Positions 1 to 64,000 of a stretch of DNA of 64,000 bases are shown here, in pieces; within the stretch, counting starts at the first letter, position 1; the number at the start of each line of letters is the position of its first letter. The translations under genes were made by a program, and so were the position numbers. Location of the stretch: positions 15,509 through 79,508 of the IMG/VR virus record IMGVR_UViG_3300049173_000078, one strand, 5' to 3'. Source of the DNA: a virus. The notes under the pieces were generated by a model, which was given only the letters and a program-made list of their open reading frames with translations, had not been told where the DNA came from and did not search any database.

Positions 1-1524
1 CTCGACGCGGACGCCGTCGCCTTGCTGCTCGCCGTCGCCTTGCATGTGCGGGCGGGCGGGCGCCGAGCCGGCTCGTTGGTTGCGCTGCTCGATGATGGCC
101 GCCGCTGGTGACGGCCGCGACGGGTCGGCGGCGGCGCTGATGGGCCGCCGTGTCTCGGCGAAGCAGGCGTCGGCGATGTGCCAGGCGATGACGTCCCACA
201 GTCCTTCGCCGAGCAGGTAGCGGACGACGGCGTGAAGCCGCTCGCGCAGGGTGCCCGGCGCGGCGGGTTCGGTCGGCGCCGGCGGCTGGTGCTGCTGGGG
301 GGTGTAGCGGCGGGACTCCGTGCGGGTGTGGCCGATGACGTCCCGGACGCGTGCCGCGGCGTCGCCGTCGAGCTGCTCGGTGAGTTCGAGCAGGCGCACA
401 ATGGTGAGCTGTGCCCAGTACAGGTCTGTCGAGTCGCGGTTCACGCGATCGCTGAGGATCTGCTGGTCGCGGCGCAGCCGGCCGAGGACCTCGGCGACGC
501 GCGGCCCGAGGTCGTCGCCGAGCTGGTCGGCCGCGAAGTGCCCGTCGGCGACGAGCGCTTCCCGTACGGCGGTGAGCCGCTGCTCGGCCGTGTTGGCGCG
601 GTCGTAAGCGTTGTGCCACCACGCGAGCGCGGGGTGCGCGGCTTGAGTCGCTTCGGTCGCTGTCGGGGCGTCCTGGAAGACGGTCAGAGCGGCGTCGGCG
701 CGGGTGTAGTGCACGGAGCGCAGCAGCGGCGACAGGCTTTCCCAGGGGCGGCGTCCGGCGCGTTCCAGGGTCTCGTACAGGGCGCGGGCCAGGCGTTCGC
801 GCAAGTCGTCCGTCGGGGCAGGTGTCGCCGGTTCCGGTTCCTCGGTGCGTGTCAGTCGCTGAACGTCGGGCACGGTGCCGGGTTGCGCGGCGAGGGCGGC
901 GGCGAGGGTGGCCTCCGCGCGGCGGAAGTGGTCCGGCTCGGTGTCCTCGGGGTAGGACCACGGGCCGCCGTCGGGGGACGGGAGGAGACTCCAGCCGTAG
1001 GGCTCACCGTCGTCGCCGTAGTGAAGCGCGAGGGCCAAGCCGCGGGGATGGAACGTGGTCCGGTTGATGAGCCAGTGCAGGCCGGATGTGCTCAGGTCGT
1101 CGAGGGGCCGCGCGTCCTGGCTCTGGGCCAGGGGTGCGGGCTGCGGCACGTAGTTGCGTCCCCTCCAGCAGATGACTTCGCCGTCGCTGCTCGCGAACAC
1201 CTCGGGGCCGAGGACGGTCAGGTCGCCGTCGGCGTGCGGGTAGACGGTGACCGGCGGGGCAGGTGTCGCCGCGGCGGCGGCCTGGTGCCGGTCGTACTCT
1301 CGCCACCGCTCGCCGTGGGAGACGCTCGACGCGGTGCCGTCGCGGCGCCGGCACGGCTGACCGGCGAGCGCGTCACAGCCGGGCGGGCGGCAGCGCACGG
1401 TCCACGACGGGTCGGCGACGCCACCCTCGGTCTCGGCGCAGGACAGCGCGCACTCGCCGAGCCGGTACGTGTGCGCTTCGGAGCAGGCGGGGCCGCACTG
1501 CTCGGCAGGTTGTCCAAGAGGCAT
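1..1524 (-). CDS. Hypothetical mosaic early protein, runs off the window end (MPLGQPAEQCGPAC...)
   Basis: ATG at 1524 with AAGGAG RBS. I read the frame as open to position 1 with high GC3. It is absent from the ORF track because its stop lies outside the window. Confidence 0.7.
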   Translation of the reverse strand, partial: MPLGQPAEQCGPACSEAHTYRLGECALSCAETEGGVADPSWTVRCRPPGCDALAGQPCRRRDGTASSVSHGERWREYDRHQAAAAATPAPPVTVYPHADGDLTVLGPEVFASSDGEVICWRGRNYVPQPAPLAQSQDARPLDDLSTSGLHWLINRTTFHPRGLALALHYGDDGEPYGWSLLPSPDGGPWSYPEDTEPDHFRRAEATLAAALAAQPGTVPDVQRLTRTEEPEPATPAPTDDLRERLARALYETLERAGRRPWESLSPLLRSVHYTRADAALTVFQDAPTATEATQAAHPALAWWHNAYDRANTAEQRLTAVREALVADGHFAADQLGDDLGPRVAEVLGRLRRDQQILSDRVNRDSTDLYWAQLTIVRLLELTEQLDGDAAARVRDVIGHTRTESRRYTPQQHQPPAPTEPAAPGTLRERLHAVVRYLLGEGLWDVIAWHIADACFAETRRPISAAADPSRPSPAAAIIEQRNQRAGSAPARPHMQGDGEQQGDGVRVE

Positions 1525-1529
1525 GGGGC

Positions 1530-2075
1530 CTACTCCTTCGTGGAACCGGCGAGGACGTCGAGCACGGCTTCCGCCGCGGCGGCGTCGCCGACGAACCGCC
1601 ATGTGCTGATCGCTTCGGTGACCGGCGGCAGCAGCGCGGCGCGGTCGACGTCGACGCGGGCCGGCTGCCGGGCGAGCCGGTCGAGGTTGTGCAGCGCGGT
1701 CTCTGCCTCGCGTCGCCGGCGGGCGGGAATGCCTGTGTCGCAGCACGCTTCGCGGCTTCCCCAGGCGGGTCCGTCGCCCGGGTCAAGGCGGTCGTCGTGG
1801 TAGCGGCAGGCCTGCGGCAGGCTGTCGAGGGCGGCGCGCAGCACGGGCAGGGCCGTGCGGATACGGCGGCCGGTGGCGCCCGGCTCGGGCGGTCGTGGTG
1901 CGGTGCTGAGCGCGGCGCGCAGTTCGGTCGCGGCGCCGCCGTACGCGCGCAGGACGGCCCATCGGGAGGCGAGCCGTTCGGCGGCCTCGACGGCGGCCTC
2001 TGCGGCCTCGACGCGGGCGTACAGGTCGCCGAGGTCCGCGCTGGTGAGGTCGTCGAGGTGGATCCTGCTGGTCAA
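1530..2075 (-). CDS. Hypothetical protein
   Basis: TTG start with AGGAGG RBS, coupled to neighbouring genes. Confidence 0.7.
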   Translation of the reverse strand: MTSRIHLDDLTSADLGDLYARVEAAEAAVEAAERLASRWAVLRAYGGAATELRAALSTAPRPPEPGATGRRIRTALPVLRAALDSLPQACRYHDDRLDPGDGPAWGSREACCDTGIPARRRREAETALHNLDRLARQPARVDVDRAALLPPVTEAISTWRFVGDAAAAEAVLDVLAGSTKE

Positions 2076-2350
2076 CGGTGCCTCCTGGCTGCGGGACCGT
2101 ACGGGCTGGCCCATGCGGGGCGGTCGCCAGCCAGGCGGACGGCGTGCGGCCGTCGACGGCGTTCGCGGGCCGGCCGGTCGTCGGCCAAGCCGCAGCGCCG
2201 CAGGTAGTCGACGAGCGGGCGGACCGCTGCGGTCAGCGCACGGGCCATCTCGCGGAAGGCGTCGACGACCTGGCGGAGCAGGCGGGCCGTGCGGGCGACG
2301 TGCTCGCCGAGCGCGCGAGCCTGCTCAGGGGTGAGGCGGGTTAGTCGCAC
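2072..2350 (-). CDS. Hypothetical protein
   Basis: ORF in the operon, stop overlaps next start. Confidence 0.55.
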   Translation of the reverse strand: MRLTRLTPEQARALGEHVARTARLLRQVVDAFREMARALTAAVRPLVDYLRRCGLADDRPARERRRRPHAVRLAGDRPAWASPYGPAARRHR

Positions 2351-2353
2351 GGG

Positions 2354-2581
2354 TCAGCTCTCCTGCTGCTCGTCGTCGGTCTCGGGAAGGGTGAACTCGT
2401 GCCAGGACACGCCGGTCAGCTCGTCCGGCAGTGCGGCGCCGACGGCGGCCGTGACGGCGGCGCCGACGAGTGCGGCGGGCCGGTCCGAGGCGAGCGTGAG
2501 GGTGACGTTGATTCGGCGGCGGGTCTGCTCGGCGACCGGTGTCGTGTCCTCGATGCGTGCGACTGCGTCAGTGGCGGTCAT
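2354..2581 (-). CDS. Hypothetical protein
   Basis: 75 aa ORF tightly packed in the operon. Confidence 0.6.
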   Translation of the reverse strand: MTATDAVARIEDTTPVAEQTRRRINVTLTLASDRPAALVGAAVTAAVGAALPDELTGVSWHEFTLPETDDEQQES

Positions 2582-2650
2582 GTGGTGCGCTCCGATACGG
2601 GGGAAGGCCCGGCCGCGCGGGCGGCCGGGCGAGTGGTGCGGTGGTGCAGG

Positions 2651-3178
2651 TCAGTAGCCGAAGCCGTCGCCGAAGGAGACGAGGAACCAGCGGGGCGTTT
2701 CCTGGACGGGGACCAGTTCGAGCGCGTCCAGGGCGACCACGAGCCGGCTGTCCCAGTCCTCGGCGGCCGGGCGGGCCGCGAGGTCGAGCGGGTCGATCAG
2801 TTCGACCTCGCCCCGGGCGACGCGGGTGACGTGCGCGGCGAGCGCGTACATGGGGGCGCCGTCCGAGCAGTACGTCGCGACGCTGACGCCGACGCGGTCC
2901 TGTGCCTGCTTACGCCGGTCCCAGAACCCGCCCTCGTCGGCGCCCGCGGTGAAGGTCTCGGTGAACCCGCCGACGGTCTTCAGCAGGTGCGCGTCGGCCG
3001 CCGTCGCGAAGTCGTTGCCGTCCTCGTCGTCTTCGTCGCCGTCGTCGTCCGGGTCGAACCAGGGCGTCGGCAGCAGGTAGCCGTGCTCGTCGACCTGCTG
3101 GACCTTCCAGCCGCCTTCGGCGTCGTCGCTGCCGAGGTCGTAGCCGTAGATCAGCAGGGCGTCGGTTGAGCGTCCCAT
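2651..3178 (-). CDS. Hypothetical phage protein (MGRSTDALLIYGYDLG...)
   Basis: Globular-looking C-terminal part of ORF 2651..4000; ATG overlaps upstream TGA. Confidence 0.75.
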   Translation of the reverse strand: MGRSTDALLIYGYDLGSDDAEGGWKVQQVDEHGYLLPTPWFDPDDDGDEDDEDGNDFATAADAHLLKTVGGFTETFTAGADEGGFWDRRKQAQDRVGVSVATYCSDGAPMYALAAHVTRVARGEVELIDPLDLAARPAAEDWDSRLVVALDALELVPVQETPRWFLVSFGDGFGY

Positions 3179-3777
3179 CAGGAGGTGGCTCCGTTCGTGT
3201 CGTGACCGGCCGCCGCGGCGGGCCGGTCGGCGTCGGCGGCGGCGAATCCCTCGGCGGCGAGCGCGTGCATGACGTCGCCCGTGTGGGGGTCGCAGGCGCT
3301 CGTGATCGCGGTCGGGTCGGCGTCGACCTGGGTGAAGGTCAGGAAGGTCTGCTCGGCGATGCCGTTGCAGTCGCGGCAGCGCTGGAAGGGCAAGGCGGGG
3401 ATCACGAGGAAGGTGAACCCGTCGGCGGCGATCGCGTCGCGCATGCGCTGCTCGGCGTGCGCGCGGGGCGTCAGGCCGTGGTCGTCTTCGTGGGTGCGGC
3501 ACATGTCGTCGATGGGGACGGCGGCCGGCCACGCTTCGATCAGGTCGGCCATCCAGTGCGCGACCAGTACGGGCGTGACGGTGTCGTCGCACGCGGCGCG
3601 CCAGGTCTTTTCGACGTCGTCGAGGTCGGGTCGGGGCGCGGTGTCGGCGTGCTCGGCGCACACCTCGGCGACGGTCGGCGCGCCGGTCGTCGGGTGGACG
3701 ATCCACGCGCGATGCGTGGCGGTCGTCTCGCAGAGACGTTCCGGGCCGGTCGGGAACAGGCAGGGGAAGATGTTCAA
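3178..3777 (-). CDS. Hypothetical protein with CxxC motifs
   Basis: 199 aa ORF, stop overlaps next ATG. Confidence 0.7.
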   Translation of the reverse strand: MNIFPCLFPTGPERLCETTATHRAWIVHPTTGAPTVAEVCAEHADTAPRPDLDDVEKTWRAACDDTVTPVLVAHWMADLIEAWPAAVPIDDMCRTHEDDHGLTPRAHAEQRMRDAIAADGFTFLVIPALPFQRCRDCNGIAEQTFLTFTQVDADPTAITSACDPHTGDVMHALAAEGFAAADADRPAAAAGHDTNGATS

Positions 3778-3846
3778 CGGGCGTCCTTCGCTCGGGCCCG
3801 GCCGCCGTACGGGCGGCCGGGCGTGTGGGAAAAGGGGTGCGGTGTG

Positions 3847-5673
3847 TCAGGCGGCGAGGTCGAGGAAGCGGGCCCAGAGCAGCCGCAGGGCGGCGGCGGC
3901 CTGCTGCGGCACGACGCCGTTCCCAAGGGCCTTGAGCTGCGCACTGCGCGGCAGGCCGGGAACGCCGGTCACGTGGCCGAGGGGGAGGCCCATCATCCAT
4001 TCGACGAACGCGGGGCTCAGGCGACCTCGATCGTCAGTTGGCCGGGGGGCGAGCCGTCCGAGGATGGCTTCCCACCGCCGGATCGCGGGCTCGTAATCGC
4101 CCCATTCAACGTCGGGTTGCCCCTGGCGTAGGTCGCGCTCGTCCGGTCCCCGTCCGCTGCTGTCGGCGTCGGCAGGATCCTCGCCGCGGCGCTCGCGAGC
4201 GTGAGGTCCCCGCGTCCCCCGTGCTGGTTCGGGCTGCCCTTCCTGCCGTCCGTCGCCCTCGGCGTCGGCAGCAGGCGCGGCGGCCTGGGGCCGGTCGGCG
4301 CAGTCGTCGCAGTCGTCGTCGCAGACGGGTCGCCCGAGGTCGGGGTCTGTGCAGTGGTGGCAGCCTGCGCAGAATCCTCCGGCGTCGTGGAGGTGCTCGG
4401 CGCATCCGCAGGTGGGGCAGGCAGGCTCTTGATCTTCCCCGCGTGGATGACGTCCGACAGCGTCCAGCAGATCGACACCTTCGGGTTGACCGTCGAGCGG
4501 TTCGCCGTGGCGTTCCTGGTGCCCTTCGCGTCCCCCGCGAGCGGCGTCGGCAGCAGCTTCGGAACGAGGCTGTCCAGGGACGGCCGGACCGCCGCGCCCG
4601 TGCTCGCCGACTGGTTCGACCCGTACGGCGTCGCCGTCGGTGTCGGCAGCAGGCGCCGCGCTCCCGCTCCGTCCGGGAGCAGCCATTCGACCTCGTCCGC
4701 GAGCGTCGGACCGTGCCTGCCCCGCTTCCTCTTGTCCGGGTGCTGCGAGCCGCCGTTCACCGCTATCTGCGCCGTCGGCGTCTTCAGCAGCTTCACGGCC
4801 GCCGGAAGGGAGTCCTCGAAGCCCATCCCCCGGGCGTCCCTCGCGCGCGGCGTCGGCAGGTTCGCGATCCGCGCCCGCAGGGTGTCGTTCCTCGGCCCGT
4901 CGGGCCTGCCCGGTCCGTTGTGTTCCTTCGTCGTCGGCGTCGGCAGCAGCGCGGCGGCGGCGGGCGAGGATGAACTCACGGAACCGCTCGTGGGGAGCGC
5001 CTCTCTCCTCAGCGCGTACGCCACACCATTCCGCATCGAACCCGAGGCGGGCCAGGTCGCCGAGAACGGCGCCGAGAGCGCGAAGAACGAATCTTGCTCC
5101 GGTGGCTGGGTCCATATCCGGAGCGTCTGGTCCCAGACCCCGATCGGCTTTCTGCGAGAGGATCCCTCGGACATTTTCGATCACCACCCATTCGGGTTCG
5201 AGTGCTTCGATGGCGCGTGCGCAGTGCAGCCACAGGCCGGACTTCGTGCCCTCGGCGATCCCCTCGCGCTTGCCCGCGAGGCTGAGCGACTGGCAGGGGA
5301 AGCCCATGGTCAGACCGTTGGGCCGTTCCACGGTCGACCAGTCGATAGCCGTGATGTCGCCGTGGTTGGGGATCTTGGGCCAGTGGTGCGCGAGGATCTG
5401 CGCGGCGTACTGGAAACGGTCTTCGGGGTCGTACTGGCAGTGCCAGGCGACGGAGCCGCCGAAGACCTCGACGGCGGCCATGTCGAGACCGCCGTATCCG
5501 GTGCAGAGGCTGCCCCAGCGGAACCCGTCGGGGAAACCGTCACGGGCCTTTCTGGGGCCCGCCGTGGAGAACTGGAGCGGGACGGGCGGGCTGGCCCACA
5601 TCAGGTGACCAGGGGCGCCCCCAGCGCCTTCGGTGAGGCGCTGGGGGACGTCGGTCGTCAGGGTCTCGTTCAC
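3847..5673 (-). CDS. DNA (cytosine-5) methyltransferase
   Basis: Motif I SLCTGYGGLD, catalytic GFPCQ, ENV, GAPHxRxR, FVEWMMGLP and LGNGVVP. GTG start overlaps the upstream TGA. Confidence 0.9.
   Translation of the reverse strand: MNETLTTDVPQRLTEGAGGAPGHLMWASPPVPLQFSTAGPRKARDGFPDGFRWGSLCTGYGGLDMAAVEVFGGSVAWHCQYDPEDRFQYAAQILAHHWPKIPNHGDITAIDWSTVERPNGLTMGFPCQSLSLAGKREGIAEGTKSGLWLHCARAIEALEPEWVVIENVRGILSQKADRGLGPDAPDMDPATGARFVLRALGAVLGDLARLGFDAEWCGVRAEERGAPHERFREFILARRRRAAADADDEGTQRTGQARRAEERHPAGADREPADAAREGRPGDGLRGLPSGGREAAEDADGADSGERRLAAPGQEEAGQARSDARGRGRMAAPGRSGSAAPAADTDGDAVRVEPVGEHGRGGPAVPGQPRSEAAADAARGGREGHQERHGEPLDGQPEGVDLLDAVGRHPRGEDQEPACPTCGCAEHLHDAGGFCAGCHHCTDPDLGRPVCDDDCDDCADRPQAAAPAADAEGDGRQEGQPEPARGTRGPHARERRGEDPADADSSGRGPDERDLRQGQPDVEWGDYEPAIRRWEAILGRLAPRPTDDRGRLSPAFVEWMMGLPLGHVTGVPGLPRSAQLKALGNGVVPQQAAAALRLLWARFLDLAA
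4017..5174 (-). CDS. Nested +1-frame ORF inside the methyltransferase, LPTP-repeat protein resembling the EcoHK31I beta-type polypeptide
   Basis: 385 aa open frame; ATG inside the ENV codons (GAA AAT GTC) after GGTGGTG; WPASGSMRNG segment; seven L(P/K)TP units. Confidence 0.65.
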   Translation of the reverse strand: MSEGSSRRKPIGVWDQTLRIWTQPPEQDSFFALSAPFSATWPASGSMRNGVAYALRREALPTSGSVSSSSPAAAALLPTPTTKEHNGPGRPDGPRNDTLRARIANLPTPRARDARGMGFEDSLPAAVKLLKTPTAQIAVNGGSQHPDKRKRGRHGPTLADEVEWLLPDGAGARRLLPTPTATPYGSNQSASTGAAVRPSLDSLVPKLLPTPLAGDAKGTRNATANRSTVNPKVSICWTLSDVIHAGKIKSLPAPPADAPSTSTTPEDSAQAATTAQTPTSGDPSATTTATTAPTGPRPPRLLPTPRATDGRKGSPNQHGGRGDLTLASAAARILPTPTAADGDRTSATYARGNPTLNGAITSPRSGGGKPSSDGSPPGQLTIEVA

Positions 5674-6290
5674 AGGCTCAGCAGCTCCGACAGCATGTCG
5701 AACCCGGTCCGCTGACTGTCGTCGCCGTCGAGGTAGGCGACGGCGGCGCGAGCGGCCTCTTCGCGGGTTTTGCGGTGGGAGACGATCGTCTTGTGGCCCT
5801 CGGGGCGGGCCGACCACAGCTCGCGGTTCCCGCTGGTCGGGTAGACGTAGACGGTCGTGCCCTTGTGCTCGAAGACGCTGCTCTTGCTGCCCTTGCTGAG
5901 GGGGCGCATCTCGGGCGTGACCTGCTCGTCCTGCGGCGCCTGCTCGGCGACCACCTCGGCGACCACCTCGGCCTGGGGGCGCTTCCGGATGATCACGTAG
6001 TCGTCGGCGGGGACGACGTCGCAGGCGTAGTCCCAGATTTCGCCGTCGTAGAGGATGACGAGCTCCTTCGCGCGGTCGTCCTCTTCGAGCGACGTGTGTC
6101 CGGGGCACTGGCAAGCGGGATCGTCGGCCTTCGGGTCGGCGACGTACGGGTCCGAGTGCTCGATGACCTCGATCTTCCCGGTCCACGCGGACAGGACGGT
6201 GCAGCCGAGCACGACGTCGCCCTGGCGGACGTCGCGGGCGAGGACGGCTTCGGCGTCCGTGCGGTTCAGGTTGATCTCGATGCCGGTCAT
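5670..6290 (-). CDS. Hypothetical protein (MTGIEINLNR...)
   Basis: ATG with GGGAG RBS, has its own upstream promoter. Confidence 0.75.
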   Translation of the reverse strand: MTGIEINLNRTDAEAVLARDVRQGDVVLGCTVLSAWTGKIEVIEHSDPYVADPKADDPACQCPGHTSLEEDDRAKELVILYDGEIWDYACDVVPADDYVIIRKRPQAEVVAEVVAEQAPQDEQVTPEMRPLSKGSKSSVFEHKGTTVYVYPTSGNRELWSARPEGHKTIVSHRKTREEAARAAVAYLDGDDSQRTGFDMLSELLSL

Positions 6291-6328
6291 TCGGTGTCTC
6301 CCGTGGGTTGTGCCGTGCGCTGACACAC

Positions 6329-6359
6329 ACAATGTTGCACCCTCGCGTTGCACTGTCAA
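6329..6359 (-). promoter_or_regulatory. Putative sigma70-type promoter with two GTGCAAC repeats
   Basis: TTGACA at 6359-6354 on the minus strand in an AT-richer gap; the -10 is non-consensus. Confidence 0.5.
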
Positions 6360-6703
6360 GTTGCCCCCTCATGTTTCTTTGGTTGTGTGTGTTCGCGCCG
6401 GTCACGCCGGTCACGGAGTCGGAGCGGTGTCTGTGCGGCGAGCGCTCGCCGCCGGTCGCGCTCGCGCGCCGTCCGCCAGTTCCGCAGCGACCGGCGGGGG
6501 CGGAAGACGAGCAGGCCGCAGGCGGCGACGGCGACGACCGGCGCGGCGAGCCAGAACCAGGGCGACCGGCGAGAGGCGTGGGTGAACTGCTGGTCGGCCC
6601 AGGCGACGAGTCCGCGAACGGGGCGGCCCCGGCCGGTCGCGTAGCCGCCGACCCACATGCAGGCGAGCGCGAGGTAGATCAGCGCCCAGTCGCGGCCGGT
6701 CAC
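6356..6703 (-). CDS. Small membrane protein
   Basis: Two hydrophobic segments; GTG coupled to upstream stop. Confidence 0.6.
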   Translation of the reverse strand: MTGRDWALIYLALACMWVGGYATGRGRPVRGLVAWADQQFTHASRRSPWFWLAAPVVAVAACGLLVFRPRRSLRNWRTARERDRRRALAAQTPLRLRDRRDRREHTQPKKHEGAT

Positions 6704-7125
6704 GCTCGCCCCCGGTACGGCACGTGCACGGTGTGCGCGTCGCCTGCGGGCCGGACGCACAGCACGTCGCCGTGCTCGCCGAAACAGAGCAGTCCGTCGT
6801 GCGCCGGTCCCGGGCCCGCGGTCTTGTCGGTGGGCGCCGCGGCGGCCTGGGCGTGCCGCAGGCAGCCGCCGCCGTGGACGGTGCCCGAGGTGCGGAACAG
6901 CGCGCAGCAGACTCGCTCGGCGGCGCGGCGACCGGCGACCCGCTCACGCCGCGAGCACCAGGCGAGGAAGACGGCGCCGTACAGGAACGCGACGACCGGC
7001 GCCACGAACCCGCCGCCGTCGAGGCCGAGACCGGCGAGGGACCAGACGGCGACGGCGACCGCGGAGACGGTGAGCAGCGCGGAGCCCGCCGCGAGGACGC
7101 GGGCGTAACGGCGGTGGGTGTTCAC
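6700..7125 (-). CDS. Membrane protein with Cys/His-rich C-terminus
   Basis: Two N-terminal TM segments; GTGA overlap. Confidence 0.6.
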   Translation of the reverse strand: MNTHRRYARVLAAGSALLTVSAVAVAVWSLAGLGLDGGGFVAPVVAFLYGAVFLAWCSRRERVAGRRAAERVCCALFRTSGTVHGGGCLRHAQAAAAPTDKTAGPGPAHDGLLCFGEHGDVLCVRPAGDAHTVHVPYRGRA

Positions 7126-7322
7126 AGGGTGATCTCGATTCCGTGCGGAGGGACGCCCGCGGCGAGCTGGTCGAGGAGCTGCCGCAGGCGGGGTATCGCG
7201 ACGTCGCCGCGCTGGTTGAGCGCGCGACGGGTGGCGGCGGGCAACGCGTCCCAGCAGGACGGGCACAGGTACTGGCCGACGCGGCGGGTCGACGGGCAGC
7301 CGGGGCAGGCGAGCCGAGTCAC
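7122..7322 (-). CDS. Small CxxC-CxxC zinc-ribbon-like protein
   Basis: CPGC...CPSC; GTGA overlaps. Confidence 0.6.
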   Translation of the reverse strand: MTRLACPGCPSTRRVGQYLCPSCWDALPAATRRALNQRGDVAIPRLRQLLDQLAAGVPPHGIEITL

Positions 7323-7864
7323 TGAGCACCCCCCGCCGGGTACTGCCAGAGCCAGAGGGTTTTCCGGCCGCGCGCGGGATGACCGGCCGGACGAGGCTTT
7401 GCCCATGTGGCGTTCGGTCCGCTCGGCGCCCCGGCGCGGTCCGTGACTCGGGTCCACCCGTCCGTGCGGTAAATGTGGCCGGGGTGTCGCTGGTTGTCGG
7501 AGTAGGCGACCGCCGCGGCAACGTCCCAGTACGGCCACGCTCGGGCGCCGAGCTCGCGCCACAGACGCAGCATCACGCGCGTCGCCCACTGATCGCCGGG
7601 CCGCGTGCACAGCCGGGCCAGTTCAACGACGGCGCCGCGCGAGTAGCCGGCCACGGTAGGGCTGACCGTCGAGGCGCTGATCGCTGCCGCGACCGGCTGG
7701 CCCGCCACGTCGAGGCGCCACGCCTGCGCGCCGAACGGCCTGTTGCTGGGGCCGAGGTAGTGCCCCCAGTCGGCGACGAGCTCGTTCGCGGCCTTGAGGT
7801 CGGTTTCGAAGAATCCGGCCGCCGGGTCGGCTATGGCGGTGAGGTCCAGTTGCAGCGTTGTCAC
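7319..7864 (-). CDS. Mom-like (XF1762-type) GNAT-fold DNA modification protein
   Basis: LKAANELV..H, VELARLCT, AYSD...GHIYRTDGW and terminal K.LW motifs; AAGGAG RBS. Confidence 0.72.
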   Translation of the reverse strand: MTTLQLDLTAIADPAAGFFETDLKAANELVADWGHYLGPSNRPFGAQAWRLDVAGQPVAAAISASTVSPTVAGYSRGAVVELARLCTRPGDQWATRVMLRLWRELGARAWPYWDVAAAVAYSDNQRHPGHIYRTDGWTRVTDRAGAPSGPNATWAKPRPAGHPARGRKTLWLWQYPAGGAQ

Positions 7865-8184
7865 CTGCGCGTCTCCTTCCGGGGCCGCTCGGGGTGTCGG
7901 CGCCAGATGTGCGCGGCGTCGTTCCACCGGCGGATGCGGCACCACGTCGGGACGGGCGCGCAGTTGAACGTGAAGACCTCGATGCGGCGCCACGTGCGAG
8001 CGTGCTTCCACCGCTTCACGCGGCGGCGTACGGCGAGCGGCACGAAGCCCGTCGCTGGTCGCCGCCCGTTCCTGCGGGCGCGCCAGTCGAGCGCGGCTCG
8101 GGTGGCGGCGGAGCCGGCCAGGACGGCGACGGCCGCCAGGCAGTAGACCGGCGCGGCAACGCCGAGCAGCCGGGCGCCGGTCAC
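7861..8184 (-). CDS. Small membrane-anchored basic protein
   Basis: N-terminal hydrophobic stretch; coupled start and stop. Confidence 0.5.
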   Translation of the reverse strand: MTGARLLGVAAPVYCLAAVAVLAGSAATRAALDWRARRNGRRPATGFVPLAVRRRVKRWKHARTWRRIEVFTFNCAPVPTWCRIRRWNDAAHIWRRHPERPRKETRR

Positions 8185-8993
8185 GCGGTCCACCCGCGCG
8201 TGCTGATCTCGCTCTCGTCGCCGGGCGCGTAGGCGCGGACCGGTGCGGCGTCGGCGGGCCGGTCGTGGCGGACGTCGTCGCTGAACGGGTGCGGCTCGCG
8301 CTCGATGACCGGGGCCAGGCGCTCGTCGCAGTCCGAGCAGCGGCGGCACTTCCGCCAACGGCCGTCACCGGTCGGGACCTGGCTGGTGACCTCCCACGCG
8401 ACGTGTGCGCACTCGGCGTCGATGACGGCGGGCAGGCGGCCGCCGCAGTCCAGGCAGCGCCGCATGATCACGACGTCGGCCGCCGTCCGGACGTCGTCGG
8501 TGTTGTCGTGAGCGCATGCGGTCGCCGCGGCGGGGACGACGTCGAGGACCTCGACGGCGGCGCGCTGCCCGGCCGGGCACATCTCGGCGAGGCGCATGTC
8601 CGGGCGGCAGGCGTCGCAGTCGTCGATGTGCTGCACCGCCGCGTCGTAGGCGAGGCTCACGGCGTCGAGCAGCGGCAGCGACCGGCGGCCCGCGGGCTGT
8701 TCGTCGCCGCGGATCCACGCGGCGAGCGCGTCGGCGTACTCGTCGTGCGCGGCGCGCTGCTGCTCGGCGAGCGCGTCGACGCGGTGCCGCAGGGGCCGCA
8801 GGTGCGGCGCGTGCTGGATCAACTGGTCGTGCATCGGCGGCGGCAGGACTTCGAGCAGCCGGACCGGAGTCCGCTTGTCGCGGCCGGGGCCGGGGTTGAG
8901 GCACAGCTTCAGGAAGGCGCGGAGCTTGGCGGGGGTGTCGAGATCCGCCATGCCGGGCGAGGTGTTGGGCTGCATGGGTCGTCCGTTCTTCAC
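8181..8993 (-). CDS. Hypothetical protein with repeated C..H/CxxC motifs
   Basis: 270 aa ORF, GTGA overlap. Confidence 0.7.
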   Translation of the reverse strand: MKNGRPMQPNTSPGMADLDTPAKLRAFLKLCLNPGPGRDKRTPVRLLEVLPPPMHDQLIQHAPHLRPLRHRVDALAEQQRAAHDEYADALAAWIRGDEQPAGRRSLPLLDAVSLAYDAAVQHIDDCDACRPDMRLAEMCPAGQRAAVEVLDVVPAAATACAHDNTDDVRTAADVVIMRRCLDCGGRLPAVIDAECAHVAWEVTSQVPTGDGRWRKCRRCSDCDERLAPVIEREPHPFSDDVRHDRPADAAPVRAYAPGDESEISTRGWTA

Positions 8994-9697
8994 AGGGCGC
9001 CGGTCCAGCGCGCGAGGTGTTCGGCGGCGGCGGCGTTGGCGCGGATGAGGTCGGAGCGGTCGCCGAGCAGGTCAGCGATCGCCGTGCGGCTGTCGGCGAT
9101 CAGCCCGTCGGCGTCTTCGGCGTCAGGGTCACGACGGGCGGTGATGAGCCGGTCGAGTACGGCGCGGATCTCGTCGACGCGACCGGCGTCGAGCGGGGCC
9201 GGCCGCTCGGCGACGTCGGGGCAGCCGGCGGTGTGCGGGATCGCGTGGCCCTCGGCGTCGCACTCGACGACGCCCGCGGCTTCGGCGACGGCGACGCGGG
9301 CGGTCAGGTAGTCGACCTGAGCGAGCAGCGCCGACAGCAGCGACCGCATGTCGTTGATGAGTCCGGCGCCTCGCGTCGCGGGGTGCGGGCGTGCTGCGGC
9401 GATCGCCTCGACGACGTCCTCGCGGATGCGCCGCCCGTCCTCGGCGCTCCAGCCGCCGGGCGCGGGCGCGCCGGTCGCGGCAAGGCACGCGGCGATGACG
9501 ACGGCGGGCGCGGTGCCCGAGGGGAAGTCGACGGTCTGACCGCCGACCGGCTCGGTCAGGCTGGAGTCGCCGCCGTTGCTGGTGACGCCCCACACGGCGT
9601 CGCCGCTGCGCAGCAGGCCGAGCGGGTTGTCCGTGTCGCCGGTCCAGCCGGCTGATTCGAGGGCCTCGACGACATCGAGGCGGGGGTCCCACGTCAT
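8990..9697 (-). CDS. Hypothetical protein
   Basis: ATG with AAGGAG RBS. Confidence 0.7.
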   Translation of the reverse strand: MTWDPRLDVVEALESAGWTGDTDNPLGLLRSGDAVWGVTSNGGDSSLTEPVGGQTVDFPSGTAPAVVIAACLAATGAPAPGGWSAEDGRRIREDVVEAIAAARPHPATRGAGLINDMRSLLSALLAQVDYLTARVAVAEAAGVVECDAEGHAIPHTAGCPDVAERPAPLDAGRVDEIRAVLDRLITARRDPDAEDADGLIADSRTAIADLLGDRSDLIRANAAAAEHLARWTGAL

Positions 9698-9811
9698 CGC
9701 GGGTGTCTCCTTCAAGTCTGTTGTGGAGTTGGGCGGTTCGGGCCGGTTGTGGTGTGATGGCCCGTGAATCGCCCCCCTGTTAGCCCCAGGGGGGTGGTTC
9801 GCTTTCGGGGG

Positions 9812-10510
9812 TCAAGCGGGGTGGTCGAGCGCGAGCAAGGCGGCGCTCGCTGCCCGGCGGCGTTCGATCTCGGCGCGCTCGGCGTCGGGGTCGTAGGGCT
9901 TGCCCTGGGCGACGTCGACGCGGGCCGGATGCGGCTCCAACCGCGGTTTGCCGTTCGGCCTCTTGCACTGCTGGCCGACGCGGGCCTTGCAGTCCGGACG
10001 CGGGCAGGTGACGGTCATCGCGCCGACCCTCGGCGCGGCGCTTCCGCCGTCCTGCTCGTCGTCGTCGGGCACGCCGCGCAGCACTCCGCGAAGCGCGGCC
10101 GCGACCTGCGGCGCCGGTCCACCTTCGAGCGCGAGCCGCTTCGGCGGCGACGGCACGCGGCCACTGGCGACCGCTTCGAGCTGCGCACGCATCCGGGCCT
10201 GGAATTGCGGCACCGACTCGAAGGGGTCGACTGGCGTGTACACGAAGTTCGCGACGCGCTCGGCGCGGATCTTCCGAGCGAGCCGGATGACGTCCGGCGT
10301 CGTGGCCCGGAAACGGTGCTCGGGCCGCACGTTGGCCTGCTCGATGTAGAACGCGACCAGCGCCTCACGCGCGCCGTCGTACGTGATGCCCGCGCCGTTC
10401 AGGTCGTCGTACCAGGCCATCACGTCCGCGTCGCCGACCGTCCGCTGATCGCGGGCGGCAGCAAGACCCAGGATCGTACCGACCTGCTCGTACGTGATCG
10501 TCTCGCTCAC
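9812..10510 (-). CDS. Putative helicase loader/inhibitor-like protein with C-terminal zinc finger
   Basis: Follows the initiator; DQRTVGDADV.AW N-terminus; CPRPDC...C...H C-terminus. Confidence 0.5.
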   Translation of the reverse strand: MSETITYEQVGTILGLAAARDQRTVGDADVMAWYDDLNGAGITYDGAREALVAFYIEQANVRPEHRFRATTPDVIRLARKIRAERVANFVYTPVDPFESVPQFQARMRAQLEAVASGRVPSPPKRLALEGGPAPQVAAALRGVLRGVPDDDEQDGGSAAPRVGAMTVTCPRPDCKARVGQQCKRPNGKPRLEPHPARVDVAQGKPYDPDAERAEIERRRAASAALLALDHPA

Positions 10511-11628
10511 GGCTGCCCCTCCTGCTCGCGCCGCTGATCGGCGAGCGCCTGGAGACGGCGACCGGCCGCGAGCGCCTCATTCACCCGCTGGTCCGTCGTC
10601 GAAGGACGAGCGAAGGGAACGACCCGCCCGCCTGGCACGAGCACGCCGCCCGGACCAGGCACAGCGGACACGGCGGCGAGACCGTTCATGACCTCGTGCA
10701 CGAAGCCCGGGATCAGCGACGGCGCGGTCTTGCCGCTGTTCATCCACGCGGCCATGCCGCGGCGGACGTCGTCGGCTTCGATCTGCTCGTCGAGCAGTTC
10801 CTTGACGGTCTTCGCGACTTGGCCCGTGATGCGCTGTGGCGGACGCTTCGGGCACCGCTCCAGCCACTCGCCGACGATCGTCTGAGCCGACACTTTCTGC
10901 GCCGGCTGCTGCTGCTCGCCGCCGACCGCGTCAGCGGTCGGAACGTCCTGGTCAGCCACATCGAACAGGGCGTCATTCGACGGCGGCGGCGTGACGGTGG
11001 TGACTGAAGGGGTGACTGAAGAGGTGACTGAAAAGGTTGTGGGACTTGAAGTCCCTGGGGTGGGGACTGAGAGTCCCTGGGGTGGGGACTGTGAGTCCCT
11101 GGGGTGGGGACTTGAAGTCCCTGGGTCACCCGGGGACTGAGAGTCCGTGGGGTGGGGACTTGAAGTCCCCGCGCCGTCGGTCTCGACGTCATTCGCCGGC
11201 CTCTTGGCGCCCTTGTCGACGCGCTGTTTCTTCGGCGGCGGGTCGGCGATCGGGGGACGGTTCTGCGCCGTGATGAGTTCGCGGCCGAGCTTCTCTCGCT
11301 GCTCGTTGATCTCGGCGAGCTGCTGCGCGCTCCACCACTCGGCGGGAATCATCGCTTCCCACACGATGGGGCGCTGAGCCTCCGGGATCTTGTGCCAGAC
11401 GGGCGAAACGTGCTCGGTCTGGCGGCTGAGAATGCCTCGGGTCTCCATTGCGCGGCACTTGCGGCCGACCGTTTTCGGGTCGACTCGCGCGACCTTGGCG
11501 AGCGTGGCGTACGACCGGAAGCAGTTCATCCCGTCGAAGTCGCCTTTGATCACGAGCCCGATCAGGATGGCTCGCTCTTCGGCGTCGTACACAGGCGCTT
11601 GCTCCGCCGCCCAGAAGACGGGGTACAC
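10507..11628 (-). CDS. Phage replication initiator (lambda O-like), N-terminal HTH
   Basis: SYATLAKVARVDPKTVGRK HTH, internal iteron array, AAGGAGG RBS. Confidence 0.75.
   Translation of the reverse strand: MYPVFWAAEQAPVYDAEERAILIGLVIKGDFDGMNCFRSYATLAKVARVDPKTVGRKCRAMETRGILSRQTEHVSPVWHKIPEAQRPIVWEAMIPAEWWSAQQLAEINEQREKLGRELITAQNRPPIADPPPKKQRVDKGAKRPANDVETDGAGTSSPHPTDSQSPGDPGTSSPHPRDSQSPPQGLSVPTPGTSSPTTFSVTSSVTPSVTTVTPPPSNDALFDVADQDVPTADAVGGEQQQPAQKVSAQTIVGEWLERCPKRPPQRITGQVAKTVKELLDEQIEADDVRRGMAAWMNSGKTAPSLIPGFVHEVMNGLAAVSAVPGPGGVLVPGGRVVPFARPSTTDQRVNEALAAGRRLQALADQRREQEGQP
11041..11169. repeat. Six iterons GGGACT-NNN-AGTCCC, mostly 22-bp period (putative ori)
   Basis: Copies start at 11041, 11063, 11085, 11107, 11133 and 11155; adjacent GGTGACTGAA triplet at about 10998-11034. 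Confidence 0.85.
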
Positions 11629-11652
11629 GGGTGCCTCCTTTCTCTGCTCGGG

Positions 11653-11931
11653 TCAGCCGGCGGCGGCGTCGAGGCGGCGCGCGATCTCGTCGGCGGCGGT
11701 CTGGCAGAACTGGAGCGGCAGGTCCATGTCCGGGGCGGCGGGATTCGTCGCGGCCTTCAACTCGTCCATGGCGGAGAGGAGAAGGCCCTTCGCCTTCACG
11801 GCGGCGAGACGGCGCCGCTCGTGCTCGATCTCGGGGTCTCCGGGCTCGCGGACGCGGGTGAGGGCGGCGAGGCGGGCGCGCACCTGGTGCCGCTCGGTAC
11901 GGCAGTGGTCGATGACGACAGGTCTGGGCAA
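11653..11931 (-). CDS. Hypothetical protein
   Basis: TTG with GGAGG RBS downstream of a promoter. Confidence 0.65.
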   Translation of the reverse strand: MPRPVVIDHCRTERHQVRARLAALTRVREPGDPEIEHERRRLAAVKAKGLLLSAMDELKAATNPAAPDMDLPLQFCQTAADEIARRLDAAAG

Positions 11932-11976
11932 CGTGAGTCCTCCGATGCGTGCTTGTAGGTCGTTGCTGCGTCGGTG

Positions 11977-12014
11977 ACCTTACGCAGTGCTGGATCACTG
12001 CGCAACACTGCGCA
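11977..12014 (-). promoter_or_regulatory. Promoter TTGCGC-N17-TAAGGT overlapped by TGCGCAGTG repeats
   Basis: -35 at 12005-12000, -10 at 11982-11977; CACTGCGCA at 11996 and 12006. Confidence 0.6.
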
Positions 12015-12074
12015 CGCCAGGCGCGCCCTGTGCACGCAGAAATGCCCCCGGCGGGTGACCAGGGGCATTCCGGT

Positions 12075-12281
12075 TCAGGTGTCGCGCGCCCACGACGGCG
12101 CAGGCCGTACGCGCCGTTCTGGGGCGTCGGGAGGTGCTGCGGCGACTCGTCGCCCACTGCGCATCCTGCGCGCGCCCCACGCGCGCACTGAGCGCGCCAG
12201 ACGGGCCAAGACCGGCGTATGCCCGAGCAGGCCCGCCGCGCCGGTCAGGACGGTGAACAGGTAAAGGCCGAGGAGAATCAC
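12075..12281 (-). CDS. Small membrane protein
   Basis: N-terminal TM segment, GTGA overlap. Confidence 0.5.
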   Translation of the reverse strand: MILLGLYLFTVLTGAAGLLGHTPVLARLARSVRAWGARRMRSGRRVAAAPPDAPERRVRPAPSWARDT

Positions 12282-12877
12282 GCGCCGGTCCCGGTGAACG
12301 AGGCCAGGCCGGGCGGGGGCGGCGGGACAGTCGTCACGCCGTAGACGAGCTGAGTGCCGGGACTCAGCTCGTGCCGGTCCGGCAGCGGGGACGGCGACGG
12401 CCACACGTACGCGTCCACCGCGAGGAACCCGCCGACGGCGTAAGCGCGATGATCCGGCAGTTCGTCGAGCGGCCACACGTCGGTGTCCTCCTGGCGGCGC
12501 CACCAGGGCACGACGGCGTACCACCACTTCCCCGGCTCGAAGCCGGCCCACGCCTCGACCGCGGCGCCGATGCGACGCCGCAGCCGAATGCCCTGTGCGA
12601 TGGCCTGGATGTCGCGGCGCTGCGGGTGCTCGAACTCGGCGACCAGGGCGCCGATCATGCGCGGCGGCGCGGCAGGCATGCAGATGTCCGCCGTCGGCGA
12701 CCGTGTGAACGCCGGCACGTGCTGCACAGCGCCGACGCCGAACAGGAGCGGCTCGTCGAGGTGGTAGGTCATGGCCCACGAGTGGTCGGGACTGCCGCCG
12801 TCGCGCAGCGGCGTGACCCGCAGGACCGTCGCCGGCATGTGGCGGACGCTCGTGATCTCCTCGTCGTCGTCCTTCAC
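12278..12877 (-). CDS. Hypothetical protein
   Basis: 199 aa coupled ORF. Confidence 0.7.
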   Translation of the reverse strand: MKDDDEEITSVRHMPATVLRVTPLRDGGSPDHSWAMTYHLDEPLLFGVGAVQHVPAFTRSPTADICMPAAPPRMIGALVAEFEHPQRRDIQAIAQGIRLRRRIGAAVEAWAGFEPGKWWYAVVPWWRRQEDTDVWPLDELPDHRAYAVGGFLAVDAYVWPSPSPLPDRHELSPGTQLVYGVTTVPPPPPGLASFTGTGA

Positions 12878-13119
12878 GGATTCGCCTTCCCCGCCGACTG
12901 CTCGCGCGCCGAGCGGACGGCTTCCGTGAACGCGTCGACGTGGTCACTGGGGATGTCGACGACGGCGGCCAATTGTCCGTAGTGCGACACCAGCCGAATC
13001 GGCGTGTCCGCGTGCGGGGCGTCCATGTAGCAGAAGGCCGGGCAGTCGGGGTCGGCTTCGGTGACGGCGTGGACCTCGACAGTCCACCCGTCCGTGCTCT
13101 CGTACTCCCACACCTTCAC
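12874..13119 (-). CDS. Hypothetical protein
   Basis: GTG with GGAGG RBS, coupled. Confidence 0.6.
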   Translation of the reverse strand: MKVWEYESTDGWTVEVHAVTEADPDCPAFCYMDAPHADTPIRLVSHYGQLAAVVDIPSDHVDAFTEAVRSAREQSAGKANP

Positions 13120-13520
13120 AGGACTACCTCCGCCCCGGCGCGCACCGTCGCGCGGTTCATGAGGCGAATCCACGCATCGACTGAGCGGTTGCGCAGCAGG
13201 ACCACGGGGTCGACGACGTGGGCGACGACGGCCGCCGTGCACGCCCACGAGACGCCGTCGACGAGGCAGTCCGGGTCCGCGGTCATCTCGTCGACGGGGA
13301 TCACTTCGTACAGCGCGCCGTCCGGGTAGAACGCGGCGTAGACGCGGGCGACGTCGCGGCCCGTGGTCACGTACACGCGGTCGGTCCGGGCGTGCTCGTC
13401 GCTCGCGCCGAGCTCGTGCGCGTGCCGCGTGAGAGTGCGCTCGGTGCCGGTCACGACCGGCGGCAGCAGCCTGTCGCCGGGCTGAAGGCCGGGCACGCCG
13501 CCGTGGAAGTAGCGGGTCAA
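13116..13520 (-). CDS. Arr-like ADP-ribosyltransferase domain protein
   Basis: YFHGG..L.PGD.L, RVYVTT, LYEV.P and DPD pattern of the Arr family. Confidence 0.62.
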   Translation of the reverse strand: MTRYFHGGVPGLQPGDRLLPPVVTGTERTLTRHAHELGASDEHARTDRVYVTTGRDVARVYAAFYPDGALYEVIPVDEMTADPDCLVDGVSWACTAAVVAHVVDPVVLLRNRSVDAWIRLMNRATVRAGAEVVL

Positions 13521-13702
13521 CGGGTCTCCTCGGTCGTCGGGTTCTCGGCGGCCTGCGCGAGGCTTGGCTTCCCGAGCGGGAGCGCCGTCGTGTCGCCGTC
13601 GGCCAGGCGCCGGAGCCGGCTCAGGGAGATCGTTCGCCAGCCCAGGCCAGCGGCCTGGATGATCGCCTCGATCACGAGGTCGCGGCCGTCGCGCCCGCTC
13701 AC
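13517..13702 (-). CDS. Hypothetical protein
   Basis: Fills the gap with coupled start and stop. Confidence 0.5.
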   Translation of the reverse strand: MSGRDGRDLVIEAIIQAAGLGWRTISLSRLRRLADGDTTALPLGKPSLAQAAENPTTEETR

Positions 13703-14133
13703 CGGCCGGCTCCCGTCTTGGCCAGGCTCGCCGTGGTGGCGAGCAGCGACGCGACCGACGCGACGTACTCCTCGTCGCTCGCGCGCAGGGCGGCGCTGAA
13801 CAGGGCGAGCGCCGTCGGCCGGTCGTCGTTGGCGTAGGCCACGATGAACCGCATCGCGAACAAGTCCGCGGCGTCGGGCTTCAGACGTCGCTGGAGCTGG
13901 AGCATCGCCCACTGCTCGCCCTTCGACCGGTCGGGCGCGCGGTCCCCGTAGAGCTTCACGAGCGACTGCCGCGCGGCCTCGGCGAACCCGCAACAGGCGC
14001 CGTACACCTCGAACTGCTGCGGCCCGCTTTTCTCGCCGATCTCGCACACCGCGCGGGCCGCGCCGTCGACGTCGCCGCCGATTGCTCGGGAGAGCGCGGT
14101 CAGGACGAGTTCGCCGAGTTCCTGTTCCGTCAT
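13699..14133 (-). CDS. Hypothetical protein
   Basis: 144 aa coupled ORF. Confidence 0.7.
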   Translation of the reverse strand: MTEQELGELVLTALSRAIGGDVDGAARAVCEIGEKSGPQQFEVYGACCGFAEAARQSLVKLYGDRAPDRSKGEQWAMLQLQRRLKPDAADLFAMRFIVAYANDDRPTALALFSAALRASDEEYVASVASLLATTASLAKTGAGR

Positions 14134-14453
14134 CAGGCGACCGCCTTCCGGGGGCGGCCGGTGTGGTCGCGGAGCTCGGCGCCGCCGAGGCCGATCAGGT
14201 CGCGCGTGTACCGGAATGAGAAACCGACCTGAGCGGCGACGGCGCGGATGCTCAGGTGGCGCCGGTACAGGCGCGCGCAGTCCTCGGCGAGCGCGAGCGT
14301 CGATTCGCTGCGGGCCGGGGCCCGGAACGTCACGCCCGCGGCGATCAGTTCCTTTCGGGCGCGGGTGTACGAGGTGCCGGTCTCGGCGGCGACTTCACGT
14401 ATTGAGAGCCCGCTGTCGTAGAGGCGGGCGAAGTCTTCAGGGCTGCGCGTCAC
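14133..14453 (-). CDS. Tandem helix-turn-helix protein
   Basis: Two LSIRxVAA HTH repeats. Confidence 0.75.
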   Translation of the reverse strand: MTRSPEDFARLYDSGLSIREVAAETGTSYTRARKELIAAGVTFRAPARSESTLALAEDCARLYRRHLSIRAVAAQVGFSFRYTRDLIGLGGAELRDHTGRPRKAVA

Positions 14454-14519
14454 GAGCAGTGCCTTTCAGGGGAAGCGCGAAGGGCCGGCCGCGCGGGGAG
14501 CGCGACCGGCCGGGCGGGA

Positions 14520-14702
14520 CTAGTCGAGGACTCGGGCGATCCAGCGGAAGAAGTCGGTGAGGTCTTCGCCGAACCAGACGAGGCAGGCGACGACGAGCGC
14601 GATCAGCCACCAGACGTCGCGCAGGGCGGGCACGGCCGCCGAGACGGCGCCGGCGACGACGCCGCAGGCGAAGCCGAGCATGAACCGGCGGTAGGCGGTC
14701 AT
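14520..14702 (-). CDS. Small two-TM membrane protein
   Basis: Hydrophobic 60 aa ORF, ATG overlaps upstream TGA. Confidence 0.6.
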   Translation of the reverse strand: MTAYRRFMLGFACGVVAGAVSAAVPALRDVWWLIALVVACLVWFGEDLTDFFRWIARVLD

Positions 14703-15046
14703 CAGTCGTCGTCCTCGCAGTCGAAGTCGTCGAGGTCGACGTGCGAATGGCCGTGCGATCCGCGGACCTTGCCGGTCGGCGTCGTGCGGCCGGGCTTCTT
14801 CAGGTCGGCCTTCGGTGCCTTCCTCGCCGGGGCTTTGCCCTTGCTGCCGCTGCTCGACTTCTTTCCGCCGCCGCCCTTGCCCGCGTGCGCGGCGACCAGC
14901 TCGACGGCGAGCGCTTCGCGCTGGTCGTGCTGCACGACGCCGATCGAGTCGCAGTCGCCGTCGTCGTCGTTGCTCGCCGAGCAGCCGGCGGCGATCAGTG
15001 CCGCGGTGGCGACGAGCGCCGCCGCGGCGGTCGTGAGTTTGTTCAT
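14702..15046 (-). CDS. Putative lipoprotein
   Basis: Signal peptide with lipobox IAAGC; AGGAG RBS. Confidence 0.65.
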   Translation of the reverse strand: MNKLTTAAAALVATAALIAAGCSASNDDDGDCDSIGVVQHDQREALAVELVAAHAGKGGGGKKSSSGSKGKAPARKAPKADLKKPGRTTPTGKVRGSHGHSHVDLDDFDCEDDD

Positions 15047-15078
15047 GGGTGTTCGCTCCTGGGGTGTGTGAGTGCGCG

Positions 15079-15297
15079 TCACGCGCTGGTCTTCGAGGCG
15101 CGCGGCAGCCGGCCGCCGCGTCCACGCATGGGAGTTCTCGCTTCGAGCAGCAGCGCGCGGACCGTGCCGTACGACCGGCCGGTCTCGGCCGCGAGCCCGC
15201 GGATCGTCGCCCCGGCGACGTACTTCCGCCTGAGGTCGGCGCGCATCCGCACGCGCTCGGCGCCCGCGAGACGGGGCTTCTGCTGATTCGTGTTCAC
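15079..15297 (-). CDS. Helix-turn-helix protein
   Basis: YVAGATIRGLAAETGRSYGTV. Confidence 0.7.
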   Translation of the reverse strand: MNTNQQKPRLAGAERVRMRADLRRKYVAGATIRGLAAETGRSYGTVRALLLEARTPMRGRGGRLPRASKTSA

Positions 15298-15539
15298 CCT
15301 GCTGGATCCCTTCGAGTGCGGTACGCGGCGAGGGTCTTCGCGCCGCGCCTGACGCCGTCCTCCTCGGCGCACGTCTTGTGAGCCGGCCGCCTCTGCTCGT
15401 CGAGCAAGTGCGTGAGCCGCTCGCAGTACCGGCACGGCAGGGGCTTCTCCCACCAGTGCGACCGGTCCGACCAGTCGAGGAGCTGGCCGGGCGCGAGCTC
15501 GGGAAGAGGCGGCAGCGGCTTCTTAGGTCTCCGCGGCAT
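15294..15539 (-). CDS. Small protein with CxxC...HxxC motif
   Basis: PCRYC...HKTC. Confidence 0.65.
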   Translation of the reverse strand: MPRRPKKPLPPLPELAPGQLLDWSDRSHWWEKPLPCRYCERLTHLLDEQRRPAHKTCAEEDGVRRGAKTLAAYRTRRDPAG

Positions 15540-15864
15540 CGCTGCCGCCCTCCTTCCGTATGCGGGCGGCGCGCCGCCGGGCGCGCCGCTGCAACCTGCG
15601 CCGTATGGCGCGGCGTTCGTCTTCGTCCAGGCCGCCCCACACCCCCGACCACTCGGGCCGGTTCATCGCGTGACGAAGGCAGGCCTCGATGACGGGGCAG
15701 CGCGCACAGATCGCTTTCGCCTCGGTGGCGACGAGCGGCGCCGCCGCCCGGCCGAAGTCCTTCGGGAAGAACACCGCCGGGTCCTCTTCGAGGCAGGCGG
15801 CGTCGTCCCTCCAGTCGCTCGGCCGGGCGAGGGTGTCGGGTGCGTAGCGGCTCGGACGGCCCAT
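15523..15864 (-). CDS. whiB: WhiB-family transcriptional regulator
   Basis: W...AAC, FFP, AKAICARCPV..C, GVWGG. Confidence 0.9.
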   Translation of the reverse strand: MGRPSRYAPDTLARPSDWRDDAACLEEDPAVFFPKDFGRAAAPLVATEAKAICARCPVIEACLRHAMNRPEWSGVWGGLDEDERRAIRRRLQRRARRRAARIRKEGGSDAAET

Positions 15865-16190
15865 CAGCCGCCGGTCCCCTCGACGTGCTCGGGGCGCGTC
15901 TGGGGTGGTGCGGGAACGGCGAGCGGCATCGTGTCCGTCTCGCCGCCGGTCGGCGCCTGTACGGCGTCCGGGACGTCGTCGGCGGCGGGCAGGGCGAGCG
16001 GCTCGGGTCCCGCGGCCAGTGCGGGACGCCCGGCGCGCGAACCGCGGTGCCTGCCGGTCGGGCGCAACTCGAGCCACACGCCGACGCCGAGCGCGGCGAG
16101 CAGCAGCGGCAGCCACCATGCCCACACCGACAGCAGCGCGTCGACGCACAGCCCGACCATGAGCGCGGCCGCGCTCAGGGCCTCGATCAC
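15864..16190 (-). CDS. Membrane protein
   Basis: Two N-terminal TM helices. Confidence 0.6.
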   Translation of the reverse strand: MIEALSAAALMVGLCVDALLSVWAWWLPLLLAALGVGVWLELRPTGRHRGSRAGRPALAAGPEPLALPAADDVPDAVQAPTGGETDTMPLAVPAPPQTRPEHVEGTGG

Positions 16191-16438
16191 GACGACCCCT
16201 CGCCGTCGCTCTCGCGGCCGCCGTCGCCGTCCTCACGCCACCGAATGATCGTCTTCTCGGCGACGCCGAGACGGCGCCCGACCGACTTCGCCGAGCCGGT
16301 CGAGTTCCGCGCCGCGTACACGCGTTCCTCGGGCGACAGCTTCGAGTGGTGCAACGACCCGTCAAGGACGCGGTCGACGGCGACGAGATCGATACCGCGG
16401 ACGTACGTCGCGTACGGGCGCAAGGCCGTGGACGTCAT
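16187..16438 (-). CDS. Small HTH protein
   Basis: SAKSVGRRLGVAEKTIIRWR. Confidence 0.55.
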   Translation of the reverse strand: MTSTALRPYATYVRGIDLVAVDRVLDGSLHHSKLSPEERVYAARNSTGSAKSVGRRLGVAEKTIIRWREDGDGGRESDGEGSS

Positions 16439-16890
16439 CGGGCGCCCCCGTTCTCGCGGGCCTGGCGGCGCGCGCGCAGAACGCGGTCTTCGAGGTGCGC
16501 GCCGGCGACGCAGTGCTCACGCCCGCACGACGGCACGTGCCGGATGTTCCCCTGCGGCTCCCGCTTGTAGTGCATCCGGAAGACCGCCCGGTACGCCGTC
16601 TCTGCGTGACTGCGCCACGACAGCACGGGCGTGCCGCTCGGGTGGCGGCCGCCGGTCCATTCGGCGTGACCGTCGTCGACGGGCTTCACCCGCCGGGCGA
16701 CCGCCTCTTCGACGGACCTCTCGGGCACGCGCCGACCGCGCTTGTAGGTCTCCAGCCCGAGACGCTGCCGCACTTCGTCGACGCGCCCCCACGGAACGCC
16801 GAGCGCTCTCGCGACAGACAGGTTCGACACCTCGGGAGAGGTCAGGTGCCGCGCGATCTGCTCGTCCGTGACCTCAGCAATCGTCGTCAT
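16435..16890 (-). CDS. HTH plus degenerate HNH-like domain protein
   Basis: VARALGV HTH; H..SCG..HCV...HL resembles the HNH zinc site. Confidence 0.5.
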   Translation of the reverse strand: MTTIAEVTDEQIARHLTSPEVSNLSVARALGVPWGRVDEVRQRLGLETYKRGRRVPERSVEEAVARRVKPVDDGHAEWTGGRHPSGTPVLSWRSHAETAYRAVFRMHYKREPQGNIRHVPSCGREHCVAGAHLEDRVLRARRQARENGGAR

Positions 16891-17486
16891 CGCTGCACCC
16901 CCGGCCAAGCCGCCTTTTCGACGGCGGCGCGGTGCGCCTTGGGCATGTCGGTGATGGGATTCCCGAGCCAGTCACGGCCAGCGGCCATGAGCGTGACGCC
17001 GTCGGCGGCGTTGTCGTTTCCGCCGGTCTGCCACTGCGGCCACCGACGGGCGACGGCGTCCACAACGGCCGTTTTCGCTCCCGTGCCCTTGCCTGTGGCG
17101 TACAAGATCCGCTGATTGGTCGACACGAGCCCGAGGGGAATGCCCTCGTCGGTGATCCACTCGTAGATCCGCCACCACAGCCAGCCGCGCTCGTGAGCAC
17201 CGCCGCCGGCCCGCGACAGGGCGGCCGTCTCCATGACGGCGAGGTCGGGGTGCCCGATCGCCGCCGTCACCGTGTTGAGGATGCGGCGCATCTGGACGAG
17301 CCGCTCCCTGTGGGGGAGCTTCGTGATCGGGTTCTTCTTGTCGTCGTAGCCGATGACCCGGCACCAGCCCTCGGACGACGCGAGACCGGTCGCCTTCAGG
17401 GACGTGTCGACGCCGACGACGCGCGGCCCGTCGGGCACGTCGGCGCCCGGCTCGGGCTGCGACGCGAAAATGTTCAGGTTGATCAT
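16887..17486 (-). CDS. RuvC-like Holliday junction resolvase
   Basis: VVGVDTSLKATG, VME, YATGKG..K, DNAADG. Confidence 0.85.
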   Translation of the reverse strand: MINLNIFASQPEPGADVPDGPRVVGVDTSLKATGLASSEGWCRVIGYDDKKNPITKLPHRERLVQMRRILNTVTAAIGHPDLAVMETAALSRAGGGAHERGWLWWRIYEWITDEGIPLGLVSTNQRILYATGKGTGAKTAVVDAVARRWPQWQTGGNDNAADGVTLMAAGRDWLGNPITDMPKAHRAAVEKAAWPGVQR

Positions 17487-18181
17487 GCGTCGGCCTCCCC
17501 GTTCATCCAGCCCTCGGGCAGCGGCGGCGCGAGCTGGAGGCGCGTCAGGACCAAGTCGTCGGCGTCGTTGACGCGGCAGTTCGCGCGCGCTTCGAGGAAT
17601 CGATTCGGCAGCTCCTCGGGAGCGAGGCCGGTCGACGTGGTGAGCTGGTCGAGCAGCACCGTGACGGGCTCCTCGACGTGCCAGCCCACGACGACGACGC
17701 GCGCCGTCCGCGTCGTGAGGTCGACCGCCTCGATCTCGACCGGCGTCGCGAACCGGTGCTCGGTGCGGGCCGTGATGTACCGGCGTCCGGCGTCCGTGAT
17801 CCGCGGCGCCTGCTGCTCGTCGACGGTGACGTAACCGCGGGCCCGCAACGTCCGCAAGAACCCGCCCGGGTCGGTGAACGACTCGCACGCCGTCAGCGCG
17901 CGAAGGATGTCCTCGGCCTGCTCGGGCATCGGGTTCTCGGTCGCGTGCTTCGTGATCCGAATCATCTCGGCGCGCCAGGCGTGCGTGCCGCGCGTCGTCG
18001 GCGCCGAGCACGGGCAGCCGGCGACGGCGACGGTCAGTTCGGCGGGAGTGTGCGCCATGCACTCGCCGACGTTCAGCCGGCCGCGCTCGCACAAGACGGC
18101 AGTGCAGCAAGCGCAGTTCGGGCACGGCTCTTGAGCGGCTCTCAACTGCTCGGGGGCGGTGGGGTCGAGGGTCTGTGTCAT
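17483..18181 (-). CDS. Hypothetical protein with Cys-rich N-terminus
   Basis: CPNCACCTAVLC; coupled. Confidence 0.7.
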   Translation of the reverse strand: MTQTLDPTAPEQLRAAQEPCPNCACCTAVLCERGRLNVGECMAHTPAELTVAVAGCPCSAPTTRGTHAWRAEMIRITKHATENPMPEQAEDILRALTACESFTDPGGFLRTLRARGYVTVDEQQAPRITDAGRRYITARTEHRFATPVEIEAVDLTTRTARVVVVGWHVEEPVTVLLDQLTTSTGLAPEELPNRFLEARANCRVNDADDLVLTRLQLAPPLPEGWMNGEADA

Positions 18182-18384
18182 CGCGTCCGTCCAGGGGTTT
18201 CGTGCCCGCAGTTCCAGCAGCGGCGAGAGCCGTCGGCGCTGATCGCGTGCGCCGTCGTGCGCTGCTCGCGCGGGCAGGTGTCGAAGTCGGCGAGATCGGC
18301 GTCCGCCGGGATCTCGTGGAACGGCTCGGCGCCGGTCGGGTGAAGGCGGCCTCGTACGGCGGCGAGCAACGCCGCGCCGGTCAC
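18178..18384 (-). CDS. Small zinc-ribbon-like protein
   Basis: C...H...CWNCG; GTGA overlap. Confidence 0.55.
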   Translation of the reverse strand: MTGAALLAAVRGRLHPTGAEPFHEIPADADLADFDTCPREQRTTAHAISADGSRRCWNCGHETPGRTR

Positions 18385-19115
18385 TGCCCGGCCGCCTGTC
18401 GCGGCCTGGGAATGAGCGGCCAGCCGAGCCGTACGTCGAGCGCCAGATGTTCCTTGCCGGGCGTCGTCGCGAAGTGCTCGCGCAGGTCCTCCTGCTGAGT
18501 GAGCGCCCATTCGACCTGTTCGGCGTGGAGCTCCGCGGGCGTCCTCCGGGCGAGCCACCGGTACCGGTTCGCGATCTTCCACGCGACCGCACACGCCGCT
18601 TTCGCGTCCTCCTCGGGCGTGTGCGCCCCGTTGAGGTCGACGACGTAGTGACGGCACAGGTCTTCGAGCGTCCGGCCGCCGCGCCGGTACCGGTCTACGC
18701 GCTTGTCGAGGACGCGCGGGTCGATGACGGTCGGATCGGCCCGCTCGTACAGCGTCGGCAGCCCGAAGCGGCGCGCCTCGCGGTCGAGGATCGTCAGGTC
18801 GAACGGCGCGTTCATGATGACCAGCGGCCAACCGGCGTTGGTGGCCTCGACGAGCGCCGTCAGGATTTCCTCGACGACGGCCGCCGCCGGGCGGCCCGCA
18901 CTGCGGGCCGCCTCGGTGGTCCACCCGTGAACCGCCGTCGCCTGGAGCGGGATCTCTTCGCCGTCGACGTCCGACACCCACGTTCGGGCGTCGGTCTCCC
19001 GGCCGCCGCCGTAGCGGACCACGGCGGCGGACACAATGCGAGCCGTCTCGACGTCGGTCGACGTCGTCTCAAGGTCGGCCCCGACCAGGGGTCGACGGTG
19101 CCAGGTGAGCGACAA
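18381..19115 (-). CDS. DnaQ-like (DEDDh) 3'-5' exonuclease
   Basis: DLETT, VHG, NAPFD, HTPEED motifs. Confidence 0.9.
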   Translation of the reverse strand: MSLTWHRRPLVGADLETTSTDVETARIVSAAVVRYGGGRETDARTWVSDVDGEEIPLQATAVHGWTTEAARSAGRPAAAVVEEILTALVEATNAGWPLVIMNAPFDLTILDREARRFGLPTLYERADPTVIDPRVLDKRVDRYRRGGRTLEDLCRHYVVDLNGAHTPEEDAKAACAVAWKIANRYRWLARRTPAELHAEQVEWALTQQEDLREHFATTPGKEHLALDVRLGWPLIPRPRQAAGQ

Positions 19116-19119
19116 GGTC

Positions 19120-20112
19120 CTACCGCCTCTTGTTCCGGTCGCGGTTGCGGCGCCGCGGCTTGGCACGGCCACGGCCGGCGCTCGCCTTGCGCGGCAGGGT
19201 CCGCGTCGTGGTGATGTCCTGCGACGCCTCGGCCGCCGCGGCGGCCCGGCGGGCGTCGGCCTCCCACGCCGCCGCCTCGGTGTCGACGACGGCGAGGATC
19301 TGCGGGCGGCCGTCCTCGGCGGCCTGCTCGACGGCGGCCAGGGCGCGCAGCTCGGCCGACGTCGGGACGAGCTTCGCGAGCCGGCGGATCGCCGTCTTCA
19401 CCCACATGTCGTCGAAGCGCAGGTGCCAGAACGAATCCTTCGCGCCGGTCTGCTCGGCCCGCTGATACGCCTTGCTGAACTCGTCGCGGGTGTCCTCGGC
19501 CTGCTCGCGGGTGACGATCGAGACCGCCGAGCGAACGCCGCCGTCGAGCCACGCGAAGGCGTACGCGAACAGCGGTCGTCCGCGCTCCTCGGCGGGCGCC
19601 AACAGCGCAGGCCGATGTGTGAAATCAAGCGGCGCGGGCGCGGTGGGCTCGAAGGTCCACTCGTCGCCCTCGTAGACCAGGCCGGTCACGACCGACTTCA
19701 CCAGGCCCGAGCGGTACATGAGCTCGACGTAGCCGCGGTATGTCGGGATGAACACCGCGGTACGGTCCTCGGCCGTGATGACGGCCTGCTGACCGTCCGG
19801 CAGCAGCCCGAACCGGGCGCACGTGATGACGCTCTGGAGGATGCTCGCGGGGGTGCAGCGGCCGATCAGGTTCGGCAGCACACCGCGCACGACGGCGAGG
19901 AACGTACGAGCGTCGATGTGCTGCGGAAGGGCGGCCTCGACGTCGTGGCCGTACCGTCCGAGCCACTCGGCGAACGACGCCGCCGCCTGCTCGTCGTGAC
20001 CAGCGGGCGTCTCCTCGGCGCCGTCGGCGCGGCTGTGCTCGACGTCCTCGGAGGCCGTGGCACCGCCCGACGTCGCCGCTTTCACGCGGTCCTTGAGAGT
20101 GGACAGGGCCAT
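19120..20112 (-). CDS. recT: RecT-family single-strand annealing recombinase
   Basis: CTPASIL....CARFGL, YRGYVELMYRSG, DDMWVKTAIRRLAK. Confidence 0.9.
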   Translation of the reverse strand: MALSTLKDRVKAATSGGATASEDVEHSRADGAEETPAGHDEQAAASFAEWLGRYGHDVEAALPQHIDARTFLAVVRGVLPNLIGRCTPASILQSVITCARFGLLPDGQQAVITAEDRTAVFIPTYRGYVELMYRSGLVKSVVTGLVYEGDEWTFEPTAPAPLDFTHRPALLAPAEERGRPLFAYAFAWLDGGVRSAVSIVTREQAEDTRDEFSKAYQRAEQTGAKDSFWHLRFDDMWVKTAIRRLAKLVPTSAELRALAAVEQAAEDGRPQILAVVDTEAAAWEADARRAAAAAEASQDITTTRTLPRKASAGRGRAKPRRRNRDRNKRR

Positions 20113-20114
20113 GG

Positions 20115-21218
20115 TCACAGCTCCTTCGCGGGGACGTAGAGCACGCGGGCGCGGTACTGCTCGTACGTCTTGGGCTCCTCGGTCTTGAGCCGCTCGACGT
20201 CGAGGACCTCGACGGTCGTCGTGTACTCCTTGGCCATCTCGGGCTTCTCGGTCTTGAAGCGCTTCGCGGCGAAAGTGCCGTTCTGCTTCCACGTCCAGGC
20301 GACGGACTTCCCGACCTTCGCGATCTCGGCGGACTCGCTGATCAGTCGCATCTCGTTCTCGACGGTGGTCAGTTCGTTGTCGAGCTTCTTGATCTGCTCG
20401 CGCAGGTTCGCCCGGTACGCCCGCAGCCCGCGCGCCTTCTCCGGGTCGACCTCGACGACGTCACCGGTCTTGGCCTGCCACAGCCGGCCGAGGAGTTCCT
20501 TCGTGGCTTCCAGCCCGTCGGCGGGCGGCGGGAAGCCCTCGACGACGTGCCGCTGATACCAGTCGCCGCAGTAGCCGACGAGGTACGCGATCATCTCTTC
20601 GTCGCGCTCGATGCGGTGGTAACGCAGCTTGTTGCCGCCGACGAGCGCGGCGACCCACGCGTACGACCAGCCGCCGACCGCCATGTACCAATGGGCCTGA
20701 AGGGCGGGCGCGTCGGGAACGCCGTCCTCCCACTCGTCGAGCTGGTATTCCGAGCGGTTCTTCAGCTCGACGGGCGCGACGACTGCCCCGGTCTCGGGGT
20801 CGAGCGCGTACCGGTCGACGTTCGCGCGCATCCACTCGTGCTCAAGGTTCACGAGCGTTCCGGGCGTCTCGACGGCGGGGACGCCGGACCGCTTCGTGAA
20901 CAGGTACGAGACGAAGTGCTCGATCTCCTGCCCGATCTCGGCGTACTCGCTGAGCGCGGCGTCCGCTTCGAGCTTCCGGCCGTGCTTGGCCTCGAAGACG
21001 TGACGCGGGCCCCGGTATTTGTCGAGGCCGAGGATCGCGGCGACGTCGCTGCCGCCGATGCCGCCGCGGCGGGCCTCGTGCCACTGCTCCTCGCTCGCGT
21101 CGGCGGGCAGCAGCAGGCGAGCGGTCGGCGCGCCGAAGGCGAGGTCGCGGATCGACCCGGGCGCGACCTTCTCGATCGGCTTGGGAATCCACGGGGTTTC
21201 TGTAGCCTGTGCGGACAA
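20115..21218 (-). CDS. YqaJ-like (lambda exonuclease family) recombination exonuclease
   Basis: W..ARRGGIGGSDVAAILG, ANVDR, ELK, Q..WYM. Confidence 0.9.
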   Translation of the reverse strand: MSAQATETPWIPKPIEKVAPGSIRDLAFGAPTARLLLPADASEEQWHEARRGGIGGSDVAAILGLDKYRGPRHVFEAKHGRKLEADAALSEYAEIGQEIEHFVSYLFTKRSGVPAVETPGTLVNLEHEWMRANVDRYALDPETGAVVAPVELKNRSEYQLDEWEDGVPDAPALQAHWYMAVGGWSYAWVAALVGGNKLRYHRIERDEEMIAYLVGYCGDWYQRHVVEGFPPPADGLEATKELLGRLWQAKTGDVVEVDPEKARGLRAYRANLREQIKKLDNELTTVENEMRLISESAEIAKVGKSVAWTWKQNGTFAAKRFKTEKPEMAKEYTTTVEVLDVERLKTEEPKTYEQYRARVLYVPAKEL

Positions 21219-21295
21219 CGTTCCTTCTCTCAGACGTTGGTACGTGGGGACTCGGGGCCGTGGAGCTGTGCGAGAGCTCGCGGTCCCGATCGCCG

Positions 21296-21613
21296 TCAGG
21301 ACTCGACGGCGGGGTTCGACTCGACGGCAGCGGCCGATGCCCGCCGTTCCTTGGGCGCCATCTCGGGCGCGCCCGAGTGCTTCGCCTCCAGCGCGACGAC
21401 GGGGCAGTTCAGCGCGGTCGCGATCAGCGCGAGCTTCTCGGGAGTGGCGTTGCGCCGACCGGCCTCGATGTCGCACATGAGCTGTTCGCTGAAGCCGCAT
21501 TTCTCGGCGAGCGCGCGCTTCGTCAGCCCGGCGCGTTGCCGGGCGAACGTCACGGACTCGGGAGCGTGGTTGAAGGGGGCACCTCTGCGGCGCCTGGTGG
21601 GGCGTTCGCTCAT
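21296..21613 (-). CDS. Cro-like XRE HTH regulator (probably leaderless)
   Basis: ARQRAGLTKRALAEKCGFSEQLMCDIEAGRR; first gene of the leftward operon. Confidence 0.85.
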   Translation of the reverse strand: MSERPTRRRRGAPFNHAPESVTFARQRAGLTKRALAEKCGFSEQLMCDIEAGRRNATPEKLALIATALNCPVVALEAKHSGAPEMAPKERRASAAAVESNPAVES

Positions 21614-21616
21614 GAT

Positions 21617-21648
21617 TGCAACGTAGTGCGTAGTGCTGCGCAGTGCAA
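21617..21648 (-). promoter_or_regulatory. Early promoter TTGCAC-N17-TACGTT with phased TGCG(C/T)AGTGC operators
   Basis: -35 at 21648-21643, -10 at 21625-21620, ATG 6 nt later; 10-mers at 21627 and 21637. Confidence 0.65.
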
Positions 21649-21761
21649 CACCGTGTGCACCATGACGCGCAGTTCCGTACTTACGCACTAGTGCGCCCCA
21701 CAGGCGCCAAACTGCGCGATCGTGTAGCGCGCGAGTGCGTAGTTATGCGAACCTGAGCCGC

Positions 21762-22244
21762 ATGGATGCGCAACCAGAAGAGCCACCGGCCGAGGCCGCG
21801 CTCATCAGGAGAGCTCTCCGCCGAACACGGCCACGGCTATCCGGGCGTGAAGCGGCGAGGAGAGCCGGACTCAGCGAGACCCGTTGGCGACAGATCGCCA
21901 ACGGCTTTCAAGAGGTAGGCAAGGGCGTCCGCGTCGCCACTCAGGCGCCGGACGAGACCCTCGTCCGCGTGGCACAGGTGCTCGGCATCACCTCGGCCGA
22001 ACTCCGTGAAGCCGGCCGCTCGGAAGCGGCAGACCTGCTCGACGAACTCGCCGGGCCGCCGTCCCCGGCGAGCGCGCCGGGGACGGTCGCCGGTAATCCG
22101 CAAGTCGACGCGATCGCAGCCCTTCTTGCGACTCTCCCCCCCGAGGCGCAGGACGAGGTCCTGCGACGGGTCGGCCTCGCCGCTCCCGCGCCCACACACG
22201 GAGAGGAGGAGGCACCCAGCCGCCGGCGTCGCCGGGCTGGCTGA
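21762..22244 (+). CDS. Immunity repressor (XRE HTH)
   Basis: LSGREAARRAGLSETRWRQIANG; divergent from cro. Confidence 0.75.
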   Translation: MDAQPEEPPAEAALIRRALRRTRPRLSGREAARRAGLSETRWRQIANGFQEVGKGVRVATQAPDETLVRVAQVLGITSAELREAGRSEAADLLDELAGPPSPASAPGTVAGNPQVDAIAALLATLPPEAQDEVLRRVGLAAPAPTHGEEEAPSRRRRRAG

Positions 22245-22336
22245 CGGCATCACGAGAACGTAACGAACTAGCGGGAACCGCCTCAGAGTTAACAAACTGT
22301 CACAGGATGCCCCACAAGCTAACAACAGGGGGCAAA

Positions 22337-23128
22337 GTGACAGACGTCCTGCTAGCCGGTGTCCTCGGCGCGGCGGTCCTCGCGATCGTCCTGCTTGCCC
22401 GGTCCGTCCGGAGACTCGCGGAGCAGACCAACCAGCTCCGCGCCGAGGTCACGGCCCAGAAGATCGCCGCGCTCCAGCAGCGCGCGCCCGCACCTGCGCC
22501 GGTCGACGAGGAACCCGAACCCGTCCGTCGGAAACGTCACCTCGCGCTGTACATCGGCGGTGGCGTCGCCGCCTTCCTGACCTCGCTCGGCGAACGCCTG
22601 CGCGCCATGGTGAACCAGCACCGCAGAGCGGCGGCCGCCGGGACCGTCGTCGTCGTAGCCGCCGCCTCGACCGCCGCGGCGCTCTACCTCACGAACGATG
22701 CTCGCCCGGAGACGGGCGGCACACATCCGCTGATCACAGCCACCGACACACCCGGCGACGATGCCGACACCCGCGACCAGGCGGCTCCCGTCGCGCACAC
22801 TTCCAGCGTCGGCCCTGACGCGGCCGCCGATCAGGGACACAGCATCGAGCAGCGGCACGGCAGCCCGTCGCCCACTCCCAGCCCGAGCAGCGCGCAGGAA
22901 CCGGACACCAGCGCCTCACCGAGCCCGGCTGAAACCGGACTAGACGAGCCGTCACCGCCGGTTAGTGCAAAGCCGACCGCAACGCCGACGCCGTCAACCC
23001 CGGACAGCAGCACGCCAGTTCCGGAGCCGTCGAGTGGCGGGCAGACCGGCGACGGCGGAGAGCAGGAAGACGACGGCGACTGTGTCATACGCATACACGT
23101 CCCGCCGCTCGCCGACCTGTGCGTTTGA
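22337..23128 (+). CDS. Membrane protein, paralog 1
   Basis: TM, AEVTAQKIAAL, RRKRHLALYIGGG, second TM, P/T/S-rich tail. Confidence 0.7.
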   Translation: MTDVLLAGVLGAAVLAIVLLARSVRRLAEQTNQLRAEVTAQKIAALQQRAPAPAPVDEEPEPVRRKRHLALYIGGGVAAFLTSLGERLRAMVNQHRRAAAAGTVVVVAAASTAAALYLTNDARPETGGTHPLITATDTPGDDADTRDQAAPVAHTSSVGPDAAADQGHSIEQRHGSPSPTPSPSSAQEPDTSASPSPAETGLDEPSPPVSAKPTATPTPSTPDSSTPVPEPSSGGQTGDGGEQEDDGDCVIRIHVPPLADLCV

Positions 23129-23341
23129 ACTCCCCCTGGAAGGAAGGGGATTGGGGGCTACCGTCCGGAAGCCCCCTGTCCTCCCGCGAGCGCATATACC
23201 GCCGGTAACGCCGATCAGTACCGTCCGGACGGTATACGGCTGGCGTTTTTTCGTCACGCACGGTTGACGTGTTTGCATCTCATAGTGAAAGAATCGAGAC
23301 TGTAGAGGCGCATTTGAGCCTGTGTCACATAGGGGGCTGGC

Positions 23342-24166
23342 GTGGACGACGCCGTACTAGCAGCCATCTTGACCGTGTTGGCGGTGATACTCGGGGCAGC
23401 CCTGCTCGCCGTGTTCCTGCTGTACAAGGGATGGAGAAAGAATCAAGCACAGATCACCCGGCTACACGCCGAGGTGACAGCAGCCAAGATCGCTGCTCTA
23501 TCCATGCCCGCGCAGTCCGTTGCCGACAGAGCAGCGACCGCACCGCCCCTCGCCGCCGTCCCCGACCTGGACGACAACGAGGACGAGGGCGAGGACGAGC
23601 CAGACGGCCAACCAACCCGGCGTAGACGACATCTGTCCCTCTACCTCGGCGGCGGCGGAATCGCCGCCTTTCTTTTTCCCCTCGTAGAAAGCGCTCGCCC
23701 TCGCAAGGCGGCCGCGTTCGCCGCGACGGCCGTCTCAGTTGCCACCCTCAGCGGAGGAGCCGTCTACCTCACCCCGTACGAGGTCGACCCCGGGACGGGC
23801 GTGCAGAACCCTTCGGCGACCGCCACGGACCGCGACGACCTGAACAGCCAACGGACGGCGCAAGACGTCAGCACCGGCTCGGACAGCACCATCGCGAACC
23901 GCCGCCCGCTCCCGACCGACGAACCGACGCCGACGAGCGCCGCATCCACCGACGGCGGCACGACCGACCAGCCCGCCGAGCAGCCGACCGCGAGCAGCGC
24001 CGAACAGCCGCCGACCGCCGAGCAGACGACGCCGGCCCCGCCGCCCGGCCAGGAGGCGCAGCCGGGCCGCACGCCACCCGGCCAGATCGACAACCCCGGT
24101 CAGGGTCGCGGTCGAGGCAACGGGAACGGCAAGAGCGACGAGTGCGACGGCGACGAGTGCCCCTGA
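23342..24166 (+). CDS. Membrane protein, paralog 2
   Basis: TM, AEVTAAKIAAL, RRRRHLSLYLGGG, second TM, P/T-rich tail. Confidence 0.75.
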   Translation: MDDAVLAAILTVLAVILGAALLAVFLLYKGWRKNQAQITRLHAEVTAAKIAALSMPAQSVADRAATAPPLAAVPDLDDNEDEGEDEPDGQPTRRRRHLSLYLGGGGIAAFLFPLVESARPRKAAAFAATAVSVATLSGGAVYLTPYEVDPGTGVQNPSATATDRDDLNSQRTAQDVSTGSDSTIANRRPLPTDEPTPTSAASTDGGTTDQPAEQPTASSAEQPPTAEQTTPAPPPGQEAQPGRTPPGQIDNPGQGRGRGNGNGKSDECDGDECP

Positions 24167-24183
24167 GGGGCACATAGCCTGAA

Positions 24184-24219
24184 ACGACGAAGGGCCCCGT
24201 TACCGGGGCCCTTCGTCGT
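24184..24219. terminator. Bidirectional hairpin terminator
   Basis: Perfect 16-bp stem ACGACGAAGGGCCCCG / CGGGGCCCTTCGTCGT with 4-nt loop. Confidence 0.85.
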
Positions 24220-24361
24220 GTTCGCGCCTCGCTGGGCGCGATCTTGCGCTTCGGGCGAGCATCGGGCGAGCAGGTGATCTTGGGCGTGTCGGCGCGCTGC
24301 CCGCCCGGCCGGAGGATGCAAGGTTATTGCAGGTCAGAACGGTACTGCGTCGCCTTGCCAA

Positions 24362-24415
24362 GGTGGGGCGGGTGGGACTCGAACCCACGGCCGACGGATT
24401 ATGAGTCCGCTGCTC
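24362..24415 (-). other. attP core: 3' portion of tRNA-Ile(CAU)
   Basis: GAGCAGCGGACTCATAATCCGTCGGCCGTGGGTTCGAGTCCCACCCGCCCCACC holds the anticodon arm, T arm and 3' acceptor strand, but no 5' acceptor strand or full D arm. It lies just downstream of int and is flanked by TGCAGGTCA at 24328 and 24471. Confidence 0.85.
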
Positions 24416-24631
24416 GCACGCCGTCGCCCGTGACGTCTACTGTCAGCCTGTGCGAACCAGTGTCGAACAGTGCAGGTCACCGGCCCTTTCCGACGTCCGA
24501 GCGTATCGCCTTCGTGTTGCCTGGTGATGGCTGCTGTCGGCGACTTACAGCGCGTACGGGCGAGCACGGGGCGAGCAGACGCCCCGCGCGACCTGCGACG
24601 ATGCGCCTCGCTGGTCTGCTCGCCCAGCACC

Positions 24632-26278
24632 TTACGCCGCCGCCTGGTCGTCGTCGTCCTGCTCGTCCGGCTCGTCGTCCGCGGGTTCCGCGTCGTCCGC
24701 CGGCTCGTCGCTCCTCGCTCGCCGGGCGCGCGGCACGAGTCCCGCTGCTTTTTCCGCGATGCTCCGGTCGACGTCCTCCAGCAGCTCCGTGTAGGTGTCT
24801 GACGTGAGCTGGCCCGATGCGTGCCGCAGTGTCTTCTGTACCGCGAAGATGTCGCCACCGCCCGCATGAACGAGGGTGGCCGCAAGGTGCCGCAGGTCCC
24901 GGAGATTGATCGGCGGCAGCCCGATCCGCTTGTAGATCCGCCGGAACTCCTCCGACACCTTCTCCGGGTGCAGCCACGTCCCGTCGACGTCGACGAACAC
25001 CTTCCCCGTGTCGACCCAGTCCGCGACGTCCTTCCCCTTTGCCCGCTCGGCGGCGGCGTGCCGGTTCCAGTCGTCGCGCTCGGCGAGCTGCCGCGCCCGG
25101 TGCTCGCGCAGTACGGCGACGTTCAGGGAGTCGAGCGCGATCGTCGCCGCCGACTCCTCCGTCTTCGGGGTGTCCTCGTACACCTGCCAGTTGTCGACGA
25201 CGAGTTCCTTCGCCGGGGTGAGGAGCCCGCCGTCCAGGTCGACGTACCGCCAGGGCTGCCCGACGCCCTCGCCGCGGCGCAGGCCACGGAAAGCGATCAG
25301 GTGGAAGAAGGCGTACAGCCGGCTCGACTCGGCCTCGTCGAGGAACACGCCGAGCTGCTCGGGCGTCCACACCATGACCGGACTCGGCTTCTCGCCGGTC
25401 TTCTGCCAGTGCTCGACGTGCAGTTGCGTCCACAGCTTCGCCTTGGGCCGCTTGCCCGACTCCAGCTCGACCCATTCGGCCGGGTTGAACGTGATCAACT
25501 GCTTTCGGATCGCGGCGTTCAGCGCGGCCCGGAGCGTCGCCCGGATCCGTTGCTTCGTCGCCGGTCCAGTAATGTTCCGGTACGGCGGCATCGCGGCGAG
25601 CTTCTCCCGCTCGGCCGCTAGGCGCGCGGACACTTCCGGCGACGGCCGGCCGCCCTTCGTGCCGGGCCTCCAGCGGCAGAGCGCTTCTTGCTCGCGGCGC
25701 GCAGCGTTCTCTGCCCTGATGACTTCGTTCTGATCGTCGATCGCGTCGAAGAATGCCTGTACGTGGCTGACCGTCAGCCGGTCGATCCGGTACGGCGCGA
25801 GGCCCGGCTTCAGGTGCACGCGGATGTGCGACTCGTAGCCGCTCGTCGTGCGCCGCTTCGTCTTCTTCGCCGACAGCCACGAGTCGAGCCAGTCCCCGAC
25901 CGTCATATCGCTGCTGAGGGCCACGCCCGCGAAGAGGCGGCGCTTCACCTCGGCGACGTCCGGGACCGGCGCGCGGTCGCGCATCACCTGCGCGAGGAGG
26001 TCGCTCACCTTGTGCCCGAACTGCTCGTCGTCGTCGACGAGATCGAGGATCGCGCGGACCTTGTCGAGGTCGCCCTGTGCGTCCGTGACTTTCTCGTACC
26101 CGGTGCGGCGGAAGATGCGCCGTGTGCCGTCTGCCGCGGCGGGCAGTTCCTGCCGCAACTGGTAGGTGCCGTGGTTGCGCTTCGCGAGCTGCGGGCACTT
26201 CTGCCCGAGCCGCTTAGCGTCCTCCCCCCGGCACTCGCACCGCCTCGTAATGCCGCCTGCACGCCGTGCACCGGCCAT
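24632..26278 (-). CDS. int: Tyrosine integrase
   Basis: GLRRGE, RDLRH, LRH...TSDTY catalytic boxes; Cys/His N-terminus. Confidence 0.95.
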   Translation of the reverse strand: MAGARRAGGITRRCECRGEDAKRLGQKCPQLAKRNHGTYQLRQELPAAADGTRRIFRRTGYEKVTDAQGDLDKVRAILDLVDDDEQFGHKVSDLLAQVMRDRAPVPDVAEVKRRLFAGVALSSDMTVGDWLDSWLSAKKTKRRTTSGYESHIRVHLKPGLAPYRIDRLTVSHVQAFFDAIDDQNEVIRAENAARREQEALCRWRPGTKGGRPSPEVSARLAAEREKLAAMPPYRNITGPATKQRIRATLRAALNAAIRKQLITFNPAEWVELESGKRPKAKLWTQLHVEHWQKTGEKPSPVMVWTPEQLGVFLDEAESSRLYAFFHLIAFRGLRRGEGVGQPWRYVDLDGGLLTPAKELVVDNWQVYEDTPKTEESAATIALDSLNVAVLREHRARQLAERDDWNRHAAAERAKGKDVADWVDTGKVFVDVDGTWLHPEKVSEEFRRIYKRIGLPPINLRDLRHLAATLVHAGGGDIFAVQKTLRHASGQLTSDTYTELLEDVDRSIAEKAAGLVPRARRARSDEPADDAEPADDEPDEQDDDDQAAA

Positions 26279-26351
26279 GTTCCCTCCCTATCGGCCTGTC
26301 GGGTGCTCGCCCTCACACGGGCCGCGTCCACGCCCCGACTAGCCGCAGACC

Positions 26352-26428
26352 AAGCTAAGTCGTCGTGTTGTGCCGTATCAACCCGTGACGTAGTCTGCTG
26401 CGCAGTGCTGCGCAGGAATGCGCAGTGA
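26352..26428. promoter_or_regulatory. Overlapping divergent int and xis promoters with three phased TGCGCAG 10-mers
   Basis: Minus strand TTGATA-N18-TAGCTT; plus strand TTGTGC-N17-TAGTCT; repeats at 26399, 26409 and 26419. Confidence 0.6.
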
Positions 26429-26460
26429 GTGCCAACCGAAGCCGTACGGGGAGCTGCGCC

Positions 26461-26712
26461 ATGACCCAAGACACGAGCACCGGATCCGGAACGCTGACCG
26501 TCGGCGACCTGCTCGCCCTCCCGGCGACCGTCGACGTCGAGACCGCCGGCCGCGCCTTCGGTATCGGCCGCACCACGGCCTACCAGCTCGCCCGGACCGG
26601 CAACTTCCCGTGCAGGGTCGTCCGGGCCGGCCGCGCCTTTCGCGTCGTCACGTCCGATCTCCGCCGTGTCCTCGGCGTCGAGCAGCCCGCCGAGCAGGCG
26701 CCCGCAGCCTGA
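26461..26712 (+). CDS. xis: Excisionase-like HTH protein
   Basis: VETAGRAFGIGRTTAYQLAR; divergent from int. Confidence 0.78.
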   Translation: MTQDTSTGSGTLTVGDLLALPATVDVETAGRAFGIGRTTAYQLARTGNFPCRVVRAGRAFRVVTSDLRRVLGVEQPAEQAPAA

Positions 26713-26800
26713 CGCCGCTCACAGACCACTGCCCATCCCCCCAACAGCGGGTCCGGCTTCCCCTCCCCCCTCCGGAAGCCGGGCCCGCTGCCTTACCGAC

Positions 26801-27115
26801 TCAAGGCCGGCGGAACACCTGCGTCGGCCTGAACGGCCGCTCCGGGGCGGGCGGCAGGGCGGAGAAGCGCGGAAGGGGAACACGCTCCGCCTCGTCCTGC
26901 GGGCCGGACTCCTGCGCACCCGTGGCGTGGTCCTCAACTACACCCGCCGGGATCCACTGGTGGCCGTCCCACTCCAGCATCCCGCGCGGGGCGTCCGGGT
27001 CGACGTGGCCGCCTCGTTCGGGACCCTCGCCGAGGGGGACGGCCTTACGGTCTCCGGGCGTCGGCCGGCGAGCCTCTCGGCGCGCGGCCCATTCCTCCAA
27101 CGGCTCGTCATCCAC
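26801..27115 (-). CDS. Conserved Streptomyces-type hypothetical protein (DUF6087-like)
   Basis: DEPLEEWAARREARR...HVDPDAPR..LEWDG; AAGGGAG RBS. Confidence 0.55.
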   Translation of the reverse strand: MDDEPLEEWAARREARRPTPGDRKAVPLGEGPERGGHVDPDAPRGMLEWDGHQWIPAGVVEDHATGAQESGPQDEAERVPLPRFSALPPAPERPFRPTQVFRRP

Positions 27116-27200
27116 GGGCGTCTCCTTCCCTGCTCGTCCTGCCAATCTGCCTGGCCCCGTGCTGTAGGCCGGACTTCTCACTCCGCCCGGCGCTCGGGGG

Positions 27201-27443
27201 TCAGCCCAGCACCTCAGCCCCGATCGCCACTCCGAGCATCACCAAGGTGCCGATGAGCAGCACGACGAACGCGCCCGCCCCAACAGCCATCCACGGACTC
27301 TGTCGGTACAGCACCCGCCACGCTTCCAGCCCCGTACGGCCGTCGGCCCACAAGCGCACGCCGAACACGCTCAAGTCCACCGACACGTACTGCGCGGGCT
27401 GGTCGTCCGCGCCGCCGGTCTTCTCCGACTGCTTGCTGATCAT
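27201..27443 (-). CDS. Small membrane protein
   Basis: C-terminal TM; AGGAG RBS; ATGA overlap. Confidence 0.55.
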   Translation of the reverse strand: MISKQSEKTGGADDQPAQYVSVDLSVFGVRLWADGRTGLEAWRVLYRQSPWMAVGAGAFVVLLIGTLVMLGVAIGAEVLG

Positions 27444-27892
27444 GAATAGATCTCCTCGTCGAAGCGAGCCATGGCCCGCTCGCTGTATCCGTAGAACCTG
27501 CCGCGTACGGCGTCGTCGTCGGTGTCCGGCGGGACATCGCCCCATTCGACGACATGACATGTGCTCTCGCACGTCGACCAACGCACGCGAACCGCGGGGA
27601 AGCCAGGGCGCCCGTCGAGCGCCTGAAGCAGGAGCGGAACGTCGACGGCGTCGCCGACCGGGATGTAGCCGCCGCGGCGCTGCCCGCCGACCGGCACCGC
27701 GAGATATCCGATCCGGCCGGCGACGACCACCACCACCCCGGCAGCGATCAACGACGGATCGGCCAGCCGCTCGCGGTACCAGGACGCTTCCCATTCGTCC
27801 CGCGCGTCGGGGGGACGCAGTTGAACGGGGCGGGCGATCGGGGCTTCTTGGTGTTCACGGCGGCCAATCCGCAGGGTGCTAGCTCTACCCAT
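27440..27892 (-). CDS. Hypothetical protein
   Basis: Globular-looking ORF; start uncertain. Confidence 0.5.
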   Translation of the reverse strand: MGRASTLRIGRREHQEAPIARPVQLRPPDARDEWEASWYRERLADPSLIAAGVVVVVAGRIGYLAVPVGGQRRGGYIPVGDAVDVPLLLQALDGRPGFPAVRVRWSTCESTCHVVEWGDVPPDTDDDAVRGRFYGYSERAMARFDEEIYS

Positions 27893-28151
27893 TCTTTCCG
27901 CCGAACTTCCGTTTGTTCTTTCGGCTCTTACCCCTACCGCCCCTGTTGAGCGTGGCACGCTCCGGAGGCTTGGTCGCCAAGTGCCAGGCGTGGCACCAAC
28001 GACATCTATATGAGTATTTGGGTGTCGATTCCGATGGCGGCCGCTTCAAAAATGTAGACGCCATATCAGAAAGCCAAATGGTGGCGTCCTCTTTGCTTCC
28101 AAATATGCGCTTTCCAGTCTGAGCGCAACGCGCGGGCCGCAGTTCAGTCAC
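27885..28151 (-). CDS. Small basic Zn-binding protein (Y.CxxCxxWHL)
   Basis: YRCRWCHAWHLAT; lower GC than the flanks. Confidence 0.62.
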   Translation of the reverse strand: MTELRPARCAQTGKRIFGSKEDATIWLSDMASTFLKRPPSESTPKYSYRCRWCHAWHLATKPPERATLNRGGRGKSRKNKRKFGGKNG

Positions 28152-28352
28152 GAGCGCGCCCGCCTCGCGCGTAGTTCGGTCATGATCTTCCCCTCTTGAA
28201 GTGGCCGCTCGCCGTCTTACTCTCAGATGACGCGGACCCCGGCTCATCCACCACGGGGGCAGCAGACGAACCGGGGCCGCACCCCCGGAGGCAGGATGCG
28301 CTTCGAGCCTCCGGGGGTCTCACGACCGGGCAGGACAATCCGGCCGCGAGTC

Positions 28353-28562
28353 TTACCCGACCAGCGACGTGACGTCGGCCGGTCGGTGGTCAAGGAAGTA
28401 CGCGGTTGCCTGCCGCATCAGCCGGTCAAGGCAGTCGCCGCACGCGTTGAACGGGGCATGCTGCCCGTCCCAGGTGACGGGGCCGAGCCACAGCACGAGC
28501 ACGCCTTCGCGCTCGCAGCCGAGCCAGCAGTCACCGATGAACCATTGCCGCGTCGCCGTCAC
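28353..28562 (-). CDS. Small Cys-containing hypothetical protein
   Basis: GDCWLGC...ACGDC. Confidence 0.62.
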   Translation of the reverse strand: MTATRQWFIGDCWLGCEREGVLVLWLGPVTWDGQHAPFNACGDCLDRLMRQATAYFLDHRPADVTSLVG

Positions 28563-29166
28563 CGGACGCCCCTCCCGACCCGGTCCCTGCGGGCGCCCCG
28601 GCGACGGCCATCAGTTCGCGGCGCTCGGCGGCGACGACCGTGCAACTGTCCGTGTGCCGGTAACCGCGGATGCCGCCGCTCGCCTCGGCCGCGAACGCCG
28701 TCTCTTCGAACCCTTCGCCGTACTCGATCGTCTGGCAGCATCCGCCGCAGATCTTCCGGCGGACGGCGCGCTCGATCTCGTCCTCGCCGGTCGGCTTGCC
28801 GAGCGGGCCCGGGTTCTCGACGAGCGTCAGGAGAGCGCGAGCGGCGATCGCGAGGTCATACGCCCATACCTCGCGCACCCCGCGCGGTCCGGGCCCCGGA
28901 TCCAGTGCGAGCGCCTGGTGCGCGCGGACCAGGCAGTGAACAGCCATCTGCCGCATACCGGAACGCATCCGTGCCGCGATCCCCATTGCTTCGGGGATCA
29001 GCACGCCGAGGTGCCCGGCGAGCGCCTCGCACGTCACGTCGAGCTGCTTACCCGCCGGCAGGCGAGGCACCCACAGAACGCCGTCGTACGCCTCGCGGAT
29101 CGTCTTCGAATCGATCGGCTTCTGCTCGCTCGTCGTCTCGGTGGCCTGCACCGTACTAGCGGCCAT
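28531..29166 (-). CDS. Hypothetical protein (DUF6415-like)
   Basis: PID..TIRE...L.GHL..LIPE pattern recalled from Streptomyces XRE cassettes. Confidence 0.55.
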   Translation of the reverse strand: MAASTVQATETTSEQKPIDSKTIREAYDGVLWVPRLPAGKQLDVTCEALAGHLGVLIPEAMGIAARMRSGMRQMAVHCLVRAHQALALDPGPGPRGVREVWAYDLAIAARALLTLVENPGPLGKPTGEDEIERAVRRKICGGCCQTIEYGEGFEETAFAAEASGGIRGYRHTDSCTVVAAERRELMAVAGAPAGTGSGGASGDGDAAMVHR

Positions 29167-29746
29167 CGTGCGCCTCCGCCGTCGCGAGCAGATCCCTGCC
29201 GTGGTTGACCAGATGCGACAGCGCTTCGACGGGGCACAGGTCGCCCGGCCCATCCATCGGCACAACCCAGTAGCTGAAGTGGTCGTCGGGCCTGGTGAAC
29301 GACGGACGCGGTACGCCGACGTACGAACCGAGGCCGAGGAACTCGGCGAACGGCGTGTACCGCTGATCGCGCCACTCTCTCCGGTTCCCCGCGCTCGGCG
29401 GCACGAGCGCGTAGTAGCAGGCGCGATGCCGGTCGACGAACACGGGCCCGCCGTGCAGCACTTCGGCGAGGAACCGCGCCGCGATGTCCGGGTCGTCGGA
29501 GCCGGCCGCCGCATGGACGAGCGCGGTGTCCATCCGGACCGCGCCGAACAGGGCGCCGCACCGCAGCAGCGCGATACCGCCCTGCTGCCACTCGCTTCGG
29601 GCCGTGTCCATGCCGCTGGGCGCCGACAGCAGGAGCCAGGACCGGACGCCTTGCTCGCGGTCCTGCCGCAGGTGCACGACCACGCCGCCGCCCTGTTCCG
29701 GCCCGGTCGTCACGTCGCCGTCGGTCGGGTCGTCGAAGCCGGTCAC
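29156..29746 (-). CDS. Hypothetical protein, possibly degenerate primase-polymerase-like
   Basis: GALFGAVRM, GGPVFVD...YYALVPP, YVGVP. Confidence 0.6.
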   Translation of the reverse strand: MTGFDDPTDGDVTTGPEQGGGVVVHLRQDREQGVRSWLLLSAPSGMDTARSEWQQGGIALLRCGALFGAVRMDTALVHAAAGSDDPDIAARFLAEVLHGGPVFVDRHRACYYALVPPSAGNRREWRDQRYTPFAEFLGLGSYVGVPRPSFTRPDDHFSYWVVPMDGPGDLCPVEALSHLVNHGRDLLATAEAHDGR

Positions 29747-30027
29747 CGGACCACCTCCGGCCGGCGGGTGAGCGTCGATTCCGCCGACGCGGCCAAGGCG
29801 GGGCGGAGCTGCGCGAGCAGCGTTTCACCCTCGACCCGCGCGAGGACGAGGTCGACGTCGCGAATGTGCTCGTCGACGCAGAACAGCGACAGCGGGATCC
29901 GGACCTCGCCGGTCGCGCCGTCGCTGTACGGCGCCGCGTCGCGTCGCGGCGACGCGTGCCATGGGGCGGAGGGGGGCGTGTCCACGGGTGACCTCCGGTC
30001 GGAGACGGACTGTGCAAGGTCCGTCAC
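29743..30027 (-). CDS. Hypothetical protein
   Basis: Coupled ORF; start uncertain. Confidence 0.5.
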   Translation of the reverse strand: MTDLAQSVSDRRSPVDTPPSAPWHASPRRDAAPYSDGATGEVRIPLSLFCVDEHIRDVDLVLARVEGETLLAQLRPALAASAESTLTRRPEVVR

Positions 30028-30087
30028 CGTAGGAGATCTACCGGGCGGTAATGGGGACAGGCTGTCCCCCTGTCCCAGCTCGTCCCA

Positions 30088-31323
30088 CTACCCGGCGGCG
30101 CTGACCCCCACCATTTCAGCCAGTGTCGCCGCTTGTGGCCTGAGCGCGCGCGGCGCCTTACGCCACAGGTCAGCGGTCACGGCCCGCGCCGACGGCGTGA
30201 ACCGCACCGTCTCGGCACCCGTTTCGTACGCGATCTGCATGACCATGAGCGCGGCCGTACGGTCACCGCGCTGGAGGTGCCCGCGAGCGACCTCGACCCA
30301 CAGCCTGGCCTTGCGTTCTGTGGACGGCATCGTGTCGGGGTCGATCTCGTCGGCGAGCCCGAGCGCCTTCTGTGCCTTCTTCAGATCGGTGTGCACCGAC
30401 ACCTGGTGGAAGTCGACGTTAGCTCGGCCGAAAACCGTCGACGGATGTACGTACGAAACGGGGAGCGACTTCGCTACTTGGTTCCCTTTCTCCCAGTACC
30501 GCCAGGCGTCACCGTCGGCGCCGTCACGAGCATGCGTCACGGCCGCGTGGAGCTGGAGAGCGCCGTATATGCCGCGCCAGTCGTCGGGCCCCGACTCCAG
30601 ATGGGGGCGGATCAAGTCGCTCGCGTCGAGCACGACCCGAAGCGCCTCCTCGGGGTACGACGTCTCGCGCAGGATGTTGCCCATGTTCCAGGCCGCCGCG
30701 GCGATCGCTGCCGGGTTGTCGGCGTCCTGCGCGGCCGTCAGCGCCCGGTCGGCGACCACCCACGCCAGTTCAGCCGGCGCGATGTACGCCGTCGCCTGGC
30801 CGGTCAGCCGGTACACGTCCGACAGCGCCACCCGCGCGGCCCGCCGCTGGTCGCCGTCGAGGACGCGAACCGCGGTCTCGGCGTCGCTGATCAGGTCGGG
30901 CAGCAGCGCGCACACCTCGGTGCGGTTGTGCTCGGAGGTGTGCCACAGCTTCCACGACTGGTCGACGCGCCCCTGTAGCTTCGCCGGGTCCGGCGGTGCC
31001 GCTGGTCGGCCGAGCACGAGAGGTCGCGTCATGACGGCGGCCCAGATGTTCGGCAGACCGGGATGGTTCAGCCGGCCCGTCGGCACCCGTGCCGCGACGT
31101 CCGAGGCGCTGCCGGTGATGACGGACAGGTCCGACACGGCGAGCGCCGCGGCGAGTTTCAGCAGGAGCGAGTGCGAATTGAGTTCACGTTCGCCTGATTC
31201 GATCTTCTTCAGCCAGTCCGGGCCACGGCCGCACATACCGGCGAGGATCGGGCGGGACATGCCGCGCGACTCCCTCAAGGCCCGGATGCGCTCGCCCATG
31301 CTGAGTTCTTCGGGGATATCCAC
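30088..31323 (-). CDS. XRE-family HTH regulator with TPR-like helical C-terminus
   Basis: GERIRALRESRGMSR..LA...WLKKIESGER followed by about 330 aa of helical repeats. Confidence 0.85.
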   Translation of the reverse strand: MDIPEELSMGERIRALRESRGMSRPILAGMCGRGPDWLKKIESGERELNSHSLLLKLAAALAVSDLSVITGSASDVAARVPTGRLNHPGLPNIWAAVMTRPLVLGRPAAPPDPAKLQGRVDQSWKLWHTSEHNRTEVCALLPDLISDAETAVRVLDGDQRRAARVALSDVYRLTGQATAYIAPAELAWVVADRALTAAQDADNPAAIAAAAWNMGNILRETSYPEEALRVVLDASDLIRPHLESGPDDWRGIYGALQLHAAVTHARDGADGDAWRYWEKGNQVAKSLPVSYVHPSTVFGRANVDFHQVSVHTDLKKAQKALGLADEIDPDTMPSTERKARLWVEVARGHLQRGDRTAALMVMQIAYETGAETVRFTPSARAVTADLWRKAPRALRPQAATLAEMVGVSAAG

Positions 31324-31461
31324 GCTGCGCCCCTCACGTCCACGATGAGCCTTCCCCGCCAATGTACGGGCGGACCGGCCACCACGGGCAGGGGTCCTTT
31401 CTTCCGGTCAACCTCCGGGCAAGCCGCACCCGTTGTCAGGGGGTCCTCGTATCGTGGGGTC

Positions 31462-31635
31462 GTGTCCCCCTCGACCTGCCCGAACGGGTCTTGCTGCCCT
31501 GCCCCGGAAGACGTCAACGACCTCATTCGCCGGCTCATGGACGAGCCGGCCACTCCGGAACGCGCCGAGCGGTACCGGAGGCTGCTCGCGAAGTGGGCTG
31601 CCGTCACGCGCGTCGATGTCGAACCGGCCGCTTGA
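31462..31635 (+). CDS. Small protein divergent from the XRE gene
   Basis: VNDLIRRLM...YRRLLAKWAA; GTG start; hairpin follows. Confidence 0.5.
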   Translation: MSPSTCPNGSCCPAPEDVNDLIRRLMDEPATPERAERYRRLLAKWAAVTRVDVEPAA

Positions 31636-31754
31636 AACGCCGCGCCCCCGCCTGGTCATCAGAGCGGGGGCGTGCGTTTCACCCGTAGCAGCAACCAACT
31701 GCATGTGGACACGAGCACGGTAACCAGGGGCACGGACAGGCCTGACGGGCGCCC

Positions 31755-32156
31755 TCAGCGCTCGGGGTGAGCCTGCTCGAAGTGGTCGACGATCGCGGCT
31801 TCGACGCGCGCCCGGAACGCCTCGGCGCGGGCGTCGGCCTGCGCCGTGAGCGTCTCCTCGAACCGGTCCGGGTCGAGCGGCAGGACGAGCGGCTCCAAGG
31901 CCGCGTCACGGCCCGGGTTCTCGTCGTGATGCCAGTCGCAGCCGAGCGGGCACCCGAAGCGCATGGTGCCCCCGAGCAGGCCCCGCGCGTCGTCGGGGTA
32001 CGTCGGCATGGGGATGATGCTCGGCTCGGGCCAGGGCGCCGTCTCGGCCGCCCGGCGGGCCTCTTGCAGCTCGGCGTACATCTGGGCCGGCGTCTGCTGC
32101 GGCAGGCGCGCGAGCACGGCGTCGAGGTCGTCGGGTGCGTCCATGCCGGTCAGCAT
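31755..32156 (-). CDS. Hypothetical protein
   Basis: 133 aa ORF, CPLGC.WHH. Confidence 0.65.
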   Translation of the reverse strand: MLTGMDAPDDLDAVLARLPQQTPAQMYAELQEARRAAETAPWPEPSIIPMPTYPDDARGLLGGTMRFGCPLGCDWHHDENPGRDAALEPLVLPLDPDRFEETLTAQADARAEAFRARVEAAIVDHFEQAHPER

Positions 32157-32160
32157 GGCA

Positions 32161-32197
32161 GAGCCCCACCCCTCGGAGCGGTTGAGGGGCGGGGCTC
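32161..32197 (-). terminator. Hairpin after the lysis cassette
   Basis: 14-bp stem with one G.U pair on the minus strand. Confidence 0.7.
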
Positions 32198-32212
32198 AGT
32201 CTCTGGGCCGAC

Positions 32213-32896
32213 TTACGCGTACTGCCGTCGAAACGGGCTGAGCCCCCATGTCTGCGGTTCCGTCGCGGGGTCGTCGGGCTGCGGTTCGGTCGGCTGGCAG
32301 TCGTAGCGCGGGGCGTTCGTATCGAAGTCCGTGACGGGCGTGCATCGGTAAGTCTCGCCCTTGTATGTGAACGTCCACTCGGCGGGCGGCCTGCCGTCTT
32401 CGCCGTCGGTTCCGTCGCGGCCGGCTGGTCCCGCCGACCCTTGAGGTCCTGGTGCCCCTGTCGGGCCTGGCGGACCGGCGACGGTGGAATCTGCGCCCGC
32501 TGCTCCGGACGGGCCCGGCACTGTCGAGTCGGCGCCGTCCTCACCGTTTTTGCCTGCCGGACCGGCGGGTCCGGACGGGCCCGGCGACGGCGTGATCGTG
32601 GGGGCCGCTTTCCCCGGCTCGCCTGAGGGCCCGCGCTCACCCTGCGGACCAGCCGAGCCGACACCGCTCTGGCCGGGCTCTCCGCGTGATCCAGGAGGCC
32701 CAGCGACGGGCTTTCCGCCGAGTTGCTCCACCTGCGTCGCGAGCAGATCACGGGCCTGGTTCGCATCCCGCAGGTCGTGGGACATCGTGATGACCTGCAC
32801 GGAGAGCCAGCCCAGGAGCAGCAGAGCCCCGGCGCCGGTGAGCCCGATCAGCCACTCGGCGCGCGGCAGCCGGAACTTCTTGAGGACGCCGGTCAC
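32213..32896 (-). CDS. Membrane-anchored collagen-like protein
   Basis: N-terminal TM, coiled coil, Gly-X-Y repeats, C-terminal C...C. Confidence 0.8.
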   Translation of the reverse strand: MTGVLKKFRLPRAEWLIGLTGAGALLLLGWLSVQVITMSHDLRDANQARDLLATQVEQLGGKPVAGPPGSRGEPGQSGVGSAGPQGERGPSGEPGKAAPTITPSPGPSGPAGPAGKNGEDGADSTVPGPSGAAGADSTVAGPPGPTGAPGPQGSAGPAGRDGTDGEDGRPPAEWTFTYKGETYRCTPVTDFDTNAPRYDCQPTEPQPDDPATEPQTWGLSPFRRQYA

Positions 32897-33243
32897 TTGG
32901 ACACCACCGCCCAGACCGAGATCGCCGCCGCGAGCAATCCCATGAGGACCGGCACGATCGCCTGGTACAGGCGGGCCTGCCGCTCCCTCTCGCGCCGGTC
33001 CCGTTCAGCCAGCTGATACTTCTCGAACGCGTCTTCTACGGCTTCCCTCGCGCTGATCTCCTTCTGCAGTTCCTGCGAGAGAGAGGTGATGCGCTGGTCG
33101 GTGTGAGCCGACTGCAAGGTGTACACCTCAGCCGACACCAGCCGATCGAGACGGCGATTCAGCGCCGCCATCCCGTCGCGGAACTCGTCACGCATGGCGT
33201 CCACCGTGCGGCCGAGTTCCCCGACGCTCAGGTCATCGGGCAC
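32893..33243 (-). CDS. Coiled-coil protein with C-terminal TM (lysis cassette)
   Basis: Heptad-like region followed by a hydrophobic tail. Confidence 0.7.
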   Translation of the reverse strand: MPDDLSVGELGRTVDAMRDEFRDGMAALNRRLDRLVSAEVYTLQSAHTDQRITSLSQELQKEISAREAVEDAFEKYQLAERDRRERERQARLYQAIVPVLMGLLAAAISVWAVVSK

Positions 33244-33289
33244 GCCGGCCGCCGAACTTGGGGAGCGGCCTGGAACCCGTTGCGGGTGC

Positions 33290-33583
33290 TCATGTGCGGC
33301 TCTGGCGGATCAGGTCGGCGACGTCGTCCGTCGGCTTGTAGTGCGGCGGTCGGGCGTACCCGAGCAGCGCGCCGACAGCGCCCCTGAGCCAGGCAGGGCC
33401 GCCGAACTTCTCGGCGGCTCGCTCGACGAGCCGGAACACGACGTAGTACGTGCCCGCGGCGGCGAGCGTCACGGCCGCCTGCGCGGTGTTGCTGTTGAGC
33501 GAGAAGCCGAGGCTGGTCAGGGCGACGATGATCCAACCGGCGACGAGCGGCACGACGGTGCGGAGTATGGAGGGGAACAGCAC
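33290..33583 (-). CDS. Putative holin
   Basis: LRTVVPLVAGW, two TMs, immediately after the endolysin. Confidence 0.65.
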   Translation of the reverse strand: MLFPSILRTVVPLVAGWIIVALTSLGFSLNSNTAQAAVTLAAAGTYYVVFRLVERAAEKFGGPAWLRGAVGALLGYARPPHYKPTDDVADLIRQSRT

Positions 33584-33584
33584 G

Positions 33585-34562
33585 TCAGGACTCCTTGAAG
33601 ACGAGCGCCGTCAGGACGGCGCTGGTGACGGTGACGGGCGCGTTCGACTGATTCAGCAGCCGCACGCGCATGCCGCGTCCGGCTCCGATCCGCTTGACGA
33701 GCGGCACCACCGCGAACGAGCCGCCCGGCGTGCCGATCACCTCGTGAATCGGGTGGTCGGCCTTGAGGGTGTCGCCCTCGTACTCGCTCATGCGGACTTG
33801 CACGACGTCGCCCACGGCCAAGCCGTCGAGGACCAGGCTGACGCTGCCCGCGAAGCGAGCAGCGCCCCGGACGAACACGCTGCCGTTCGTGCCGTGGTCG
33901 CCTTCCTCGTCGTTCCACTCCTTGGTGTACTCGATCGAGTCCCAGGCGCCGGGCTTGAGCGCGAAGGGCTTCGCAAGGCCGAGGTTCACGTATCCGGGCA
34001 TGTCGGTGTCGTCCTCCTTGGGGGGCTGCGTCTGGCCGTTGGCGCGCGCGACGATCCCCGGGAAAACGACCTCGCGGAACTGCCGCACGCGGGCGTCGCC
34101 GGGGCACGAGTGAGCGTCGGGGTTCCACGCCGAGAACATCCGGTGATAGCCGTAGCCCGGATCGTCAGCGGACCGGCACAAGCGCAGCGGGATGCCGTGC
34201 TCCTGGTGGAGCCAGACGCCGAGCCGGATCAGCGTCTCGACCTGCTCGGCGGTCCACGGGTCCGACGCCTGGAGGTTCGACGCCGATTCCAGGGAGACGG
34301 CGCCCGTGCCGTCGGAGCGCCGGTTTGCTGCGGCGTTCGCGTCCGCCCGGGTCTGGGTGCCGATGTACTGCGCGAGCGACCCGTCATAGCCGAGCCCGAA
34401 GTGCGATTCGAGGTTCGTCGAGTCGCGCCAGAACTCGTAAGTCCGCTCGGGCGTCCACGGCGCAACGATGCTGTGCACGATGAACTGCGTCGGCCGGATT
34501 GCCGCTTGCGCGTCGCTCTCGGGCTGGAGTTCCATCTTCTTCGCGAACGGACACCAGGACAT
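33585..34562 (-). CDS. Endolysin, N-acetylmuramoyl-L-alanine amidase (Amidase_2-type)
   Basis: IVHSIV, ESHF, SLES, HRMF...SCPG Zn-amidase motifs. Confidence 0.9.
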   Translation of the reverse strand: MSWCPFAKKMELQPESDAQAAIRPTQFIVHSIVAPWTPERTYEFWRDSTNLESHFGLGYDGSLAQYIGTQTRADANAAANRRSDGTGAVSLESASNLQASDPWTAEQVETLIRLGVWLHQEHGIPLRLCRSADDPGYGYHRMFSAWNPDAHSCPGDARVRQFREVVFPGIVARANGQTQPPKEDDTDMPGYVNLGLAKPFALKPGAWDSIEYTKEWNDEEGDHGTNGSVFVRGAARFAGSVSLVLDGLAVGDVVQVRMSEYEGDTLKADHPIHEVIGTPGGSFAVVPLVKRIGAGRGMRVRLLNQSNAPVTVTSAVLTALVFKES

Positions 34563-34852
34563 CAGGCGGTCACCTCGTCCGACGGCGTGTAGCCGGACAG
34601 CGTCGCCGCTACCGCAGGGGCGAAGCCGGCCGCGATCAGCGCGTCGTATGCGTCTTTCCGCTGTGCCGTCTCCCCCGCCACGACGGCCGCGTCACGCTCG
34701 GCGGCCGCCGCTTCGAGCGCCTCCTTTTTCGCGGCGTACTCGGCCGCCGTCAGCAGCGTCGCGCCCTCCGGGAGAACCGGGTCAGCCGCAGTCGTGACGC
34801 GCTCCGTGAGCGAACCGTCCGAAGACTCGTAGTAAAGCGTCTGTGTTGCCAT
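34562..34852 (-). CDS. Tail-fibre chaperone-like protein, paralog A
   Basis: YY...DG, L...EY, AY.AL.A....A..LSGYTP shared with 35664..35993. Confidence 0.55.
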   Translation of the reverse strand: MATQTLYYESSDGSLTERVTTAADPVLPEGATLLTAAEYAAKKEALEAAAAERDAAVVAGETAQRKDAYDALIAAGFAPAVAATLSGYTPSDEVTA

Positions 34853-34865
34853 GACCAGAGCCCCG

Positions 34866-35567
34866 TCAGTTGAAGTTGTTGGACCAGGACCAGGCCCGGA
34901 TGGACTTCTGGATGCGGGTCAGCGTCGCGCCCCCGGTGCCGCGGCTGAGGTTGACCTGCATGGTGATCGTGCGCGTCTCGCCCGGGTTGAGCGTGAACAC
35001 CGAGAGCTTGTTCGTCTGCACGTGAGTGCTGATGATCGTTCCGCTGCCCTGGTTGCCGAGATAGCTCATGTCGTCGCCGTCGATACCGGCGCTGGCCCCC
35101 GAGTTCGGCGGCAGCGTGAACTCCAGGTCGATCTCTCGGAAAAGCAGCCCGATCGCTCGTCGGCACTGGTCCGGGTTGGTGACGTCGACGGAGATCGAAT
35201 CGACCACCACGGACGGCCCGCTCGGCACCACCATGGGAGTGCCCAGAGCCGTGTTTTCCTGGTTGCCTTGGAAGTCGGCCCAGTACGCCGGGTCGGCGTG
35301 CAACTCCCCCGTGGCCGGGTCGCAGTACACGCCGCTGCCGTTGGCCGCGATGTCGCACGCGAACGGCCACGGCTGCCCGTTGACGGCGAGCGGGGAAGCG
35401 GCTGCGCCGGTACCCGTCAGACCGCAGCCGGTGATGACGTTCGCGGGTGGGGCCGTCGCGTCGATGACGTACGGGTTGCCGGTGGAGCCCGCCCCCGTGA
35501 CGGTGGTGTTGGCGCCGGCGGTGATCACGCAGTTGCACTGCGCGCCGCCGCACTTGCACGAAGCCAT
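34866..35567 (-). CDS. Tail fibre or minor tail protein, paralog A
   Basis: MASCKCGG.CNC, TVTGAGST.NPYV; paralog of 36008..36859. Confidence 0.6.
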   Translation of the reverse strand: MASCKCGGAQCNCVITAGANTTVTGAGSTGNPYVIDATAPPANVITGCGLTGTGAAASPLAVNGQPWPFACDIAANGSGVYCDPATGELHADPAYWADFQGNQENTALGTPMVVPSGPSVVVDSISVDVTNPDQCRRAIGLLFREIDLEFTLPPNSGASAGIDGDDMSYLGNQGSGTIISTHVQTNKLSVFTLNPGETRTITMQVNLSRGTGGATLTRIQKSIRAWSWSNNFN

Positions 35568-35595
35568 GTTCCCTCCGAAGGAGTGGAATCCGGCT

Positions 35596-35626
35596 CGGCC
35601 CAAAACCAGCAGCGGCCCCCAGTTTA
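35596..35626 (-). promoter_or_regulatory. Late promoter element, copy 1
   Basis: TAAACT then GCTGGTTTTGGGCCG. Confidence 0.6.
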
Positions 35627-35663
35627 GGGCCCGGCGATCACGCGCCCGGAGCCCTTGCGGACG

Positions 35664-35993
35664 TCAGTCGATGTCGATGACGCCGCCGGGATCGAGGATC
35701 GGGCCGGTCGGCGGCGTGTACCCGGAGAGACGCTGAGCGACGGCGTCCGGCAGGATCGCGGCGAGCGCGAGGTACGCGACCTTCGCCTCGGCCTCTTCGG
35801 CCTCCTGCTGCTCGGCAACCGCCGCGGCGCGCGTCTCCTCGATGACGCCGAGCGCGGCGGCGTACTCCTCGGGCGAGATCAAGACCGCCCCGTCCGGAGT
35901 GGGCAGGCTCATGCCCTCGGAAAGCGTCACCTGACGGATCCGCCCGTCGGTGAGCTGGTAGTAACGCGTCGTCGTGGTGGTGGTCTCGTCCAC
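35664..35993 (-). CDS. Tail-fibre chaperone-like protein, paralog B
   Basis: Paralog of 34562..34852. Confidence 0.55.
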   Translation of the reverse strand: MDETTTTTTRYYQLTDGRIRQVTLSEGMSLPTPDGAVLISPEEYAAALGVIEETRAAAVAEQQEAEEAEAKVAYLALAAILPDAVAQRLSGYTPPTGPILDPGGVIDID

Positions 35994-36007
35994 AGCACAG
36001 GCCCCGA

Positions 36008-36859
36008 TCAGCTCAGAGGGATGGAGAACAGCCACGCGCGGATGGTGGCCTGGACTCGGGTATACGTCGCGCCCGCGGCGCCCCGGTCCGCCGTGACAGC
36101 CAGGCTGATGGTCTGCGTCCCCCCGGCCGGAATCACGAGGTTGTGCTGCACGCTGTGCTGCGAGTGCCACGACGGGATGGCCTGACTGCCGCTGTTCTTG
36201 AGGTAGTTCACCTCGTCGCCGTTGATACCCGAGGCCGCGGCGCCACCGTTGGCCGGAAGCTGGAACTCGACGTCGACCTGCCGCCACGCGATCACGAACG
36301 CGTCGCGGCACGGGTCCGGGTTGGTCATGGTGACGCTTATGGTGTCGATCGTCGCCTCGGTGGCCGGCACCGCGTTGTTCGACGAGAACACGTCGTTCAC
36401 GGCCACCTCGCGGTAGCGCGCCCGGAACGGCGGGTCGGTCTTGAGACGGCCGTTCGACGAATCGCAATAGACGTCGCCGCCGTTGGCGGTGATGGCGCAC
36501 GCGAAGGGCCACGTTCCGACATTGACCCGCAGGGGCGCGCTGCCCGAGCCGTCGCCGAGCAGGCCGCAGCCGCGCTGCACCGTCGCCGCGCCCGCCGGTA
36601 CGAACAGGCCGTTCGCGTCGACGACGAGATTGTTGCCGGGCGTTGACGAGATGTCGGCGCCGATGACGCCGGTCGCCGAGTCGAAGGTGATCCCCGGGCC
36701 GGCGGATATGCATCCGCGGACCTCGGCGCAGTTCGTCACCGCGTTCACGACGTACGGGTTCGCCGTCGACCCGGCGCCCGTGACGCTCGTGTTGTCCCCG
36801 GCCTGCACTACGCAGTTGCAGCCGCCCCCGCCGCACTGACACCTGGCCAAGACGACCAC
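36008..36859 (-). CDS. Tail fibre or minor tail protein, paralog B
   Basis: ARCQCGGGGCNC, TSVTGAGSTANPYV, CGLLGDG, WPFAC.I.ANG..VYCD. Confidence 0.6.
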   Translation of the reverse strand: MVVLARCQCGGGGCNCVVQAGDNTSVTGAGSTANPYVVNAVTNCAEVRGCISAGPGITFDSATGVIGADISSTPGNNLVVDANGLFVPAGAATVQRGCGLLGDGSGSAPLRVNVGTWPFACAITANGGDVYCDSSNGRLKTDPPFRARYREVAVNDVFSSNNAVPATEATIDTISVTMTNPDPCRDAFVIAWRQVDVEFQLPANGGAAASGINGDEVNYLKNSGSQAIPSWHSQHSVQHNLVIPAGGTQTISLAVTADRGAAGATYTRVQATIRAWLFSIPLS

Positions 36860-36880
36860 CTCTCAGGGTGCGTTCTTGGC

Positions 36881-36913
36881 CCGGCCCACAACCAGCGGCT
36901 ACCGCTCAGTCTA
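36881..36913 (-). promoter_or_regulatory. Late promoter element, copy 2
   Basis: TAGACT-N9-CCGCTGGTTGTGGGCCGG. Confidence 0.7.
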
Positions 36914-36935
36914 AGACGCGGCGATTAGCGGCAGG

Positions 36936-37655
36936 TCAGCCGTAGAGGTGCACGAGCACGCGGCCGTCAGCGCCCGCTCCGCCGTCGACGGCCCCTCCGA
37001 AGGAGACGGCGCCGCCCGCTCCTCCACCAAAGCCGCGCGGCCCGAGCCCATTGCCCTGCGCTGACCGGCCCAGGCCACCAGTGCCGAGGAACGAGTCGCC
37101 GCCGAAGCCCGCCATGGCGGCGGTCCCAGACAGGCGGATCGCCGACCCGGAGGCGCCGCCGCCGAGCGCGAAGTCACCGGTTCCGGCGAACGGGCCCGCG
37201 ATGCCCTGAGAGGTGCTCGGCGTCGTTCCTGACGGCATGTTGTTGGTGCCGCCGCTCCCGCCCGGGGCGGTGACGAGGCTGCCGAAGGAGGACGCTTCGC
37301 CGTCACCGCCGTCGGTGGCCGACGTGCCCGCGGTTCCACCTGCACCGACCTTGATCGGCACGGACGCGGGGAGGTCAGCGACCTCGATCAGCGACTTCGA
37401 GTAGCCGCCGCCCGTGCCGCCCGGCCTGGCGACCGCCTCGCCCGTGTCGGCGTTCGCGCCGGCCGAGCCGCCGCCGGCGCCCTGGACCTCGACCTCGACC
37501 CGCGCGAGCCACGGATAGTTGGCCTTGTTGAACGTGAACGTGCCCGCCGGAAACGACAGGGTCTGCCGCAGGCCCTGCGTGCCCGGCTTCAGGCACAGCT
37601 CACCAGAGGCCGGGTTGACGGTGAAATAGGTTTCGCATGCACAGGCGCGCGCCAT
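36936..37655 (-). CDS. Glycine-rich minor tail protein
   Basis: VEVQGAGGGS, GGTGGGY, VGAGG, G.S.FG glycine-rich tail domain. Confidence 0.7.
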   Translation of the reverse strand: MARACACETYFTVNPASGELCLKPGTQGLRQTLSFPAGTFTFNKANYPWLARVEVEVQGAGGGSAGANADTGEAVARPGGTGGGYSKSLIEVADLPASVPIKVGAGGTAGTSATDGGDGEASSFGSLVTAPGGSGGTNNMPSGTTPSTSQGIAGPFAGTGDFALGGGASGSAIRLSGTAAMAGFGGDSFLGTGGLGRSAQGNGLGPRGFGGGAGGAVSFGGAVDGGAGADGRVLVHLYG

Positions 37656-37682
37656 CGAAGCCCCTCGGGGAGTCGCACGTGC

Positions 37683-37714
37683 CCGGCCCACAACCAGCGG
37701 CGACGATCAGCTTA
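37683..37714 (-). promoter_or_regulatory. Late promoter element, copy 3
   Basis: TAAGCT-N8-CCGCTGGTTGTGGGCCGG. Confidence 0.7.
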
Positions 37715-37733
37715 CGGCGGACGTCTGTGCGCC

Positions 37734-38231
37734 TCACAGGCCCGCAGCGAGGGCACCAGGCGGTTTCGGGACGGCAGCCGGCTCCCCGCTCGCCGTGAGG
37801 TGCACCTGAACGCCCGCCGCGGCAGGGACGAGCGGCAGCACGCCGAGCCCCAGGAGGGGCTGTGTCGCCCACACGCGGACCGTCACGCTCGTCGCCGACA
37901 CGGCCTCCAGTGCCGCCGTCACCGTGCGGTCGTCGGCCGGGTTGGGGTCGACGGCGAGTGCGCTCATGACGGGTGGCGCGGTGAACGGCGTCTCGAAGGT
38001 CCACAGGGCGCGGCCGTCGGCGCCGGTCACGACGACCGCCGCGGCAGGCGGTGCGCCGCGCTCGCCGCGCGGCCCCTGCTCGCCAGGCGGTCCCGGCTCC
38101 CCTTGCGGTCCCACCTTGCCTTGGGGTCCTTGCGGGCCGCCCTTGCGGCCGGTGCGCTCCAGGTCGCGCAGCACGCCGCCGAGCGGGTTGTCCGGCAGGC
38201 GCCGCGACGCCGGTCCCCTGTACGCCATCAC
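37734..38231 (-). CDS. Short collagen-repeat minor tail protein
   Basis: GPQ/GEP triplets then WTFETPFTAPPV beta domain. Confidence 0.65.
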   Translation of the reverse strand: MMAYRGPASRRLPDNPLGGVLRDLERTGRKGGPQGPQGKVGPQGEPGPPGEQGPRGERGAPPAAAVVVTGADGRALWTFETPFTAPPVMSALAVDPNPADDRTVTAALEAVSATSVTVRVWATQPLLGLGVLPLVPAAAGVQVHLTASGEPAAVPKPPGALAAGL

Positions 38232-39265
38232 ACGTCTCCTTCAGCGCTCACAGGCCCGAGCTGGACCTTCACCGACTCGCCGGTCCCGTCGGCCGTCACG
38301 TGCAAGCCGGTGATCTTCATGCGCTGCGACACGTCGCGGCAGGTCGTCGTCGTCGCGAAGTCGACGCACCAACCAGGCACCGCCCGCGCGACGTCGAGGC
38401 CCGCGTCCGAGGACAGGGTGACCTCTTGCGTGTCGATGTAGACCGGCACGGGCAGCGAGGCGTTCAGCCGCGACTGCGCGGCGGCGGCCGCCGATTCGTT
38501 GTCCATGATCGAGGTGTCTTGGATGCTCCGCTCGATCAGCCCGTAGTACGGGTGGACGCCGCCGGCGACGCCCTTCACGCCGCTGCCGTCGCTGCCGTAC
38601 ACCACCCACCGCGTGGCGAGCGCCGTCCCGTCTTCGGCGACGCTCAGCCCCTCGGGCAAGTCGGCGTCGGTCAGCAGGCCCACGCTCGCACTCCAGTCGT
38701 CCGGCAGCAGCAGGATTGAGTTGCCGACGGCGGTGAAGTCGAGGCCCGTGTCCGCGAGGTCTTTCAGGTGGTCGCCGGTCTGCCCGATGTCCAGCGTGTA
38801 TTCGCGCGCCCCGGACACCCCCGATTTCGCGAGGACGTTCACCGTGTGCCCGGGGTCGTCGGGCAGGAAGCCGTCCTCGATCAGCCACGTCGCGATGTCC
38901 GTCAGGTCGGTGCTCGTGAACGCCCGCGACTCGTGCGGCGTGCGCCGGTTGAGGATCGCGATGATGTCCGCGGCGTTGATCTCGAACCCGCCGAGGCTCC
39001 ACTCCGCCGTCAGGATCGGCCCGCCCCACACGTAGTCGCCGTTCCGGTAGATGTGCAGCCAATTGCGCCACGACCGGACGTCGCCGAGCGTCTCGCAGCA
39101 GTCCAGGTCCGGGACGACGACGACGCGGCCCGTCGACGCGTCGTTCAGCACGCGCGTGAACTCGACCTCGGTCACGGTGACGAGGTTCGACACGATCGCG
39201 CCGTCGCGGTCCGCGACGACCGCGTGATACTCCGCCGCGCACCCGAGCCCGCTCAGCCCGGCCAT
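38228..39265 (-). CDS. Minor tail protein (hub/Tal-like)
   Basis: Second gene after the tape measure; LHIYRNGDYVWGGPI. Confidence 0.75.
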   Translation of the reverse strand: MAGLSGLGCAAEYHAVVADRDGAIVSNLVTVTEVEFTRVLNDASTGRVVVVPDLDCCETLGDVRSWRNWLHIYRNGDYVWGGPILTAEWSLGGFEINAADIIAILNRRTPHESRAFTSTDLTDIATWLIEDGFLPDDPGHTVNVLAKSGVSGAREYTLDIGQTGDHLKDLADTGLDFTAVGNSILLLPDDWSASVGLLTDADLPEGLSVAEDGTALATRWVVYGSDGSGVKGVAGGVHPYYGLIERSIQDTSIMDNESAAAAAQSRLNASLPVPVYIDTQEVTLSSDAGLDVARAVPGWCVDFATTTTCRDVSQRMKITGLHVTADGTGESVKVQLGPVSAEGDV

Positions 39266-40584
39266 CAGGAAGCCCGCCCGGACACGGCGAAGGACACCGT
39301 CGCGTCAGCCGCGGGCGGCACGAACGCATCGGACTCGATGCACAGGCAGAACTCGGCGCAGTTCAGCACGGGCCACGTCGGCGGCGCCCCGCCGTTGCCG
39401 TAGACGCTCGTCGCCGTCGAGCACTGCCGATTGCAGTCCAGCGTCGCCCGGCTCGTCTGCCCGTCGAGCAGCAGTTCCCCGCCGGCCGGAATGAACCCGA
39501 TCTCCCACCGCGCGTAGGGCTCGCACCGCTTCCGGTCGGCGAGCTCGGCACACGTCAGGTTCTCGTCGGCCTCCGTGCGCTGATACAGGCTGATCGTCAG
39601 CCGCCGCAGGTCCTCACTGCCCGCGAAGACGTTGATGATCGGCACGTCGTCGATCCACCCGGACCGGTTCGACAGGTCGATCGCGTAACACTCCTGGTTC
39701 GTGGCGAGCGCTTCGCAGAAGCAGGTCTCGGGCGCCGTCGGAACCGGCGGGGCGGGCGGCAGGCAGCTCGGGTCGGCGCACGCGTCCTGACTGTCGACGC
39801 ACTCCACGAGACGGCAGTCCGCGCACGGCACGCCGGGAGCGTGGATGCACCACTCGATGCACTCGGCGTCGTCATCGGTCGGCACGCCGACTTCGAGGAG
39901 CGGCACCTCGTCCGTGTACGCCCACGGAGTCGCGGCGGTCAGGGTGAACTCGACGGTGATGACGTCGGCGCCGAGCGAGCAGGCACCGCCGCCGCAGGTA
40001 CCCGTCCCGGCCCGGCCGGTCACCTTCGGCCCGTCGGTGAGCGCGACCCGCCGGTAGCTGCGACGGTGCGCGGCGTTGAACTCGTCGGCCGTCATGTCCT
40101 GGCCCGGACAGCAGTCGTACATGGTGACGCAGTCGCCGCCGCACTGCGAGCCCGTGCAGCCCTGGAGGGCCGCCGCCAGGTAGCGAAGCCCGAACTCGAC
40201 GCCGCAGCACGTCGCGCCGAGCAGGATCCCCGTCACGACGATGTCCCGCGGCTGCACGCGCGCCGGCCCGAGCGAGCCGCCGCCCGTGACTGACGCCGTC
40301 ACCGACCGCTTCACGGGGAAGTCGTCGACGCCCTCGACGCCGAGGACGAGGAACCCGGCGAACTCCGCCGACGCCGGGTCGCTCGGGTCGTACCACGGCG
40401 CAGGCGACGCGGCGTCGTCCGGAGTGGTGTACGGCTCGTCGCCGAGGACCTCGGCCGTGAACGTGTCGCAGGCGCAAATGTCCGACCCGCTGTCGAGCGG
40501 CGACCCCACGGTCCGCAGGTACTCGCGCAGCCGAGCCGTGTTCGTGATCTCCACGCCGCCGACGCTGATGTAGTCCGTCAACAA
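39265..40584 (-). CDS. Distal tail (Dit-like) minor tail protein, Cys-rich
   Basis: First gene after the tape measure; VEFTLTAATPWAY. Confidence 0.7.
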   Translation of the reverse strand: MLTDYISVGGVEITNTARLREYLRTVGSPLDSGSDICACDTFTAEVLGDEPYTTPDDAASPAPWYDPSDPASAEFAGFLVLGVEGVDDFPVKRSVTASVTGGGSLGPARVQPRDIVVTGILLGATCCGVEFGLRYLAAALQGCTGSQCGGDCVTMYDCCPGQDMTADEFNAAHRRSYRRVALTDGPKVTGRAGTGTCGGGACSLGADVITVEFTLTAATPWAYTDEVPLLEVGVPTDDDAECIEWCIHAPGVPCADCRLVECVDSQDACADPSCLPPAPPVPTAPETCFCEALATNQECYAIDLSNRSGWIDDVPIINVFAGSEDLRRLTISLYQRTEADENLTCAELADRKRCEPYARWEIGFIPAGGELLLDGQTSRATLDCNRQCSTATSVYGNGGAPPTWPVLNCAEFCLCIESDAFVPPAADATVSFAVSGRAS

Positions 40585-40621
40585 GGTCGACGCTCCTCAC
40601 GCTCGTGCTGCTCGGCGCCGG

Positions 40622-43600
40622 TCACGCGAGCCTCGCCTGTGCCAGCCGCCGCAGGACGATCCGGGCGGTCTTCTCGGGGTCCTCCGCGGCCTGGATGTTC
40701 CAGTTGTTCGTGACGGCCGCCCCGCTGCTCGTGGGCGACCGGCGGGCGCCGCGGATCAGGTCGGCGACGCTCGACGCGTCGGAGGCTCGCGCGCGGCTCG
40801 ACCGGGTCAGCGGGACCGTGCCCGAGCCGGCCGCGAGCGTCGGCGTCACCACGGGTCCGGCGATCTGCGCGCCGAGACCGGCGAGCGGCTTCGTCGCGGC
40901 GAGCGCGACCACCCGCGCCGCCTGCCGCGTCGACTCCTGCAACGCGCCAAGCCGGTCGAGGAGACCTAGCTGCAAGCCCTGCCCCGTCTGGTCGCCGATC
41001 CGGCGGAACACGACCGACGGCGACTTGATCCCGAGGGCCTTACGGATCGCGGTCTGCATGGACTTGGCGATCTTCAGCATCAGGTCGTCGATGTCCTTTT
41101 CCTGCGCCTTGAGGCCGGCGAGGAAGCCGCGCGATGCCTGCTTGCCCGCGTCGAACAGGTCGTCGGCGGCGTTCTTGCCGAGCGTGTTCGTCGCCGACAC
41201 GAGCTGCGACTGAAGGCTGTTGATCCGCTTCAGCGTGCTCGCCGACTGGTCGGAGAAGAACGTCGCGAGCTGCGCCCCCTGCTGCGGCCCGAGCCCGATG
41301 ATCTGCTGGAGCAGGTCCTTGCGCAGGCCGCGCTTCGACAGGCTGTCGATCTGCTTCGTGAAGTTCTTCACCTGCGAGACGGCGCTGTCGAGGCCCTCGG
41401 TGATGTTGAACAGGTTCACGCCGCCCTGGGTGAGGTTCTGAAGCGAGAACCCCTGGAGGGCGGAGGCGGCCGTGTTCGTGGCGAACGTCTGCGCGTCGGC
41501 GATTCGCTTCGCGATCGCGTCGCGCTGATTCGCGAGCGACGTCAGCCGTTTGTTGCCGTCGGCGACGAGCTTCAGCAGCGTGTCGTCGAGTTTCGTCTTC
41601 TTGCCCTTGAAGGCGTCGCGGATGTCCGCCGCGATCTTGTCGGTGGTCTGCTTGATCTCCGCCGCGCTGCCGGTCAGGCCGATGACGAAGCCCTTGCCTG
41701 TGTCGCGGCCGATCGCGATGAACACCTTCGACGGCGAGCCGATCTTCAGGACGTTCTTCGCCGCGCTGATCGCCGACGACACGACTTCCTTCGCCGCCGA
41801 CGCGACCTGCCCGGCCATCGCCCGCACGCCGCTGATCAGGCCACGCACCAGGTCGCGGCCGACGCCCGCCAGGGCGGACGAGGCACCCGACAACGCGCCG
41901 CGGATTCTGCCTGGCAGACCAGTGAAGAACGAGGTCACCTGCGAGCCTGCGGAACGCGCGGCGCTCAGCATGGCCGAGCCCGCCGAACGGAACACCGACG
42001 CGAGTCGGCCCCCGAGCGCCGACAGCGCCGACGCCGCTCGCCCCGGCAACTGCGAGACGAAGCTGACCACGGACGAGATTCCCGCCGAGGTGGCCGCCCG
42101 GGCGGACGCCCACGCCGAAGTGAACCGCCCCGCGATCGTGGACCCGAGCGCCGCGAGCGCACCGCCGATCCGGCCTGGTAGCTGCTGGAAGAACGACAGC
42201 GTGGCCGAGATACCGGACGAGACGGCGGTCGTCGCTGCCGCCCAGGCGGAGGTGAACGCGCCGGCGATGGTCGACCCGAGCGACACGAGGGCCTGGCCGA
42301 TCAGGACCGGCAGCCGCACGAACGGGAAAAGCACGAGGCCGATCAGGGTTCCGATCACCGTGCCGATCAGGGACGGCAGCGCTTGCAAGCCGGCGAGTAT
42401 CAGGCCCGGCAGGGTCGTGAAGAACGTGACGACGGCGCTGAAGCCTGTCGAGATCAGTGCGCCGATCTGCGCGGGGAGCGCCGACAGGAAGGTGACGACG
42501 GCGTTGAACCCAGTTACCACCAGGTTGGGGAGCGTCGTCGTGAAGAACGCGCCGATCGTTGTCCCGAGGCTGGAGAAGAACGAGCCGATGCCGGACGCGG
42601 CGCCGCTGACGGAGGCAACGAGCGAGGTGAAGGCGGCGCTCACCGTGGCGGGCAGGGCGGTGATGAACGTGACGACGGACGTGATGCCCTGGACGAGGCC
42701 GGTCAGCGCGCTGACGATGCGCGTGATGATCGGTACGACGGCGTTCAGGACGAGCCAGCTCTCAAAGCCGACTTGGGCTTGCAGGAGCGGCGTGATCAGC
42801 GACAGGACCATGCCGACGAGTGGGGAGAGCGCCGTCGCGAGGTCGGCGACCGGCTGGACGAGCGGCAGGACCGCGTTGAAGACGGCGAGCAGAGCGCCCG
42901 TCAGGGTCGGCAGCAGCGGCAGGAGCGCGCCTGTGAGCTGTGTGATCAGGGGTACGACCGCGTCGACGACCTGGCCGATCGCGTCGGCGATCGGGGGCAG
43001 CGCGGGCGCGAGCTGGGTGAACAGGTCGGCGACGGCTTGGCCGACGCCGGTCACGAGCGGAGTCAGCGCGGTGACGAGCGTGGTGAACGCGTCCGCCAGG
43101 GGCGGAAGAATCGGCATCAATGCGGACACAAGCGCCGAAATGATTGGAGCGAACGCTTGTGCGAGGGCGGACAGAACGGGGGCGAGCGCCTGCGCGAGGA
43201 CGGACACGAGTTGACCGGCGAGTGGCAGCAGTGGGGCGAGGCCAGTGACGACCTGGGCGATCGCCTGCCCGAGCGGGCCCAGGCTCGGGCCGATGGCTCC
43301 GAAGGCGTCAGCGAGGGCGACGGCGACGGTCTGGAGGCTCGGCGCGATCGCCGCCAGGGCGGGCCCGAGCGCGTTGACCAGGCCCACGACGGCAGGGCCG
43401 AGCGCGGTGAAGACGGGGGCCAAGGCGGGCGCGATGGCGCCGAGTTGCGTCACGAGCGCGGCGAGGATGGGGCGGAGCTGTGCCCCGATCGTCGCCACGG
43501 TGGCGAAGAGGTTCCCGATCGCCGTCTGGCCCTGCGTGCTGTTGACGAAGTCGGAGAGCTGTTGCGTGACTTGCTGGATCGTGCCCAGCACGCCGGCACC

Positions 43601-44869
43601 CGCGCCGGCCGCCGCGTTCGCGATGCCGCTGAACGCCGTTCTAAGGTTGCCGAGGATGTCGCCGAGCTGAGCGAACACCGTGAGCGCCTGGTCCACCCAG
43701 CGCACGGCGTCGCCGCCCTGGGCGGCCTGCTGGAGGAACTCTCCGAATCGCTGACCGGCGTTCGCGATGCCGCCGGCCAGCTCGGCGCCGAACGCCTTCG
43801 ACACCGCCGCGGCGACTTGAAGGATGCCCGCGGTCAGCTTGTTCGTGGTCTGCGACAGGCCCTCGACGCTGAGCCCGGTCGCGTCGAGGATGGCCCGCAC
43901 GTTGGACACGCCCTGCGTGCCCTGTATGTAGCCGAGCACGCCCTTCGCGGCGTCGCCCCACGCGGCGGCGATCCGGGTCAGCCCCGACTGCAAGGGCCCC
44001 TGTAGGGCTTGCGCCGTCTTCGTGATCTGCCCGGTGATCTGCTCGAAGAAGGCGTCTTGCACGGACGTCTTGAGGTCGTCGAACGCGGGCTTCAGGGCGC
44101 GGACTTCGAGGGCCGCCGCCTGCGCCGCCGGGCTGAGCTTCTCAAGGGTCTTCTGGAATGCCTCGGCGTCGCCCGTGAGCGCGGCAGAGAACGAATCCGC
44201 GACCCCGTCGAGCGCCAACTTCAGAGTGCCGAGCGCCGCCTGATACCCGAGGATGACCGCCGGGCCCGCCGCGATGATGCCGACCGCCGGGGCCAGGGCC
44301 GCCGTCAAGGCGATGACGCCCTGTGCGGCGCCCGCCGCGGCAATACCGATCGCGCCGAAGGCGAGACCCTTCGCGAGGATGCCGCCGACGCTCCCCGCGA
44401 TGCGCCCGAGACCGGCCAGGGCCCGCGTGAACCGGTCCGAGTCGACGTTCGTATTGACCGTGACGTCGGGCGGCCTGTGTGCCCGTATGCGGGCGTCGAA
44501 GGTGTCGAGGTCGGGAACGACCCGGATCGAGACTTCTTGGTCGGCGAGCGCGGCACGCAGCCGCGTCATGAACTGATCCAGGTTCGGCGCTACCGGGATG
44601 TTCAGCGTGTCGATACCGCGAAGGCCGTTGAGGAGCTGCGCGTCGAACCGGCTCAGGTCCGGGTTGACCTGTACCGAGACACTGACGTCGCGAAGACCAC
44701 GTTCGATGTTGCCGCGGATCCGAGCACCGATACCGATGGTCGCCCGGTCGAGCGCGGCCCGGATCCTGGCGCCCAGCAGCCGCGCATCCGCGATGACGCC
44801 CGTGTCGTCGAGCGTGATCGTGATCCGAGCGGACCCGTAGTCCTCGCTGTCGCCGGCCGGGGTGGTCAC
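40622..44869 (-). CDS. Tape measure protein
   Basis: 1415 aa Ala/Leu-rich helical repeats; LKIGSPSKVF and LGIKSPSVVF motifs. Confidence 0.95.
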   Translation of the reverse strand: MTTPAGDSEDYGSARITITLDDTGVIADARLLGARIRAALDRATIGIGARIRGNIERGLRDVSVSVQVNPDLSRFDAQLLNGLRGIDTLNIPVAPNLDQFMTRLRAALADQEVSIRVVPDLDTFDARIRAHRPPDVTVNTNVDSDRFTRALAGLGRIAGSVGGILAKGLAFGAIGIAAAGAAQGVIALTAALAPAVGIIAAGPAVILGYQAALGTLKLALDGVADSFSAALTGDAEAFQKTLEKLSPAAQAAALEVRALKPAFDDLKTSVQDAFFEQITGQITKTAQALQGPLQSGLTRIAAAWGDAAKGVLGYIQGTQGVSNVRAILDATGLSVEGLSQTTNKLTAGILQVAAAVSKAFGAELAGGIANAGQRFGEFLQQAAQGGDAVRWVDQALTVFAQLGDILGNLRTAFSGIANAAAGAGAGVLGTIQQVTQQLSDFVNSTQGQTAIGNLFATVATIGAQLRPILAALVTQLGAIAPALAPVFTALGPAVVGLVNALGPALAAIAPSLQTVAVALADAFGAIGPSLGPLGQAIAQVVTGLAPLLPLAGQLVSVLAQALAPVLSALAQAFAPIISALVSALMPILPPLADAFTTLVTALTPLVTGVGQAVADLFTQLAPALPPIADAIGQVVDAVVPLITQLTGALLPLLPTLTGALLAVFNAVLPLVQPVADLATALSPLVGMVLSLITPLLQAQVGFESWLVLNAVVPIITRIVSALTGLVQGITSVVTFITALPATVSAAFTSLVASVSGAASGIGSFFSSLGTTIGAFFTTTLPNLVVTGFNAVVTFLSALPAQIGALISTGFSAVVTFFTTLPGLILAGLQALPSLIGTVIGTLIGLVLFPFVRLPVLIGQALVSLGSTIAGAFTSAWAAATTAVSSGISATLSFFQQLPGRIGGALAALGSTIAGRFTSAWASARAATSAGISSVVSFVSQLPGRAASALSALGGRLASVFRSAGSAMLSAARSAGSQVTSFFTGLPGRIRGALSGASSALAGVGRDLVRGLISGVRAMAGQVASAAKEVVSSAISAAKNVLKIGSPSKVFIAIGRDTGKGFVIGLTGSAAEIKQTTDKIAADIRDAFKGKKTKLDDTLLKLVADGNKRLTSLANQRDAIAKRIADAQTFATNTAASALQGFSLQNLTQGGVNLFNITEGLDSAVSQVKNFTKQIDSLSKRGLRKDLLQQIIGLGPQQGAQLATFFSDQSASTLKRINSLQSQLVSATNTLGKNAADDLFDAGKQASRGFLAGLKAQEKDIDDLMLKIAKSMQTAIRKALGIKSPSVVFRRIGDQTGQGLQLGLLDRLGALQESTRQAARVVALAATKPLAGLGAQIAGPVVTPTLAAGSGTVPLTRSSRARASDASSVADLIRGARRSPTSSGAAVTNNWNIQAAEDPEKTARIVLRRLAQARLA

Positions 44870-44899
44870 CGGGCACCCTCACGAATTCGTGAACGGTGC

Positions 44900-44918
44900 C
44901 CGGCCCATAACCAGTCGG
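44900..44918 (-). promoter_or_regulatory. Late promoter element, copy 4 (variant)
   Basis: CCGACTGGTTATGGGCCGG; the TAATCT hexamer is further upstream (44958-44953). Confidence 0.55.
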
Positions 44919-44955
44919 CGAGCAGCAGCGCCGGGGCGCTGCCGTGATCTCCAGA

Positions 44956-45330
44956 TTATCCGCTGCGCCGGCTCGTGAGCCGCGCATCTTCGCTCGCGAC
45001 CTGGGACATGAGCGCTCGCGCCGCGTTCAGGTCCATCCGTGGACCGGCCGGTCGCGGCCGTGCCCCGCTCGTCGCCTGCCTACGAGCAGAGCGCGGCGGC
45101 GCGTACAGCGTCGTCCGGTTGCGCTGCCTCTCGGCGTCGTCTTCCGCCGCCGCGTCCATCGCGGATTCGGCGGCGTTCAGCATGCGCCTTAGCGTCCACG
45201 CGTGCGGGTCGACGCCTTGGAGGGCGAGGCTCCCGTCCCACGAGTCCCAGCCGGCCGTGATGCTGTCGCAGAGGCGGAAGACGACGTAGTAGGGCGGTCG
45301 CCACCTCCCCCGTAGAGCTCGACGACCCAT
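44956..45330 (-). CDS. Tail assembly chaperone, C-terminal (frameshifted) part
   Basis: -1 frame overlapping the chaperone, directly before the tape measure. Confidence 0.7.
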   Translation of the reverse strand: MGRRALRGRWRPPYYVVFRLCDSITAGWDSWDGSLALQGVDPHAWTLRRMLNAAESAMDAAAEDDAERQRNRTTLYAPPRSARRQATSGARPRPAGPRMDLNAARALMSQVASEDARLTSRRSG

Positions 45331-45731
45331 TCGAGGAGCTCGACGATCACCCGCGTCGGGAAACGCAGGTCGTCGACGACGCGCCGGCCCGGCCGCTCGG
45401 CGGCACAGGCCTCGGCCTCGGCGAGGTCGTCGTACGAGGCGAGCACCTCGCCGGACGAGTCGACGACGTTCACACGGAGGAACTTCGCCGCTGACTCGGG
45501 CAGCATCTGCCGGGCGAGGAACACGCGCAGCGCGCGAACCGTACCGCGGACGACCGACGGGTCCGCCTCGCTCAGGTTGTCCAGGTCGACGCCCTTCGAC
45601 TGCTGCGCGTCACGCATCTCGGCGTAGGCGTCCATGAACTCGTCGCCCATGACCTCGGGCTGAAATTCGAGCTCGATGTCGCCGATCTCGGCGACGTGTG
45701 GCTGTGTGTTCAGGGCAAAGGATTTACGCAC
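45189..45731 (-). CDS. Tail assembly chaperone
   Basis: Position, acidic composition, slippery site near the 3' end. Confidence 0.75.
   Translation of the reverse strand: MRKSFALNTQPHVAEIGDIELEFQPEVMGDEFMDAYAEMRDAQQSKGVDLDNLSEADPSVVRGTVRALRVFLARQMLPESAAKFLRVNVVDSSGEVLASYDDLAEAEACAAERPGRRVVDDLRFPTRVIVELLEWVVELYGGGGDRPTTSSSASATASRPAGTRGTGASPSKASTRTRGR
45306..45312 (-). other. Putative -1 programmed frameshift site CGGGGGA
   Basis: TAC GGG GGA in the chaperone frame becomes CGG GGG AGG in the -1 frame. Confidence 0.55.
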
Positions 45732-45758
45732 AGGTCTTCCCTGTCTCCCGCTCCTCGC

Positions 45759-45792
45759 CCGGCCCACAACCAGCGGCGCATGAGGAAGGGTA
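45759..45792 (-). promoter_or_regulatory. Late promoter element, copy 5
   Basis: TACCCT-N10-CCGCTGGTTGTGGGCCGG. Confidence 0.65.
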
Positions 45793-45817
45793 TCCGCGTG
45801 TGCCAACATGCGGTGAC

Positions 45818-46030
45818 ATGAGGCAATGGCAGCAGGAACAGCCAGACGACGGGCTGGACGAGGAAGAAATCGAGACGCTGAACTCGGGCGCTTACGCCGA
45901 CGCGAGCGATGCAGAGATCTGCAAGGCGTCCGACCTCGGCGACCCCGTCGCATACGAGATCTTCGAGCGCTGGCCGAAGGAACGCCGCCAGGCCGCCACC
46001 CGAGCAGTAGACGCAGCCGATCAGGGCTGA
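45818..46030 (+). CDS. Small acidic protein, antisense moron in the tail operon
   Basis: 70 aa with 18 D/E; fills a 250-bp gap that has no convincing minus-strand gene. Confidence 0.55.
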   Translation: MRQWQQEQPDDGLDEEEIETLNSGAYADASDAEICKASDLGDPVAYEIFERWPKERRQAATRAVDAADQG

Positions 46031-46040
46031 CATCGGCAGG

Positions 46041-46445
46041 TTAGCGCCCAAGCCGCAGGGCGCGCGCCAGGAAGTTGTTCGCCCGGGTGCCGGGGTGGCG
46101 AACCTGCTTGGCGAAGACGACGCGGCCGCCGGTCTCGAAGCGCAGCATCGCCGCTCGCCGCGGGTTCCTGGCCGACCGCGAACGGCGCGGCCGGATGATG
46201 TGCGGCCGCGTCCCGTCGAGGACGAACCTGACGGCCGGGTGGTCGCAGACGATGACGCCCTGAAGACCGCGCGGCCCCTCGGTGACGTCCCACGACACGT
46301 AATCGCCCATGCTGCCGGGCGCCTCGGCCTCCGCGATGTCCGCGACGCGCTCGGTCCGCTGCCGTAGCTTCCGCTCGACCGGTCCGCCGCGGCGCCGCAG
46401 CAGGCGCGCGATCACGCTCGGGTCGATCCTGACCTCGACACTCAC
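46041..46445 (-). CDS. HK97 gp10-like tail completion protein
   Basis: V.DGTRPHIIRP...LRF...VFAK.V.HPGT.AN.FL. Confidence 0.75.
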   Translation of the reverse strand: MSVEVRIDPSVIARLLRRRGGPVERKLRQRTERVADIAEAEAPGSMGDYVSWDVTEGPRGLQGVIVCDHPAVRFVLDGTRPHIIRPRRSRSARNPRRAAMLRFETGGRVVFAKQVRHPGTRANNFLARALRLGR

Positions 46446-47026
46446 GGGTTGACTCCTTCCTCGGGGCACGAGCAGCCAGGCAGCGCGATCGTGACGCGCT
46501 GCTCGACGCCGACACAGCCGCCCTCGGGCCCGATGATCCGTTGCGCGCCGACGACGAACTTCGGGCCACGCCGGGCCGGTCCGATGCTCGGCAGGCAGCA
46601 GTACAGGGCGTTCATGATGGTGACGGCGTCGACGTGCACGACCTGCGCCGCGGCGGCCTGCTCGTCGCAGGACGGCGGGCAACCGTTCCCGTCGGCAGTC
46701 GGCACGCACCGCAGCAGGGTGACGACCAGTTCGACGGCGGTCGCCGGCGGCCCGCAGTTGCGGATGCCCTGCACGTCGTTGGACTGTGTCGGGAACTCGC
46801 TCGACGGGTACAGCCGGGCCACGTTCACCGTGAGCTGCCCGCCGGCTTCGCCCGAGCAGGGGTCGGCGCAACTATCCCATGCGGGCGTGCCCGGCACGAC
46901 ACAGGACCGGCAGGGTGGACAGCCGGGCTGTCCGTCGACCTCGGATGCCGTCTCCTCCAACGCCGCGCACACACAGGCGAGGACGGCCTGAGCCATGTCG
47001 TGAACGGCCATCGCGCGAAGCGCCAC
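46442..47026 (-). CDS. Tail terminator-like protein
   Basis: Synteny in the head-tail block; Cys-rich. Confidence 0.55.
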   Translation of the reverse strand: MALRAMAVHDMAQAVLACVCAALEETASEVDGQPGCPPCRSCVVPGTPAWDSCADPCSGEAGGQLTVNVARLYPSSEFPTQSNDVQGIRNCGPPATAVELVVTLLRCVPTADGNGCPPSCDEQAAAAQVVHVDAVTIMNALYCCLPSIGPARRGPKFVVGAQRIIGPEGGCVGVEQRVTIALPGCSCPEEGVNP

Positions 47027-47038
47027 GGCGGGGCCTCC

Positions 47039-47848
47039 TTATGGCCAGGTCTGCGCCCGTGGGCGCCGGAAGTCGGGTGAGTAGACGCGGCTCGGCGACG
47101 TCTGGCGGTAGGGGTTGACGGTCGTCAGCCACAGGTCGACGAGCGGCAGGCCGGTGCGCATCTCGGAGTAGATGAGCGTCGGGTCGCTGAACTCCTGGTC
47201 GACGCCCTGCCGGCTCAGCCGCGTGACGTTCGCCGGCATTTTGCAGCCGCACGACCCGGAGCCGCCGCAGCCCTTGAGGAAGTGGCAGACGAGTTCGCTG
47301 TACGCGGCGATCGCGGCGTCGTCGAGGTGCAGCCCGATCCGGTAGTGAACGGCGAACGTGCCGGGCTGCCCGAGCGGCGCGGCCATGTCCTGGCAGTCGG
47401 GCCAGCAGCCGCCGTCGGTCCGCACGAGCATCCCGGCGTCGTCGACGCGGTACGCCGTCGCGGGCAGGGTGACGCCGTCGACTTCGACGCCGAGCACGTC
47501 GTACACCGGCCCTTCGAGGCGGACTTCGCAGAGCTCGGTGCACGAGCAGTCGGAACGGCAGCCGCACACGCTCGCGTTGCGCCACGCCCCGTCGCTGCCG
47601 ATGTACGGGATCCACGGCGAGCCGTACGACGTAGACGCCGCGAGCGGCAGTTCGTCGAGGCAGCGGCGACGGCAGGGGCGCACGGTGTACGGGCATGACG
47701 GACCCCACCGCCGGCCGGACAGGTTGAACAGGATCGTCGTCGCGACGCGGCGCCAACGGTCCAGGACCGCCGCGTCGACGCCTTCGGCCGCCGAGCAGCA
47801 TGAGTCGTCGAACGGCCACGGCTCGCACAGCGGCGTTTGCAGCGCCAT
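47039..47848 (-). CDS. Head-to-tail adaptor-like protein
   Basis: AT.ILF.LSGR.WG.C, V.VDG..L....YR, SRQGV, TGL..VD.WL..VNP. Confidence 0.7.
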   Translation of the reverse strand: MALQTPLCEPWPFDDSCCSAAEGVDAAVLDRWRRVATTILFNLSGRRWGPSCPYTVRPCRRRCLDELPLAASTSYGSPWIPYIGSDGAWRNASVCGCRSDCSCTELCEVRLEGPVYDVLGVEVDGVTLPATAYRVDDAGMLVRTDGGCWPDCQDMAAPLGQPGTFAVHYRIGLHLDDAAIAAYSELVCHFLKGCGGSGSCGCKMPANVTRLSRQGVDQEFSDPTLIYSEMRTGLPLVDLWLTTVNPYRQTSPSRVYSPDFRRPRAQTWP

Positions 47849-47881
47849 CTCAGGCCCTCTCGTCGACGTGGGGTGGGAACG

Positions 47882-47917
47882 GGGCAGCCGCGCGGCGCTC
47901 GGGCCGCGCGGCTGCCC
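47882..47917. terminator. Hairpin downstream of the major tail gene
   Basis: Perfect 15-bp stem with 6-nt loop. Confidence 0.8.
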
Positions 47918-47943
47918 TGTGGCCGCTCAGGAAGCCCACCGGG

Positions 47944-48624
47944 TCACGGCGTGGCCGGGACGGTCGCGTAGTCACACGACGGGACCGGCGGCGGCGTGGT
48001 GGTGATGAACGTCCGGCGGTGGCAGGACGCGTCGAGCGGGGTCAGCATCGGGCCCGGGGTGCCCGCGGCGTCGGCCGGCTGCACGTCGTAGGGGCCGACG
48101 CCCCACGAACCGCCCGCCTTGGTCGAGCCGGTGATCTGGAGCGTGACGGCTTCGCTGCCGATCTCCAGGTCGCCGAGCAGGCCGTTACTGACCCACGGCA
48201 GAAGGAAGTAGATCCACTGCCCTTCGGCGCCTTCCTCGCACTCGTTGCCGAGGACCTCGGCCCACAGCTCCAGCGCGAAGCCCGAGTCACACTTGACGGA
48301 GCAGGTGTCGAAGCCGATCGGCTTCCCGTCGAACCCCAGGTAGACGGGGTTACCGGTGAGGATCTCGATCAGCTCCGGGGAGACCGAGAACACGTTCAGT
48401 TCAAGATCGAATCCCCGGAACGTCGGACAGCCCTTCTTGTAGCCGCACACGCGGCCGTTGGCCGCCTTGTACTCGATGTCGTCGCCGTCGTCGGAGTTGT
48501 TGTTCATCGCCAGGCTGGCGAAGCAGTCGAAGACGAATCCGTTGAGACCGGCGACTGGATTCCCGCACTGGTCGAGGCGCGTGACGCGCATGACGTCGGC
48601 GTTGGCAATGAGCGGACAGGACAC
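47944..48624 (-). CDS. Major tail protein
   Basis: RVTRLD.CG, F.LELW, W.VGPYDV; has its own promoter element and terminator. Confidence 0.75.
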   Translation of the reverse strand: MSCPLIANADVMRVTRLDQCGNPVAGLNGFVFDCFASLAMNNNSDDGDDIEYKAANGRVCGYKKGCPTFRGFDLELNVFSVSPELIEILTGNPVYLGFDGKPIGFDTCSVKCDSGFALELWAEVLGNECEEGAEGQWIYFLLPWVSNGLLGDLEIGSEAVTLQITGSTKAGGSWGVGPYDVQPADAAGTPGPMLTPLDASCHRRTFITTTPPPVPSCDYATVPATP

Positions 48625-48653
48625 GGCCGCACCCTCCTGAAGGATCAGAGGGC

Positions 48654-48687
48654 CCGGCCCAAAACCAGCGGCTCAACGTTGAGTTTA
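48654..48687 (-). promoter_or_regulatory. Late promoter element, copy 6
   Basis: TAAACT-N10-CCGCTGGTTTTGGGCCGG. Confidence 0.7.
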
Positions 48688-48704
48688 TCTGTCGACGATC
48701 AGCG

Positions 48705-49010
48705 CTAAGGGGCCGTCGCCGTCGCGTGCACGGTGACCCCCGCCGCGGGCGTACCCGAGGCGAGGACGCCGATACCGAGGACGGTCACGCCGGCTGCCTG
48801 AAGCACGTTGACCGTCGTCGACGTCGCGGTGTTCGCCGAGATCCGCGCGGAGCGGAATCCCGCCCCCGCCTCGATGGCGAGCGCGACGACCGGCGGGCCC
48901 GGGAACGCCCCGGCGGGCCAGTTGAAGACGGCCGAGCCGTTGGCGTCCGTGACGGCAGTCGCGCGTTCCTGCCGTCGCTGCGGCGCCTCGTAGTCCCCGG
49001 CCGTGCTCAT
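48705..49010 (-). CDS. Small beta-domain virion protein, paralog of the 37734..38231 C-terminus
   Basis: VTDANG.A.F.W....F..PPVV...ATS.TV.V. Confidence 0.6.
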   Translation of the reverse strand: MSTAGDYEAPQRRQERATAVTDANGSAVFNWPAGAFPGPPVVALAIEAGAGFRSARISANTATSTTVNVLQAAGVTVLGIGVLASGTPAAGVTVHATATAP

Positions 49011-49480
49011 CAGATCTCGCGGGTCGACGAGACGAGGAAGTCACTGCCCGCGACGCCGGTGAATACGTAGGCGTCTTGCAGGCTCTCGCCGGCGTCGCCG
49101 CCTCGATCGACGCCCCACGTGAGCGAGGTCCCGGCCGCGACCGCGACCGGCGCGCCGCCGCCGATCGCGACGGTGGGGGTGCCGGCGTAGACGAGGAGCG
49201 TGATCGAGCGGGCCCCGGCCGGGATGGTGATCGCGCCCGCGGTGGTCTGCCGCTGGATCGTGCCGTCGAGGACAGGGTTCGGCGGGGCTACAGGTGCCTC
49301 GCAGCGCCGTACGGTCCCGACGGGCACGTACGCGGCGCCGTCGAGGTTCGTGTCCACGTGGGCCAGGGCGCCAGTGTCGTCGAGGACGTAGCGGCGCAGG
49401 AACGCGCCGTTCGAGTCGCAGAGGATCTCGTACTCGACGTCGGGCCTGCTGGCCGCGACGCTGCCGCTCGTGCCGGACAT
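49010..49480 (-). CDS. Single-module member of the LCD-FLR repeat family
   Basis: ILCDSNGAFLRRY...T.LDG..Y.P.GTV..C plus the shared C-terminal domain. Confidence 0.7.
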   Translation of the reverse strand: MSGTSGSVAASRPDVEYEILCDSNGAFLRRYVLDDTGALAHVDTNLDGAAYVPVGTVRRCEAPVAPPNPVLDGTIQRQTTAGAITIPAGARSITLLVYAGTPTVAIGGGAPVAVAAGTSLTWGVDRGGDAGESLQDAYVFTGVAGSDFLVSSTREI

Positions 49481-49505
49481 AAGGGCCTCCCAGGGAGATC
49501 GGGGG

Positions 49506-49976
49506 TCACGCGACGCGCGCGTACCGCAGGGTTGTTTGCTGGAGCGCGCCGGAACCGATACCGGCAACCTCGGTGGTCCCGGAAATATCGGTCCGAGAGG
49601 CTTCGAGCCGGATCGTCCTCGGGGACGTGACCGCGTAGGGAACGCTGATCGCAGCGGAGTCGTTCCACTGCAACGCGGTCGCGGCGCCCCCGGCGAACTC
49701 GGCGATCTGCACGACGATGGCCTCACTGAAGGGCACGACGGCGCCCGCAGTGACGTCCCACAGGCGGGCGCCGATGAACGCGTTCTCCCCCGTGGACATT
49801 CGGCCGATGTTGCCCCGGACCACCGCGTCGAGGTGGTAGGTGCCGGGCGCGGGAAGTGCGAGCGAGAGCCCGAGGTCGACCCATGCTCCGGAGGCGGCCG
49901 GCATGAGGTCGACGCCTGCCGGCAGTACGGCGAAGCCGTTGCCGCGGATGCTGATACTGGCTGCCGTTCCGGTCAT
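49506..49976 (-). CDS. Beta-sandwich tip-like protein, cassette 1
   Basis: LPAPGTYHLDAVVRG; paralog of the next three genes. Confidence 0.65.
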   Translation of the reverse strand: MTGTAASISIRGNGFAVLPAGVDLMPAASGAWVDLGLSLALPAPGTYHLDAVVRGNIGRMSTGENAFIGARLWDVTAGAVVPFSEAIVVQIAEFAGGAATALQWNDSAAISVPYAVTSPRTIRLEASRTDISGTTEVAGIGSGALQQTTLRYARVA

Positions 49977-50605
49977 GCCGGGGTGTCTCCTTCCGGAGCG
50001 ACCCAGTGGGCCGTGATGCTGACGCGTCCGTCGCCGTTGCTGACCACCGCAGCGGTTCCGCTCGTTCCGAGGCGACACGCCCCGAGTCGCACGGTGTCCC
50101 CGGCGACGAACGCGTGCATGCCCTGGCGGCAGGCCGACGCCTGGATCTGCTTGCCCTGATCGAGCGCGGCTTCGTTGTGGTAGATCACCAGGGCTTCGGT
50201 GCCTGGGACGAGCGCCCCGTTTTTGTACAGGCTCGCGACAACACCCGTGTCGATGGCCGCCGCTCCTGGCGCCGGAAGTTGCGCGACGCCGCGCACCTGG
50301 TAAGTGACCTCCCACACCCCAGCGCGCGGGATGACCAGCGTCGGCAGCTCGGTGACGACTTCCCACGCGCGGCTTGCTCCGGTGAGCGAATGGAGAAAAT
50401 CGGTCGGTGCGGTCTGCGCCCATGCCGAGTCGACGCCGATCCGCCAGGTTTGCGGGCAGTCGCCGTCGACGGGAGGTGTGACGGTCAGGCCCGGGTTCAC
50501 TCCGATCAGCACCTCGGGCACGAGCAGCCCGGATGCCGTCTCGGCCAGCGCGTTGCACGGGGCCGGATCAGGTCGGGATCGGATGCTGGCTGCCGTTCCG
50601 GTCAT
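49973..50605 (-). CDS. Beta-sandwich tip-like protein, cassette 2
   Basis: DPAPCNAL..TASGLLVP; IPRAGVWEVTYQVRG. Confidence 0.65.
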   Translation of the reverse strand: MTGTAASIRSRPDPAPCNALAETASGLLVPEVLIGVNPGLTVTPPVDGDCPQTWRIGVDSAWAQTAPTDFLHSLTGASRAWEVVTELPTLVIPRAGVWEVTYQVRGVAQLPAPGAAAIDTGVVASLYKNGALVPGTEALVIYHNEAALDQGKQIQASACRQGMHAFVAGDTVRLGACRLGTSGTAAVVSNGDGRVSITAHWVAPEGDTPA

Positions 50606-51294
50606 CAGTCGCTGACCTTCTGCCACATGATTCCCTGCTGGGGGATGCCGCTGGCCAGGTAGTGCTGAAGGTTGGCGTTGGCCTGTGTTCCCCCGTCGGC
50701 GGTCGCGCGCAGTCCTCGGATCTCGAATGTCGTCGGAGCGGTGATGGTGACGAACCCCTCGCATATCGCGTTGCCGCCGATGCTCTTGAGGCCGGTCTCC
50801 GGGTTCACCGTGCCGGGCTCGTCGTGAAGGAGCACCCATCGCGGGCTGCCGGTGACGAACTGATTCGTCGTGGTGTTGAACCACAGAGCCGTAATGGAGG
50901 CGATGTGACGGCCGTTGAAATTCCAGGTCGCGAGGGCGAAGAGGTGCGCGGTGAGCCGGTACACGCCCGGCTCGGGGAGCAGCACCTGGGAGTTCGGCAA
51001 GACAACCTGCTGCCCGATCGCCGACGTCCGCAGATCCGCCGTACCAGCGACACGGGACCCGAAGACAGGCGTCAACCGGGCCCCGACCGTCCAGGTCTCC
51101 GGGCACGCCCCGGCGGCCGGAGGTGTCACGTCCACGTCGACGGACCGCTCGGTGCCCACCGCCGTTCCCGGAGCGATGCCCGTGACCTGTGTACGCGGCA
51201 CAAGCAGGCCACTCGCGGTCTCCGTCAGAGCGTTGCACGCCGCCGGATCGAGCTTGGGGTCGATGCGGTACGTCCGCCCGCACGCTCCGGCCAT
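50605..51294 (-). CDS. Beta-sandwich tip-like protein, cassette 3
   Basis: LDPAACNALTETASGLLVPRT; LPEPGVYRLTAHL; ends in KVSD. Confidence 0.7.
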   Translation of the reverse strand: MAGACGRTYRIDPKLDPAACNALTETASGLLVPRTQVTGIAPGTAVGTERSVDVDVTPPAAGACPETWTVGARLTPVFGSRVAGTADLRTSAIGQQVVLPNSQVLLPEPGVYRLTAHLFALATWNFNGRHIASITALWFNTTTNQFVTGSPRWVLLHDEPGTVNPETGLKSIGGNAICEGFVTITAPTTFEIRGLRATADGGTQANANLQHYLASGIPQQGIMWQKVSD

Positions 51295-51941
51295 CAGTCG
51301 CTCACCTTCTTGAAGCGGAAGTTGTTGGCCCAGACGACTTTCTGCGAGGTGACTCCGGAGTCGGTACGCCAGGACCCTTCAACTCGGATCGTGGTCGGCC
51401 CGGCCACCTGATACAGCGCCGCCGCCGACGCGTCGGCCTGTATGCCGTTCGTGCCCGTGGCGTTCTGGTCGGTGAACAGGATGATGCGCCGAGCGGACAG
51501 CGGTATTGCGGCGCCGGCGGTGACGTCGAAAAGCCTTGCGTCGATGATCGCGTTCGTGACGCCGGCCCCCCACGCGATGGACCCCTGCACGTCCGCGATC
51601 AGCTCATAGACCCCGGCTTCCGGAAGCACCAACTGCGCGCCCGTGACGGGCACCCACACGTTGGCGGCAGCAGCGTCGAGGCTCACGGCGCCCGAGGTCT
51701 GCCCGGATACGGGCGTGAGGCGGGCGCCGACCGTCCACGTCGCCGGGCAGGCCGCCGCGGCGGGCGCCGTCACGTCCACGTCGACGGAACGCGACGTACC
51801 GACCGCCGTTCCGGGCGCGATGCCCGCCACTTCGGTGCGCGGCACGAGCAGCCCGGCCGCCGACTGTTCGAGGGCGTTGCAGCCGGCCGGATCGAGGCGC
51901 GGCACAGTGCGGACGCTGCCGCAGCAGTTACCGGCCATCAC
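51294..51941 (-). CDS. Beta-sandwich tip-like protein, cassette 4
   Basis: LDPAGCNALEQSAAGLLVPRT; LPEAGVYELIADVQG; ends in KVSD. Confidence 0.7.
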   Translation of the reverse strand: MMAGNCCGSVRTVPRLDPAGCNALEQSAAGLLVPRTEVAGIAPGTAVGTSRSVDVDVTAPAAAACPATWTVGARLTPVSGQTSGAVSLDAAAANVWVPVTGAQLVLPEAGVYELIADVQGSIAWGAGVTNAIIDARLFDVTAGAAIPLSARRIILFTDQNATGTNGIQADASAAALYQVAGPTTIRVEGSWRTDSGVTSQKVVWANNFRFKKVSD

Positions 51942-52147
51942 TCACCGCCGGTTGGGGCGGGGAGCGGGTCGGCCGCGAGGTCGGGCAGGCTCGCCAGGTA
52001 GGCGGCTTCGTCGACTTCCTCGTAGCCCAGCTCGGCATACGGGGAGTCGTCTCGCAGGTTGTAGACGACCTGAACGCCCTCACCGTCCTTCGCAAAGTAG
52101 CGAGGGTTTCGGACCGGCTCCGCGGCCTCGATGGTCTCGTCGCTCAT
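51938..52147 (-). CDS. Small acidic protein, possible fibre chaperone
   Basis: ATG with AGAGG RBS; YEEVDEAAY resembles the chaperone-like paralogs. Confidence 0.5.
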   Translation of the reverse strand: MSDETIEAAEPVRNPRYFAKDGEGVQVVYNLRDDSPYAELGYEEVDEAAYLASLPDLAADPLPAPTGGE

Positions 52148-52160
52148 GGCGCGCCTCTCC

Positions 52161-55100
52161 TTACCGGTAGGTCCAGTTGAGCAGGTAGTTCGCGGCGGCC
52201 GTCGTGCCGACGAACGTGGCGTGATCAAGCGTTGTGTCGTCGTCCTTGGCGACGGACCACGTCATCGTCACGCCGGCCGGGATCGTCACGTTCGCTCCGC
52301 TCGACATCGTCACGGCGACGAAGCCCGAGAGAACCGTCAGGGTGACGCTCTGCAAGCCGGAGAACTCGGCGGCGAGTTGCTGGTTGGCGATCCCCGTGAC
52401 GTTGCGAACGCCGGTCAGCACAGGACCCGGAAGCGCATCCGCCGCAGTGCATTCCACGGGCGCGACCGGCGCGTAGGGCTGGGTGAGGTCTCCGTCGAGG
52501 TAGGTGCCCAGCAGGGTCGGGGCGGCGCCGTCGCACGGGTCGACGGCCCACAGCTCGGTGTACGTGACGTCACCGGTGCCGTCGCCGTCGGTGTCGTCGC
52601 AGCCGCACCGCTCGATCACTTGCTTCGTGCACGACTCATTGGCGCCCGGGCACGGAACGACCGTCGCCCCGTCGGGGAGGGCGTCCTGTCGTACGCCGAG
52701 GTCGTCGAGGTAGTACATCTCGCCGTCGGTGCAGACGACCTGTGTCCACTCAAGGTATGCGGAGGCGTCGACGTCATACTCGGCAATGACGTGCAGGAGG
52801 ATCCCCGCCGCGCCCGTCGGGAACACCGTCTCCCGGACGTGGACGACGATTTCGTTGACGCCCGCCTGTGCCCCGGGAACCGCCGTCGGCGCGAGAGTGT
52901 AGGGCGGTGCGGTGTGGTTGCTGTTGACGGTCTGCCAAGCTCCCCCGTTCAGCCGCCACTCCACGGCGACTTGGTCAGCGTTCAGCGCGGTCGCCGAGAT
53001 ACGGATGGTGGCCGGGTCGGCGAACGACGGCAGTTGGAACGAGGCGCGCCCGTACCAGTCGGGCGTGCCTGCGGTGATCGCCGGACCCTCGCCCGGCAGG
53101 CCCGTGTTCGCGAGCTGACTGTCCGGGTGCGGCGCGATCCAGTGCGCCGTGCCCTCCGCGGTGCCCGGGTCGACGGTCGTCCAGCCGGGGTATACGCCGA
53201 CCCGATAGGTCGGGAACCAGGGACCGGCGAGGCTCTGCCCCCATGTCCAATCGGCGTCGACTCCGCTGGTGGCCGCGCCCGGATTGCTCAGGAACTCCAC
53301 CCGCCCGGAGGGGCGGACGCAGATCGGGGTGAGCTCGCATTCCGCGGGCTGGCACTGTCCCACGGCGCCCGTCGGGGCGTACGCGGTTTGTCCGTCGAGC
53401 GTGGTGTCGCGGTGGTCGGTCAGGGCGCCGGTCGCGGCGTCGTAGACGTAGTGCCGCAGGAACTCGGTCACGGTGCCGTCGGCGGCGGTGTCGCACAGCA
53501 GCAGAGGTTCGATGTCGTATTGCGGCTGGGACGCCCCGGAGTCCGCGCACTGGCGGACAGCCCCGATGAGGGTGTAAGGAGTGACGCCGTCCAGGGCGGT
53601 GTCTGTGGTGCGAGTGACCGCGCCGTCGCAGTCGCGGCAGATGGTGCGCAGGAACTGCCCGCTGGGGGTCGCGCTGACGGCGCCGACCCAGTAGTCGAAG
53701 AACCGCCCGCACAGGGCGATACGGCTGTTGGGCGGCGGCGCCGTCGTGAACTGCGTGACCGCGCTCGCGGTACGGAAGCGGGCGCTCGTCTCCACCTGCG
53801 GGTCAGTCACATACGAGCAGGGCTCGGCCGGGGTGGTGTCCGACGTGCGAGTCAGCACACCGGTTGACGCGTCGTAGGAATAGCCGGTCGGCAGGTGCAC
53901 GACGTCCAGCCCGGCGGGGAGCTGAGCCGTGTTGAGAGACGAGTTGACCGCGTTGAAGTGGAGATAGACCGAGAACTCCACGACAGACGGTCGCGAGAAC
54001 GTCCACTTCGTGGGGGCAACAGAAGGGTTGGGGAAGATGTGCAGCCCCCACCATGATCCGTCGCTGTTGTTGTAGGCGGGCGGCATCGCCTGAGTCCCGG
54101 CGGTGTTCGTCGCCGTCCAGGTCACGCCGTTCGACAGGCTTCCGGAAGCGGCGGCACCGGTGATCGTGGCCTCGGTGTCGGCGCCGTCGTCGCACAGCAG
54201 CAGCGTTTCGCAGTGCTGGCAGTCGGTCGGTTCGCAAGTGCTGGCCGTGCCGAGCACGGTGTACGCCGTGGTGCCGTCGAGCTCGGTGTCCGTGGTGGAG
54301 GTGACCGTGCCGTCGCAGCCGCGGCAGACGGTGCGCAGGAACGGGTACGGCTGCGCGGGGGCGGCCTCGATGTTGTCGAAGCCGATGGCTCCGCCTGTGA
54401 CAGACGCTGTGAAGTCGACGCTGTTCGCGACGCGCGGCAGGTAGATGTACGTGATGTAGTCGCCTGCGTTCGCCCCTCCCGAGGTGTCGCCGGACATGGT
54501 CGACGTCGCGTCAGCGGTGAGGATCCTCGTCGCCGGGGCGTAGGTGTGGTGCGAGGACAGCGACAGCACTTCCGCGCCGGGCGGCAGGGTCAGCGTCTGG
54601 TCGTGGGCGAGGCTGACGCCGATACGGATTTGAGCAGGCTTCGAGGTGGACAGCGTCGACGTGAGAGACGCGGCGGTCGGCAGCCAGCTCCGCATGTTGG
54701 TGTCGGGGTAGACGCCGCCGGCGGGGATGTTCCGCGTCCAGGTGACCGTGACGCCGTTCGCGAGCGTCTCGGGCGTGGCCTGCCCCTGCACCGTGGCCCA
54801 TTCGCCGGGGCCTGGCGTGACGTCGCAGAGCTGCACCGTCTCGCAGGTGAGGCACGGCGACGAGCAGACGCCGACGGTGCCGGTCGGTGTGTAGGCGGTG
54901 CCGTCGAGGAGGTAGTCACTGTGCCCGGTGATCGCGCCGTTCTCGTCCCGGCGGAAGTCGCGCAGGAACTCGGTCACCGTGCCGTCGGCGGCCGTGTCAC
55001 ACAGGACTACGGCGTCTTGCTCGGGCTGCTCCACCCCGGCCGGGCAGGTCGTCACGGTGCCGGTCGGCGTGTAGGTGCCGCCCGTGACGGCGTCGACGAG

Positions 55101-56387
55101 GCGCACGGAGGCGATCGCGCCTGTGTCGTCGTAGGTGTACTCGATCAGCACCAGGCCGAGGACGTCGCCGGTCGCAGGATCGATGTCGCAGAACGTTCCG
55201 GACACCTGGATCGAGCGGCTGTCTCCGCATGCCACGGTGCCGGCGGGGGGCGCGCCCGCGCTGTACGCGCCGCTCGTCAGGTTGAGCCAGCCCTCGGAGG
55301 TGACGGTGCCGGTGCAGTCCCGGACGACCGTGACCGCGATCGGGGTTCCGTCCGCGAGGCACAGGCCAACCGTCGCGGTGGGTTCGGTCGGTGAGGCGCA
55401 GGGGGTTTCGGTGTCGCACTGGCCGACCGTTCCCGCCACGGTGTACAGGGTGGTGCCGTCGAGGGTGGTGTCCGTGATGGTGGCGGTGCCGTCGCAGTCA
55501 CGGCACAGGTGCCGCATGAACTGCGTGGGCGTGCCGGGGCAGCCGGTGACCGGGACGGGGCCGGCCGTGACGGCGCCGGCCGTGACGGTCCACGTCTTGG
55601 CGTCCGGCTGCTGGTCGGGGCCGGTCTCAAGGTCGAACTCGATCGTGACGTCACCGGCGAGGACGGCGGCCACGGGAACGGTGTTCGTGATCGTCGCGGT
55701 GCGCGTCGAGCCGGGCGTGAAGAACACACCCGAGCCCTGGCCGAAGTTGTCGACGCCAGGAAGGAGGGTGGTGCCGTTCCACATGGACAGGCGGCCGTAC
55801 CAGTCCCATCCGCCGCCGGGGCCGTCGTTGGTGTACGTGACGGTCGCGGTGAGGTCGACGGTGCCGGCCGGGTCGAGGTCGCCGCAGGCGGCGTCGCCGA
55901 GCGAGACAATCACTCCGTAGTGGGTATGCGCGCCTCCGTCGGAGCCGCCCGGGGCGGCGCCCGGCACGCTCACCGTCTGGCCCGTCCAGATCGCCGCGGC
56001 GTCCGCATCAGTGCCGCGCCTCGGGGCGCCGCTGATGAGCTGGTCGTTGCGGACCTGATAGCCGGTGACGGTGACCGGCGCCGTGCTCGTCGTGACGGCT
56101 GCCGTGTCGCACAGGATGAACGTCTGGCAGTCCGGGCAGTCGCTGGATTCCGGGCACTGCTGGAGGGTGCCCTGCACCGTGTAGGCGACGCCCGTCGTGG
56201 GGTCGACCGTCCGCGTGGCGACGCGGGCTCCGCTGCTGGTGTCGTAGACCGGCTCGACCAGGACCAGGCCGGCGACCGTGCCGTCTGGGAGGACGTCGCA
56301 CAGGAGCAGCGTCTCGACGTCGACCCGCGCGGCGGCCGGGGTGGGGCTCATGATGATGGGGGTCTGGCCGCAGCCGCAACCGCTCAC
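52161..56387 (-). CDS. Giant Cys-rich modular repeat protein A (putative head fibre or decoration)
   Basis: 1408 aa; repeated LCD...FLR...CRDCDG...TDT.LDG..Y...G.V..C modules. Confidence 0.8.
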   Translation of the reverse strand: MSGCGCGQTPIIMSPTPAAARVDVETLLLCDVLPDGTVAGLVLVEPVYDTSSGARVATRTVDPTTGVAYTVQGTLQQCPESSDCPDCQTFILCDTAAVTTSTAPVTVTGYQVRNDQLISGAPRRGTDADAAAIWTGQTVSVPGAAPGGSDGGAHTHYGVIVSLGDAACGDLDPAGTVDLTATVTYTNDGPGGGWDWYGRLSMWNGTTLLPGVDNFGQGSGVFFTPGSTRTATITNTVPVAAVLAGDVTIEFDLETGPDQQPDAKTWTVTAGAVTAGPVPVTGCPGTPTQFMRHLCRDCDGTATITDTTLDGTTLYTVAGTVGQCDTETPCASPTEPTATVGLCLADGTPIAVTVVRDCTGTVTSEGWLNLTSGAYSAGAPPAGTVACGDSRSIQVSGTFCDIDPATGDVLGLVLIEYTYDDTGAIASVRLVDAVTGGTYTPTGTVTTCPAGVEQPEQDAVVLCDTAADGTVTEFLRDFRRDENGAITGHSDYLLDGTAYTPTGTVGVCSSPCLTCETVQLCDVTPGPGEWATVQGQATPETLANGVTVTWTRNIPAGGVYPDTNMRSWLPTAASLTSTLSTSKPAQIRIGVSLAHDQTLTLPPGAEVLSLSSHHTYAPATRILTADATSTMSGDTSGGANAGDYITYIYLPRVANSVDFTASVTGGAIGFDNIEAAPAQPYPFLRTVCRGCDGTVTSTTDTELDGTTAYTVLGTASTCEPTDCQHCETLLLCDDGADTEATITGAAASGSLSNGVTWTATNTAGTQAMPPAYNNSDGSWWGLHIFPNPSVAPTKWTFSRPSVVEFSVYLHFNAVNSSLNTAQLPAGLDVVHLPTGYSYDASTGVLTRTSDTTPAEPCSYVTDPQVETSARFRTASAVTQFTTAPPPNSRIALCGRFFDYWVGAVSATPSGQFLRTICRDCDGAVTRTTDTALDGVTPYTLIGAVRQCADSGASQPQYDIEPLLLCDTAADGTVTEFLRHYVYDAATGALTDHRDTTLDGQTAYAPTGAVGQCQPAECELTPICVRPSGRVEFLSNPGAATSGVDADWTWGQSLAGPWFPTYRVGVYPGWTTVDPGTAEGTAHWIAPHPDSQLANTGLPGEGPAITAGTPDWYGRASFQLPSFADPATIRISATALNADQVAVEWRLNGGAWQTVNSNHTAPPYTLAPTAVPGAQAGVNEIVVHVRETVFPTGAAGILLHVIAEYDVDASAYLEWTQVVCTDGEMYYLDDLGVRQDALPDGATVVPCPGANESCTKQVIERCGCDDTDGDGTGDVTYTELWAVDPCDGAAPTLLGTYLDGDLTQPYAPVAPVECTAADALPGPVLTGVRNVTGIANQQLAAEFSGLQSVTLTVLSGFVAVTMSSGANVTIPAGVTMTWSVAKDDDTTLDHATFVGTTAAANYLLNWTYR

Positions 56388-59300
56388 AGGTCTACTCCCT
56401 CAGTCCAGTTGACGACGACAGCACCCGTCGTCGCGGTGATCGTCAGTGGCCCGATGAGCCGCACGTCCATGTCTCTGGTGATGGACCACTGGGCGGTCTC
56501 GCCGTCGAAGAGCGTGCTCGTGCCGTCAGCGGTGATGACGGTGCCGGTCCCGCCGCGGGCGGTCGCCTGGACGGCGCGCAGCGTGCCGTACTGGGAGGCG
56601 TCCCACACCTTGCCCGGGGCGAGCTGTACGCGGTGCGCCTGCACGCCTACCGGGCGCTCGACGACAGGGTCCGGGGTGTCGCAGTCGACCGGCGCGACTG
56701 GCGTGTACGGCGTCGACAGGTCGCAGGTGTACGTGCCGAGCGAGGTAGGCGTGCCCGTGCAGTCGACGCCGAGGAGCTCGACGTACCAGGCGTCGGCGAT
56801 GCCGTCGCCGTCCGTGTCGTCGCACCTCTCCGCCTGCACGATGTTCCGTGCCGGGCACGGCGGTTCGGGGCAGCACTCACCGCCGCCGGCCTGGCACTGG
56901 CCGGGCTCGCCGGTGACCGTGTACGGCTCCCCGTCGAGGGTGGTGTCCGTGACAGAGACGACCGCGCCGGTCTCACAGTCGGTGGTGACGTTGCGGAGGA
57001 ACTGCGTGTCGCATCCGGTCTGGTCGTAGACCACCGTGGCGGCGAACTCGTCGAGCTGCCACCCGGTACGGCGCGGCGGCGGGCAGGTGGCGCCGCTGTC
57101 GTCGTAGGCGTCGAACGCGACCACGACGGCGATGTTCCCCGCGGCGAGGTCGGCGGCCGGGACGTCGGCCTCGGCGGTCAGCGTCCCGGTCCACCCGGCG
57201 GGGGTGTCGGGCGGGGCAAGGGCGAGGCCGACCCGGTTCGCGTCGCCGGGGCCGTTGTAGAGACCGAGGAACCCGGTTGCACGGCAGCCGTTATCCGGAC
57301 CGAGCTGGGTGACGTCGACCTGCACCGTCACGTGCGCGGTGCCGGCGTCGCAAACGGGCCGCGGGGCCTGGATGACCGCCGCGGCGGTGCGGACGGTGCC
57401 ACCTGTGCCCGGCTGCGGGCCTGACGCGGCCGGGAGGGTCAGCGTGCCGCCGTCCCACAGCGCTTGCGCCCCAGGTGTGGCCACGCCCGTGGTGTACGGG
57501 TAGTACGGCGCACCGGGGGTGTCCGTGAGGGTCGGGGTCGGTGCCCCGTCGGCGGGCAGGTCGCACAGCAGGAGCGTGCTGGCGTTGCGGCATGGCTCCG
57601 TCGCGGGCGGGGTGCTCGCGGGGGTGCACTGGCCGACTTCCCCGGTCGGCTCGTACGGGTCCCCGTCGAGGGTGGTGTCGGTGACAGCGGTGACGGCGCC
57701 GTCACAGTCGAGAGTGACGGATCGCAGGAACTGCGTCTCGCATCCGGCCTGGTCGTAGACGACGCGGGCGGTGAACTGGTCCACAATCCATCCGCCGACG
57801 TGGGCGGCAGTGTGCCAGGTCTCCAGCGCGCTCGCGAGGTGGACGTCTCCGGCGGCGACGTCGGCGGCCGATACCTGCCCGGACACGGTGAGGGTGCCGG
57901 TGTAACCGACCGGCGCGTTGTTCGGGGTGGTCACGACGGCAACGCGGGTACCGCCGGACCACAGGCTCCAAATGCCGTTGCCGCCGAACGCCGACGAGGG
58001 GCCGGTGCGCTGAACGCGGATGCTGGCCGTGATGGTGGCGGTGCCTGTGTCGCAGCCGGGCCGCTCGGCCTGGAGGTTTGCCGCGACCGAGCGGAGGTGC
58101 TGGTTGATGTGGCCGGGGCCGGGGCCGGTGTCTGCTGGGATGGTGATGGCGCCGCCGGACCACAAAGCCGCGGCGCCGCCGGGCAGTGGTTCCGCCCCGA
58201 GGCCGGCCCCTTGGTAGGCGGTGGGGTTGGTGTCGCTGACCGTGGGGGTGGGCTCGCCGCCGCTCGGCAGGTCGCACACGAGGAGCGTGCTTGCGGTGCG
58301 GCACGGCTCCGCTTCGGGCACGCATTGGGCGACGGTGCCAACCGGTGTGTAGGGGGCGCCGTCCAGGGTCAGGCTGACCACAGCGGTGACTGCGCCTGCG
58401 GCGTCCTGAACCAGCTTGCGGATGAACGGCCCGTTGTCGTCGCACAGCACCAGCTCCCCGTGGAACACCTGGGGAATGACGGGGACGGGACCGGGCACTT
58501 CGGTGGGGCACTGGCCCACGGTGCCGGTGACCGTGTACGGGGCGCCGGCCAGGGTGTAGTCCGTGTGGCCGACGATTTGCCCGTTCTCGTCGCGCCGGAA
58601 GTCGCGGATGAACCGGGTCACGGTGCCGTCGGCCGCGATGTCGCAGAGGACGACGAGGTCTTGTTCCGGCTGGTCGACGCCGGCCGGGCAGGTGGTGATC
58701 GTGCCCTGCGCGGTGTAGGCCTGTCCGGTGGTGGCGTCGACGAGGCGGACGCTCGACACGCTGCCGTCTGCCGCGTAGGTGTACTCGATCAGGACCAGGC
58801 CGACGACGTTCCCGTTCGCGTCGACGTCGCAGAACGTGCCGGTCGTCGAAATGCTGCGGGACTCGCCGCACGCCACGGTGCCGGCCGGTGGCTGCCCGGT
58901 CGAGTAGGCGCCGGTCGTGAGGTTGATCCAACCCTCTTCGCGGGTGACGCCCTGGCAGTCGCGGGTGACGACGACGGCGATCGGCGTCCCGTCGGCGAGG
59001 CACAGGCCCACCGTCGCGGCCGGCTCGCGCGGCTGCTCGCAGTCCGAGGTCTGCGAGCAGTCGCGGACGGTGCCCATCACGACGTGCGGGGCTTCGCCGT
59101 CGAGCGCGACGTCAACGTACCCGGCGGTCCCATCCGAGACGAACGTGAACCGGCGCAGGAACGGGCCCGAGTCGTCGCACAGCAGTTGCGTGTGACACGC
59201 CATGCTGCCGTGCTCGCAGTCGACCGGCGCGACCGGCGCGTACGGCGTTGACGGGTCGTCCTGGTAGGTGAGCAGCAACGACGTGGTGCCGTCGTCGCGA

Positions 59301-59647
59301 ACGCACCACAGCTCGCTGTAAGTGGTGTCGGCGAGGCCGTCGCCGTTCGTGTCGTCGCAGCGCTGGACGCACACCGTCTCGGCGCACGCCGTCGAGCACG
59401 AACCGCAGCCGGTAGGCGCGGGTCCAGCCGTGAAGATGCCGGTGGTCGGGTCGGTCCAGCCGGCGACCTCGGGCGGGAACACGGTCCCGCCGCAGTCGGC
59501 GCACGGCGAGCGCAGCACGACGAGGATCATCCGGCCGTCGTCGCAGCAGAGCGGCTGTGCGGTGATGGACGGCGAGCAGCAGGCGTCACCGGTGCCGCCG
59601 CCTCCGCCGCCGCCTCCGCACGAACAGGGGGTAGGGACGAGTGCCAT
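56384..59647 (-). CDS. Giant Cys-rich modular repeat protein B (putative head fibre or decoration)
   Basis: Same modules as protein A; ATG overlaps upstream TGA. Confidence 0.8.
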   Translation of the reverse strand: MALVPTPCSCGGGGGGGGTGDACCSPSITAQPLCCDDGRMILVVLRSPCADCGGTVFPPEVAGWTDPTTGIFTAGPAPTGCGSCSTACAETVCVQRCDDTNGDGLADTTYSELWCVRDDGTTSLLLTYQDDPSTPYAPVAPVDCEHGSMACHTQLLCDDSGPFLRRFTFVSDGTAGYVDVALDGEAPHVVMGTVRDCSQTSDCEQPREPAATVGLCLADGTPIAVVVTRDCQGVTREEGWINLTTGAYSTGQPPAGTVACGESRSISTTGTFCDVDANGNVVGLVLIEYTYAADGSVSSVRLVDATTGQAYTAQGTITTCPAGVDQPEQDLVVLCDIAADGTVTRFIRDFRRDENGQIVGHTDYTLAGAPYTVTGTVGQCPTEVPGPVPVIPQVFHGELVLCDDNGPFIRKLVQDAAGAVTAVVSLTLDGAPYTPVGTVAQCVPEAEPCRTASTLLVCDLPSGGEPTPTVSDTNPTAYQGAGLGAEPLPGGAAALWSGGAITIPADTGPGPGHINQHLRSVAANLQAERPGCDTGTATITASIRVQRTGPSSAFGGNGIWSLWSGGTRVAVVTTPNNAPVGYTGTLTVSGQVSAADVAAGDVHLASALETWHTAAHVGGWIVDQFTARVVYDQAGCETQFLRSVTLDCDGAVTAVTDTTLDGDPYEPTGEVGQCTPASTPPATEPCRNASTLLLCDLPADGAPTPTLTDTPGAPYYPYTTGVATPGAQALWDGGTLTLPAASGPQPGTGGTVRTAAAVIQAPRPVCDAGTAHVTVQVDVTQLGPDNGCRATGFLGLYNGPGDANRVGLALAPPDTPAGWTGTLTAEADVPAADLAAGNIAVVVAFDAYDDSGATCPPPRRTGWQLDEFAATVVYDQTGCDTQFLRNVTTDCETGAVVSVTDTTLDGEPYTVTGEPGQCQAGGGECCPEPPCPARNIVQAERCDDTDGDGIADAWYVELLGVDCTGTPTSLGTYTCDLSTPYTPVAPVDCDTPDPVVERPVGVQAHRVQLAPGKVWDASQYGTLRAVQATARGGTGTVITADGTSTLFDGETAQWSITRDMDVRLIGPLTITATTGAVVVNWTEGVDL

Positions 59648-60291
59648 CAGCGGGCCCCCTCCGTGTGCGCCTGTCGGCGGTGGGTGTCCCGGCCGCGCCG
59701 GGTGTCGAACTCGCGCGGGCACAGGTCGCACTGCCACGGCCCGGCGTTCCCGTCGCCCTCGGCGGGAGTGGTGGTCGTGTCGCTGCTGCCCCCTCCGACA
59801 GCAGCGCTCGTCGACTCATCACGCGCGGCGTTGGACGCGGCGAGTTCGGTTGCCACCGTGACGGCGTCCATGGCGCGCTGGATCGCCTCGGGCGGGGTGG
59901 CGGCGACCATCGCCGCGGCGTCCGCTTCCGGGTCGCCCACGCTCGTGCTCTCGACGACGGCCGCGCCGTCGTCGCCGGGCTCGGCGGAGGCGGGCGGGAG
60001 CGGCACGGAGCCGGGCGGGTACGCCGACTCGGGGACGGGCGGCAGCGGTTCGCCGGGCACGGCGGTGAGCATCCCCGCCTCGGGGTCGGCGTCTTCGAGC
60101 GGCGAGCGGTACCGCTGCCCGTCGACGAGCGAGCCGACGAGCAGGTCTTCCGGCATATCGGCGAACAGGTCCGGGGGGACCGCGTACGCGTCGTGCGAGC
60201 ACTTGCGGACCATGGGGGTCTGCTCGATCGCCCACAGGGCGAAGTCGCCGCGGACCCGGGCGGCCGGCTGTACGCGAATGGTCGTCAGCAC
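59647..60291 (-). CDS. Protein with C-terminal C2H2 zinc finger
   Basis: WQCDLCPREFDTRRGRDTHRRQAH. Confidence 0.7.
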   Translation of the reverse strand: MLTTIRVQPAARVRGDFALWAIEQTPMVRKCSHDAYAVPPDLFADMPEDLLVGSLVDGQRYRSPLEDADPEAGMLTAVPGEPLPPVPESAYPPGSVPLPPASAEPGDDGAAVVESTSVGDPEADAAAMVAATPPEAIQRAMDAVTVATELAASNAARDESTSAAVGGGSSDTTTTPAEGDGNAGPWQCDLCPREFDTRRGRDTHRRQAHTEGAR

Positions 60292-61121
60292 GGGCACACC
60301 GCCACCCTGATGGCCGCCGCCTCGCAGCACGCCGTTTCGACGACGAACGTCCGCTCGGCGAGGACGAACCGGTCGTTCGTCGCGATGCGCACGGCCTGGC
60401 TGTCGGAGTCCGGCACGATGACCGGCTGCTCGCGGCGGACCCGCACGGGCCCGGTGATGTACAGCCACGCCTCGCCGTCGGGGGCCTGCGTACAGGCGGC
60501 GCCGCCGATGTTCAGGGCGTAGCCCGCGCCGAGGACGACGCAGTTGCCCATGAGGGTGCGGGGCGCGCCCTGGTCGAGTTCGACGACGCGGCAGCAGCCC
60601 ATGAGCGCCGCCGCGCCTGCGGGGACGTGCAGCACGCCTTGCCCGCCGTACGCCTCGGCGAGCCATCCTTCGAGGGCGGCGACGCCCTGCGCGATCGACA
60701 CGGCGCCGGCTGCCGGGGTGAGGTCGTTGCCCTGCGCCATTTCGCAAAGCTGCTCGCGCATGAACCACTCTTCGAGCGCGCGCTGTTCGCCGAGCGCGAG
60801 TGTTTCGCTGGCCTGCGTCACGGCGTCGTCGTACGACCAGCCGATCGCCGAGCAGGTCGCGCCCGCGTAAATCGTGATCGGTGGTGCCGAGCACGAGCCG
60901 GGCCGGTCGAAGGTCTTCGTGCTCGGGCCGGGCGGCGTCGCCGGGTCGGGGCACCAGTCCCAGTCATGCGCGCCCGCGCACGACAGGGGCATCCACTCGG
61001 TACCGAGCAGCTCGTGTTCGTCGGTGGCGTCGACGACCTCGACGCAGTCCCCGAGGATGCCGTGAGGCAGAGGACGGCCGCGGATGGCCTCGACGCGCTT
61101 ACGAAGTCCTGCCGAAGGCAT
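60285..61121 (-). CDS. Second capsid-type protein (putative major capsid pentamer protein)
   Basis: Directly after the major capsid gene; GVAALEGWLA..YGGQGVLH pattern recalled from two-capsid actinophages. Confidence 0.5.
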   Translation of the reverse strand: MPSAGLRKRVEAIRGRPLPHGILGDCVEVVDATDEHELLGTEWMPLSCAGAHDWDWCPDPATPPGPSTKTFDRPGSCSAPPITIYAGATCSAIGWSYDDAVTQASETLALGEQRALEEWFMREQLCEMAQGNDLTPAAGAVSIAQGVAALEGWLAEAYGGQGVLHVPAGAAALMGCCRVVELDQGAPRTLMGNCVVLGAGYALNIGGAACTQAPDGEAWLYITGPVRVRREQPVIVPDSDSQAVRIATNDRFVLAERTFVVETACCEAAAIRVAVCPC

Positions 61122-61194
61122 CTGCCGTACCTCCTATGTCCGTGCGCGGCCCCGGCCGGCAGATGGCGCGGGGCCGTTACGGTGTGAGGGGTTG

Positions 61195-62841
61195 TCAGGC
61201 GATCGGGCAGGCGGGGACGGCGCGCGGGCCGACCGAGCCGTCCGCGCAGACCGGGACGGTCACGCGCCGCGACTCGATGCCGCGGTTGACGAGGGCGACG
61301 CACTCTTCGGCGAAGATCGCGGTGAAGTCGTTGGTCGCGAAGCGGTTCGAGTCGTGGACGACGCCGAGGTTGATCTCCGCGCCGCGACCGAGCTGGAAGT
61401 TGCCCGTCGGGTAGATGAGGAACTCGACGTCGGCCGGCCAGGTGGTCGCCGGGTTGGTGCCGCCGATGTTGGTCGGGACGTCGGGGACGAGGCCCTTCGC
61501 CCACTGGACGCGGACACCGAGGGTCGCGAAGGCGTCCTCGATGCAGTTCGCGGGCAGGTCGCAGACGTCGGTGTTCGAGCGGCGGGCGATGTCCGCGAGG
61601 AACATCCCGCGCGACCACCACGGGAACACGACCTCCAGGCCGATCCGCTCACAGAGCGAGTGCTTCTCCACGATGTCGGCGACCTGGAGGGCCACGGCGC
61701 CGTAAACGGCGCTGAACGACGCGAAGGAAGTGGGCACGGTGACGGCGGTCGACGCGTTGCGGGCCTGCTCGTACAGGGCGCGGCGGATCCGCATCTCGTG
61801 CGCCACCATGACGTTGCGCTGGTACCAGTTGACCAGCTCCGGGAAGTGCCTGGACGTGAGGATGCCCGCCTCAAGGCAGACGCCGACCGCGTCGCAGCGG
61901 ACCTCGATCGGGTCCGGGCAGGGGATGCGGAAGCAAGGTTTCGTCGGTCCGCCCGGCGTGGCCGCTGCCTCGTCCTGCGCTTCGGTCCAGATCCACGTCA
62001 TGGCGTTGACGTCGAGCGTCGGGGTCTGGAAGAACCGGATGCCGCCGCGGCTGAGCTGGATCTCGGGAAGGTCCCACAGGCCGTCGGGGCACGCGATGTC
62101 GGTGATGTCATAGATCGTCTCGGACGGCGCACACCATCCGCCCGAAGCGATGAGGTCAGCCTTCGGGAGGCGCCGCTGATCGGCTGCCTTGACGACGGCG
62201 TTCAGGCCTTCGCCCGGGTTGCCGGGGTCGGCGACGACCAGGCCGCTCGTCTCGTCGAACGGCAGCCGGTACGACGCGACGATGCCGGTTCCGCCACCCG
62301 AGGACGCGAGCGCGCCCGCGCGCTTGATGATGCCCTCGGTCAGCGTCTCCATGGAGATGCCCTCGCCCGGCGCGACGCCGGGCATGTCGACCGAGGCGAC
62401 GATCTCGGGGGCATTGAGCTTCGGCACCTGCGGCATGAGCTGACGCGGCGCGCGCTGCCGAACTGAGTTGAGGGTGACGACCGGACGGCGAGGCGTCGCG
62501 GACGCGGCGACGGCGGCCGGCTCGTCCGCGACGACGGTCTCACTCCCGGCGGCGTCGGCGGCCTCGGCCGGCTCGTCGCCGGTCGCGGTGTCCTCGCCGA
62601 GGACCTGCGCGGCCAGCTGGTCGAGTTCGGCCTGTGCCTGCTGCGCCTCGCCGATCAGCTCGGTCTGCCGGCCGCGCATGGCCTCGATACCGGCGGCGAG
62701 TTCGCGCAGGGCGGGCAGGTCTTCGGTGGTGAGGTTCGGGTCGCTGCGCCGGGCCTGGAACGCCTCGGTCGCCTCCGTGATGTGCGCGTCGAGGTCCTCG
62801 GCGCTCAGGCTGGTGATGTCGTCGGGCAGTTCGTAACCCAT
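61195..62841 (-). CDS. Major capsid (hexamer) protein with N-terminal scaffold-like coiled coil
   Basis: GGWCAPSETIYD, LPEIQLSRGGIRF, KPCFRIPCP; follows the protease; has its own promoter element. Confidence 0.85.
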   Translation of the reverse strand: MGYELPDDITSLSAEDLDAHITEATEAFQARRSDPNLTTEDLPALRELAAGIEAMRGRQTELIGEAQQAQAELDQLAAQVLGEDTATGDEPAEAADAAGSETVVADEPAAVAASATPRRPVVTLNSVRQRAPRQLMPQVPKLNAPEIVASVDMPGVAPGEGISMETLTEGIIKRAGALASSGGGTGIVASYRLPFDETSGLVVADPGNPGEGLNAVVKAADQRRLPKADLIASGGWCAPSETIYDITDIACPDGLWDLPEIQLSRGGIRFFQTPTLDVNAMTWIWTEAQDEAAATPGGPTKPCFRIPCPDPIEVRCDAVGVCLEAGILTSRHFPELVNWYQRNVMVAHEMRIRRALYEQARNASTAVTVPTSFASFSAVYGAVALQVADIVEKHSLCERIGLEVVFPWWSRGMFLADIARRSNTDVCDLPANCIEDAFATLGVRVQWAKGLVPDVPTNIGGTNPATTWPADVEFLIYPTGNFQLGRGAEINLGVVHDSNRFATNDFTAIFAEECVALVNRGIESRRVTVPVCADGSVGPRAVPACPIA

Positions 62842-62870
62842 GACCGCGTCTCCTGTGACTGCAAGGAGAC

Positions 62871-62903
62871 CCGGCCCATAACCAGCGGTCGAAAAGAATC
62901 TTA
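62871..62903 (-). promoter_or_regulatory. Late promoter element, copy 7
   Basis: TAAGAT-N9-CCGCTGGTTATGGGCCGG. Confidence 0.7.
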
Positions 62904-62966
62904 GCTGTACGGGGGGCCGTGAAAGGGGCCACGGCCGCCCGTGCAGCGTTGGGACGTTATGCCTGC

Positions 62967-63290
62967 TTACGCGGGCTCGTCGCCGGTCGCGGAGCCCTTC
63001 ACGGGCTCCTGGGGGGCGTCGTCGGGCGGCTGCTCGTCGTCGCCGCCGGTCGCTTGCTGCCCAGCCGTGTCGGCGGCGCCCTTCTGCTCGGCGTCCGGGT
63101 CGGGAACGATCACAGCGCCCGCGCTGACGTAGTTGCCCCGTACGGTCCGGGCAACGCCGACGTCGTGCGTCTGGAACACCGTCCGTCCCTTACCGCCGTC
63201 GAGGACGACCTCATACAGCGTGCGCACGGGCGCGCTGCCGCTGCCCGTACTGCGGGCCCGGTTGCGGCTGCCGCAGGAAGCGCACGCCAT
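62967..63290 (-). CDS. Small head-region protein (MACASCGS...)
   Basis: ATG overlaps upstream TGA. Confidence 0.65.
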   Translation of the reverse strand: MACASCGSRNRARSTGSGSAPVRTLYEVVLDGGKGRTVFQTHDVGVARTVRGNYVSAGAVIVPDPDAEQKGAADTAGQQATGGDDEQPPDDAPQEPVKGSATGDEPA

Positions 63291-63448
63291 CAGTCGTCGC
63301 CCTTCGGGACCTCGCGCACGGTGCCCTTGTGGCGGGTCGCCATGGCTTCGGCGGTCGTCTGGTACGGCGTCGGCCCCCACACGCGAGTGCCTTCGGCGTT
63401 GACGACCTCGTACTGCTTCTTGTTCTTCGAGCAAGGGGCGCAAGCCAT
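63290..63448 (-). CDS. Small head-region protein (MACAPCSKNKKQYEVV..., 52 aa)
   Basis: Below the ORF-track cutoff; AGGAAGG RBS; shares MAC..C and YEVV with the next gene. Confidence 0.6.
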   Translation of the reverse strand: MACAPCSKNKKQYEVVNAEGTRVWGPTPYQTTAEAMATRHKGTVREVPKGDD

Positions 63449-63450
63449 GA

Positions 63451-64000
63451 TCAGATTCCTTCCTGCTGCGGTGCAGCGCTTACGGTGACCGCGGCCTGTT
63501 CGTCGACCAGGGCCGCGAGTGCCTCGACCTCTGCGCGCACCTCGGCGCGCTGCTGCTGCCGCTCCTCCAGTGCAGCGGCGAAGGTGTCGAGGAACGTCGG
63601 GGACAGCAGCGCGGCGGCGAACGCGTCAACGTCCGGCGGCGGCTGCTCGTCGGGGCGCGCGTGCTCGGGCTCGGGCTCGACCTCCGGGGCGACGACCGGC
63701 GCGGCCTGGGCTTCGAGGTCGAGTGCTGCGGCGGCGGCCGTCAGCGCGAGGTTCGCCCGCTCGACGACGGCGGTCGCAGCGATGTGCGACGCGACGACGG
63801 CCGAGTACGACGGTTCGAGCGGCGAGGAGTGAGCGGGCACGGGCACGGTGAGCACGGCCTTGAGCTGCCACGCTCCGTCGCTGCCCTGCGTCATGTGATA
63901 GCTGGGTTGGCAGGCGCGGAAGACGTTCAAGTCCCACTCGGACAGCCACGGCGCCGCGGCACCCGAGAACCAGAGCCCGCCCTCGTTCTGACCCACGGTC
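63451..64000 (-). CDS. Capsid maturation protease, C-terminal part (partial)
   Basis: GQNEGGLWFSG...L.AVL.V; position upstream of the capsid gene; frame open to the window edge. Confidence 0.6.
   Translation of the reverse strand, partial: TVGQNEGGLWFSGAAAPWLSEWDLNVFRACQPSYHMTQGSDGAWQLKAVLTVPVPAHSSPLEPSYSAVVASHIAATAVVERANLALTAAAAALDLEAQAAPVVAPEVEPEPEHARPDEQPPPDVDAFAAALLSPTFLDTFAAALEERQQQRAEVRAEVEALAALVDEQAAVTVSAAPQQEGI

Follow-up and report, generated by a model that had tools for sequence, protein, structure and literature searches.

What does a stretch of phage DNA encode when two of its reading frames, both on the same strand, remain open together for over a kilobase? The question is raised by a stretch of about 1.8 kb in the window (by which we mean the whole 64,000 nucleotides of Streptomyces-type phage DNA that were analyzed), all of whose features lie on the minus strand (Table 1). 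A preliminary description had claimed that a methyltransferase gene (frame A) shares about 1.15 kb of open sequence with a nested 385-residue ORF in the +1 frame (frame B), that the nested ATG sits inside the codons of the ENV motif, that the nested product carries a WP..G..RNG motif and seven L(P/K)TP units, and that motifs IX and X remain in the main frame. Each of these claims held; the ATG at 5174 is made by the codons AAT-GTC, and the location of motifs IX and X separates this gene from both M.EcoHK31I and its ArV1-type relatives. The further claim that the nested ORF stops where motif IX begins held approximately. We consider it likely, as an inference from sequence alone, that a heterodimeric DNA (cytosine-5) methyltransferase is the product of this locus, its two subunits, alpha and beta, coming from overlapping genes on the same strand.

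Table 1. Positions of features at the alpha/beta methyltransferase locus, in window coordinates.
Feature	Position	Strand	Remarks
Alpha-long ORF, frame A	3847..5673	-	608 codons + stop; core, overprinted linker, motifs IX-X
N-terminal catalytic core, motifs I-VIII, frame-A-coded	4963..5523	-	Phase variation, G+C, M.HhaI profile match, pLDDT
Landmarks of the core	motif I ~5511; PCQ Cys 5295-5293; ENV 5178-5170; motif VIII about 4995-4963	-	
Shine-Dalgarno-like GGTGGTGATC	5179..5188	-	4 nt upstream of beta ATG
Frame-B TGA	5183-5181	-	Ahead of beta ATG
Nested beta ORF, frame B (+1)	4017..5174	-	385 codons + TGA; inside 3847-5673
Doubly constrained overlap: alpha motifs VI-VIII (A) and beta N-domain (B)	4953..5174	-	Low divergence, flattened phases
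Putative recognition modules, frame-B-coded	4420..4952	-	Phase variation and G+C; frame A = disordered linker
LPTP units, first five	4935-4946, 4848-4859, 4776-4787, 4638-4649, 4542-4553	-	
Cys-rich cassette, frame-A-coded	4294..4419	-	~42 codons; frame B = Pro/Thr/Ala-rich spacer
Last two modules, frame-B-coded	4111..4293	-	LPTP units 4260-4271, 4164-4175
C-terminal block, motifs IX-X, frame-A-coded	3850..4110	-	Phase variation, ArV1 identity, pLDDT

In the list of ORFs, frame A is without a stop from 6414 down to 3847, and we take the GTG at 5673 as the probable start of its product, alpha-long, because it shares a GTGA with the stop of the upstream ORF and because an equivalent GTG is used in the gene calls of L096/L097. 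A Pfam search matched residues 28-219 of frame A to PF00145 (E 8.5e-25), a profile of the N-terminal core matched M.HhaI (E 1.4e-16), and motifs I (AdoMet binding), IV (Pro-Cys), VI (ENV) and VIII follow one another in a single chain of the frame A translation, motif VIII having a His at the usual Gln position. Motifs IX and X are present at the C-terminus (4110-3850), which has matches to PHROG 1008 and PHROG 10223. Between motifs VIII and IX this chain lacks a folded target-recognition domain, as the intervening stretch is low-complexity (77% A, G, R, D, E and P), unselected and predicted to be disordered.

Frame B overlaps the alpha ORF over 1158 nt; it matches PHROG 1008, the beta-long family (E 6e-22), and 2181 representative proteins match it. 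Neither a Pfam search of beta (E up to 0.1) nor a comparison of its profile with solved structures (E up to 1) gave any match. The beta ORF runs about 90 nt into the conserved C-terminal block, stopping shortly before the core of motif IX, and its last 31 codons (4110-4020), which are overprinted on that block, look unselected among 18 homologues. We regard the conserved beta tail, with its PGQL... motif, as most probably the +1 reading of the conserved alpha segment preceding motif IX, and a functional tail on beta is disfavored relative to such a by-product.

Because two open frames are weak evidence at 73% G+C, we tested for selection, using third-position G+C and substitutions sorted by codon phase, both relative to the locus L084 and among the 18 homologues. 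From 5′ to 3′, the selected frame is A, then A and B together where alpha motifs VI-VIII overlap beta, then B, A (the Cys-rich cassette), B and finally A. Frame A third positions are the most variable in the N-terminal core in both comparisons, with a third-position G+C of 0.8-0.93. Over the first stretch of modules it is the third positions of frame B that vary most (e.g., 94/49/26 among the 18 homologues) and that have a G+C of 0.88-1.0. The same homologues place the greatest variation in the cassette at frame A third positions (28 vs. 7 and 8; G+C 0.85) and that in the last two modules at frame B third positions (40/21/9, and 11/6/3 relative to L084), and in the C-terminal block both comparisons return to frame A. 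Purifying selection is frame-specific and has acted on both frames, a result that rests on computation only. An independent set of 49 chromosomal loci from Streptomyces shows the switch from A to B and back to A as well, with only ~40 codons that are frame-B-coded.

Could this alternation be a sequencing or assembly artefact, or could the gene be a decaying pseudogene with compensating indels? Certain loci look damaged, L004 with a stop in frame B, L074 with a stop in frame A and L014 with several frame changes. However, isolates, metagenomes and sequenced phages together supplied 94 independent loci, of which 76 keep the same phase relations, indels inside the gene relative to L084 are all multiples of three, and there is purifying selection on both frames, which leaves this explanation all but excluded.

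The segment in which both frames are constrained contains the start of beta. Only six substitutions in 225 nt separate it from L084, and its phase pattern is flattened among the 18 homologues. Six independent close pairs have 39 synonymous differences among 414 in the overlap vs. 127 among 770 upstream, so frame A synonymous change is about halved, and third-position diversity is lowered in the 49-locus group; at greater divergence the drop in synonymous rate vanishes. In all 15 subfamily loci the ATG of beta is formed by the AAT of ENV, a codon that is rare in the window's genes (10 of 161 Asn codons, 6%), and it follows a frame-B stop and GGTGGTGATC, nine of whose 10 bases are, as read by eye, complementary to the 3′ end of 16S rRNA. 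As GGTGGTGATC is made of common Val-Val-Ile codons, a partly incidental origin is possible. A promoter scan found no sigma-70-like site within the gene and, therefore, beta is probably on alpha's transcript.

The WP..G..RNG motif of frame B is the +1 reading of alpha motif VII, and we considered whether its conservation is merely a by-product of that motif, an idea that is countered by the synonymous-site test, by the relative L087 and by the conserved start. In L087 the beta N-domain follows motif VIII within a single frame, and in many database proteins the domain is at the N-terminus. From these two occurrences we infer, with reasonable confidence, that the N-domain is a real protein segment.

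The 12-mer encoding LPTP is present in five exact copies, one copy with one mismatch and another with two, and every exact copy in the window falls within 4164-4946. Modules have been gained and lost among relatives, which fits the "expandable" subunit of the preliminary description, although a role for them in specificity is inferred from the sequence. The multispecific C5-methyltransferases of the Bacillus phages SPR, phi3T and rho11s have tandem short recognition modules that lie between motifs VIII and IX and are each built on a conserved Thr-Leu-type core. By analogy, the seven shuffled LPTP modules resemble those arrays, but the Bacillus phage enzymes are single polypeptides. In the frame-A-coded cassette that interrupts the modules, the Cys pattern is kept in P0001, P0006 and P0017, and in L096 and L098 the cassette is placed differently relative to the frame-B modules. 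It has no nuclease signature, and the only hint of a match was a non-significant one to PF23903 (E 0.18).

Some relatives encode the two chains separately. In the lower-G+C Arthrobacter phages ArV1 and Jamun the same gene is split into a short alpha and an overlapping beta (annotated as ORF067a/b, with a 266-nt overlap, in ArV1 and as gp39/gp40 in Jamun). Their alpha stops directly after motif VIII, and the N-domain, LPTP modules and motifs IX-X all belong to their beta, which begins within alpha and in the +1 frame. ArV1 ORF067b matches frame B of the window (E 3e-27), and its C-terminus shares 64% identity with that of frame A (E 2e-34), so that one protein matches both a frame B product and the end of a frame A product. 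An alpha that extends no further than motif VIII or part of the variable region, with motifs IX-X on beta, is found in L001, L003, L009 and L016. The window departs from that split, as frame A runs on to 3847 and beta ends at 4017 without motifs IX-X. The family ranges over Streptomyces, Arthrobacter, Propionibacterium and other actinobacterial phages and prophages.

If frame A were merely free of stops by chance over the frame-B-coded stretch, how surprising would that be? For the window alone the chance is 0.03-0.07, but tests across the family put the openness far beyond chance. Frame A stops in this stretch number zero in every locus that has its C-terminus in frame A, and overall zero were observed vs. 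about 20-45 expected (3-6 per long locus by codon shuffling, and 19.7 over 10 loci by synonymous resampling). As controls, ordinary genes of the window gave 37 stops vs. 45 expected, and the relatives with the C-terminus in frame B gave 6, 1, 0 and 3 vs. 4.7, 3.3, 0.65 and 3.2 expected; the latter have no stop avoidance in frame A. For frame B, scattered stops among close homologues had been named as one of several outcomes that would refute a nested gene, and they were not seen, as 14 of the 15 subfamily loci tested keep the frame open and one stop was observed, in the close homologue L004, vs. 20.1 expected. Since the loci share phylogeny, these statistics are not fully independent.

Is it possible that frame A alone is translated and that frame B is an ancestral relic or a chance open frame of high-G+C DNA? 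In favor of this, public annotation calls frame A alone, long spurious ORFs are common in the window, and the AlphaFold2 (AF2) model of beta alone is poor. Against it, selection on frame B acted during divergence among the loci that have the window's frame order, frame B stops are depleted to the degree given above, and the start has been kept via a rare codon. Moreover, what frame A makes of the stretch is low-complexity sequence with predicted disorder, and a methyltransferase from frame A alone would be left without any recognition domain. We regard this explanation as very unlikely.

Could the frames instead be joined? The preliminary description had raised a frameshift as one possibility, and it is unsupported: no slippery heptamer was found at the junction in 15 loci, and the freedom of frame A from stops would be left unexplained. 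In its fullest form, a single polypeptide would be made by recoding, with a +1 shift from A to B after motif VIII and a -1 shift back before motif IX. Single-frame relatives such as L087 exist, the order A-B-A would correspond to canonical core, recognition domain and motifs IX-X, and the frame-B-coded part of the 49-locus group is as short as ~40 codons. However, four shifts would be needed because the Cys cassette in the middle of the stretch is frame-A-coded. At the B-to-A junction of the 15 loci there is no X XXY YYZ heptamer in the phase of frame B within 60 nt upstream of the C-terminal block, and the flanks are not conserved and the context varies. Recoding would also leave unexplained the conserved beta start, the N-domain overlapping motifs VI-VIII and the avoidance of stops in frame A, and in the ArV1-type relatives alpha is ended by a stop. 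This form is very improbable.

A second form has two ArV1-like chains in which beta would gain motifs IX-X by a -1 frameshift near 4110, with no need for read-through of frame A. It is consistent with the ArV1-type relatives that have both the modules and the C-terminus in frame B, with motifs IX-X on beta, and with the unselected appearance of the last 31, overprinted beta codons. However, no slippery site was found. Frame A would have been free to gain stops, yet there are none in loci with the window's frame order, whereas loci with the ArV1-type order carry them at the expected rate. In addition, the frame-A-coded Cys cassette requires that frame A be translated inside the frame-B-coded stretch. 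It is the absence of a -1 slippery heptamer from the B-to-A junction of the 15 loci that leads us to rank both frameshift readings low, the second being unlikely rather than very improbable.

The explanation we prefer remains that of two overlapping genes. Ribosomes starting at 5673 would read frame A throughout to give alpha-long, in which the core with motifs I-VIII would be followed by a disordered linker of ~285 residues and then by motifs IX-X, the linker being the -1 reading of beta's coding DNA plus one small Cys-rich cassette. Ribosomes starting from the internal Shine-Dalgarno-like site and the ATG at 5174 would read frame B to give beta, consisting of an N-terminal docking domain, whose coding bases also encode alpha motifs VI-VIII, and seven short LPTP modules that are the presumed target-recognition part. 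The predicted docking site of beta comprises the motif VII/VIII strands and the C-terminal block of alpha, so that beta would complete the small domain, and both frames would survive as modules come and go in multiples of three bases. The proposal in the preliminary description that the nested ORF encodes a specificity or accessory subunit is supported by frame-specific selection, the start, the split relatives, stop depletion and a model of the complex; specificity itself is inferred.

In AF2 predictions, alpha-long has pLDDT values of 80-95 in the core, about 30-40 in the linker, 55-67 in the Cys cassette and 90-95 at the C-terminus. Beta alone has a mean pLDDT of 47.9 and is confident only in an N-terminal hairpin. 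The model of the alpha-beta complex scored 0.88, and the best of three controls scored 0.00; the mark applied is reached by 58 of 80 solved complexes and by two of 110 mismatched pairs, at least 68% of contacts were shared between runs, and partner pLDDT was at least 53. Custom alignments and three chains were used and, consequently, these benchmark counts hold only roughly. On the beta side, the pass does not reflect a similar complex already known to the predictor, because beta is without a relative among solved structures. The alpha core, unlike beta, resembles solved M.HhaI. The modeled interface falls in the doubly constrained overlap, and the alpha and beta strands that are predicted to pair there are encoded by the same ~15 bases (5042-5026). 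The model supports binding of alpha to beta as a prediction only.

Frame-specific purifying selection, stop avoidance in both frames, a conserved start and homology to separate alpha and beta chains are shown by computation. That both chains are produced, that they bind, that both are required for methylation, that beta sets the specificity and that the enzyme protects phage DNA from restriction are all inferred, and our reading is computational, there being no protein, ribosome-profiling or methylation data for any member of the family. A linker of ~285 residues without evident function is an unusual thing to conserve and counts against the two-gene reading, as do the poor AF2 model of beta alone and the failure of Pfam to recognize beta.

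How does this arrangement relate to known split methyltransferases? M.EcoHK31I (E. coli HK31, YGGCCR) is a natural alpha/beta C5-methyltransferase whose second ORF lies wholly within the first, as here. Its alpha carries motifs I-VIII, the recognition domain and X, and its beta supplies only motif IX, whereas in the window alpha keeps both IX and X and beta consists of the docking domain and repeat modules. Here the overlap is 1158 nt, and the halves of alpha are joined by a linker overprinted on beta. By analogy, the window gene is likely to have the M.EcoHK31I layout with its domains partitioned anew. Relative to the M.AquI/ArV1/Jamun type of split, of which ArV1 and Jamun are true homologues whose +1-frame beta begins within alpha, motifs IX-X have moved to alpha's frame, and therefore alpha continues beyond motif VIII, and beta, which lacks them, is wholly nested. 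Actinophage methylases (the ShiLan domain, Pacc40 gp60) have hidden out-of-frame HNH insertions that are of in-frame length and form a harmless loop in the other frame (PMC11855218). The Cys cassette follows the same logic, with frame A as its coding frame and a mere spacer as its frame B reading. However, the ShiLan and Pacc40 gp60 cases are selfish nuclease ORFs in a single-frame methylase and not dual-coded alpha/beta enzymes, whereas the window cassette lacks a nuclease signature and is part of one of two putative functional chains. We found no description of the present architecture in the literature searched, which covered ArV1 ORF067a/b, overlapping or nested actinophage methyltransferase genes and reviews of recoding.

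A bolder reading, which we put forward only as a possibility, is that evolution has shaped the overlap as a design, and that it is not a mere accident of gene splitting; in this design beta would be a multispecific array driven by recombination and alpha would have a self-adjusting tether. Frame A would give alpha a stop-free tether whose length follows the number of modules and which could host frame-A cassettes, and, if this is true, one shuffling event would remodel both subunits coherently. Well-supported long same-strand overlapping genes are rare and disputed in bacteria and phages. This locus offers a 1.16 kb overlap in which selection alternates between frames and for which split-chain relatives are natural controls, and single synonymous mutations can silence one chain while sparing the other, making it a clean system in which to test dual coding. 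Should the modules set specificity, the gene would be a natural scaffold for modular cytosine methyltransferases and would bear on phage anti-restriction. The locus also exposes a systematic annotation error, as homologues are annotated as single frame-A ORFs, standard annotation here gives one gene, and such a RefSeq-style "DNA cytosine methyltransferase" has an off-frame middle third. In an IMG record the frame-B piece is called a hypothetical protein and an antisense ORF is annotated across the catalytic core.

The methyltransferase gene of the window, part of a virus record, on the minus strand in DNA of 72-74% G+C, is likely to represent a two-subunit cytosine methyltransferase produced from two genes that overlap by 1158 nt, with its expression, subunit binding and specificity all being inferred. 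The two-frame pattern is real, and neither chance nor error explains it. Frame A carries motifs I, Pro-Cys, ENV and VIII in order and closes with motifs IX-X; only its N-terminal part has a Pfam match (PF00145, E 8.5e-25). Frame B starts at an ATG formed by the Asn-Val codons of ENV and contains seven L(P/K)TP units; the 12-mer coding for this unit has five exact copies in the window, all within the gene. The preliminary description of both frames, of the ATG embedded in ENV and of the repeats was accurate and has held. The openness of the frames is weak evidence, because the ORF list includes spurious ORFs of 300-500 codons in every frame here.

Open frames, neighboring ORFs, selection by segment (pooled substitutions in 18 homologs at codon phases A1 (= B3) / A2 (= B1) / A3 (= B2)) and AF2 predictions for alpha-long, the frame A protein
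Feature	Position	Strand	Observation
Frame A	5673-3847	minus	GTG start, overlaps upstream stop as GTGA
Frame B (beta)	ATG 5174 to TGA 4017	minus	385 codons, one base downstream of frame A in phase
Upstream neighbor	5670-6359	minus	229 residues, translationally coupled by GTGA
Downstream neighbor	3178-3777	minus	199 residues
Selection on frame A	5680-4961		e.g., 99/79/165; overlap flattened to 127/87/156
Selection on frame B	4960-4421		e.g., 94/49/26
Selection on frame A (Cys-rich cassette)	4420-4331		7/8/28
Selection on frame B	4330-4151		40/21/9
Selection on frame A	below 4150		e.g., 59/57/211
Alpha-long catalytic core	residues about 25-220		pLDDT 80-95
Alpha-long C-terminal block	residues 495-584		pLDDT 90-95
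Alpha-long linker			pLDDT about 30-40
Alpha-long Cys cassette			pLDDT 55-67

Third-position G+C points to frame A at 5620-5215, at 4360-4315 and below about 4045, and to frame B at about 5170-4405 (0.88-1.0 beyond 4900) and at 4270-4090. When the window was compared pairwise with the viral contig L084 (90% identity across 2.1 kb), three indels were seen within the gene, each of 3 nt, and substitutions were most numerous at third positions of frame A in the N-terminal core (25 vs. 12 and 7), of frame B at 4949-4420 (24 vs. 15 and 14) and 4289-4110 (11 vs. 6 and 3), and of frame A at the C-terminus (11 vs. 2 and 3), with just 6 changes in the 225-nt overlap. Pooling 18 homologs gave a sharper phase pattern than this comparison (see table), and in 49 Streptomyces chromosomal homologs, an independent group, nucleotide diversity switches cleanly from A to B to A, as in the window. 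The idea that frame B is a relic is contradicted by this ongoing selection and by stop depletion (one frame B stop, in the homologous locus L004, vs. 20.1 expected), while the idea that the frame pattern is an artifact is contradicted by its conservation in dozens of independent assemblies; we consider both very unlikely.

The frame ambiguity is removed by two relatives of lower G+C, the Arthrobacter phages ArV1 and Jamun, in which the two chains are separate. ArV1 has two annotated CDS, ORF067a and ORF067b, overlapping by 266 nt in the +1 frame, and the Jamun gene is annotated as gp39 and gp40. In both phages alpha ends just past motif VIII, and a +1 ORF starting within alpha codes for the N-terminal domain, the LPTP modules and motifs IX-X. 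The first part of ArV1 ORF067b aligns to window frame B (E 3e-27) and its last part to window frame A (64% identity, E 2e-34); the profile of PHROG 1008, the beta-long family of ArV1 ORF067b type, is split across both frames in the window. We typed loci by the frames carrying the N-terminal core, the repeat modules and the C-terminal motifs IX-X, which makes the window A-B-A and the ArV1 type A-B-B. The window's order was present in 76 of the 94 typable loci (genomes and viral contigs), the ArV1-type order, with the C-terminus in frame B, in 6, and all parts were in a single frame in a few. The B-to-A junction falls at differing module boundaries by lineage (PFR1, L017, L037, L043). In one homologous locus, L087, a single frame carries motif VIII and then the beta N-domain, which is therefore a genuine protein segment.

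Beta also appears to have its own start. The ENV Asn is the rare AAT codon (used for 10 of the 161 Asn residues encoded by the window's genes) in 15/15 loci of the window's subfamily, and AAT creates the frame B ATG. Upstream of this ATG, the 15-locus subfamily has a frame B TGA and GGTGGTGATC, which by our own reading of the sequence could pair with the 3' end of 16S rRNA at 9 of its 10 bases. A second subfamily has instead a conserved frame B ATG that lies 68 nt upstream of ENV. Frame A synonymous differences, counted in six phylogenetically independent close pairs, were 127/770 upstream of the overlap vs. 39/414 inside it, a reduction expected if frame B adds constraint. Beta had 2181 matches among 1.8 billion representative proteins, with the N-domain at the extreme N-terminus in many.

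If motifs IX-X were reached by a route other than reading through frame A, then frame A upstream of them would be free to gain stops. No locus with the window's frame order has any, vs. 3-6 per long locus predicted by shuffling of frame B codons; by that procedure 3.15 are expected in the window and 5.8 in the homologous locus L099, and the chances of staying open are 0.028 and 0.001, respectively. Synonymous resampling with the beta protein unchanged predicted 19.7 frame A stops over 10 loci. We judge the stop null to be sound because 13 ordinary window genes, serving as a control, gave 37 stops in the -1 frame vs. 45 expected. Stop avoidance is absent from relatives that have the ArV1-type order (6, 1, 0 and 3 observed vs. 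4.7, 3.3, 0.65 and 3.2 expected). The frame-A-coded Cys cassette deep in the frame-B-coded stretch also requires frame A translation there. The preliminary description had allowed that a frameshift might join the frames. A single chain made by recoding is unlikely, however, as it would need four shifts in the window, no slippery site was found, and both the beta start and the stop-free frame A would be unexplained. Extension of beta into motifs IX-X via a -1 shift would similarly leave the stop-free frame A unexplained and seems improbable to us.

The alpha core resembles M.HhaI. Ala, Gly, Arg, Asp, Glu and Pro make up 77% of the alpha linker, which is a signature of off-frame reading of high-G+C coding DNA. 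Beta folded poorly when modeled alone, and no sequence relative of it was found among solved structures. A three-chain model (alpha core, C-terminal block and beta 1-190) scored 0.88, and its three controls reached 0.00 at best; of 80 solved complexes 58 met the mark for this score, as did 2 of 110 mismatched pairs, counts only roughly valid here given our own alignments and three chains. Model runs share at least 68% of contacts, with partner pLDDT of at least 53, and the modeled interface brings beta residues 38-50 into contact with the alpha motif VII strand, and the first LPTP unit into contact with the C-terminal block. The model favors alpha-beta binding, as a prediction, without showing it. 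Alpha motif VII Asp-Ala-Glu-Trp and beta Gly-Ser-Met share the same ~15 bases in two frames (window 5026-5042, minus strand); in the model only, and with coordinates derived by hand, they form the pairing of least expected error.

Two natural two-chain C5-methyltransferases have been described: M.AquI, which is split within the variable region, and M.EcoHK31I, in which beta lies wholly inside alpha in the other frame and supplies motif IX (PMC3404938, PMC2836561). The ArV1-type relatives follow the M.AquI arrangement. In the window the genes are nested as in M.EcoHK31I, but the domains are divided differently between the chains, in that alpha retains motifs IX and X and beta would bring the recognition modules. 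The window's overprinted linker has no described counterpart; out-of-frame HNH insertions in actinophage methylases (PMC11855218) parallel its frame-A Cys cassette. No description of this alpha/beta architecture in actinophages was found in the literature searched. Public annotation is inconsistent, with one frame A protein given in RefSeq-style records and in that of phage Raleigh. In L100, an IMG metagenome contig with a near-identical gene (1612-3480), the gene calls are an antisense ORF of 265 residues that covers the catalytic core, a 49-residue C-terminus remnant and a 269-residue "hypothetical protein" that starts at an internal Met of frame B.

Several copies are irregular. L004 (1880-3039; Streptomyces sp. 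NPDC050534) has one in-frame frame B stop after 151 codons, past which good beta sequence continues for >200 further codons; beta may have been inactivated recently in this copy, a resident prophage, or the stop may be a sequencing error. L074 (2221-2400) has a frame A stop within a frame-A-coded module, and in L014 (1831-2600; a Gemmatimonadetes MAG) the LPTP modules change frame several times (B, A, B, A); both loci appear to be damaged or misassembled. Phage Raleigh and a group of Streptomyces homologs (P0041, P0023; L012-L015, L025, L028) have an extra ~65-residue Cys/His-rich insertion between alpha motifs IV and VI, which is not related to the Cys cassette of the window (4294-4419). Across relatives that cassette is flanked by different frame B modules (window 4017-5174 vs. 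L096, L098, L099, L006, L086), and it is found in the second subfamily too (L086), which suggests that recombination at the repeated 12-15-mers encoding LPTP has moved it. Neither neighboring ORF has a PHROG match. In L096 and L097, both homologous contigs, the next gene past the methyltransferase encodes a WhiB-family protein, and in one related contig, L098 (632-1504), a Dam-type methyltransferase (PF02086) lies directly upstream of the dual-coded C5 enzyme, overlapping its start.

Follow-up and report, generated by a model that had tools for sequence, protein, structure and literature searches.

Seven late genes of this temperate, Streptomyces-type phage are preceded by copies of a 21-nt element (consensus GCCGCTGGTTNTGGGCCGGGC). 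Its base changes indicate that it works as a hairpin, P1, of the sense RNA, located where late transcripts are predicted to begin. The promoter-coupled cassette built around P1 appears to be a hitherto undescribed, portable unit of late-gene control; it has been found in hundreds of related prophages from three orders of actinomycetes. Late-gene control is poorly understood in actinobacteriophages (large SEA-PHAGES collections, many Streptomyces prophages), and the element, delimited to single base pairs, provides a precise and widespread handle on it. A literature search for the element sequence returned no paper containing it. With 4227 Rfam covariance models at the gathering score, a tRNA was the sole match in the window, and a permissive Rfam scan over three sites matched nothing at those sites.

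The window, the whole 64,000-nt stretch analysed here, is part of an 88-kb genome. It carries seven same-strand copies of the motif, versus 0.04 expected by chance, all on the minus strand and oriented with transcription (7/7; Table 1). The initial annotation had placed each of them in an intergenic gap, on the coding strand, ahead of the capsid, major tail, chaperone, tape measure and three fibre genes. This description holds for every copy: the gaps measure 78–310 nt, and the gene identities agree (major head, major tail, the chaperone-position gene of phrog_12617, tape measure, and three fibre-like genes that are glycine-rich and Cys-tagged). The 18-mer delimited in that annotation is exact in five copies and has two mismatches in the other two, and all seven share the 14-nt core CTGGTTNNGGGCCG without a mismatch. 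The early region, where no copy had been seen, is also empty according to the covariance model, which finds nine matches in the whole genome. Two further copies lie outside the window, in tandem on the opposite strand, at genome positions 85794 and 85837. The start codon comes about 44 nt further on (at +42 to +46 in most family sites), with 25–30 nt between the end of the element and the start codon.

Table 1. Predicted components of the late-gene cassettes in the window.
Feature	Position	Strand	Remark
-10 hexamer TAAGAT, capsid-gene cassette	62898..62903	-	TAnnCT/TANNNT class
P1 hairpin ACCGCTGGTTATGGGCCGGGT, before major head protein gene 61195-62841	62869..62889	-	compensated A-4:U16 pair
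P2 region, capsid leader	62833..62876	-	folding
-10 hexamer TAAACT, major-tail cassette	48682..48687	-	
P1 before major tail protein gene 47944-48624	48652..48672	-	
-10 hexamer TACCCT, chaperone-position cassette	45787..45792	-	
P1 before gene 45189-45731 (phrog_12617, tail-assembly-chaperone position)	45757..45777	-	
-10 hexamer TAATCT, tape-measure cassette	44953..44958	-	extra GC hairpin GGCAGCGCC..GGCGCTGC between hexamer and P1
P1 variant, 2-nt bulge, CCGACTGG, before tape measure gene 40622-44869	44898..44919	-	
-10 hexamer TAAGCT, cassette of gene 36936-37655	37709..37714	-	
P1 before fibre-like gene 36936-37655 (Gly_rich_2, phrog_863)	37681..37701	-	
-10 hexamer TAGACT, cassette of gene 36008-36850	36908..36913	-	
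P1 before Cys-tagged fibre-like gene 36008-36850	36879..36899	-	
-10 hexamer TAAACT, cassette of gene 34866-35567	35621..35626	-	
P1 GCTGCTGGTTTTGGGCCGAGC before Cys-tagged gene 34866-35567	35593..35613	-	compensated U-2:A14 pair

The promoter features reported with the copies are likewise present. A TANNNT hexamer ends 7–9 nt before the first paired base of P1 in six of the seven copies, a spacing that becomes the 8–10 nt originally given when it is counted to the 18-mer. In the tape-measure copy, TAATCT lies 34 nt upstream and a GC hairpin intervenes, a layout also present in relatives; a hexamer therefore accompanies all seven. The consensus over 107 family sites, which had been chosen by their T at hexamer positions 1 and 6 and their A at position 2, is TAnnCT; position 5 is C in 91 of them, a G often stands two bases before the hexamer, and the distance to the element is 6–11 nt. 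The absence of a conserved -35, noted in the window, extends to the family: no information content for a -35 element (NTGACC/TTGACN) was found 30–40 nt upstream in the 107 sites, and a sigma-70 consensus scan gave 0 sites. TANNNT is the Streptomyces -10 motif (PMC4895711), and the hexamer class is promoter-like, resembling an actinobacterial housekeeping-sigma promoter reduced to its -10. Host RNA polymerase with the housekeeping sigma factor would start 0–5 nt before P1, which would then open the message; in 83% of sites the predicted 5´ overhang is 0–4 nt.

Covariation had been suggested in the initial annotation as a test for RNA structure, and the flanks of the element do covary as base pairs among 104 distinct copies. 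P1 consists of the pairs -4:16, -3:15 and -2:14, a bulged G, the pair 0:13, a bulged U, and the pairs 2:12 and 3:11, closing a 7-nt loop, UUNUGGG. Pair -4:16 is GC in 93 of the distinct sites, AU in 7 and GU in 1; pair -3:15 is CG in 92, UA in 9 and UG in 3; and pair -2:14 is CG in 79, UG in 18 and UA in 4. Furthermore, pair 0:13 changes from C:G to A:U in loci L289, L299 and L328, and to U:A in locus L322. G–U pairs are tolerated (22 cases) and A–C pairs are absent (0), and the covariation score was reached by none of 500 shuffles. Because the flanks covary, with G–U tolerated and A–C absent, the element is read as a hairpin of the sense-strand RNA. On its own P1 is weak: at -5 to -9 kcal/mol it is no more stable than shuffled sequence, which fits a recognition site better than a stability clamp. 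Its unpaired loop and bulge bases are the most conserved part across the three host orders. Among the three options first offered for the element, this strand-specific pattern favours an RNA leader and disfavours a DNA-bound activator, and a Q-like pause finds no TANNNT-like word in the motif.

The distribution of the cassette points to the virion module as its vehicle. Six relatives carry 8–9 copies per genome, all on one strand, and in five relatives 43 of 43 copies are co-oriented. Virion-module genes are the only genes that motif-carrying genomes have in common; no early genes and no repressor were shared in a comparison of the carriers. In three host genomes the strong matches are confined to one prophage region each. 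By these genomic comparisons, the cassette travels only with the virion module. The proposal of a phage-specific late system is therefore only partly upheld, since the early regions of other carriers share nothing with that of this phage. For the same reason, the WhiB, HTH and C2H2 proteins put forward as regulators are not conserved partners. At least three loop types exist, and natural compensatory variants are known; in the Woodruffvirus (cluster BG) phages, a variant keeps the stem and has a different loop. One temperate carrier is in culture and open to experiments, Streptomyces phage TurkishDelight (host S. scabiei RL-34); the annotated start of its tailspike gene overlaps the motif. In new prophage annotations, the element marks the starts of virion genes.

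Folding, with partial covariation, predicts a second structure over the ribosome site. Element nucleotides 9–16 can pair instead with the Shine-Dalgarno and start-codon region about 25–30 nt downstream to form P2. This hairpin and the 3´ strand of P1 share nucleotides in 94 of 95 sites, and the P2 fold gains about 9 kcal/mol in stability over a fold in which P1 is enforced. The start codon lies inside P2 in about two thirds of sites. With P1 enforced, the start codon is paired in 33 of 95 sites instead of 62, and the Shine-Dalgarno is still about 60% paired. In the capsid leader, the 5´ arm of P2 (GGCCG.GUCUCC) overlaps the P1 3´ strand, and the 3´ arm contains the Shine-Dalgarno GGAG and stops just 5´ of the ATG at 62841. 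The variant bases U16 and A15 have compensating partners downstream, which represent few independent events in a setting where folding programs find canonical pairs by construction. Against controls in which the leader was shuffled or one half of the motif permuted, P2 gains only 2.6–4.2 kcal/mol in stability, and swapped P2 arms still fold well in this GC-rich RNA.

Tentatively, each copy is taken as the core of a self-contained late-gene cassette, in which a promoter-coupled leader RNA switch acts on translation and message stability and is read by a trans-acting factor. P1 would be the docking site of this factor, which could be encoded in the virion module or belong to the conserved machinery of the host, the 30S subunit for example. 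Once bound, the factor would hold P1 closed, stop P2 from zipping over the start codon and permit translation, and P1, as a 5´-terminal structure, would shield the message from 5´-end-dependent decay. Without the factor, the leader would collapse into P2 and the gene would be quiet. The first late operon (membrane protein, portal, zinc-ribbon protein and MuF-protease) is without the cassette, and the head-operon promoter combines the phage's own phased TGCGCAGTGC operator with a TACCAT hexamer. Only this promoter would need to match the resident switch, with the remaining virion genes using the portable cassette. That the cassette also stands before the gene of a low-copy protein, the tape measure, speaks against the switch reading.

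As for the reader, no universal factor was found among the genes shared by the carriers. In 7/7 full genomes, the portal and MuF genes flank a WCxxCKA zinc-ribbon gene, which is likewise placed in 23 of 26 type-A-like loci with enough flank. This candidate is not universal, being missing from four (L305, L307, L327 and L304) of about 27 loci that have a type-A-like leader and sufficient flank and from every Woodruffvirus-type locus, and no RNA-binding homology was found for its product. A more elaborate proposal, possible but unlikely, is that P1 is the handle of a portable, module-intrinsic system. Here, the bulges and the invariant loop (NNNURGG) with which each major structural message begins would be recognised by a reader, be it a conserved host machine (for example the 30S platform or RNA polymerase) or a small protein of the virion module. 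The reader would toggle the leader between closed (P2) and open (P1) states, allowing the module to move between unrelated early circuits and three actinomycete orders. The two opposite-strand tandem copies, which lie in a non-coding region, would provide a decoy RNA titrating the reader in the manner of a CsrB-type sponge. Should a reader of the hairpin come to light, it would account for the way in which the virion module keeps its own expression logic while recombining with unrelated early regions, and the cassette would supply a compact promoter-plus-leader part for Streptomyces gene expression.

The invariant unpaired bases of a promoter-proximal RNA would also suit a cis-acting signal that modifies the transcribing RNA polymerase, either P1 alone or P1 with the next hairpin, acting like HK022 put, which needs no protein, or like lambda boxB with an N-type protein. 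Polymerase would then resist pausing and the terminator-like hairpins between virion genes. Conservation in hosts of three orders without a conserved phage regulator fits a host target such as RNA polymerase, and tandem copies occur. The GC hairpins directly 5´ of the capsid-gene cassette, present in this phage and in relatives, could be terminators, and a second hairpin directly follows P1 when P1 is enforced, recalling the two stems of put, although this second stem is not conserved in sequence. However, antitermination needs neither tight start-codon spacing nor overlap with the ribosome site, and a promoter plus P1 before nearly every unit would make read-through redundant. In the Woodruffviruses, P1 lies between the chaperone and tape-measure genes rather than at operon heads. 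The search for U-tract terminators between units found none, only the GC hairpins; neither a boxA element nor an N-like protein was identified, and no N-like protein is conserved among the carriers. Moreover, P1 (21 nt) is far shorter than put (about 70 nt). Antitermination is thus judged improbable.

A similarly low probability is given to a plain high-expression leader, with neither switch nor dedicated partner, in which P1 would be a 5´-terminal stem-loop blocking 5´-end-dependent RNases, its sequence being kept as a good initially transcribed region. The short predicted overhang, the position of the cassette before the main virion building blocks and the failure of the search for a factor are all in keeping with this, and T7 class III transcripts also start with a conserved stem-loop. 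Nevertheless, a stabiliser needs a strong stem rather than invariant loop and bulge bases, whereas P1 is weak and conserved above all where it is unpaired; moreover, where copies are in tandem, the second is internal to the leader instead of 5´-terminal.

That the element is a double-stranded DNA site directly after the start point is very unlikely, whether as a stoperator-like operator, as an activator site or as a Q-type signal for engagement or pausing. Its position just after the -10 hexamer is fixed, and the asymmetric sequence, the strict orientation with transcription and the dispersed copies resemble cluster A and R4-like stoperators, but strand-specific covariation of the kind seen in P1 is not expected of such a site. 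The distance to the hexamer varies from 6–11 nt up to 34 nt with an inserted hairpin, second copies have no promoter of their own, early regions are without copies, the repressors and early genes of the carriers are unrelated, and a sigma-dependent pause would lack its TANNNT-like word. Finally, a long conserved block before late genes without a -35 element could itself be a promoter, or promoter part, for an alternative sigma factor or phage RNA polymerase, but the variable hexamer-to-block spacing, the lack of any sigma factor or polymerase gene common to the carriers and the RNA covariation leave this barely credible.

The preferred reading, a leader switch read at P1, can be set against several known systems. 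In Cluster A mycobacteriophages and R4-like Streptomyces phages, the phage repressor binds stoperators, DNA sites that occur in the early as well as the late arm. The element shares with them dispersed, asymmetric sites in short gaps, all co-oriented with transcription, but it has no early copies and no shared repressor, and its signal is at the RNA level. A repressor stoperator identity is rejected, as the genome-wide spread is missing and the carriers share no early genes. In cluster K, the SAS is a 13-mer, GGGATAGGAGCCC, that lies 3–7 bp from the start codon, holds the ribosome site and precedes non-structural genes only, and the ESAS inverted repeats of these mycobacteriophages show no RNA covariation (PMC3203893, where stoperators are named as well). 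Both systems are multi-copy, asymmetric, one-orientation repeats in actinophage intergenic gaps by gene starts. However, the present element stands 25–30 nt from the start codon, before virion genes only, is coupled to a promoter and covaries as RNA; with sequence, distance and gene class all different, it does not belong to the SAS/ESAS family.

Among RNA-level systems, the T4 late genes e, soc, 49 and I-TevI have a hairpin that masks the ribosome site, with the late promoter inside the hairpin, so that late transcripts are made without the masking arm. The timing of a late protein is set by a structure over its ribosome site, as proposed here, but the predicted transcript start of the cassette is upstream of both arms. 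HK022 putL/putR and lambda nut (boxB) are short, cis-acting, promoter-proximal hairpins with invariant unpaired bases, conserved for recognition and not for stability. P1 has the same character of a sequence-conserved, promoter-proximal RNA hairpin, but put and nut occur at two sites per genome, in early operons, with no tie to a start codon; put has about three times the length of P1, and the element keeps a fixed distance from the ribosome site. In the com-mom system of phage Mu, the ribosome site lies in a stem-loop, a small recognition structure immediately 5´ overlaps it, and binding is thought to open the ribosome site. Mu has one such site, whereas there are 7–9 per genome here, each with its own promoter; there is no sequence similarity, and the zinc-ribbon gene, the candidate for a small zinc-finger RNA-binding activator of the Mu kind, is not universal. 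The Mu system nevertheless acts on late functions, as the cassette is proposed to do, and folding predicts for the cassette a similar ribosome-site stem-loop overlapped by a putative 5´ recognition structure, P1.

The 18-mer CCGCTGGTTNTGGGCCGG, searched with up to two mismatches, was found in seven copies in the window, all on the minus strand, against 0.04 expected, and its 14-nt core CTGGTTNNGGGCCG is exact in every one of them. Two further exact-core copies lie beyond the window, arranged in tandem on the plus strand of the virus record (88,390 bp, G+C 71%; window, bases 15509-79508). The genes behind the window copies encode the major head protein (phrog_777, E = 3e-156), the major tail protein (phrog_792), the protein at the tail-chaperone position (phrog_12617), the tape measure protein and a glycine-rich fibre-like protein (PF21722, phrog_863); the remaining two are Cys-tagged proteins without family match. 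Coordinates, hexamers and start codons of all window copies were checked directly. In six copies the hexamers are TAAGAT, TAAACT, TACCCT, TAAGCT, TAGACT and TAAACT, each ending 7-9 nt 5´ of the first paired base of the element. At the tape-measure copy the hexamer is TAATCT, set 34 nt upstream and separated from the element by a GC hairpin, a layout that recurs at the tape-measure genes of relatives. The initial annotation had described seven late-gene copies, a TANNNT hexamer before six of them and no conserved -35; all of this is borne out, with the seventh copy also having its hexamer and no -35 signal being present among the 107 family sites that were anchored on the core for a conservation profile.

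The conserved block in this profile is GCCGCTGGTTNTGGGCCGGGC, from position -4 to +16 (position 0 being the C of CTGG), and conservation of 1.0-1.8 bits extends to positions beyond the searched core. Alignment of the sites on the hexamer gives TAnnCT as the -10 element, with C at position 5 in 91 of the 107 sites and a frequent G two bases before the hexamer. TANNNT has been reported as the -10 motif at 80% of mapped S. coelicolor transcript starts, where the median leader is 44 nt (PMC4895711). The hexamer is separated from G-4 by 6-11 nt in most sites, so that transcription starting about 7 nt after the hexamer would place P1, the 21-nt hairpin of the element (positions -4 to 16), 0-5 nt from the 5´ end of the message. 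In most sites the start codon follows between +42 and +46, most often at +44.

The folding of P1 is supported by its outer pairs. In counts that include related sites and thus are not independent events, with variants standing before different genes and in different lineages, pair -4:16 is GC in 93 cases, compensated AU in 7, G-U in 1 and unpaired in 3; pair -3:15 is CG in 92, compensated UA in 9 and G-U in 3, with no non-pairs; and pair -2:14 is CG in 79, compensated UA in 4, G-U in 18 and unpaired in 3. The covariation score and the number of double changes at these flanks were matched by none of 500 shuffles, and shifting the partner by one column halved the pairing. A complement faces every A at positions 14 and 15 and seven of the eight T at position 16. 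Across the flank pairs G-U occurs 22 times and A-C never, an asymmetry that only folding of the sense strand as RNA would lead one to expect.

Since the search pattern prescribed the core, the inner pairs are invariant in that set, and inner variants were therefore taken from a survey based on the capsid protein. AUGG...CCU at loci L289, L299 (two copies) and L328, and UUGG...CCA at L322, change pair 0:13 from C:G to A:U and U:A. From the outside inward, the complete structure has three outer pairs, G-1 as a bulge, pair 0:13, U1 as a second bulge, then G2:C12 and G3:C11, closed by a loop of 7 nt. Folded in isolation, the copies of this phage mostly adopt it, weakly (-5 to -9 kcal/mol) and not better than shuffled sequences, so the signal lies in conservation and covariation, not in stability. 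It is probable that the element works at the RNA level.

A P1-type leader precedes the capsid gene in all 44 closest capsid relatives (48-83% identity); in capsid relatives at 31-36% identity the leaders are unrelated. The loop is UUNUGGG (type A) in about 25 of the 44 and CGNUAGG in about 14, the latter being the cluster BG or Woodruffvirus phages Xkcd426, Mischief19, phiSAJS1 and their kin. Loci L326 and L303 carry UGCUAGG, and locus L304 an 8-nt loop. All loop types share the 3´ half of the loop (URGG), the bulges and the stems. In three Woodruffvirus genomes the variant is found only before the capsid, major tail and tape measure genes, each copy preceded by a TATCAT, TAGACT or TATCCT hexamer, and the stems pair through G-U or compensated pairs, such as U-2:A14 in Mischief19.

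Downstream, a predicted alternative hairpin, P2, shares the 3´ strand of P1. In unconstrained leader folds, nucleotides 8-16 and the next variable bases pair with the region of the Shine-Dalgarno sequence and start codon. In 94 of 95 sites the long helix begins no later than position 14, and in about 70% of sites it ends 4-7 nt beyond the first base of the start codon; averaged over the sites, this fold is more stable by 9.3 kcal/mol than the best one with P1 enforced. With P1 enforced, the start codon is paired in 33 of 95 sites instead of 62, and Shine-Dalgarno pairing falls only from 72% to 61%. The variant bases have matching downstream partners (U16 with A in 7/7 sites, A15 with U in 6/8), which suggests that the P1 and P2 helices are both selected and mutually exclusive. 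Real leaders are more stable than shuffled ones by only 4.2 kcal/mol, and than those with a permuted motif half by only 2.6. In the swapped-arm control, the variable arms of P2 alone gained nothing over swapped partners, so what supports P2 is mainly the pairing of the constant motif half with the GC-rich surroundings of the start codon. P2 is therefore no more than a plausible fold.

An exact-pattern scan of IMG/VR matched at least 118 stretches, among which are many Streptomyces proviruses, carrying 3-6 copies per fetched piece. Five full records contain 8-9 copies each (43 altogether), on one strand per record, against one match only for the reversed control pattern. The cultured temperate Streptomyces phage TurkishDelight has nine, preceding the capsid, major tail (two), chaperone, tape measure (two), minor tail, gp32 and tailspike genes. 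Its tailspike gene gp33 has an annotated start that falls within a P1 copy, and the real start is probably about 40 nt downstream.

Scanning bacterial genomes located the cassette (-10 hexamer, P1 and predicted P2 leader heading a virion gene) in prophages of Streptomyces, Kitasatospora, Embleya, Actinacidiphila, Nonomuraea, Planotetraspora, Planomonospora, Sphaerisporangium and Micromonospora. Intragenic, apparently coding matches in Kribbella, Nocardioides, Tsukamurella, Dechloromonas and others were rejected as chance; 20-mer chance matches within genes of unrelated bacteria (loci L171, L226, L199 and L190 among them) would count as false positives in a motif scan of any kind. In three Streptomyces host genomes (7.3-9.6 Mb), covariance-model matches above 32 bits are confined to one prophage region each, on one strand, with all others at 26 bits or less. 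Host mimicry was rejected, since no strong P1 match lies outside the prophage in these three genomes. The element is not used elsewhere by these three hosts.

The search for a protein able to read the element compared this phage with six other carriers of the cassette and three Woodruffviruses. Neither tblastn nor all-against-all clustering of all ORFs revealed a non-structural family common to the carriers in these ten genomes. The genes common to the compared genomes are those of the virion module only, and the complete provirus G003 has no early gene in common with this phage; an early-region regulator therefore cannot be the common reader. On these grounds WhiB, HTH proteins and repressors were rejected, the first two of which had been proposed as candidates in the initial annotation.

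Two families of the virion module were also considered. All 7 full carriers encode the zinc-ribbon protein, with the motif WCxxCKA...CE[IV][CH]DDPD (WCxxCKA invariant), as do 23 of the 26 type-A-like loci whose flanks are long enough. As a universal reader it was set aside, being missing from four loci with type-A-like leaders and full flanks and from all Woodruffvirus-type loci. Pfam gives no match for it and PHROGs only phrog_6832, of unknown function there. Among solved structures, only non-significant likeness was found, to the thioredoxin/PDI WCxxCK motif and the RIG-I C-terminal domain; its AlphaFold model is a beta-hairpin (mean pLDDT 70), with which Foldseek returned nothing. This protein may be related to Cys-rich virion proteins and not to RNA binding. 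The MxCxC family (roughly 50 aa) is encoded immediately 5´ of the capsid cassette in every one of the seven carriers and in two of the three Woodruffviruses; being present in both lineages, it does not discriminate between them and was likewise set aside. Its match to Ogr/Delta (E = 0.25) was discarded, as it is explained by the CxxC motif only.

Features located in this phage and in TurkishDelight (L129); L010 is a piece of the phage genome reaching beyond the window
Feature	Coordinates	Strand	Remarks
tRNA-Met (anticodon CAT)	window 24362-24430	-	Sole Rfam or ARAGORN match in the window
Exact cores of the opposite-strand P1 pair, beyond the window	genome 85794 and 85837	+	
Opposite-strand P1 pair	L010:6383-6462 = genome 85782-85861	+	Two tandem P1, loop UUACGGG; strand opposite all virion genes
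Zinc-ribbon gene	L010:3317-3547	-	76 aa; between portal and MuF genes
Two tandem paralogous MxCxC genes	window 62967-63448	-	52 and 107 aa; start MACAxC, common ...YEVV... core; phrog_17988
GC hairpin GGCCGTG...CACGGCC	window about 62915-62936	-	11 nt 5´ of capsid -10 hexamer; probably the portal-MuF operon terminator
Phased word CGCGCAGTGC-TGCGCAGTAC	genome 85068-85087 = L010:5669-5689	-	Upstream of first virion operon; 10-bp phasing; adjoins TACCAT hexamer
Same word, three early promoters	window 11981-12014, 21627-21646, 26399-26428		
Two small ORFs	L010:5806-6275	+	Diverge from head operon; second 90 aa, arginine-rich
gp33 annotated start, TurkishDelight	30557		Within P1 copy L129:30551-30564

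The first virion operon has no cassette; its products are a DUF1360 membrane protein, the portal, the zinc-ribbon protein, a MuF-protease fusion and the two MxCxC proteins. Judging from the phased word, the head-operon promoter appears to be tied to the resident switch of the phage. This arrangement suggests two tiers of control, with one promoter on the resident switch and seven cassette promoters on the leader of the module itself. GC hairpins lie directly upstream of the capsid cassette in this phage and its relatives, so the virion units may be separate transcripts. The hairpins of the relatives at this site are stronger, one of them (locus L302) having a U-tract.

The opposite-strand P1 pair is located in 1.2 kb of sequence devoid of convincing genes. 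It is framed by two copies of the hairpin CCGCCGCTCGACGGCGG, with TACGTT before it and the long hairpin GACGGCGTCCCTGCAC...GTGCAGGGGCGCCGT after it. The pair may represent a small RNA, act as a decoy or belong to a packaging region; the six other carriers have no opposite-strand copy. The possible ORF that follows the pair was judged non-coding from its low third-position GC (counted by eye) and its lack of a ribosome site. The two small ORFs diverging from the head operon have no family match and no homologue in the other compared genomes.

The element is tentatively interpreted as a leader switch for translation and message stability, the favoured reading although somewhat more likely to be wrong than right; for this switch, we infer the reader, the working competition between P1 and P2, and the transcript start, all three. 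Two explanations rank below the leader switch and are unlikely to an equal degree: that P1 is an RNA modifying RNA polymerase, and that the element is a passive high-expression leader. A DNA site, to be set against the G-U and A-C asymmetry of the stem, is more improbable still, and an alternative promoter is very improbable.

Rfam gives no match for the element, either at gathering score or at a permissive threshold. The sequencing runs found to contain this DNA are all soil-metagenome DNA runs, with none of RNA listed. In the literature, the motif string retrieves unrelated primer sequences only, and a search by phage names gave no paper naming the element. Among cis-regulatory leader RNAs, a general kind already known, the cassette represents an undescribed family. 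The defining features of the Cluster K SAS/ESAS and of stoperators are not found in it. In its proposed working it comes closest to the com-mom switch of Mu, and in its placement it resembles the nut and put RNAs. What is unusual in the cassette is the presence of 3-9 promoter-coupled copies per genome, together with a strict tie to a mobile virion module and near-invariance over hosts of three orders.

Follow-up and report, generated by a model that had tools for sequence, protein, structure and literature searches.

Giant proteins built from a two-cysteine module, with whole domains grafted into one loop, in an accessory cassette of a temperate Streptomyces-type phage

Gene order and distribution of the cassette

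Little is known of the way in which phages of filamentous actinomycetes locate their hosts and stay attached to them. A temperate, Streptomyces-type phage devotes 10 kb of its genome of about 65 kb to a cassette that, despite this size, is without annotation anywhere, and the question raised by this locus is what its two giant proteins, A and B, are made of and what they may do for the phage. The window analysed here is a stretch of 64,000 nucleotides (positions 15,509 to 79,508 of the IMG/VR record IMGVR_UViG_3300049173_000078); the genes of the cassette and the capsid, major tail and adaptor genes around it all lie on its minus strand.

Gene B (56384-59647, 1087 aa, ATG at 59647) is followed by gene A (52161-56387, 1408 aa). 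Residue numbers of both proteins follow their translated open reading frames, in which the ATG of B is residue 31. Together with the 156-aa protein C (49010-49480), they belong to PHROG 18824 (phrog_18824; E 1e-224 for B, 2.5e-251 for A and 9.3e-10 for C), which is annotated 'unknown function' and has no sequence match in Pfam, NCBIfam or the PDB, in line with the original prediction that the family had not been described. When A, B, C, each of the domains they carry and the neighbouring genes were searched against these three databases, nothing usable was returned, and neither A nor B matches a fibre family in Pfam or PHROGs.

Upstream of B lie the genes for the hexon major capsid protein (MCP; 61195-62841), a probable penton MCP (60285-61121), a homologue of which is annotated 'major capsid pentamer protein', and a small conserved protein (59647-60291). 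The penton-like gene, the small gene, B and A are chained by overlapping stop and start codons, TGATG at the small gene/B junction and GTGA at the B/A junction, with good Shine-Dalgarno sites (GGAGG before the start of B, GAGGGAG before that of A), which places A and B in the late structural operon, coupled to capsid genes. Downstream of the cassette come the major tail gene (47944-48624; phrog_792, E 2e-89) and, after it, the head-tail adaptor gene (47039-47848; phrog_783, E 7e-87), the gene order of this lineage being atypical. A location between capsid and neck genes had been proposed; the capsid side of this description holds, but the gene that follows the cassette is the major tail gene. 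The order MCP, penton-like gene, small gene, B, A and later the major tail gene recurs in 46-48 of 49 IMG/VR loci, as well as in Nonomuraea and Microbispora prophages.

One explanation suggested by this arrangement is that the chains are made with the head and anchored on hexon or penton capsomers or on the portal/connector, as head fibres or a neck passage structure (NPS). Their genes directly follow two capsid genes, to which they are translationally coupled, and in every locus come before the major tail gene. A parallel exists in the NPS collar of lactococcal phages, which is non-essential, reportedly expressed with the capsid, and composed of a constant anchor and a variable end bearing a carbohydrate-binding module (CBM) (PMC6669499). 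Against this stand the atypical gene order, with the major tail gene before the adaptor and, in phage Mischief19, the tape measure gene located elsewhere, and the lack of any obvious length difference in the MCP, penton-like protein, small gene product, portal and adaptor when phages that carry the cassette are compared with phages that lack it. In addition, mycobacteriophage Jabs, in which a long hexon MCP is likewise followed by a short penton MCP, has a capsid without decoration proteins (10.64898/2026.07.24.740622); its likeness to the window phage is one of described capsid plan. We consider anchoring on the head or neck rather unlikely, and the claim that the proteins are anchored to the capsid found no support, its sole hints being gene position and the coupling to capsid genes.

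A survey with an HMM of the repeated module, put forward as a check of the original prediction, returned 748 cluster representatives from 1.84 billion proteins, and all named sources are actinomycetes or actinophages. The cassette occurs mainly in prophages and is frequent in those of Streptomyces, Nonomuraea, Streptosporangium and their relatives. The phage homologues in PHROG 18824 are annotated as hypothetical and differ in architecture and length (354-1169 aa). Mischief19 gp18, Xkcd426 gp17 and gp18, and PIS_002 of Saccharomonospora phage PIS 136 are true homologues with the same modules; in the Woodruffvirus phages Mischief19 and Xkcd426 they are likewise positioned after the capsid genes, and PIS 136 has one giant gene and one small paralogous gene. 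An extra segment of > 6 kb has been described in Xkcd426 (PMC5511901), and this segment is the cassette. In the lytic relative YDN12 the cassette is missing and the small gene is directly followed by the major tail gene. Because of its absence from this related lytic phage the cassette is accessory, and the same observation supports its being non-essential.

Proteins encoded by an accessory cassette found mainly in prophages could also act outside the virion, either released at lysis to coat host walls and debris, for example sparing the progeny adsorption to dead cells, or serving the lysogen. The N-termini of A and B, as read from the translations, contain no hydrophobic signal-peptide or membrane stretch, which argues against export from a living lysogen. 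Moreover, the genes form part of the late operon, where they are coupled to those of the capsid, and the conserved terminal regions of the proteins are typical of docking ends; a role outside the particle thus appears improbable.

A two-cysteine module with one insertion point

The proteins A, B and C are built from a module of 45-55 aa with the pattern hhhCD-loop-F(L/I/M)R...LDG..Y...G.V..C. Its recurrence in the three proteins, reported from the original reading, was borne out by the translations and by HMMs made from the window's own copies, which detected nine modules in A, ten in B and one in C, and gave zero matches in 200 shuffles of A and B. AlphaFold2 (AF2) models fold the modules confidently as monomers and give low pLDDT to the linkers, in agreement with the beads-on-a-string arrangement that had been envisaged. 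Protein A comprises an N-terminal MSGCGCG peptide, 9-10 modules of which three carry inserted 'passenger' domains, a galactose-binding-like domain, a Ca-type module and a small C-terminal jelly roll. Protein B has an N-terminal Cys peptide (MPVEPVPC..GGG..CC.PSI, kept in homologues), ten modules, two of them with passengers of the sequence family F0, and a similar small jelly roll at its C-terminus.

The insertion point of the passengers is fixed, being the loop of the first hairpin (beta1-beta2). Among 610 modules from 122 homologues this loop has 4 aa in 149 cases, 9 aa in 189 and 140-230 aa in 259, with a few others within 0-17 aa and none from 18 to 139 aa, a gap which corroborates the proposal that passengers plug into a single loop. 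The long inserts are beta-sandwich domains. Both end cysteines are invariant in 100 plain modules, and extra cysteines flank 97-98% of the passenger-bearing ones. From these sequence patterns, the end cysteines of a module probably form a disulfide and the extra pair probably clamps the base of the passenger, although zinc binding by the CxxC...CxxC sets is an alternative.

A block of three modules (LCLA, GLVL and FLR types), which had been noticed as shared between A (54864-55373) and B (58508-59014), shows 72-75% DNA identity (54870-55391 against 58514-59032) and 68% protein identity between the two genes. Conservation within the family is highest in this block, and the matching region in the PIS 136, Mischief19 and Xkcd426 homologues is 41-46% identical. 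A search for near-identical DNA repeats, as expected after recent duplication or for a diversity-generating template, found none; copies are 65-90% identical.

Passenger domains and chain ends

The five passengers of the window were found within a few bases of the positions first suggested, three in A and two in B. Family F0 comprises A1 (55533-56105; residues 95-285, in the loop of module A 88-324), B1 (57743-58270; B 490-665, in module B 484-704) and B2 (57014-57559; B 727-908, in module B 721-948), while family F1 comprises A2 (54354-54824; A 522-678, in module A 517-718) and A3 (53667-54188; A 734-907, in module A 728-947), the latter modelled as all-beta with high pLDDT. The lectin-like domain foreseen in A was located in line with the modules at residues 1023-1219 (52731-53321), has a galactose-binding-like fold and is homologous to the passenger family F3 of other proteins (hhalign 99.2%, E 6.6e-20).

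Whole-model Foldseek searches of the PDB, AFDB clusters and BFVD mostly returned noise, in the form of all-beta alignments across several domains at TM < 0.2, and the domain-by-domain matches come only from an aligner that reports ranges (VIA). For B1, modelled with pLDDT above 90, VIA returned CBM61 (Z 8.8), the CBM2 of the evolved Dit of phage J-1 (PDB 5ly8; Z 8.1 over 154 residues), the tail-fibre CBD of cyanophage A-1(L) (Z 8.1) and CBM4-2 (Z 7.7), middling scores given that VIA calls Z 7-8 common without true kinship and Z 8-9 common for models without clear relatives. With the same reservation, the in-line domain of A matched N-terminal sugar-binding domains of GH2 enzymes at Z 8-9.1 (Atlas TM 0.54). 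No named match was obtained for the fold of F1, and the five passengers and the in-line domain gave no Pfam CBM hit at E up to 1. Elsewhere in the family, homologue P0205 reaches the cut-off of CBM_4_9 (PF02018, 25.9 bits), being the sole one to do so, with 29.8 bits for the whole protein and 19.7 for its F2 passenger alone; the matching region sits in a module loop. The adhesion-type folds originally suggested for the passengers are in agreement with these matches, and F0 and the in-line domain are predicted from the models to be CBM or galactose-binding-like jelly rolls.

The GH2 resemblance also raises the question of whether A and B degrade polysaccharides rather than only bind them. However, it covers a non-catalytic domain only, and searches of Pfam, NCBIfam and the PDB returned no catalytic family, making a depolymerase highly improbable.

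Passengers diverge faster than the scaffold, with 45-49% identity between orthologues compared with 61-72% for the modules, and 220 distinct architectures occur among 235 proteins, with up to six passengers per chain. The idea of variable adhesion domains is therefore right as regards number, order and sequence, but the repertoire is narrow, since 490 loop inserts fall into four main sequence families and a few rare ones.

At the C-terminus, the Ca-type module of A (DDTDGDG motif, A 1257-1313) and the jelly roll of about 85-90 aa that follows it (A 1320-1408; both within 52164-52619) have paralogous ends in B (56387-56836) and C. Between A and B, these C-terminal domains share 39% identity (E 2.8e-18), which confirms the relationship suspected between them. 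A complex prediction that combined the C-terminal regions of all three proteins scored 0.01, which speaks neither way on binding. VIA aligned the jelly roll of A to cupins and to subunits of the Bacillus Ena pilus (Z 7.8-8.6). Ena subunits are linked through a Cys connector at the N-terminus, a possible parallel to the Cys-rich N-termini of A and B. The Ena match (PDB 7a02 and 8pdz; Z 7.8 over 82 residues, rmsd 3.0-3.1, 21% identity to 7a02), in which the PDB entry is titled as disulfide-linked pili, is a lead only, as cupins score equally well (Z 8.6), and A, B and C have no Pfam sequence match to the Ena family (DUF3992).

The Cys-rich N-termini also bear on a further explanation, namely that A and B are side fibres of the tail or baseplate, tied by disulfides of the Cys peptides of A, B and the small paralogues to Dit or the tail tube. 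CxC/CCG motifs occur at the N-termini of A, B, two of the four small paralogues and the products of the tail-fibre-like genes at 34866-36859. The last cassette gene (48705-49010, 101 aa) shares phrog_18509 with the collagen-like tail protein (37737-38231), whose C-terminal part it resembles (39% identity over 87 aa, E 0.002), and most BFVD neighbours outside the family are minor tail, tail fibre and host-specificity proteins, albeit at low TM. Jabs has about 1,700 disulfides in its virion, and its receptor-binding proteins are CBM-like and about 200 aa long, with ORF61 and ORF62 tied to Dit by N-terminal cysteines (10.64898/2026.07.24.740622). This adhesion device is on Dit/Tal, and the parts of the Jabs description considered here mention no giant module proteins. 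On the other hand, the resemblance between the N-terminal Cys motifs is short, and about 12 kb, with the tape measure gene, separate A and B from the tail-tip genes, including the Dit-like gene (phrog_838, 39268-40584) that adjoins the tape measure gene. Neither A nor B matches Dit or shows the belt and galectin domains and the position after the tape measure gene that define an evolved Dit. We regard a location on the tail or baseplate as unlikely, to about the same degree as one on the head or neck.

Proposed role and the smaller cassette genes

Overall, we favour, with a probability of roughly 0.6, a reading in which the cassette encodes a virion appendage that is optional, binds glycans multivalently and is probably stapled by disulfides. 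A and B are each a flexible string of 9-10 beta-meander modules with one invariant cysteine at either end, and some modules carry, in place of the first hairpin turn, a whole jelly roll of the carbohydrate-binding type with 140-230 aa. The N-terminal Cys peptides may attach the chains to the particle or to one another, and the Ca-type module with the small jelly roll, also present in C, may serve as a second docking end. The passengers would then bind cell-wall polysaccharides of hyphae or spores and provide a first, reversible, avidity-based attachment beside the receptor-binding proteins of the tail tip. The many virion disulfides of Jabs, and the attachment of its receptor-binding proteins by N-terminal cysteines, also speak for this reading. 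A difficulty for the proposal is that a full tail-tip adhesion set is already encoded at 34.8-40.6 kb, and it is not evident why the phage would require another.

Non-obligatory virion components that contribute CBMs are already known from siphophages of lactic acid bacteria, in the form of the NPS, evolved Dit and TpeX (PMC6669499), and in evolved Dit, too, a CBM is inserted in a loop of a structural domain. A and B have no sequence relation to these systems, and their scaffold is a repeated two-cysteine module instead of a helical fibre or the galectin domain of Dit; what is new is the module itself, the grafting into its loop and the combinatorial range of architectures. More tentatively, and less likely than not, the module may be a new, self-contained mini-domain that acts as a general loop-grafting platform, on which recombination swaps cysteine-locked domains and could assemble nearly any combination, the chains forming a microscopically unseen, covalently tied appendage that decides the first contact with a hypha or spore. 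If the glycan-binding reading is right, the cassette is a natural source of compact sugar-binding domains for actinomycete cell-wall polymers, offers a small stapled scaffold that tolerates insertion of whole domains and could be useful for protein display, and represents a determinant of adsorption or host range that differs among relatives (Xkcd426 and Mischief19 versus YDN12).

Among the smaller genes downstream of A, the four paralogues, C and the 101-aa gene may encode additional components or tips of this optional appendage. C consists of one plain module (49301-49432) and the C-terminal jelly roll, and is 62-70% identical to its counterparts in the Nonomuraea and Microbispora prophages. 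A small acidic gene (51938-52147, ~69 aa) follows A and is present in other cassettes (15 of 49 loci), with 65% identity in the Microbispora prophage; it has no family match, and a role as tail-fibre assembly chaperone was rejected, as it matches no such chaperone family. The four paralogues (51294-51941, 50605-51294, 49973-50629 and 49506-49979; 157-229 aa, phrog_25393 / phrog_20306) accompany module proteins in 32 of the 49 viral loci and are represented in PIS 136 by PIS_001. Cys motifs (CCG/ACG) are present at the N-termini of the first two. The first showed no significant similarity to the tail-fibre-like protein at 36011-36859 and no match in a tblastn search of a phage collection, and a structural comparison with Atlas yielded a weak lead to C1q-like proteins.

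The repeated module of the giant proteins

In PHROG scans, the giant proteins A (52161-56387, minus strand) and B (56384-59647, minus strand) and the small protein C (49010-49480, minus strand) all match PHROG 18824, a family of unknown function. HMMs made from the window's own copies of the module resolve one unit of 45-55 aa in four variants, namely an FLR type, a GLVL type, an LCLADG type and a Ca-type with DDTDGDG, and count nine units in A, ten in B and one in C. The same models gave zero matches in 200 shuffles. An alignment of 100 plain FLR units has the consensus xxxLCD...DG....FLR.......G......DT.LDG.TPYTP.GTVG.C, where two cysteines and the arginine are invariant. The original prediction had located five inserts, one in-line domain, a block shared by A and B and related C-terminal ends in these proteins, and all were found at the predicted positions, the shared block comprising three modules.

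Word-indexed searches returned 460 and 288 relatives, every one annotated as 'hypothetical', from Streptomyces, Nonomuraea, Streptosporangium, Microbispora, Planomonospora, Kitasatospora and others, and a plain-unit profile found 748 cluster representatives among 1.84 billion. The papers searched yielded no description of the module family, only genome announcements of carrier phages with the genes listed as hypothetical. Streptomyces sp. NBC_01590 has a module-protein relative on its chromosome and another on the 102-kb plasmid unnamed2 (81487-89532), which may be a plasmid-prophage.

A fixed loop that carries passenger domains

The loop of each unit, defined as the stretch from hCD to F(L/I/M)R, was measured in 610 units from 122 homologues. 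Its length is 4 aa in 149 units, 9 aa in 189 and 140-230 aa in 259, rarely reaching up to 17 aa, and loops of 18-139 aa were absent from this sample. Inserts of the long kind (passengers) number 490 in 235 homologues, with 0 to 6 in each; these proteins have 4 to 20 units, C alone having one, and display 220 distinct architectures. The inserts group into four main sequence families and a few rare ones: F0 (214 inserts, including A1, B1 and B2), F1 (170, including A2 and A3), F2 (75) and F3 (27). By profile comparison F3 is homologous to the in-line domain of A (99.2%), F0 is perhaps a distant relative of that domain (85%), and F1 and F2 are separate. The same loop therefore accommodates no fewer than three domain types that are unrelated to each other. 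Extra cysteines are found just before the first strand in 98% of passenger-bearing units and just after FLR in 97%, compared with 49% and 15% at the same positions in plain units, and in around one third of passenger-bearing units they produce a CxxC on both sides.

AF2 models of B 180-720 (mean pLDDT 83.9) and A 720-1408 (mean pLDDT 88.3) predict the unit as a meander of three to four strands, with low-confidence linkers between units, and the passengers as compact all-beta domains that interrupt it between its first two strands. Using a structural search that reports aligned ranges, F0 was matched to CBM61 (Z 8.8) and, each time with Z 8.1, to the CBM2 of the phage J-1 evolved Dit (over 154 residues) and to the binding domain of a short tail fibre from a cyanophage, with further matches to MAM domains and TNF-like lectins. 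Residues 1028-1204 of A, within the in-line domain, match the sugar-binding domains found at the N-termini of GH2 enzymes (Z 8-9.1), and the Atlas agrees with a TM of 0.54. With Z 7.8-8.6, the C-terminal 85 residues of A match cupins and the subunits of Ena pili. These moderate Z values, obtained with predicted models, show the type of fold and not the function. The support for sugar binding at the sequence level comes solely from the homologue P0205, whose F2 passenger (residues 86-260, LLLCD to PFLR) bears a Pfam CBM_4_9 match.

Genomic setting of the cassette

The parent virus record spans 88 kb, the G+C content of the window is around 70%, and every gene between 33 kb and 64 kb lies on the minus strand. 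From high to low coordinates, and assigned by PHROG scans, the order is the major capsid protein (61195-62841, phrog_777), a 278-aa gene (60285-61121, phrog_779), a 214-aa gene (59647-60291, phrog_30321/phrog_17728), B, A, a 69-aa gene, four paralogues (49506-51941, phrog_25393/phrog_20306), C and a 101-aa gene (48705-49010, phrog_18509), the last of the cassette. The major tail protein (47944-48624), the head-tail adaptor (47039-47848) and the tape measure gene (40622-44869) follow, and beyond them the series continues to about 34.8 kb with a Dit-like and a minor tail gene and with genes for collagen-like and fibre-like proteins. Stop and start codons overlap at each junction from the 278-aa gene through the 214-aa gene and B to A, and Shine-Dalgarno sites precede both giant genes.

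Some neighbours deserve comment in their own right. The 101-aa product is 39% identical over 87 aa to the C-terminal part of the collagen-like tail protein (37737-38231, minus strand), phrog_18509 being common to both. Behind each of two fibre-like genes (34866-36859, minus strand) lies a partner gene of roughly 100 aa; Pfam and PHROG gave no match for either fibre-like protein or for the single partner gene scanned. Counterparts of the 214-aa gene, the small conserved gene upstream of B, in the phages Mischief19, Xkcd426 and YDN12 and in two prophages measure 117-140 aa and share only its first 65 aa or so, and its extension has a weak C2H2 zinc-finger-like match (E 0.09).

The capsid, penton-like and small genes lie directly upstream in 46-48 of 49 IMG/VR loci, and the major tail gene lies downstream in all those whose flank extends that far. 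Nonomuraea and Microbispora prophages retain the complete order B, A, paralogues, C and 101-aa gene. About 10 of the 49 viral loci may carry the giant genes only, given that no paralogue, C or 101-aa gene is recognisable there. In the related lytic phage YDN12 the major tail gene comes right after the small gene, without the cassette, and Xkcd426 has module genes at this same junction, within an insertion of >6 kb recorded by its authors (PMC5511901). Because one phage lacks the cassette and the other has module genes at that site, the cassette is dispensable for making a phage.

Among the 268 phage homologues of the 278-aa gene is one annotated as 'major capsid pentamer protein', and the 278-aa product has a Cys-rich C-terminal tail (VCPC). 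The mycobacteriophage Jabs has a 594-aa hexon major capsid protein followed by a 257-aa penton one (10.64898/2026.07.24.740622), and the window likewise pairs a long with a short protein. In view of this annotation and the Jabs pair, the 278-aa gene probably encodes a separate penton capsid protein.

A probable role in adhesion and its possible anchoring

The late-operon position and coupling of the genes, the lack of export signals in the translated N-termini of A and B, the conserved ends of these proteins, the faster divergence of the passengers (45-49% identity, against 61-72% for the scaffold) and their adhesion-type folds point to the cassette as the source of an optional appendage by which the particle would adhere to its host. 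The original prediction had anchored it to the capsid, which is one option among three, head, neck or tail. The tape measure gene of Mischief19 (gene 8) is found upstream of its portal gene, apart from the remaining tail genes, so gene order in this lineage is an unreliable guide to location in the virion. The same principle operates in lactococcal phages, with CBMs carried on the neck passage structure, TpeX and evolved Dit (PMC6669499). As a principle, accessory parts that bear CBMs are already known; what is new is the scaffold, along with its loop grafting and its combinatorics.

The structure of Jabs, a related kind of actinophage, shows around 1,700 disulfides in the virion and receptor-binding proteins attached through N-terminal cysteines (10.64898/2026.07.24.740622). 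By analogy, disulfides could plausibly staple the units, and cysteines could plausibly anchor A (MSGCGCG) and B (MPVEPVPC...CC). Short cysteine motifs also occur, all on the minus strand, at the N-termini of A (CGCG, 56352-56387), B (CSCGGGG, 59560-59647), two of the four paralogues (NCCG, 51915-51941; ACG, 51270-51294) and both tail-fibre-like proteins (CQCGGGGCNC, 36800-36859; CKCGGAQCNC, 35520-35564), and could represent a common disulfide anchor comparable to that of Jabs ORF61 and ORF62.
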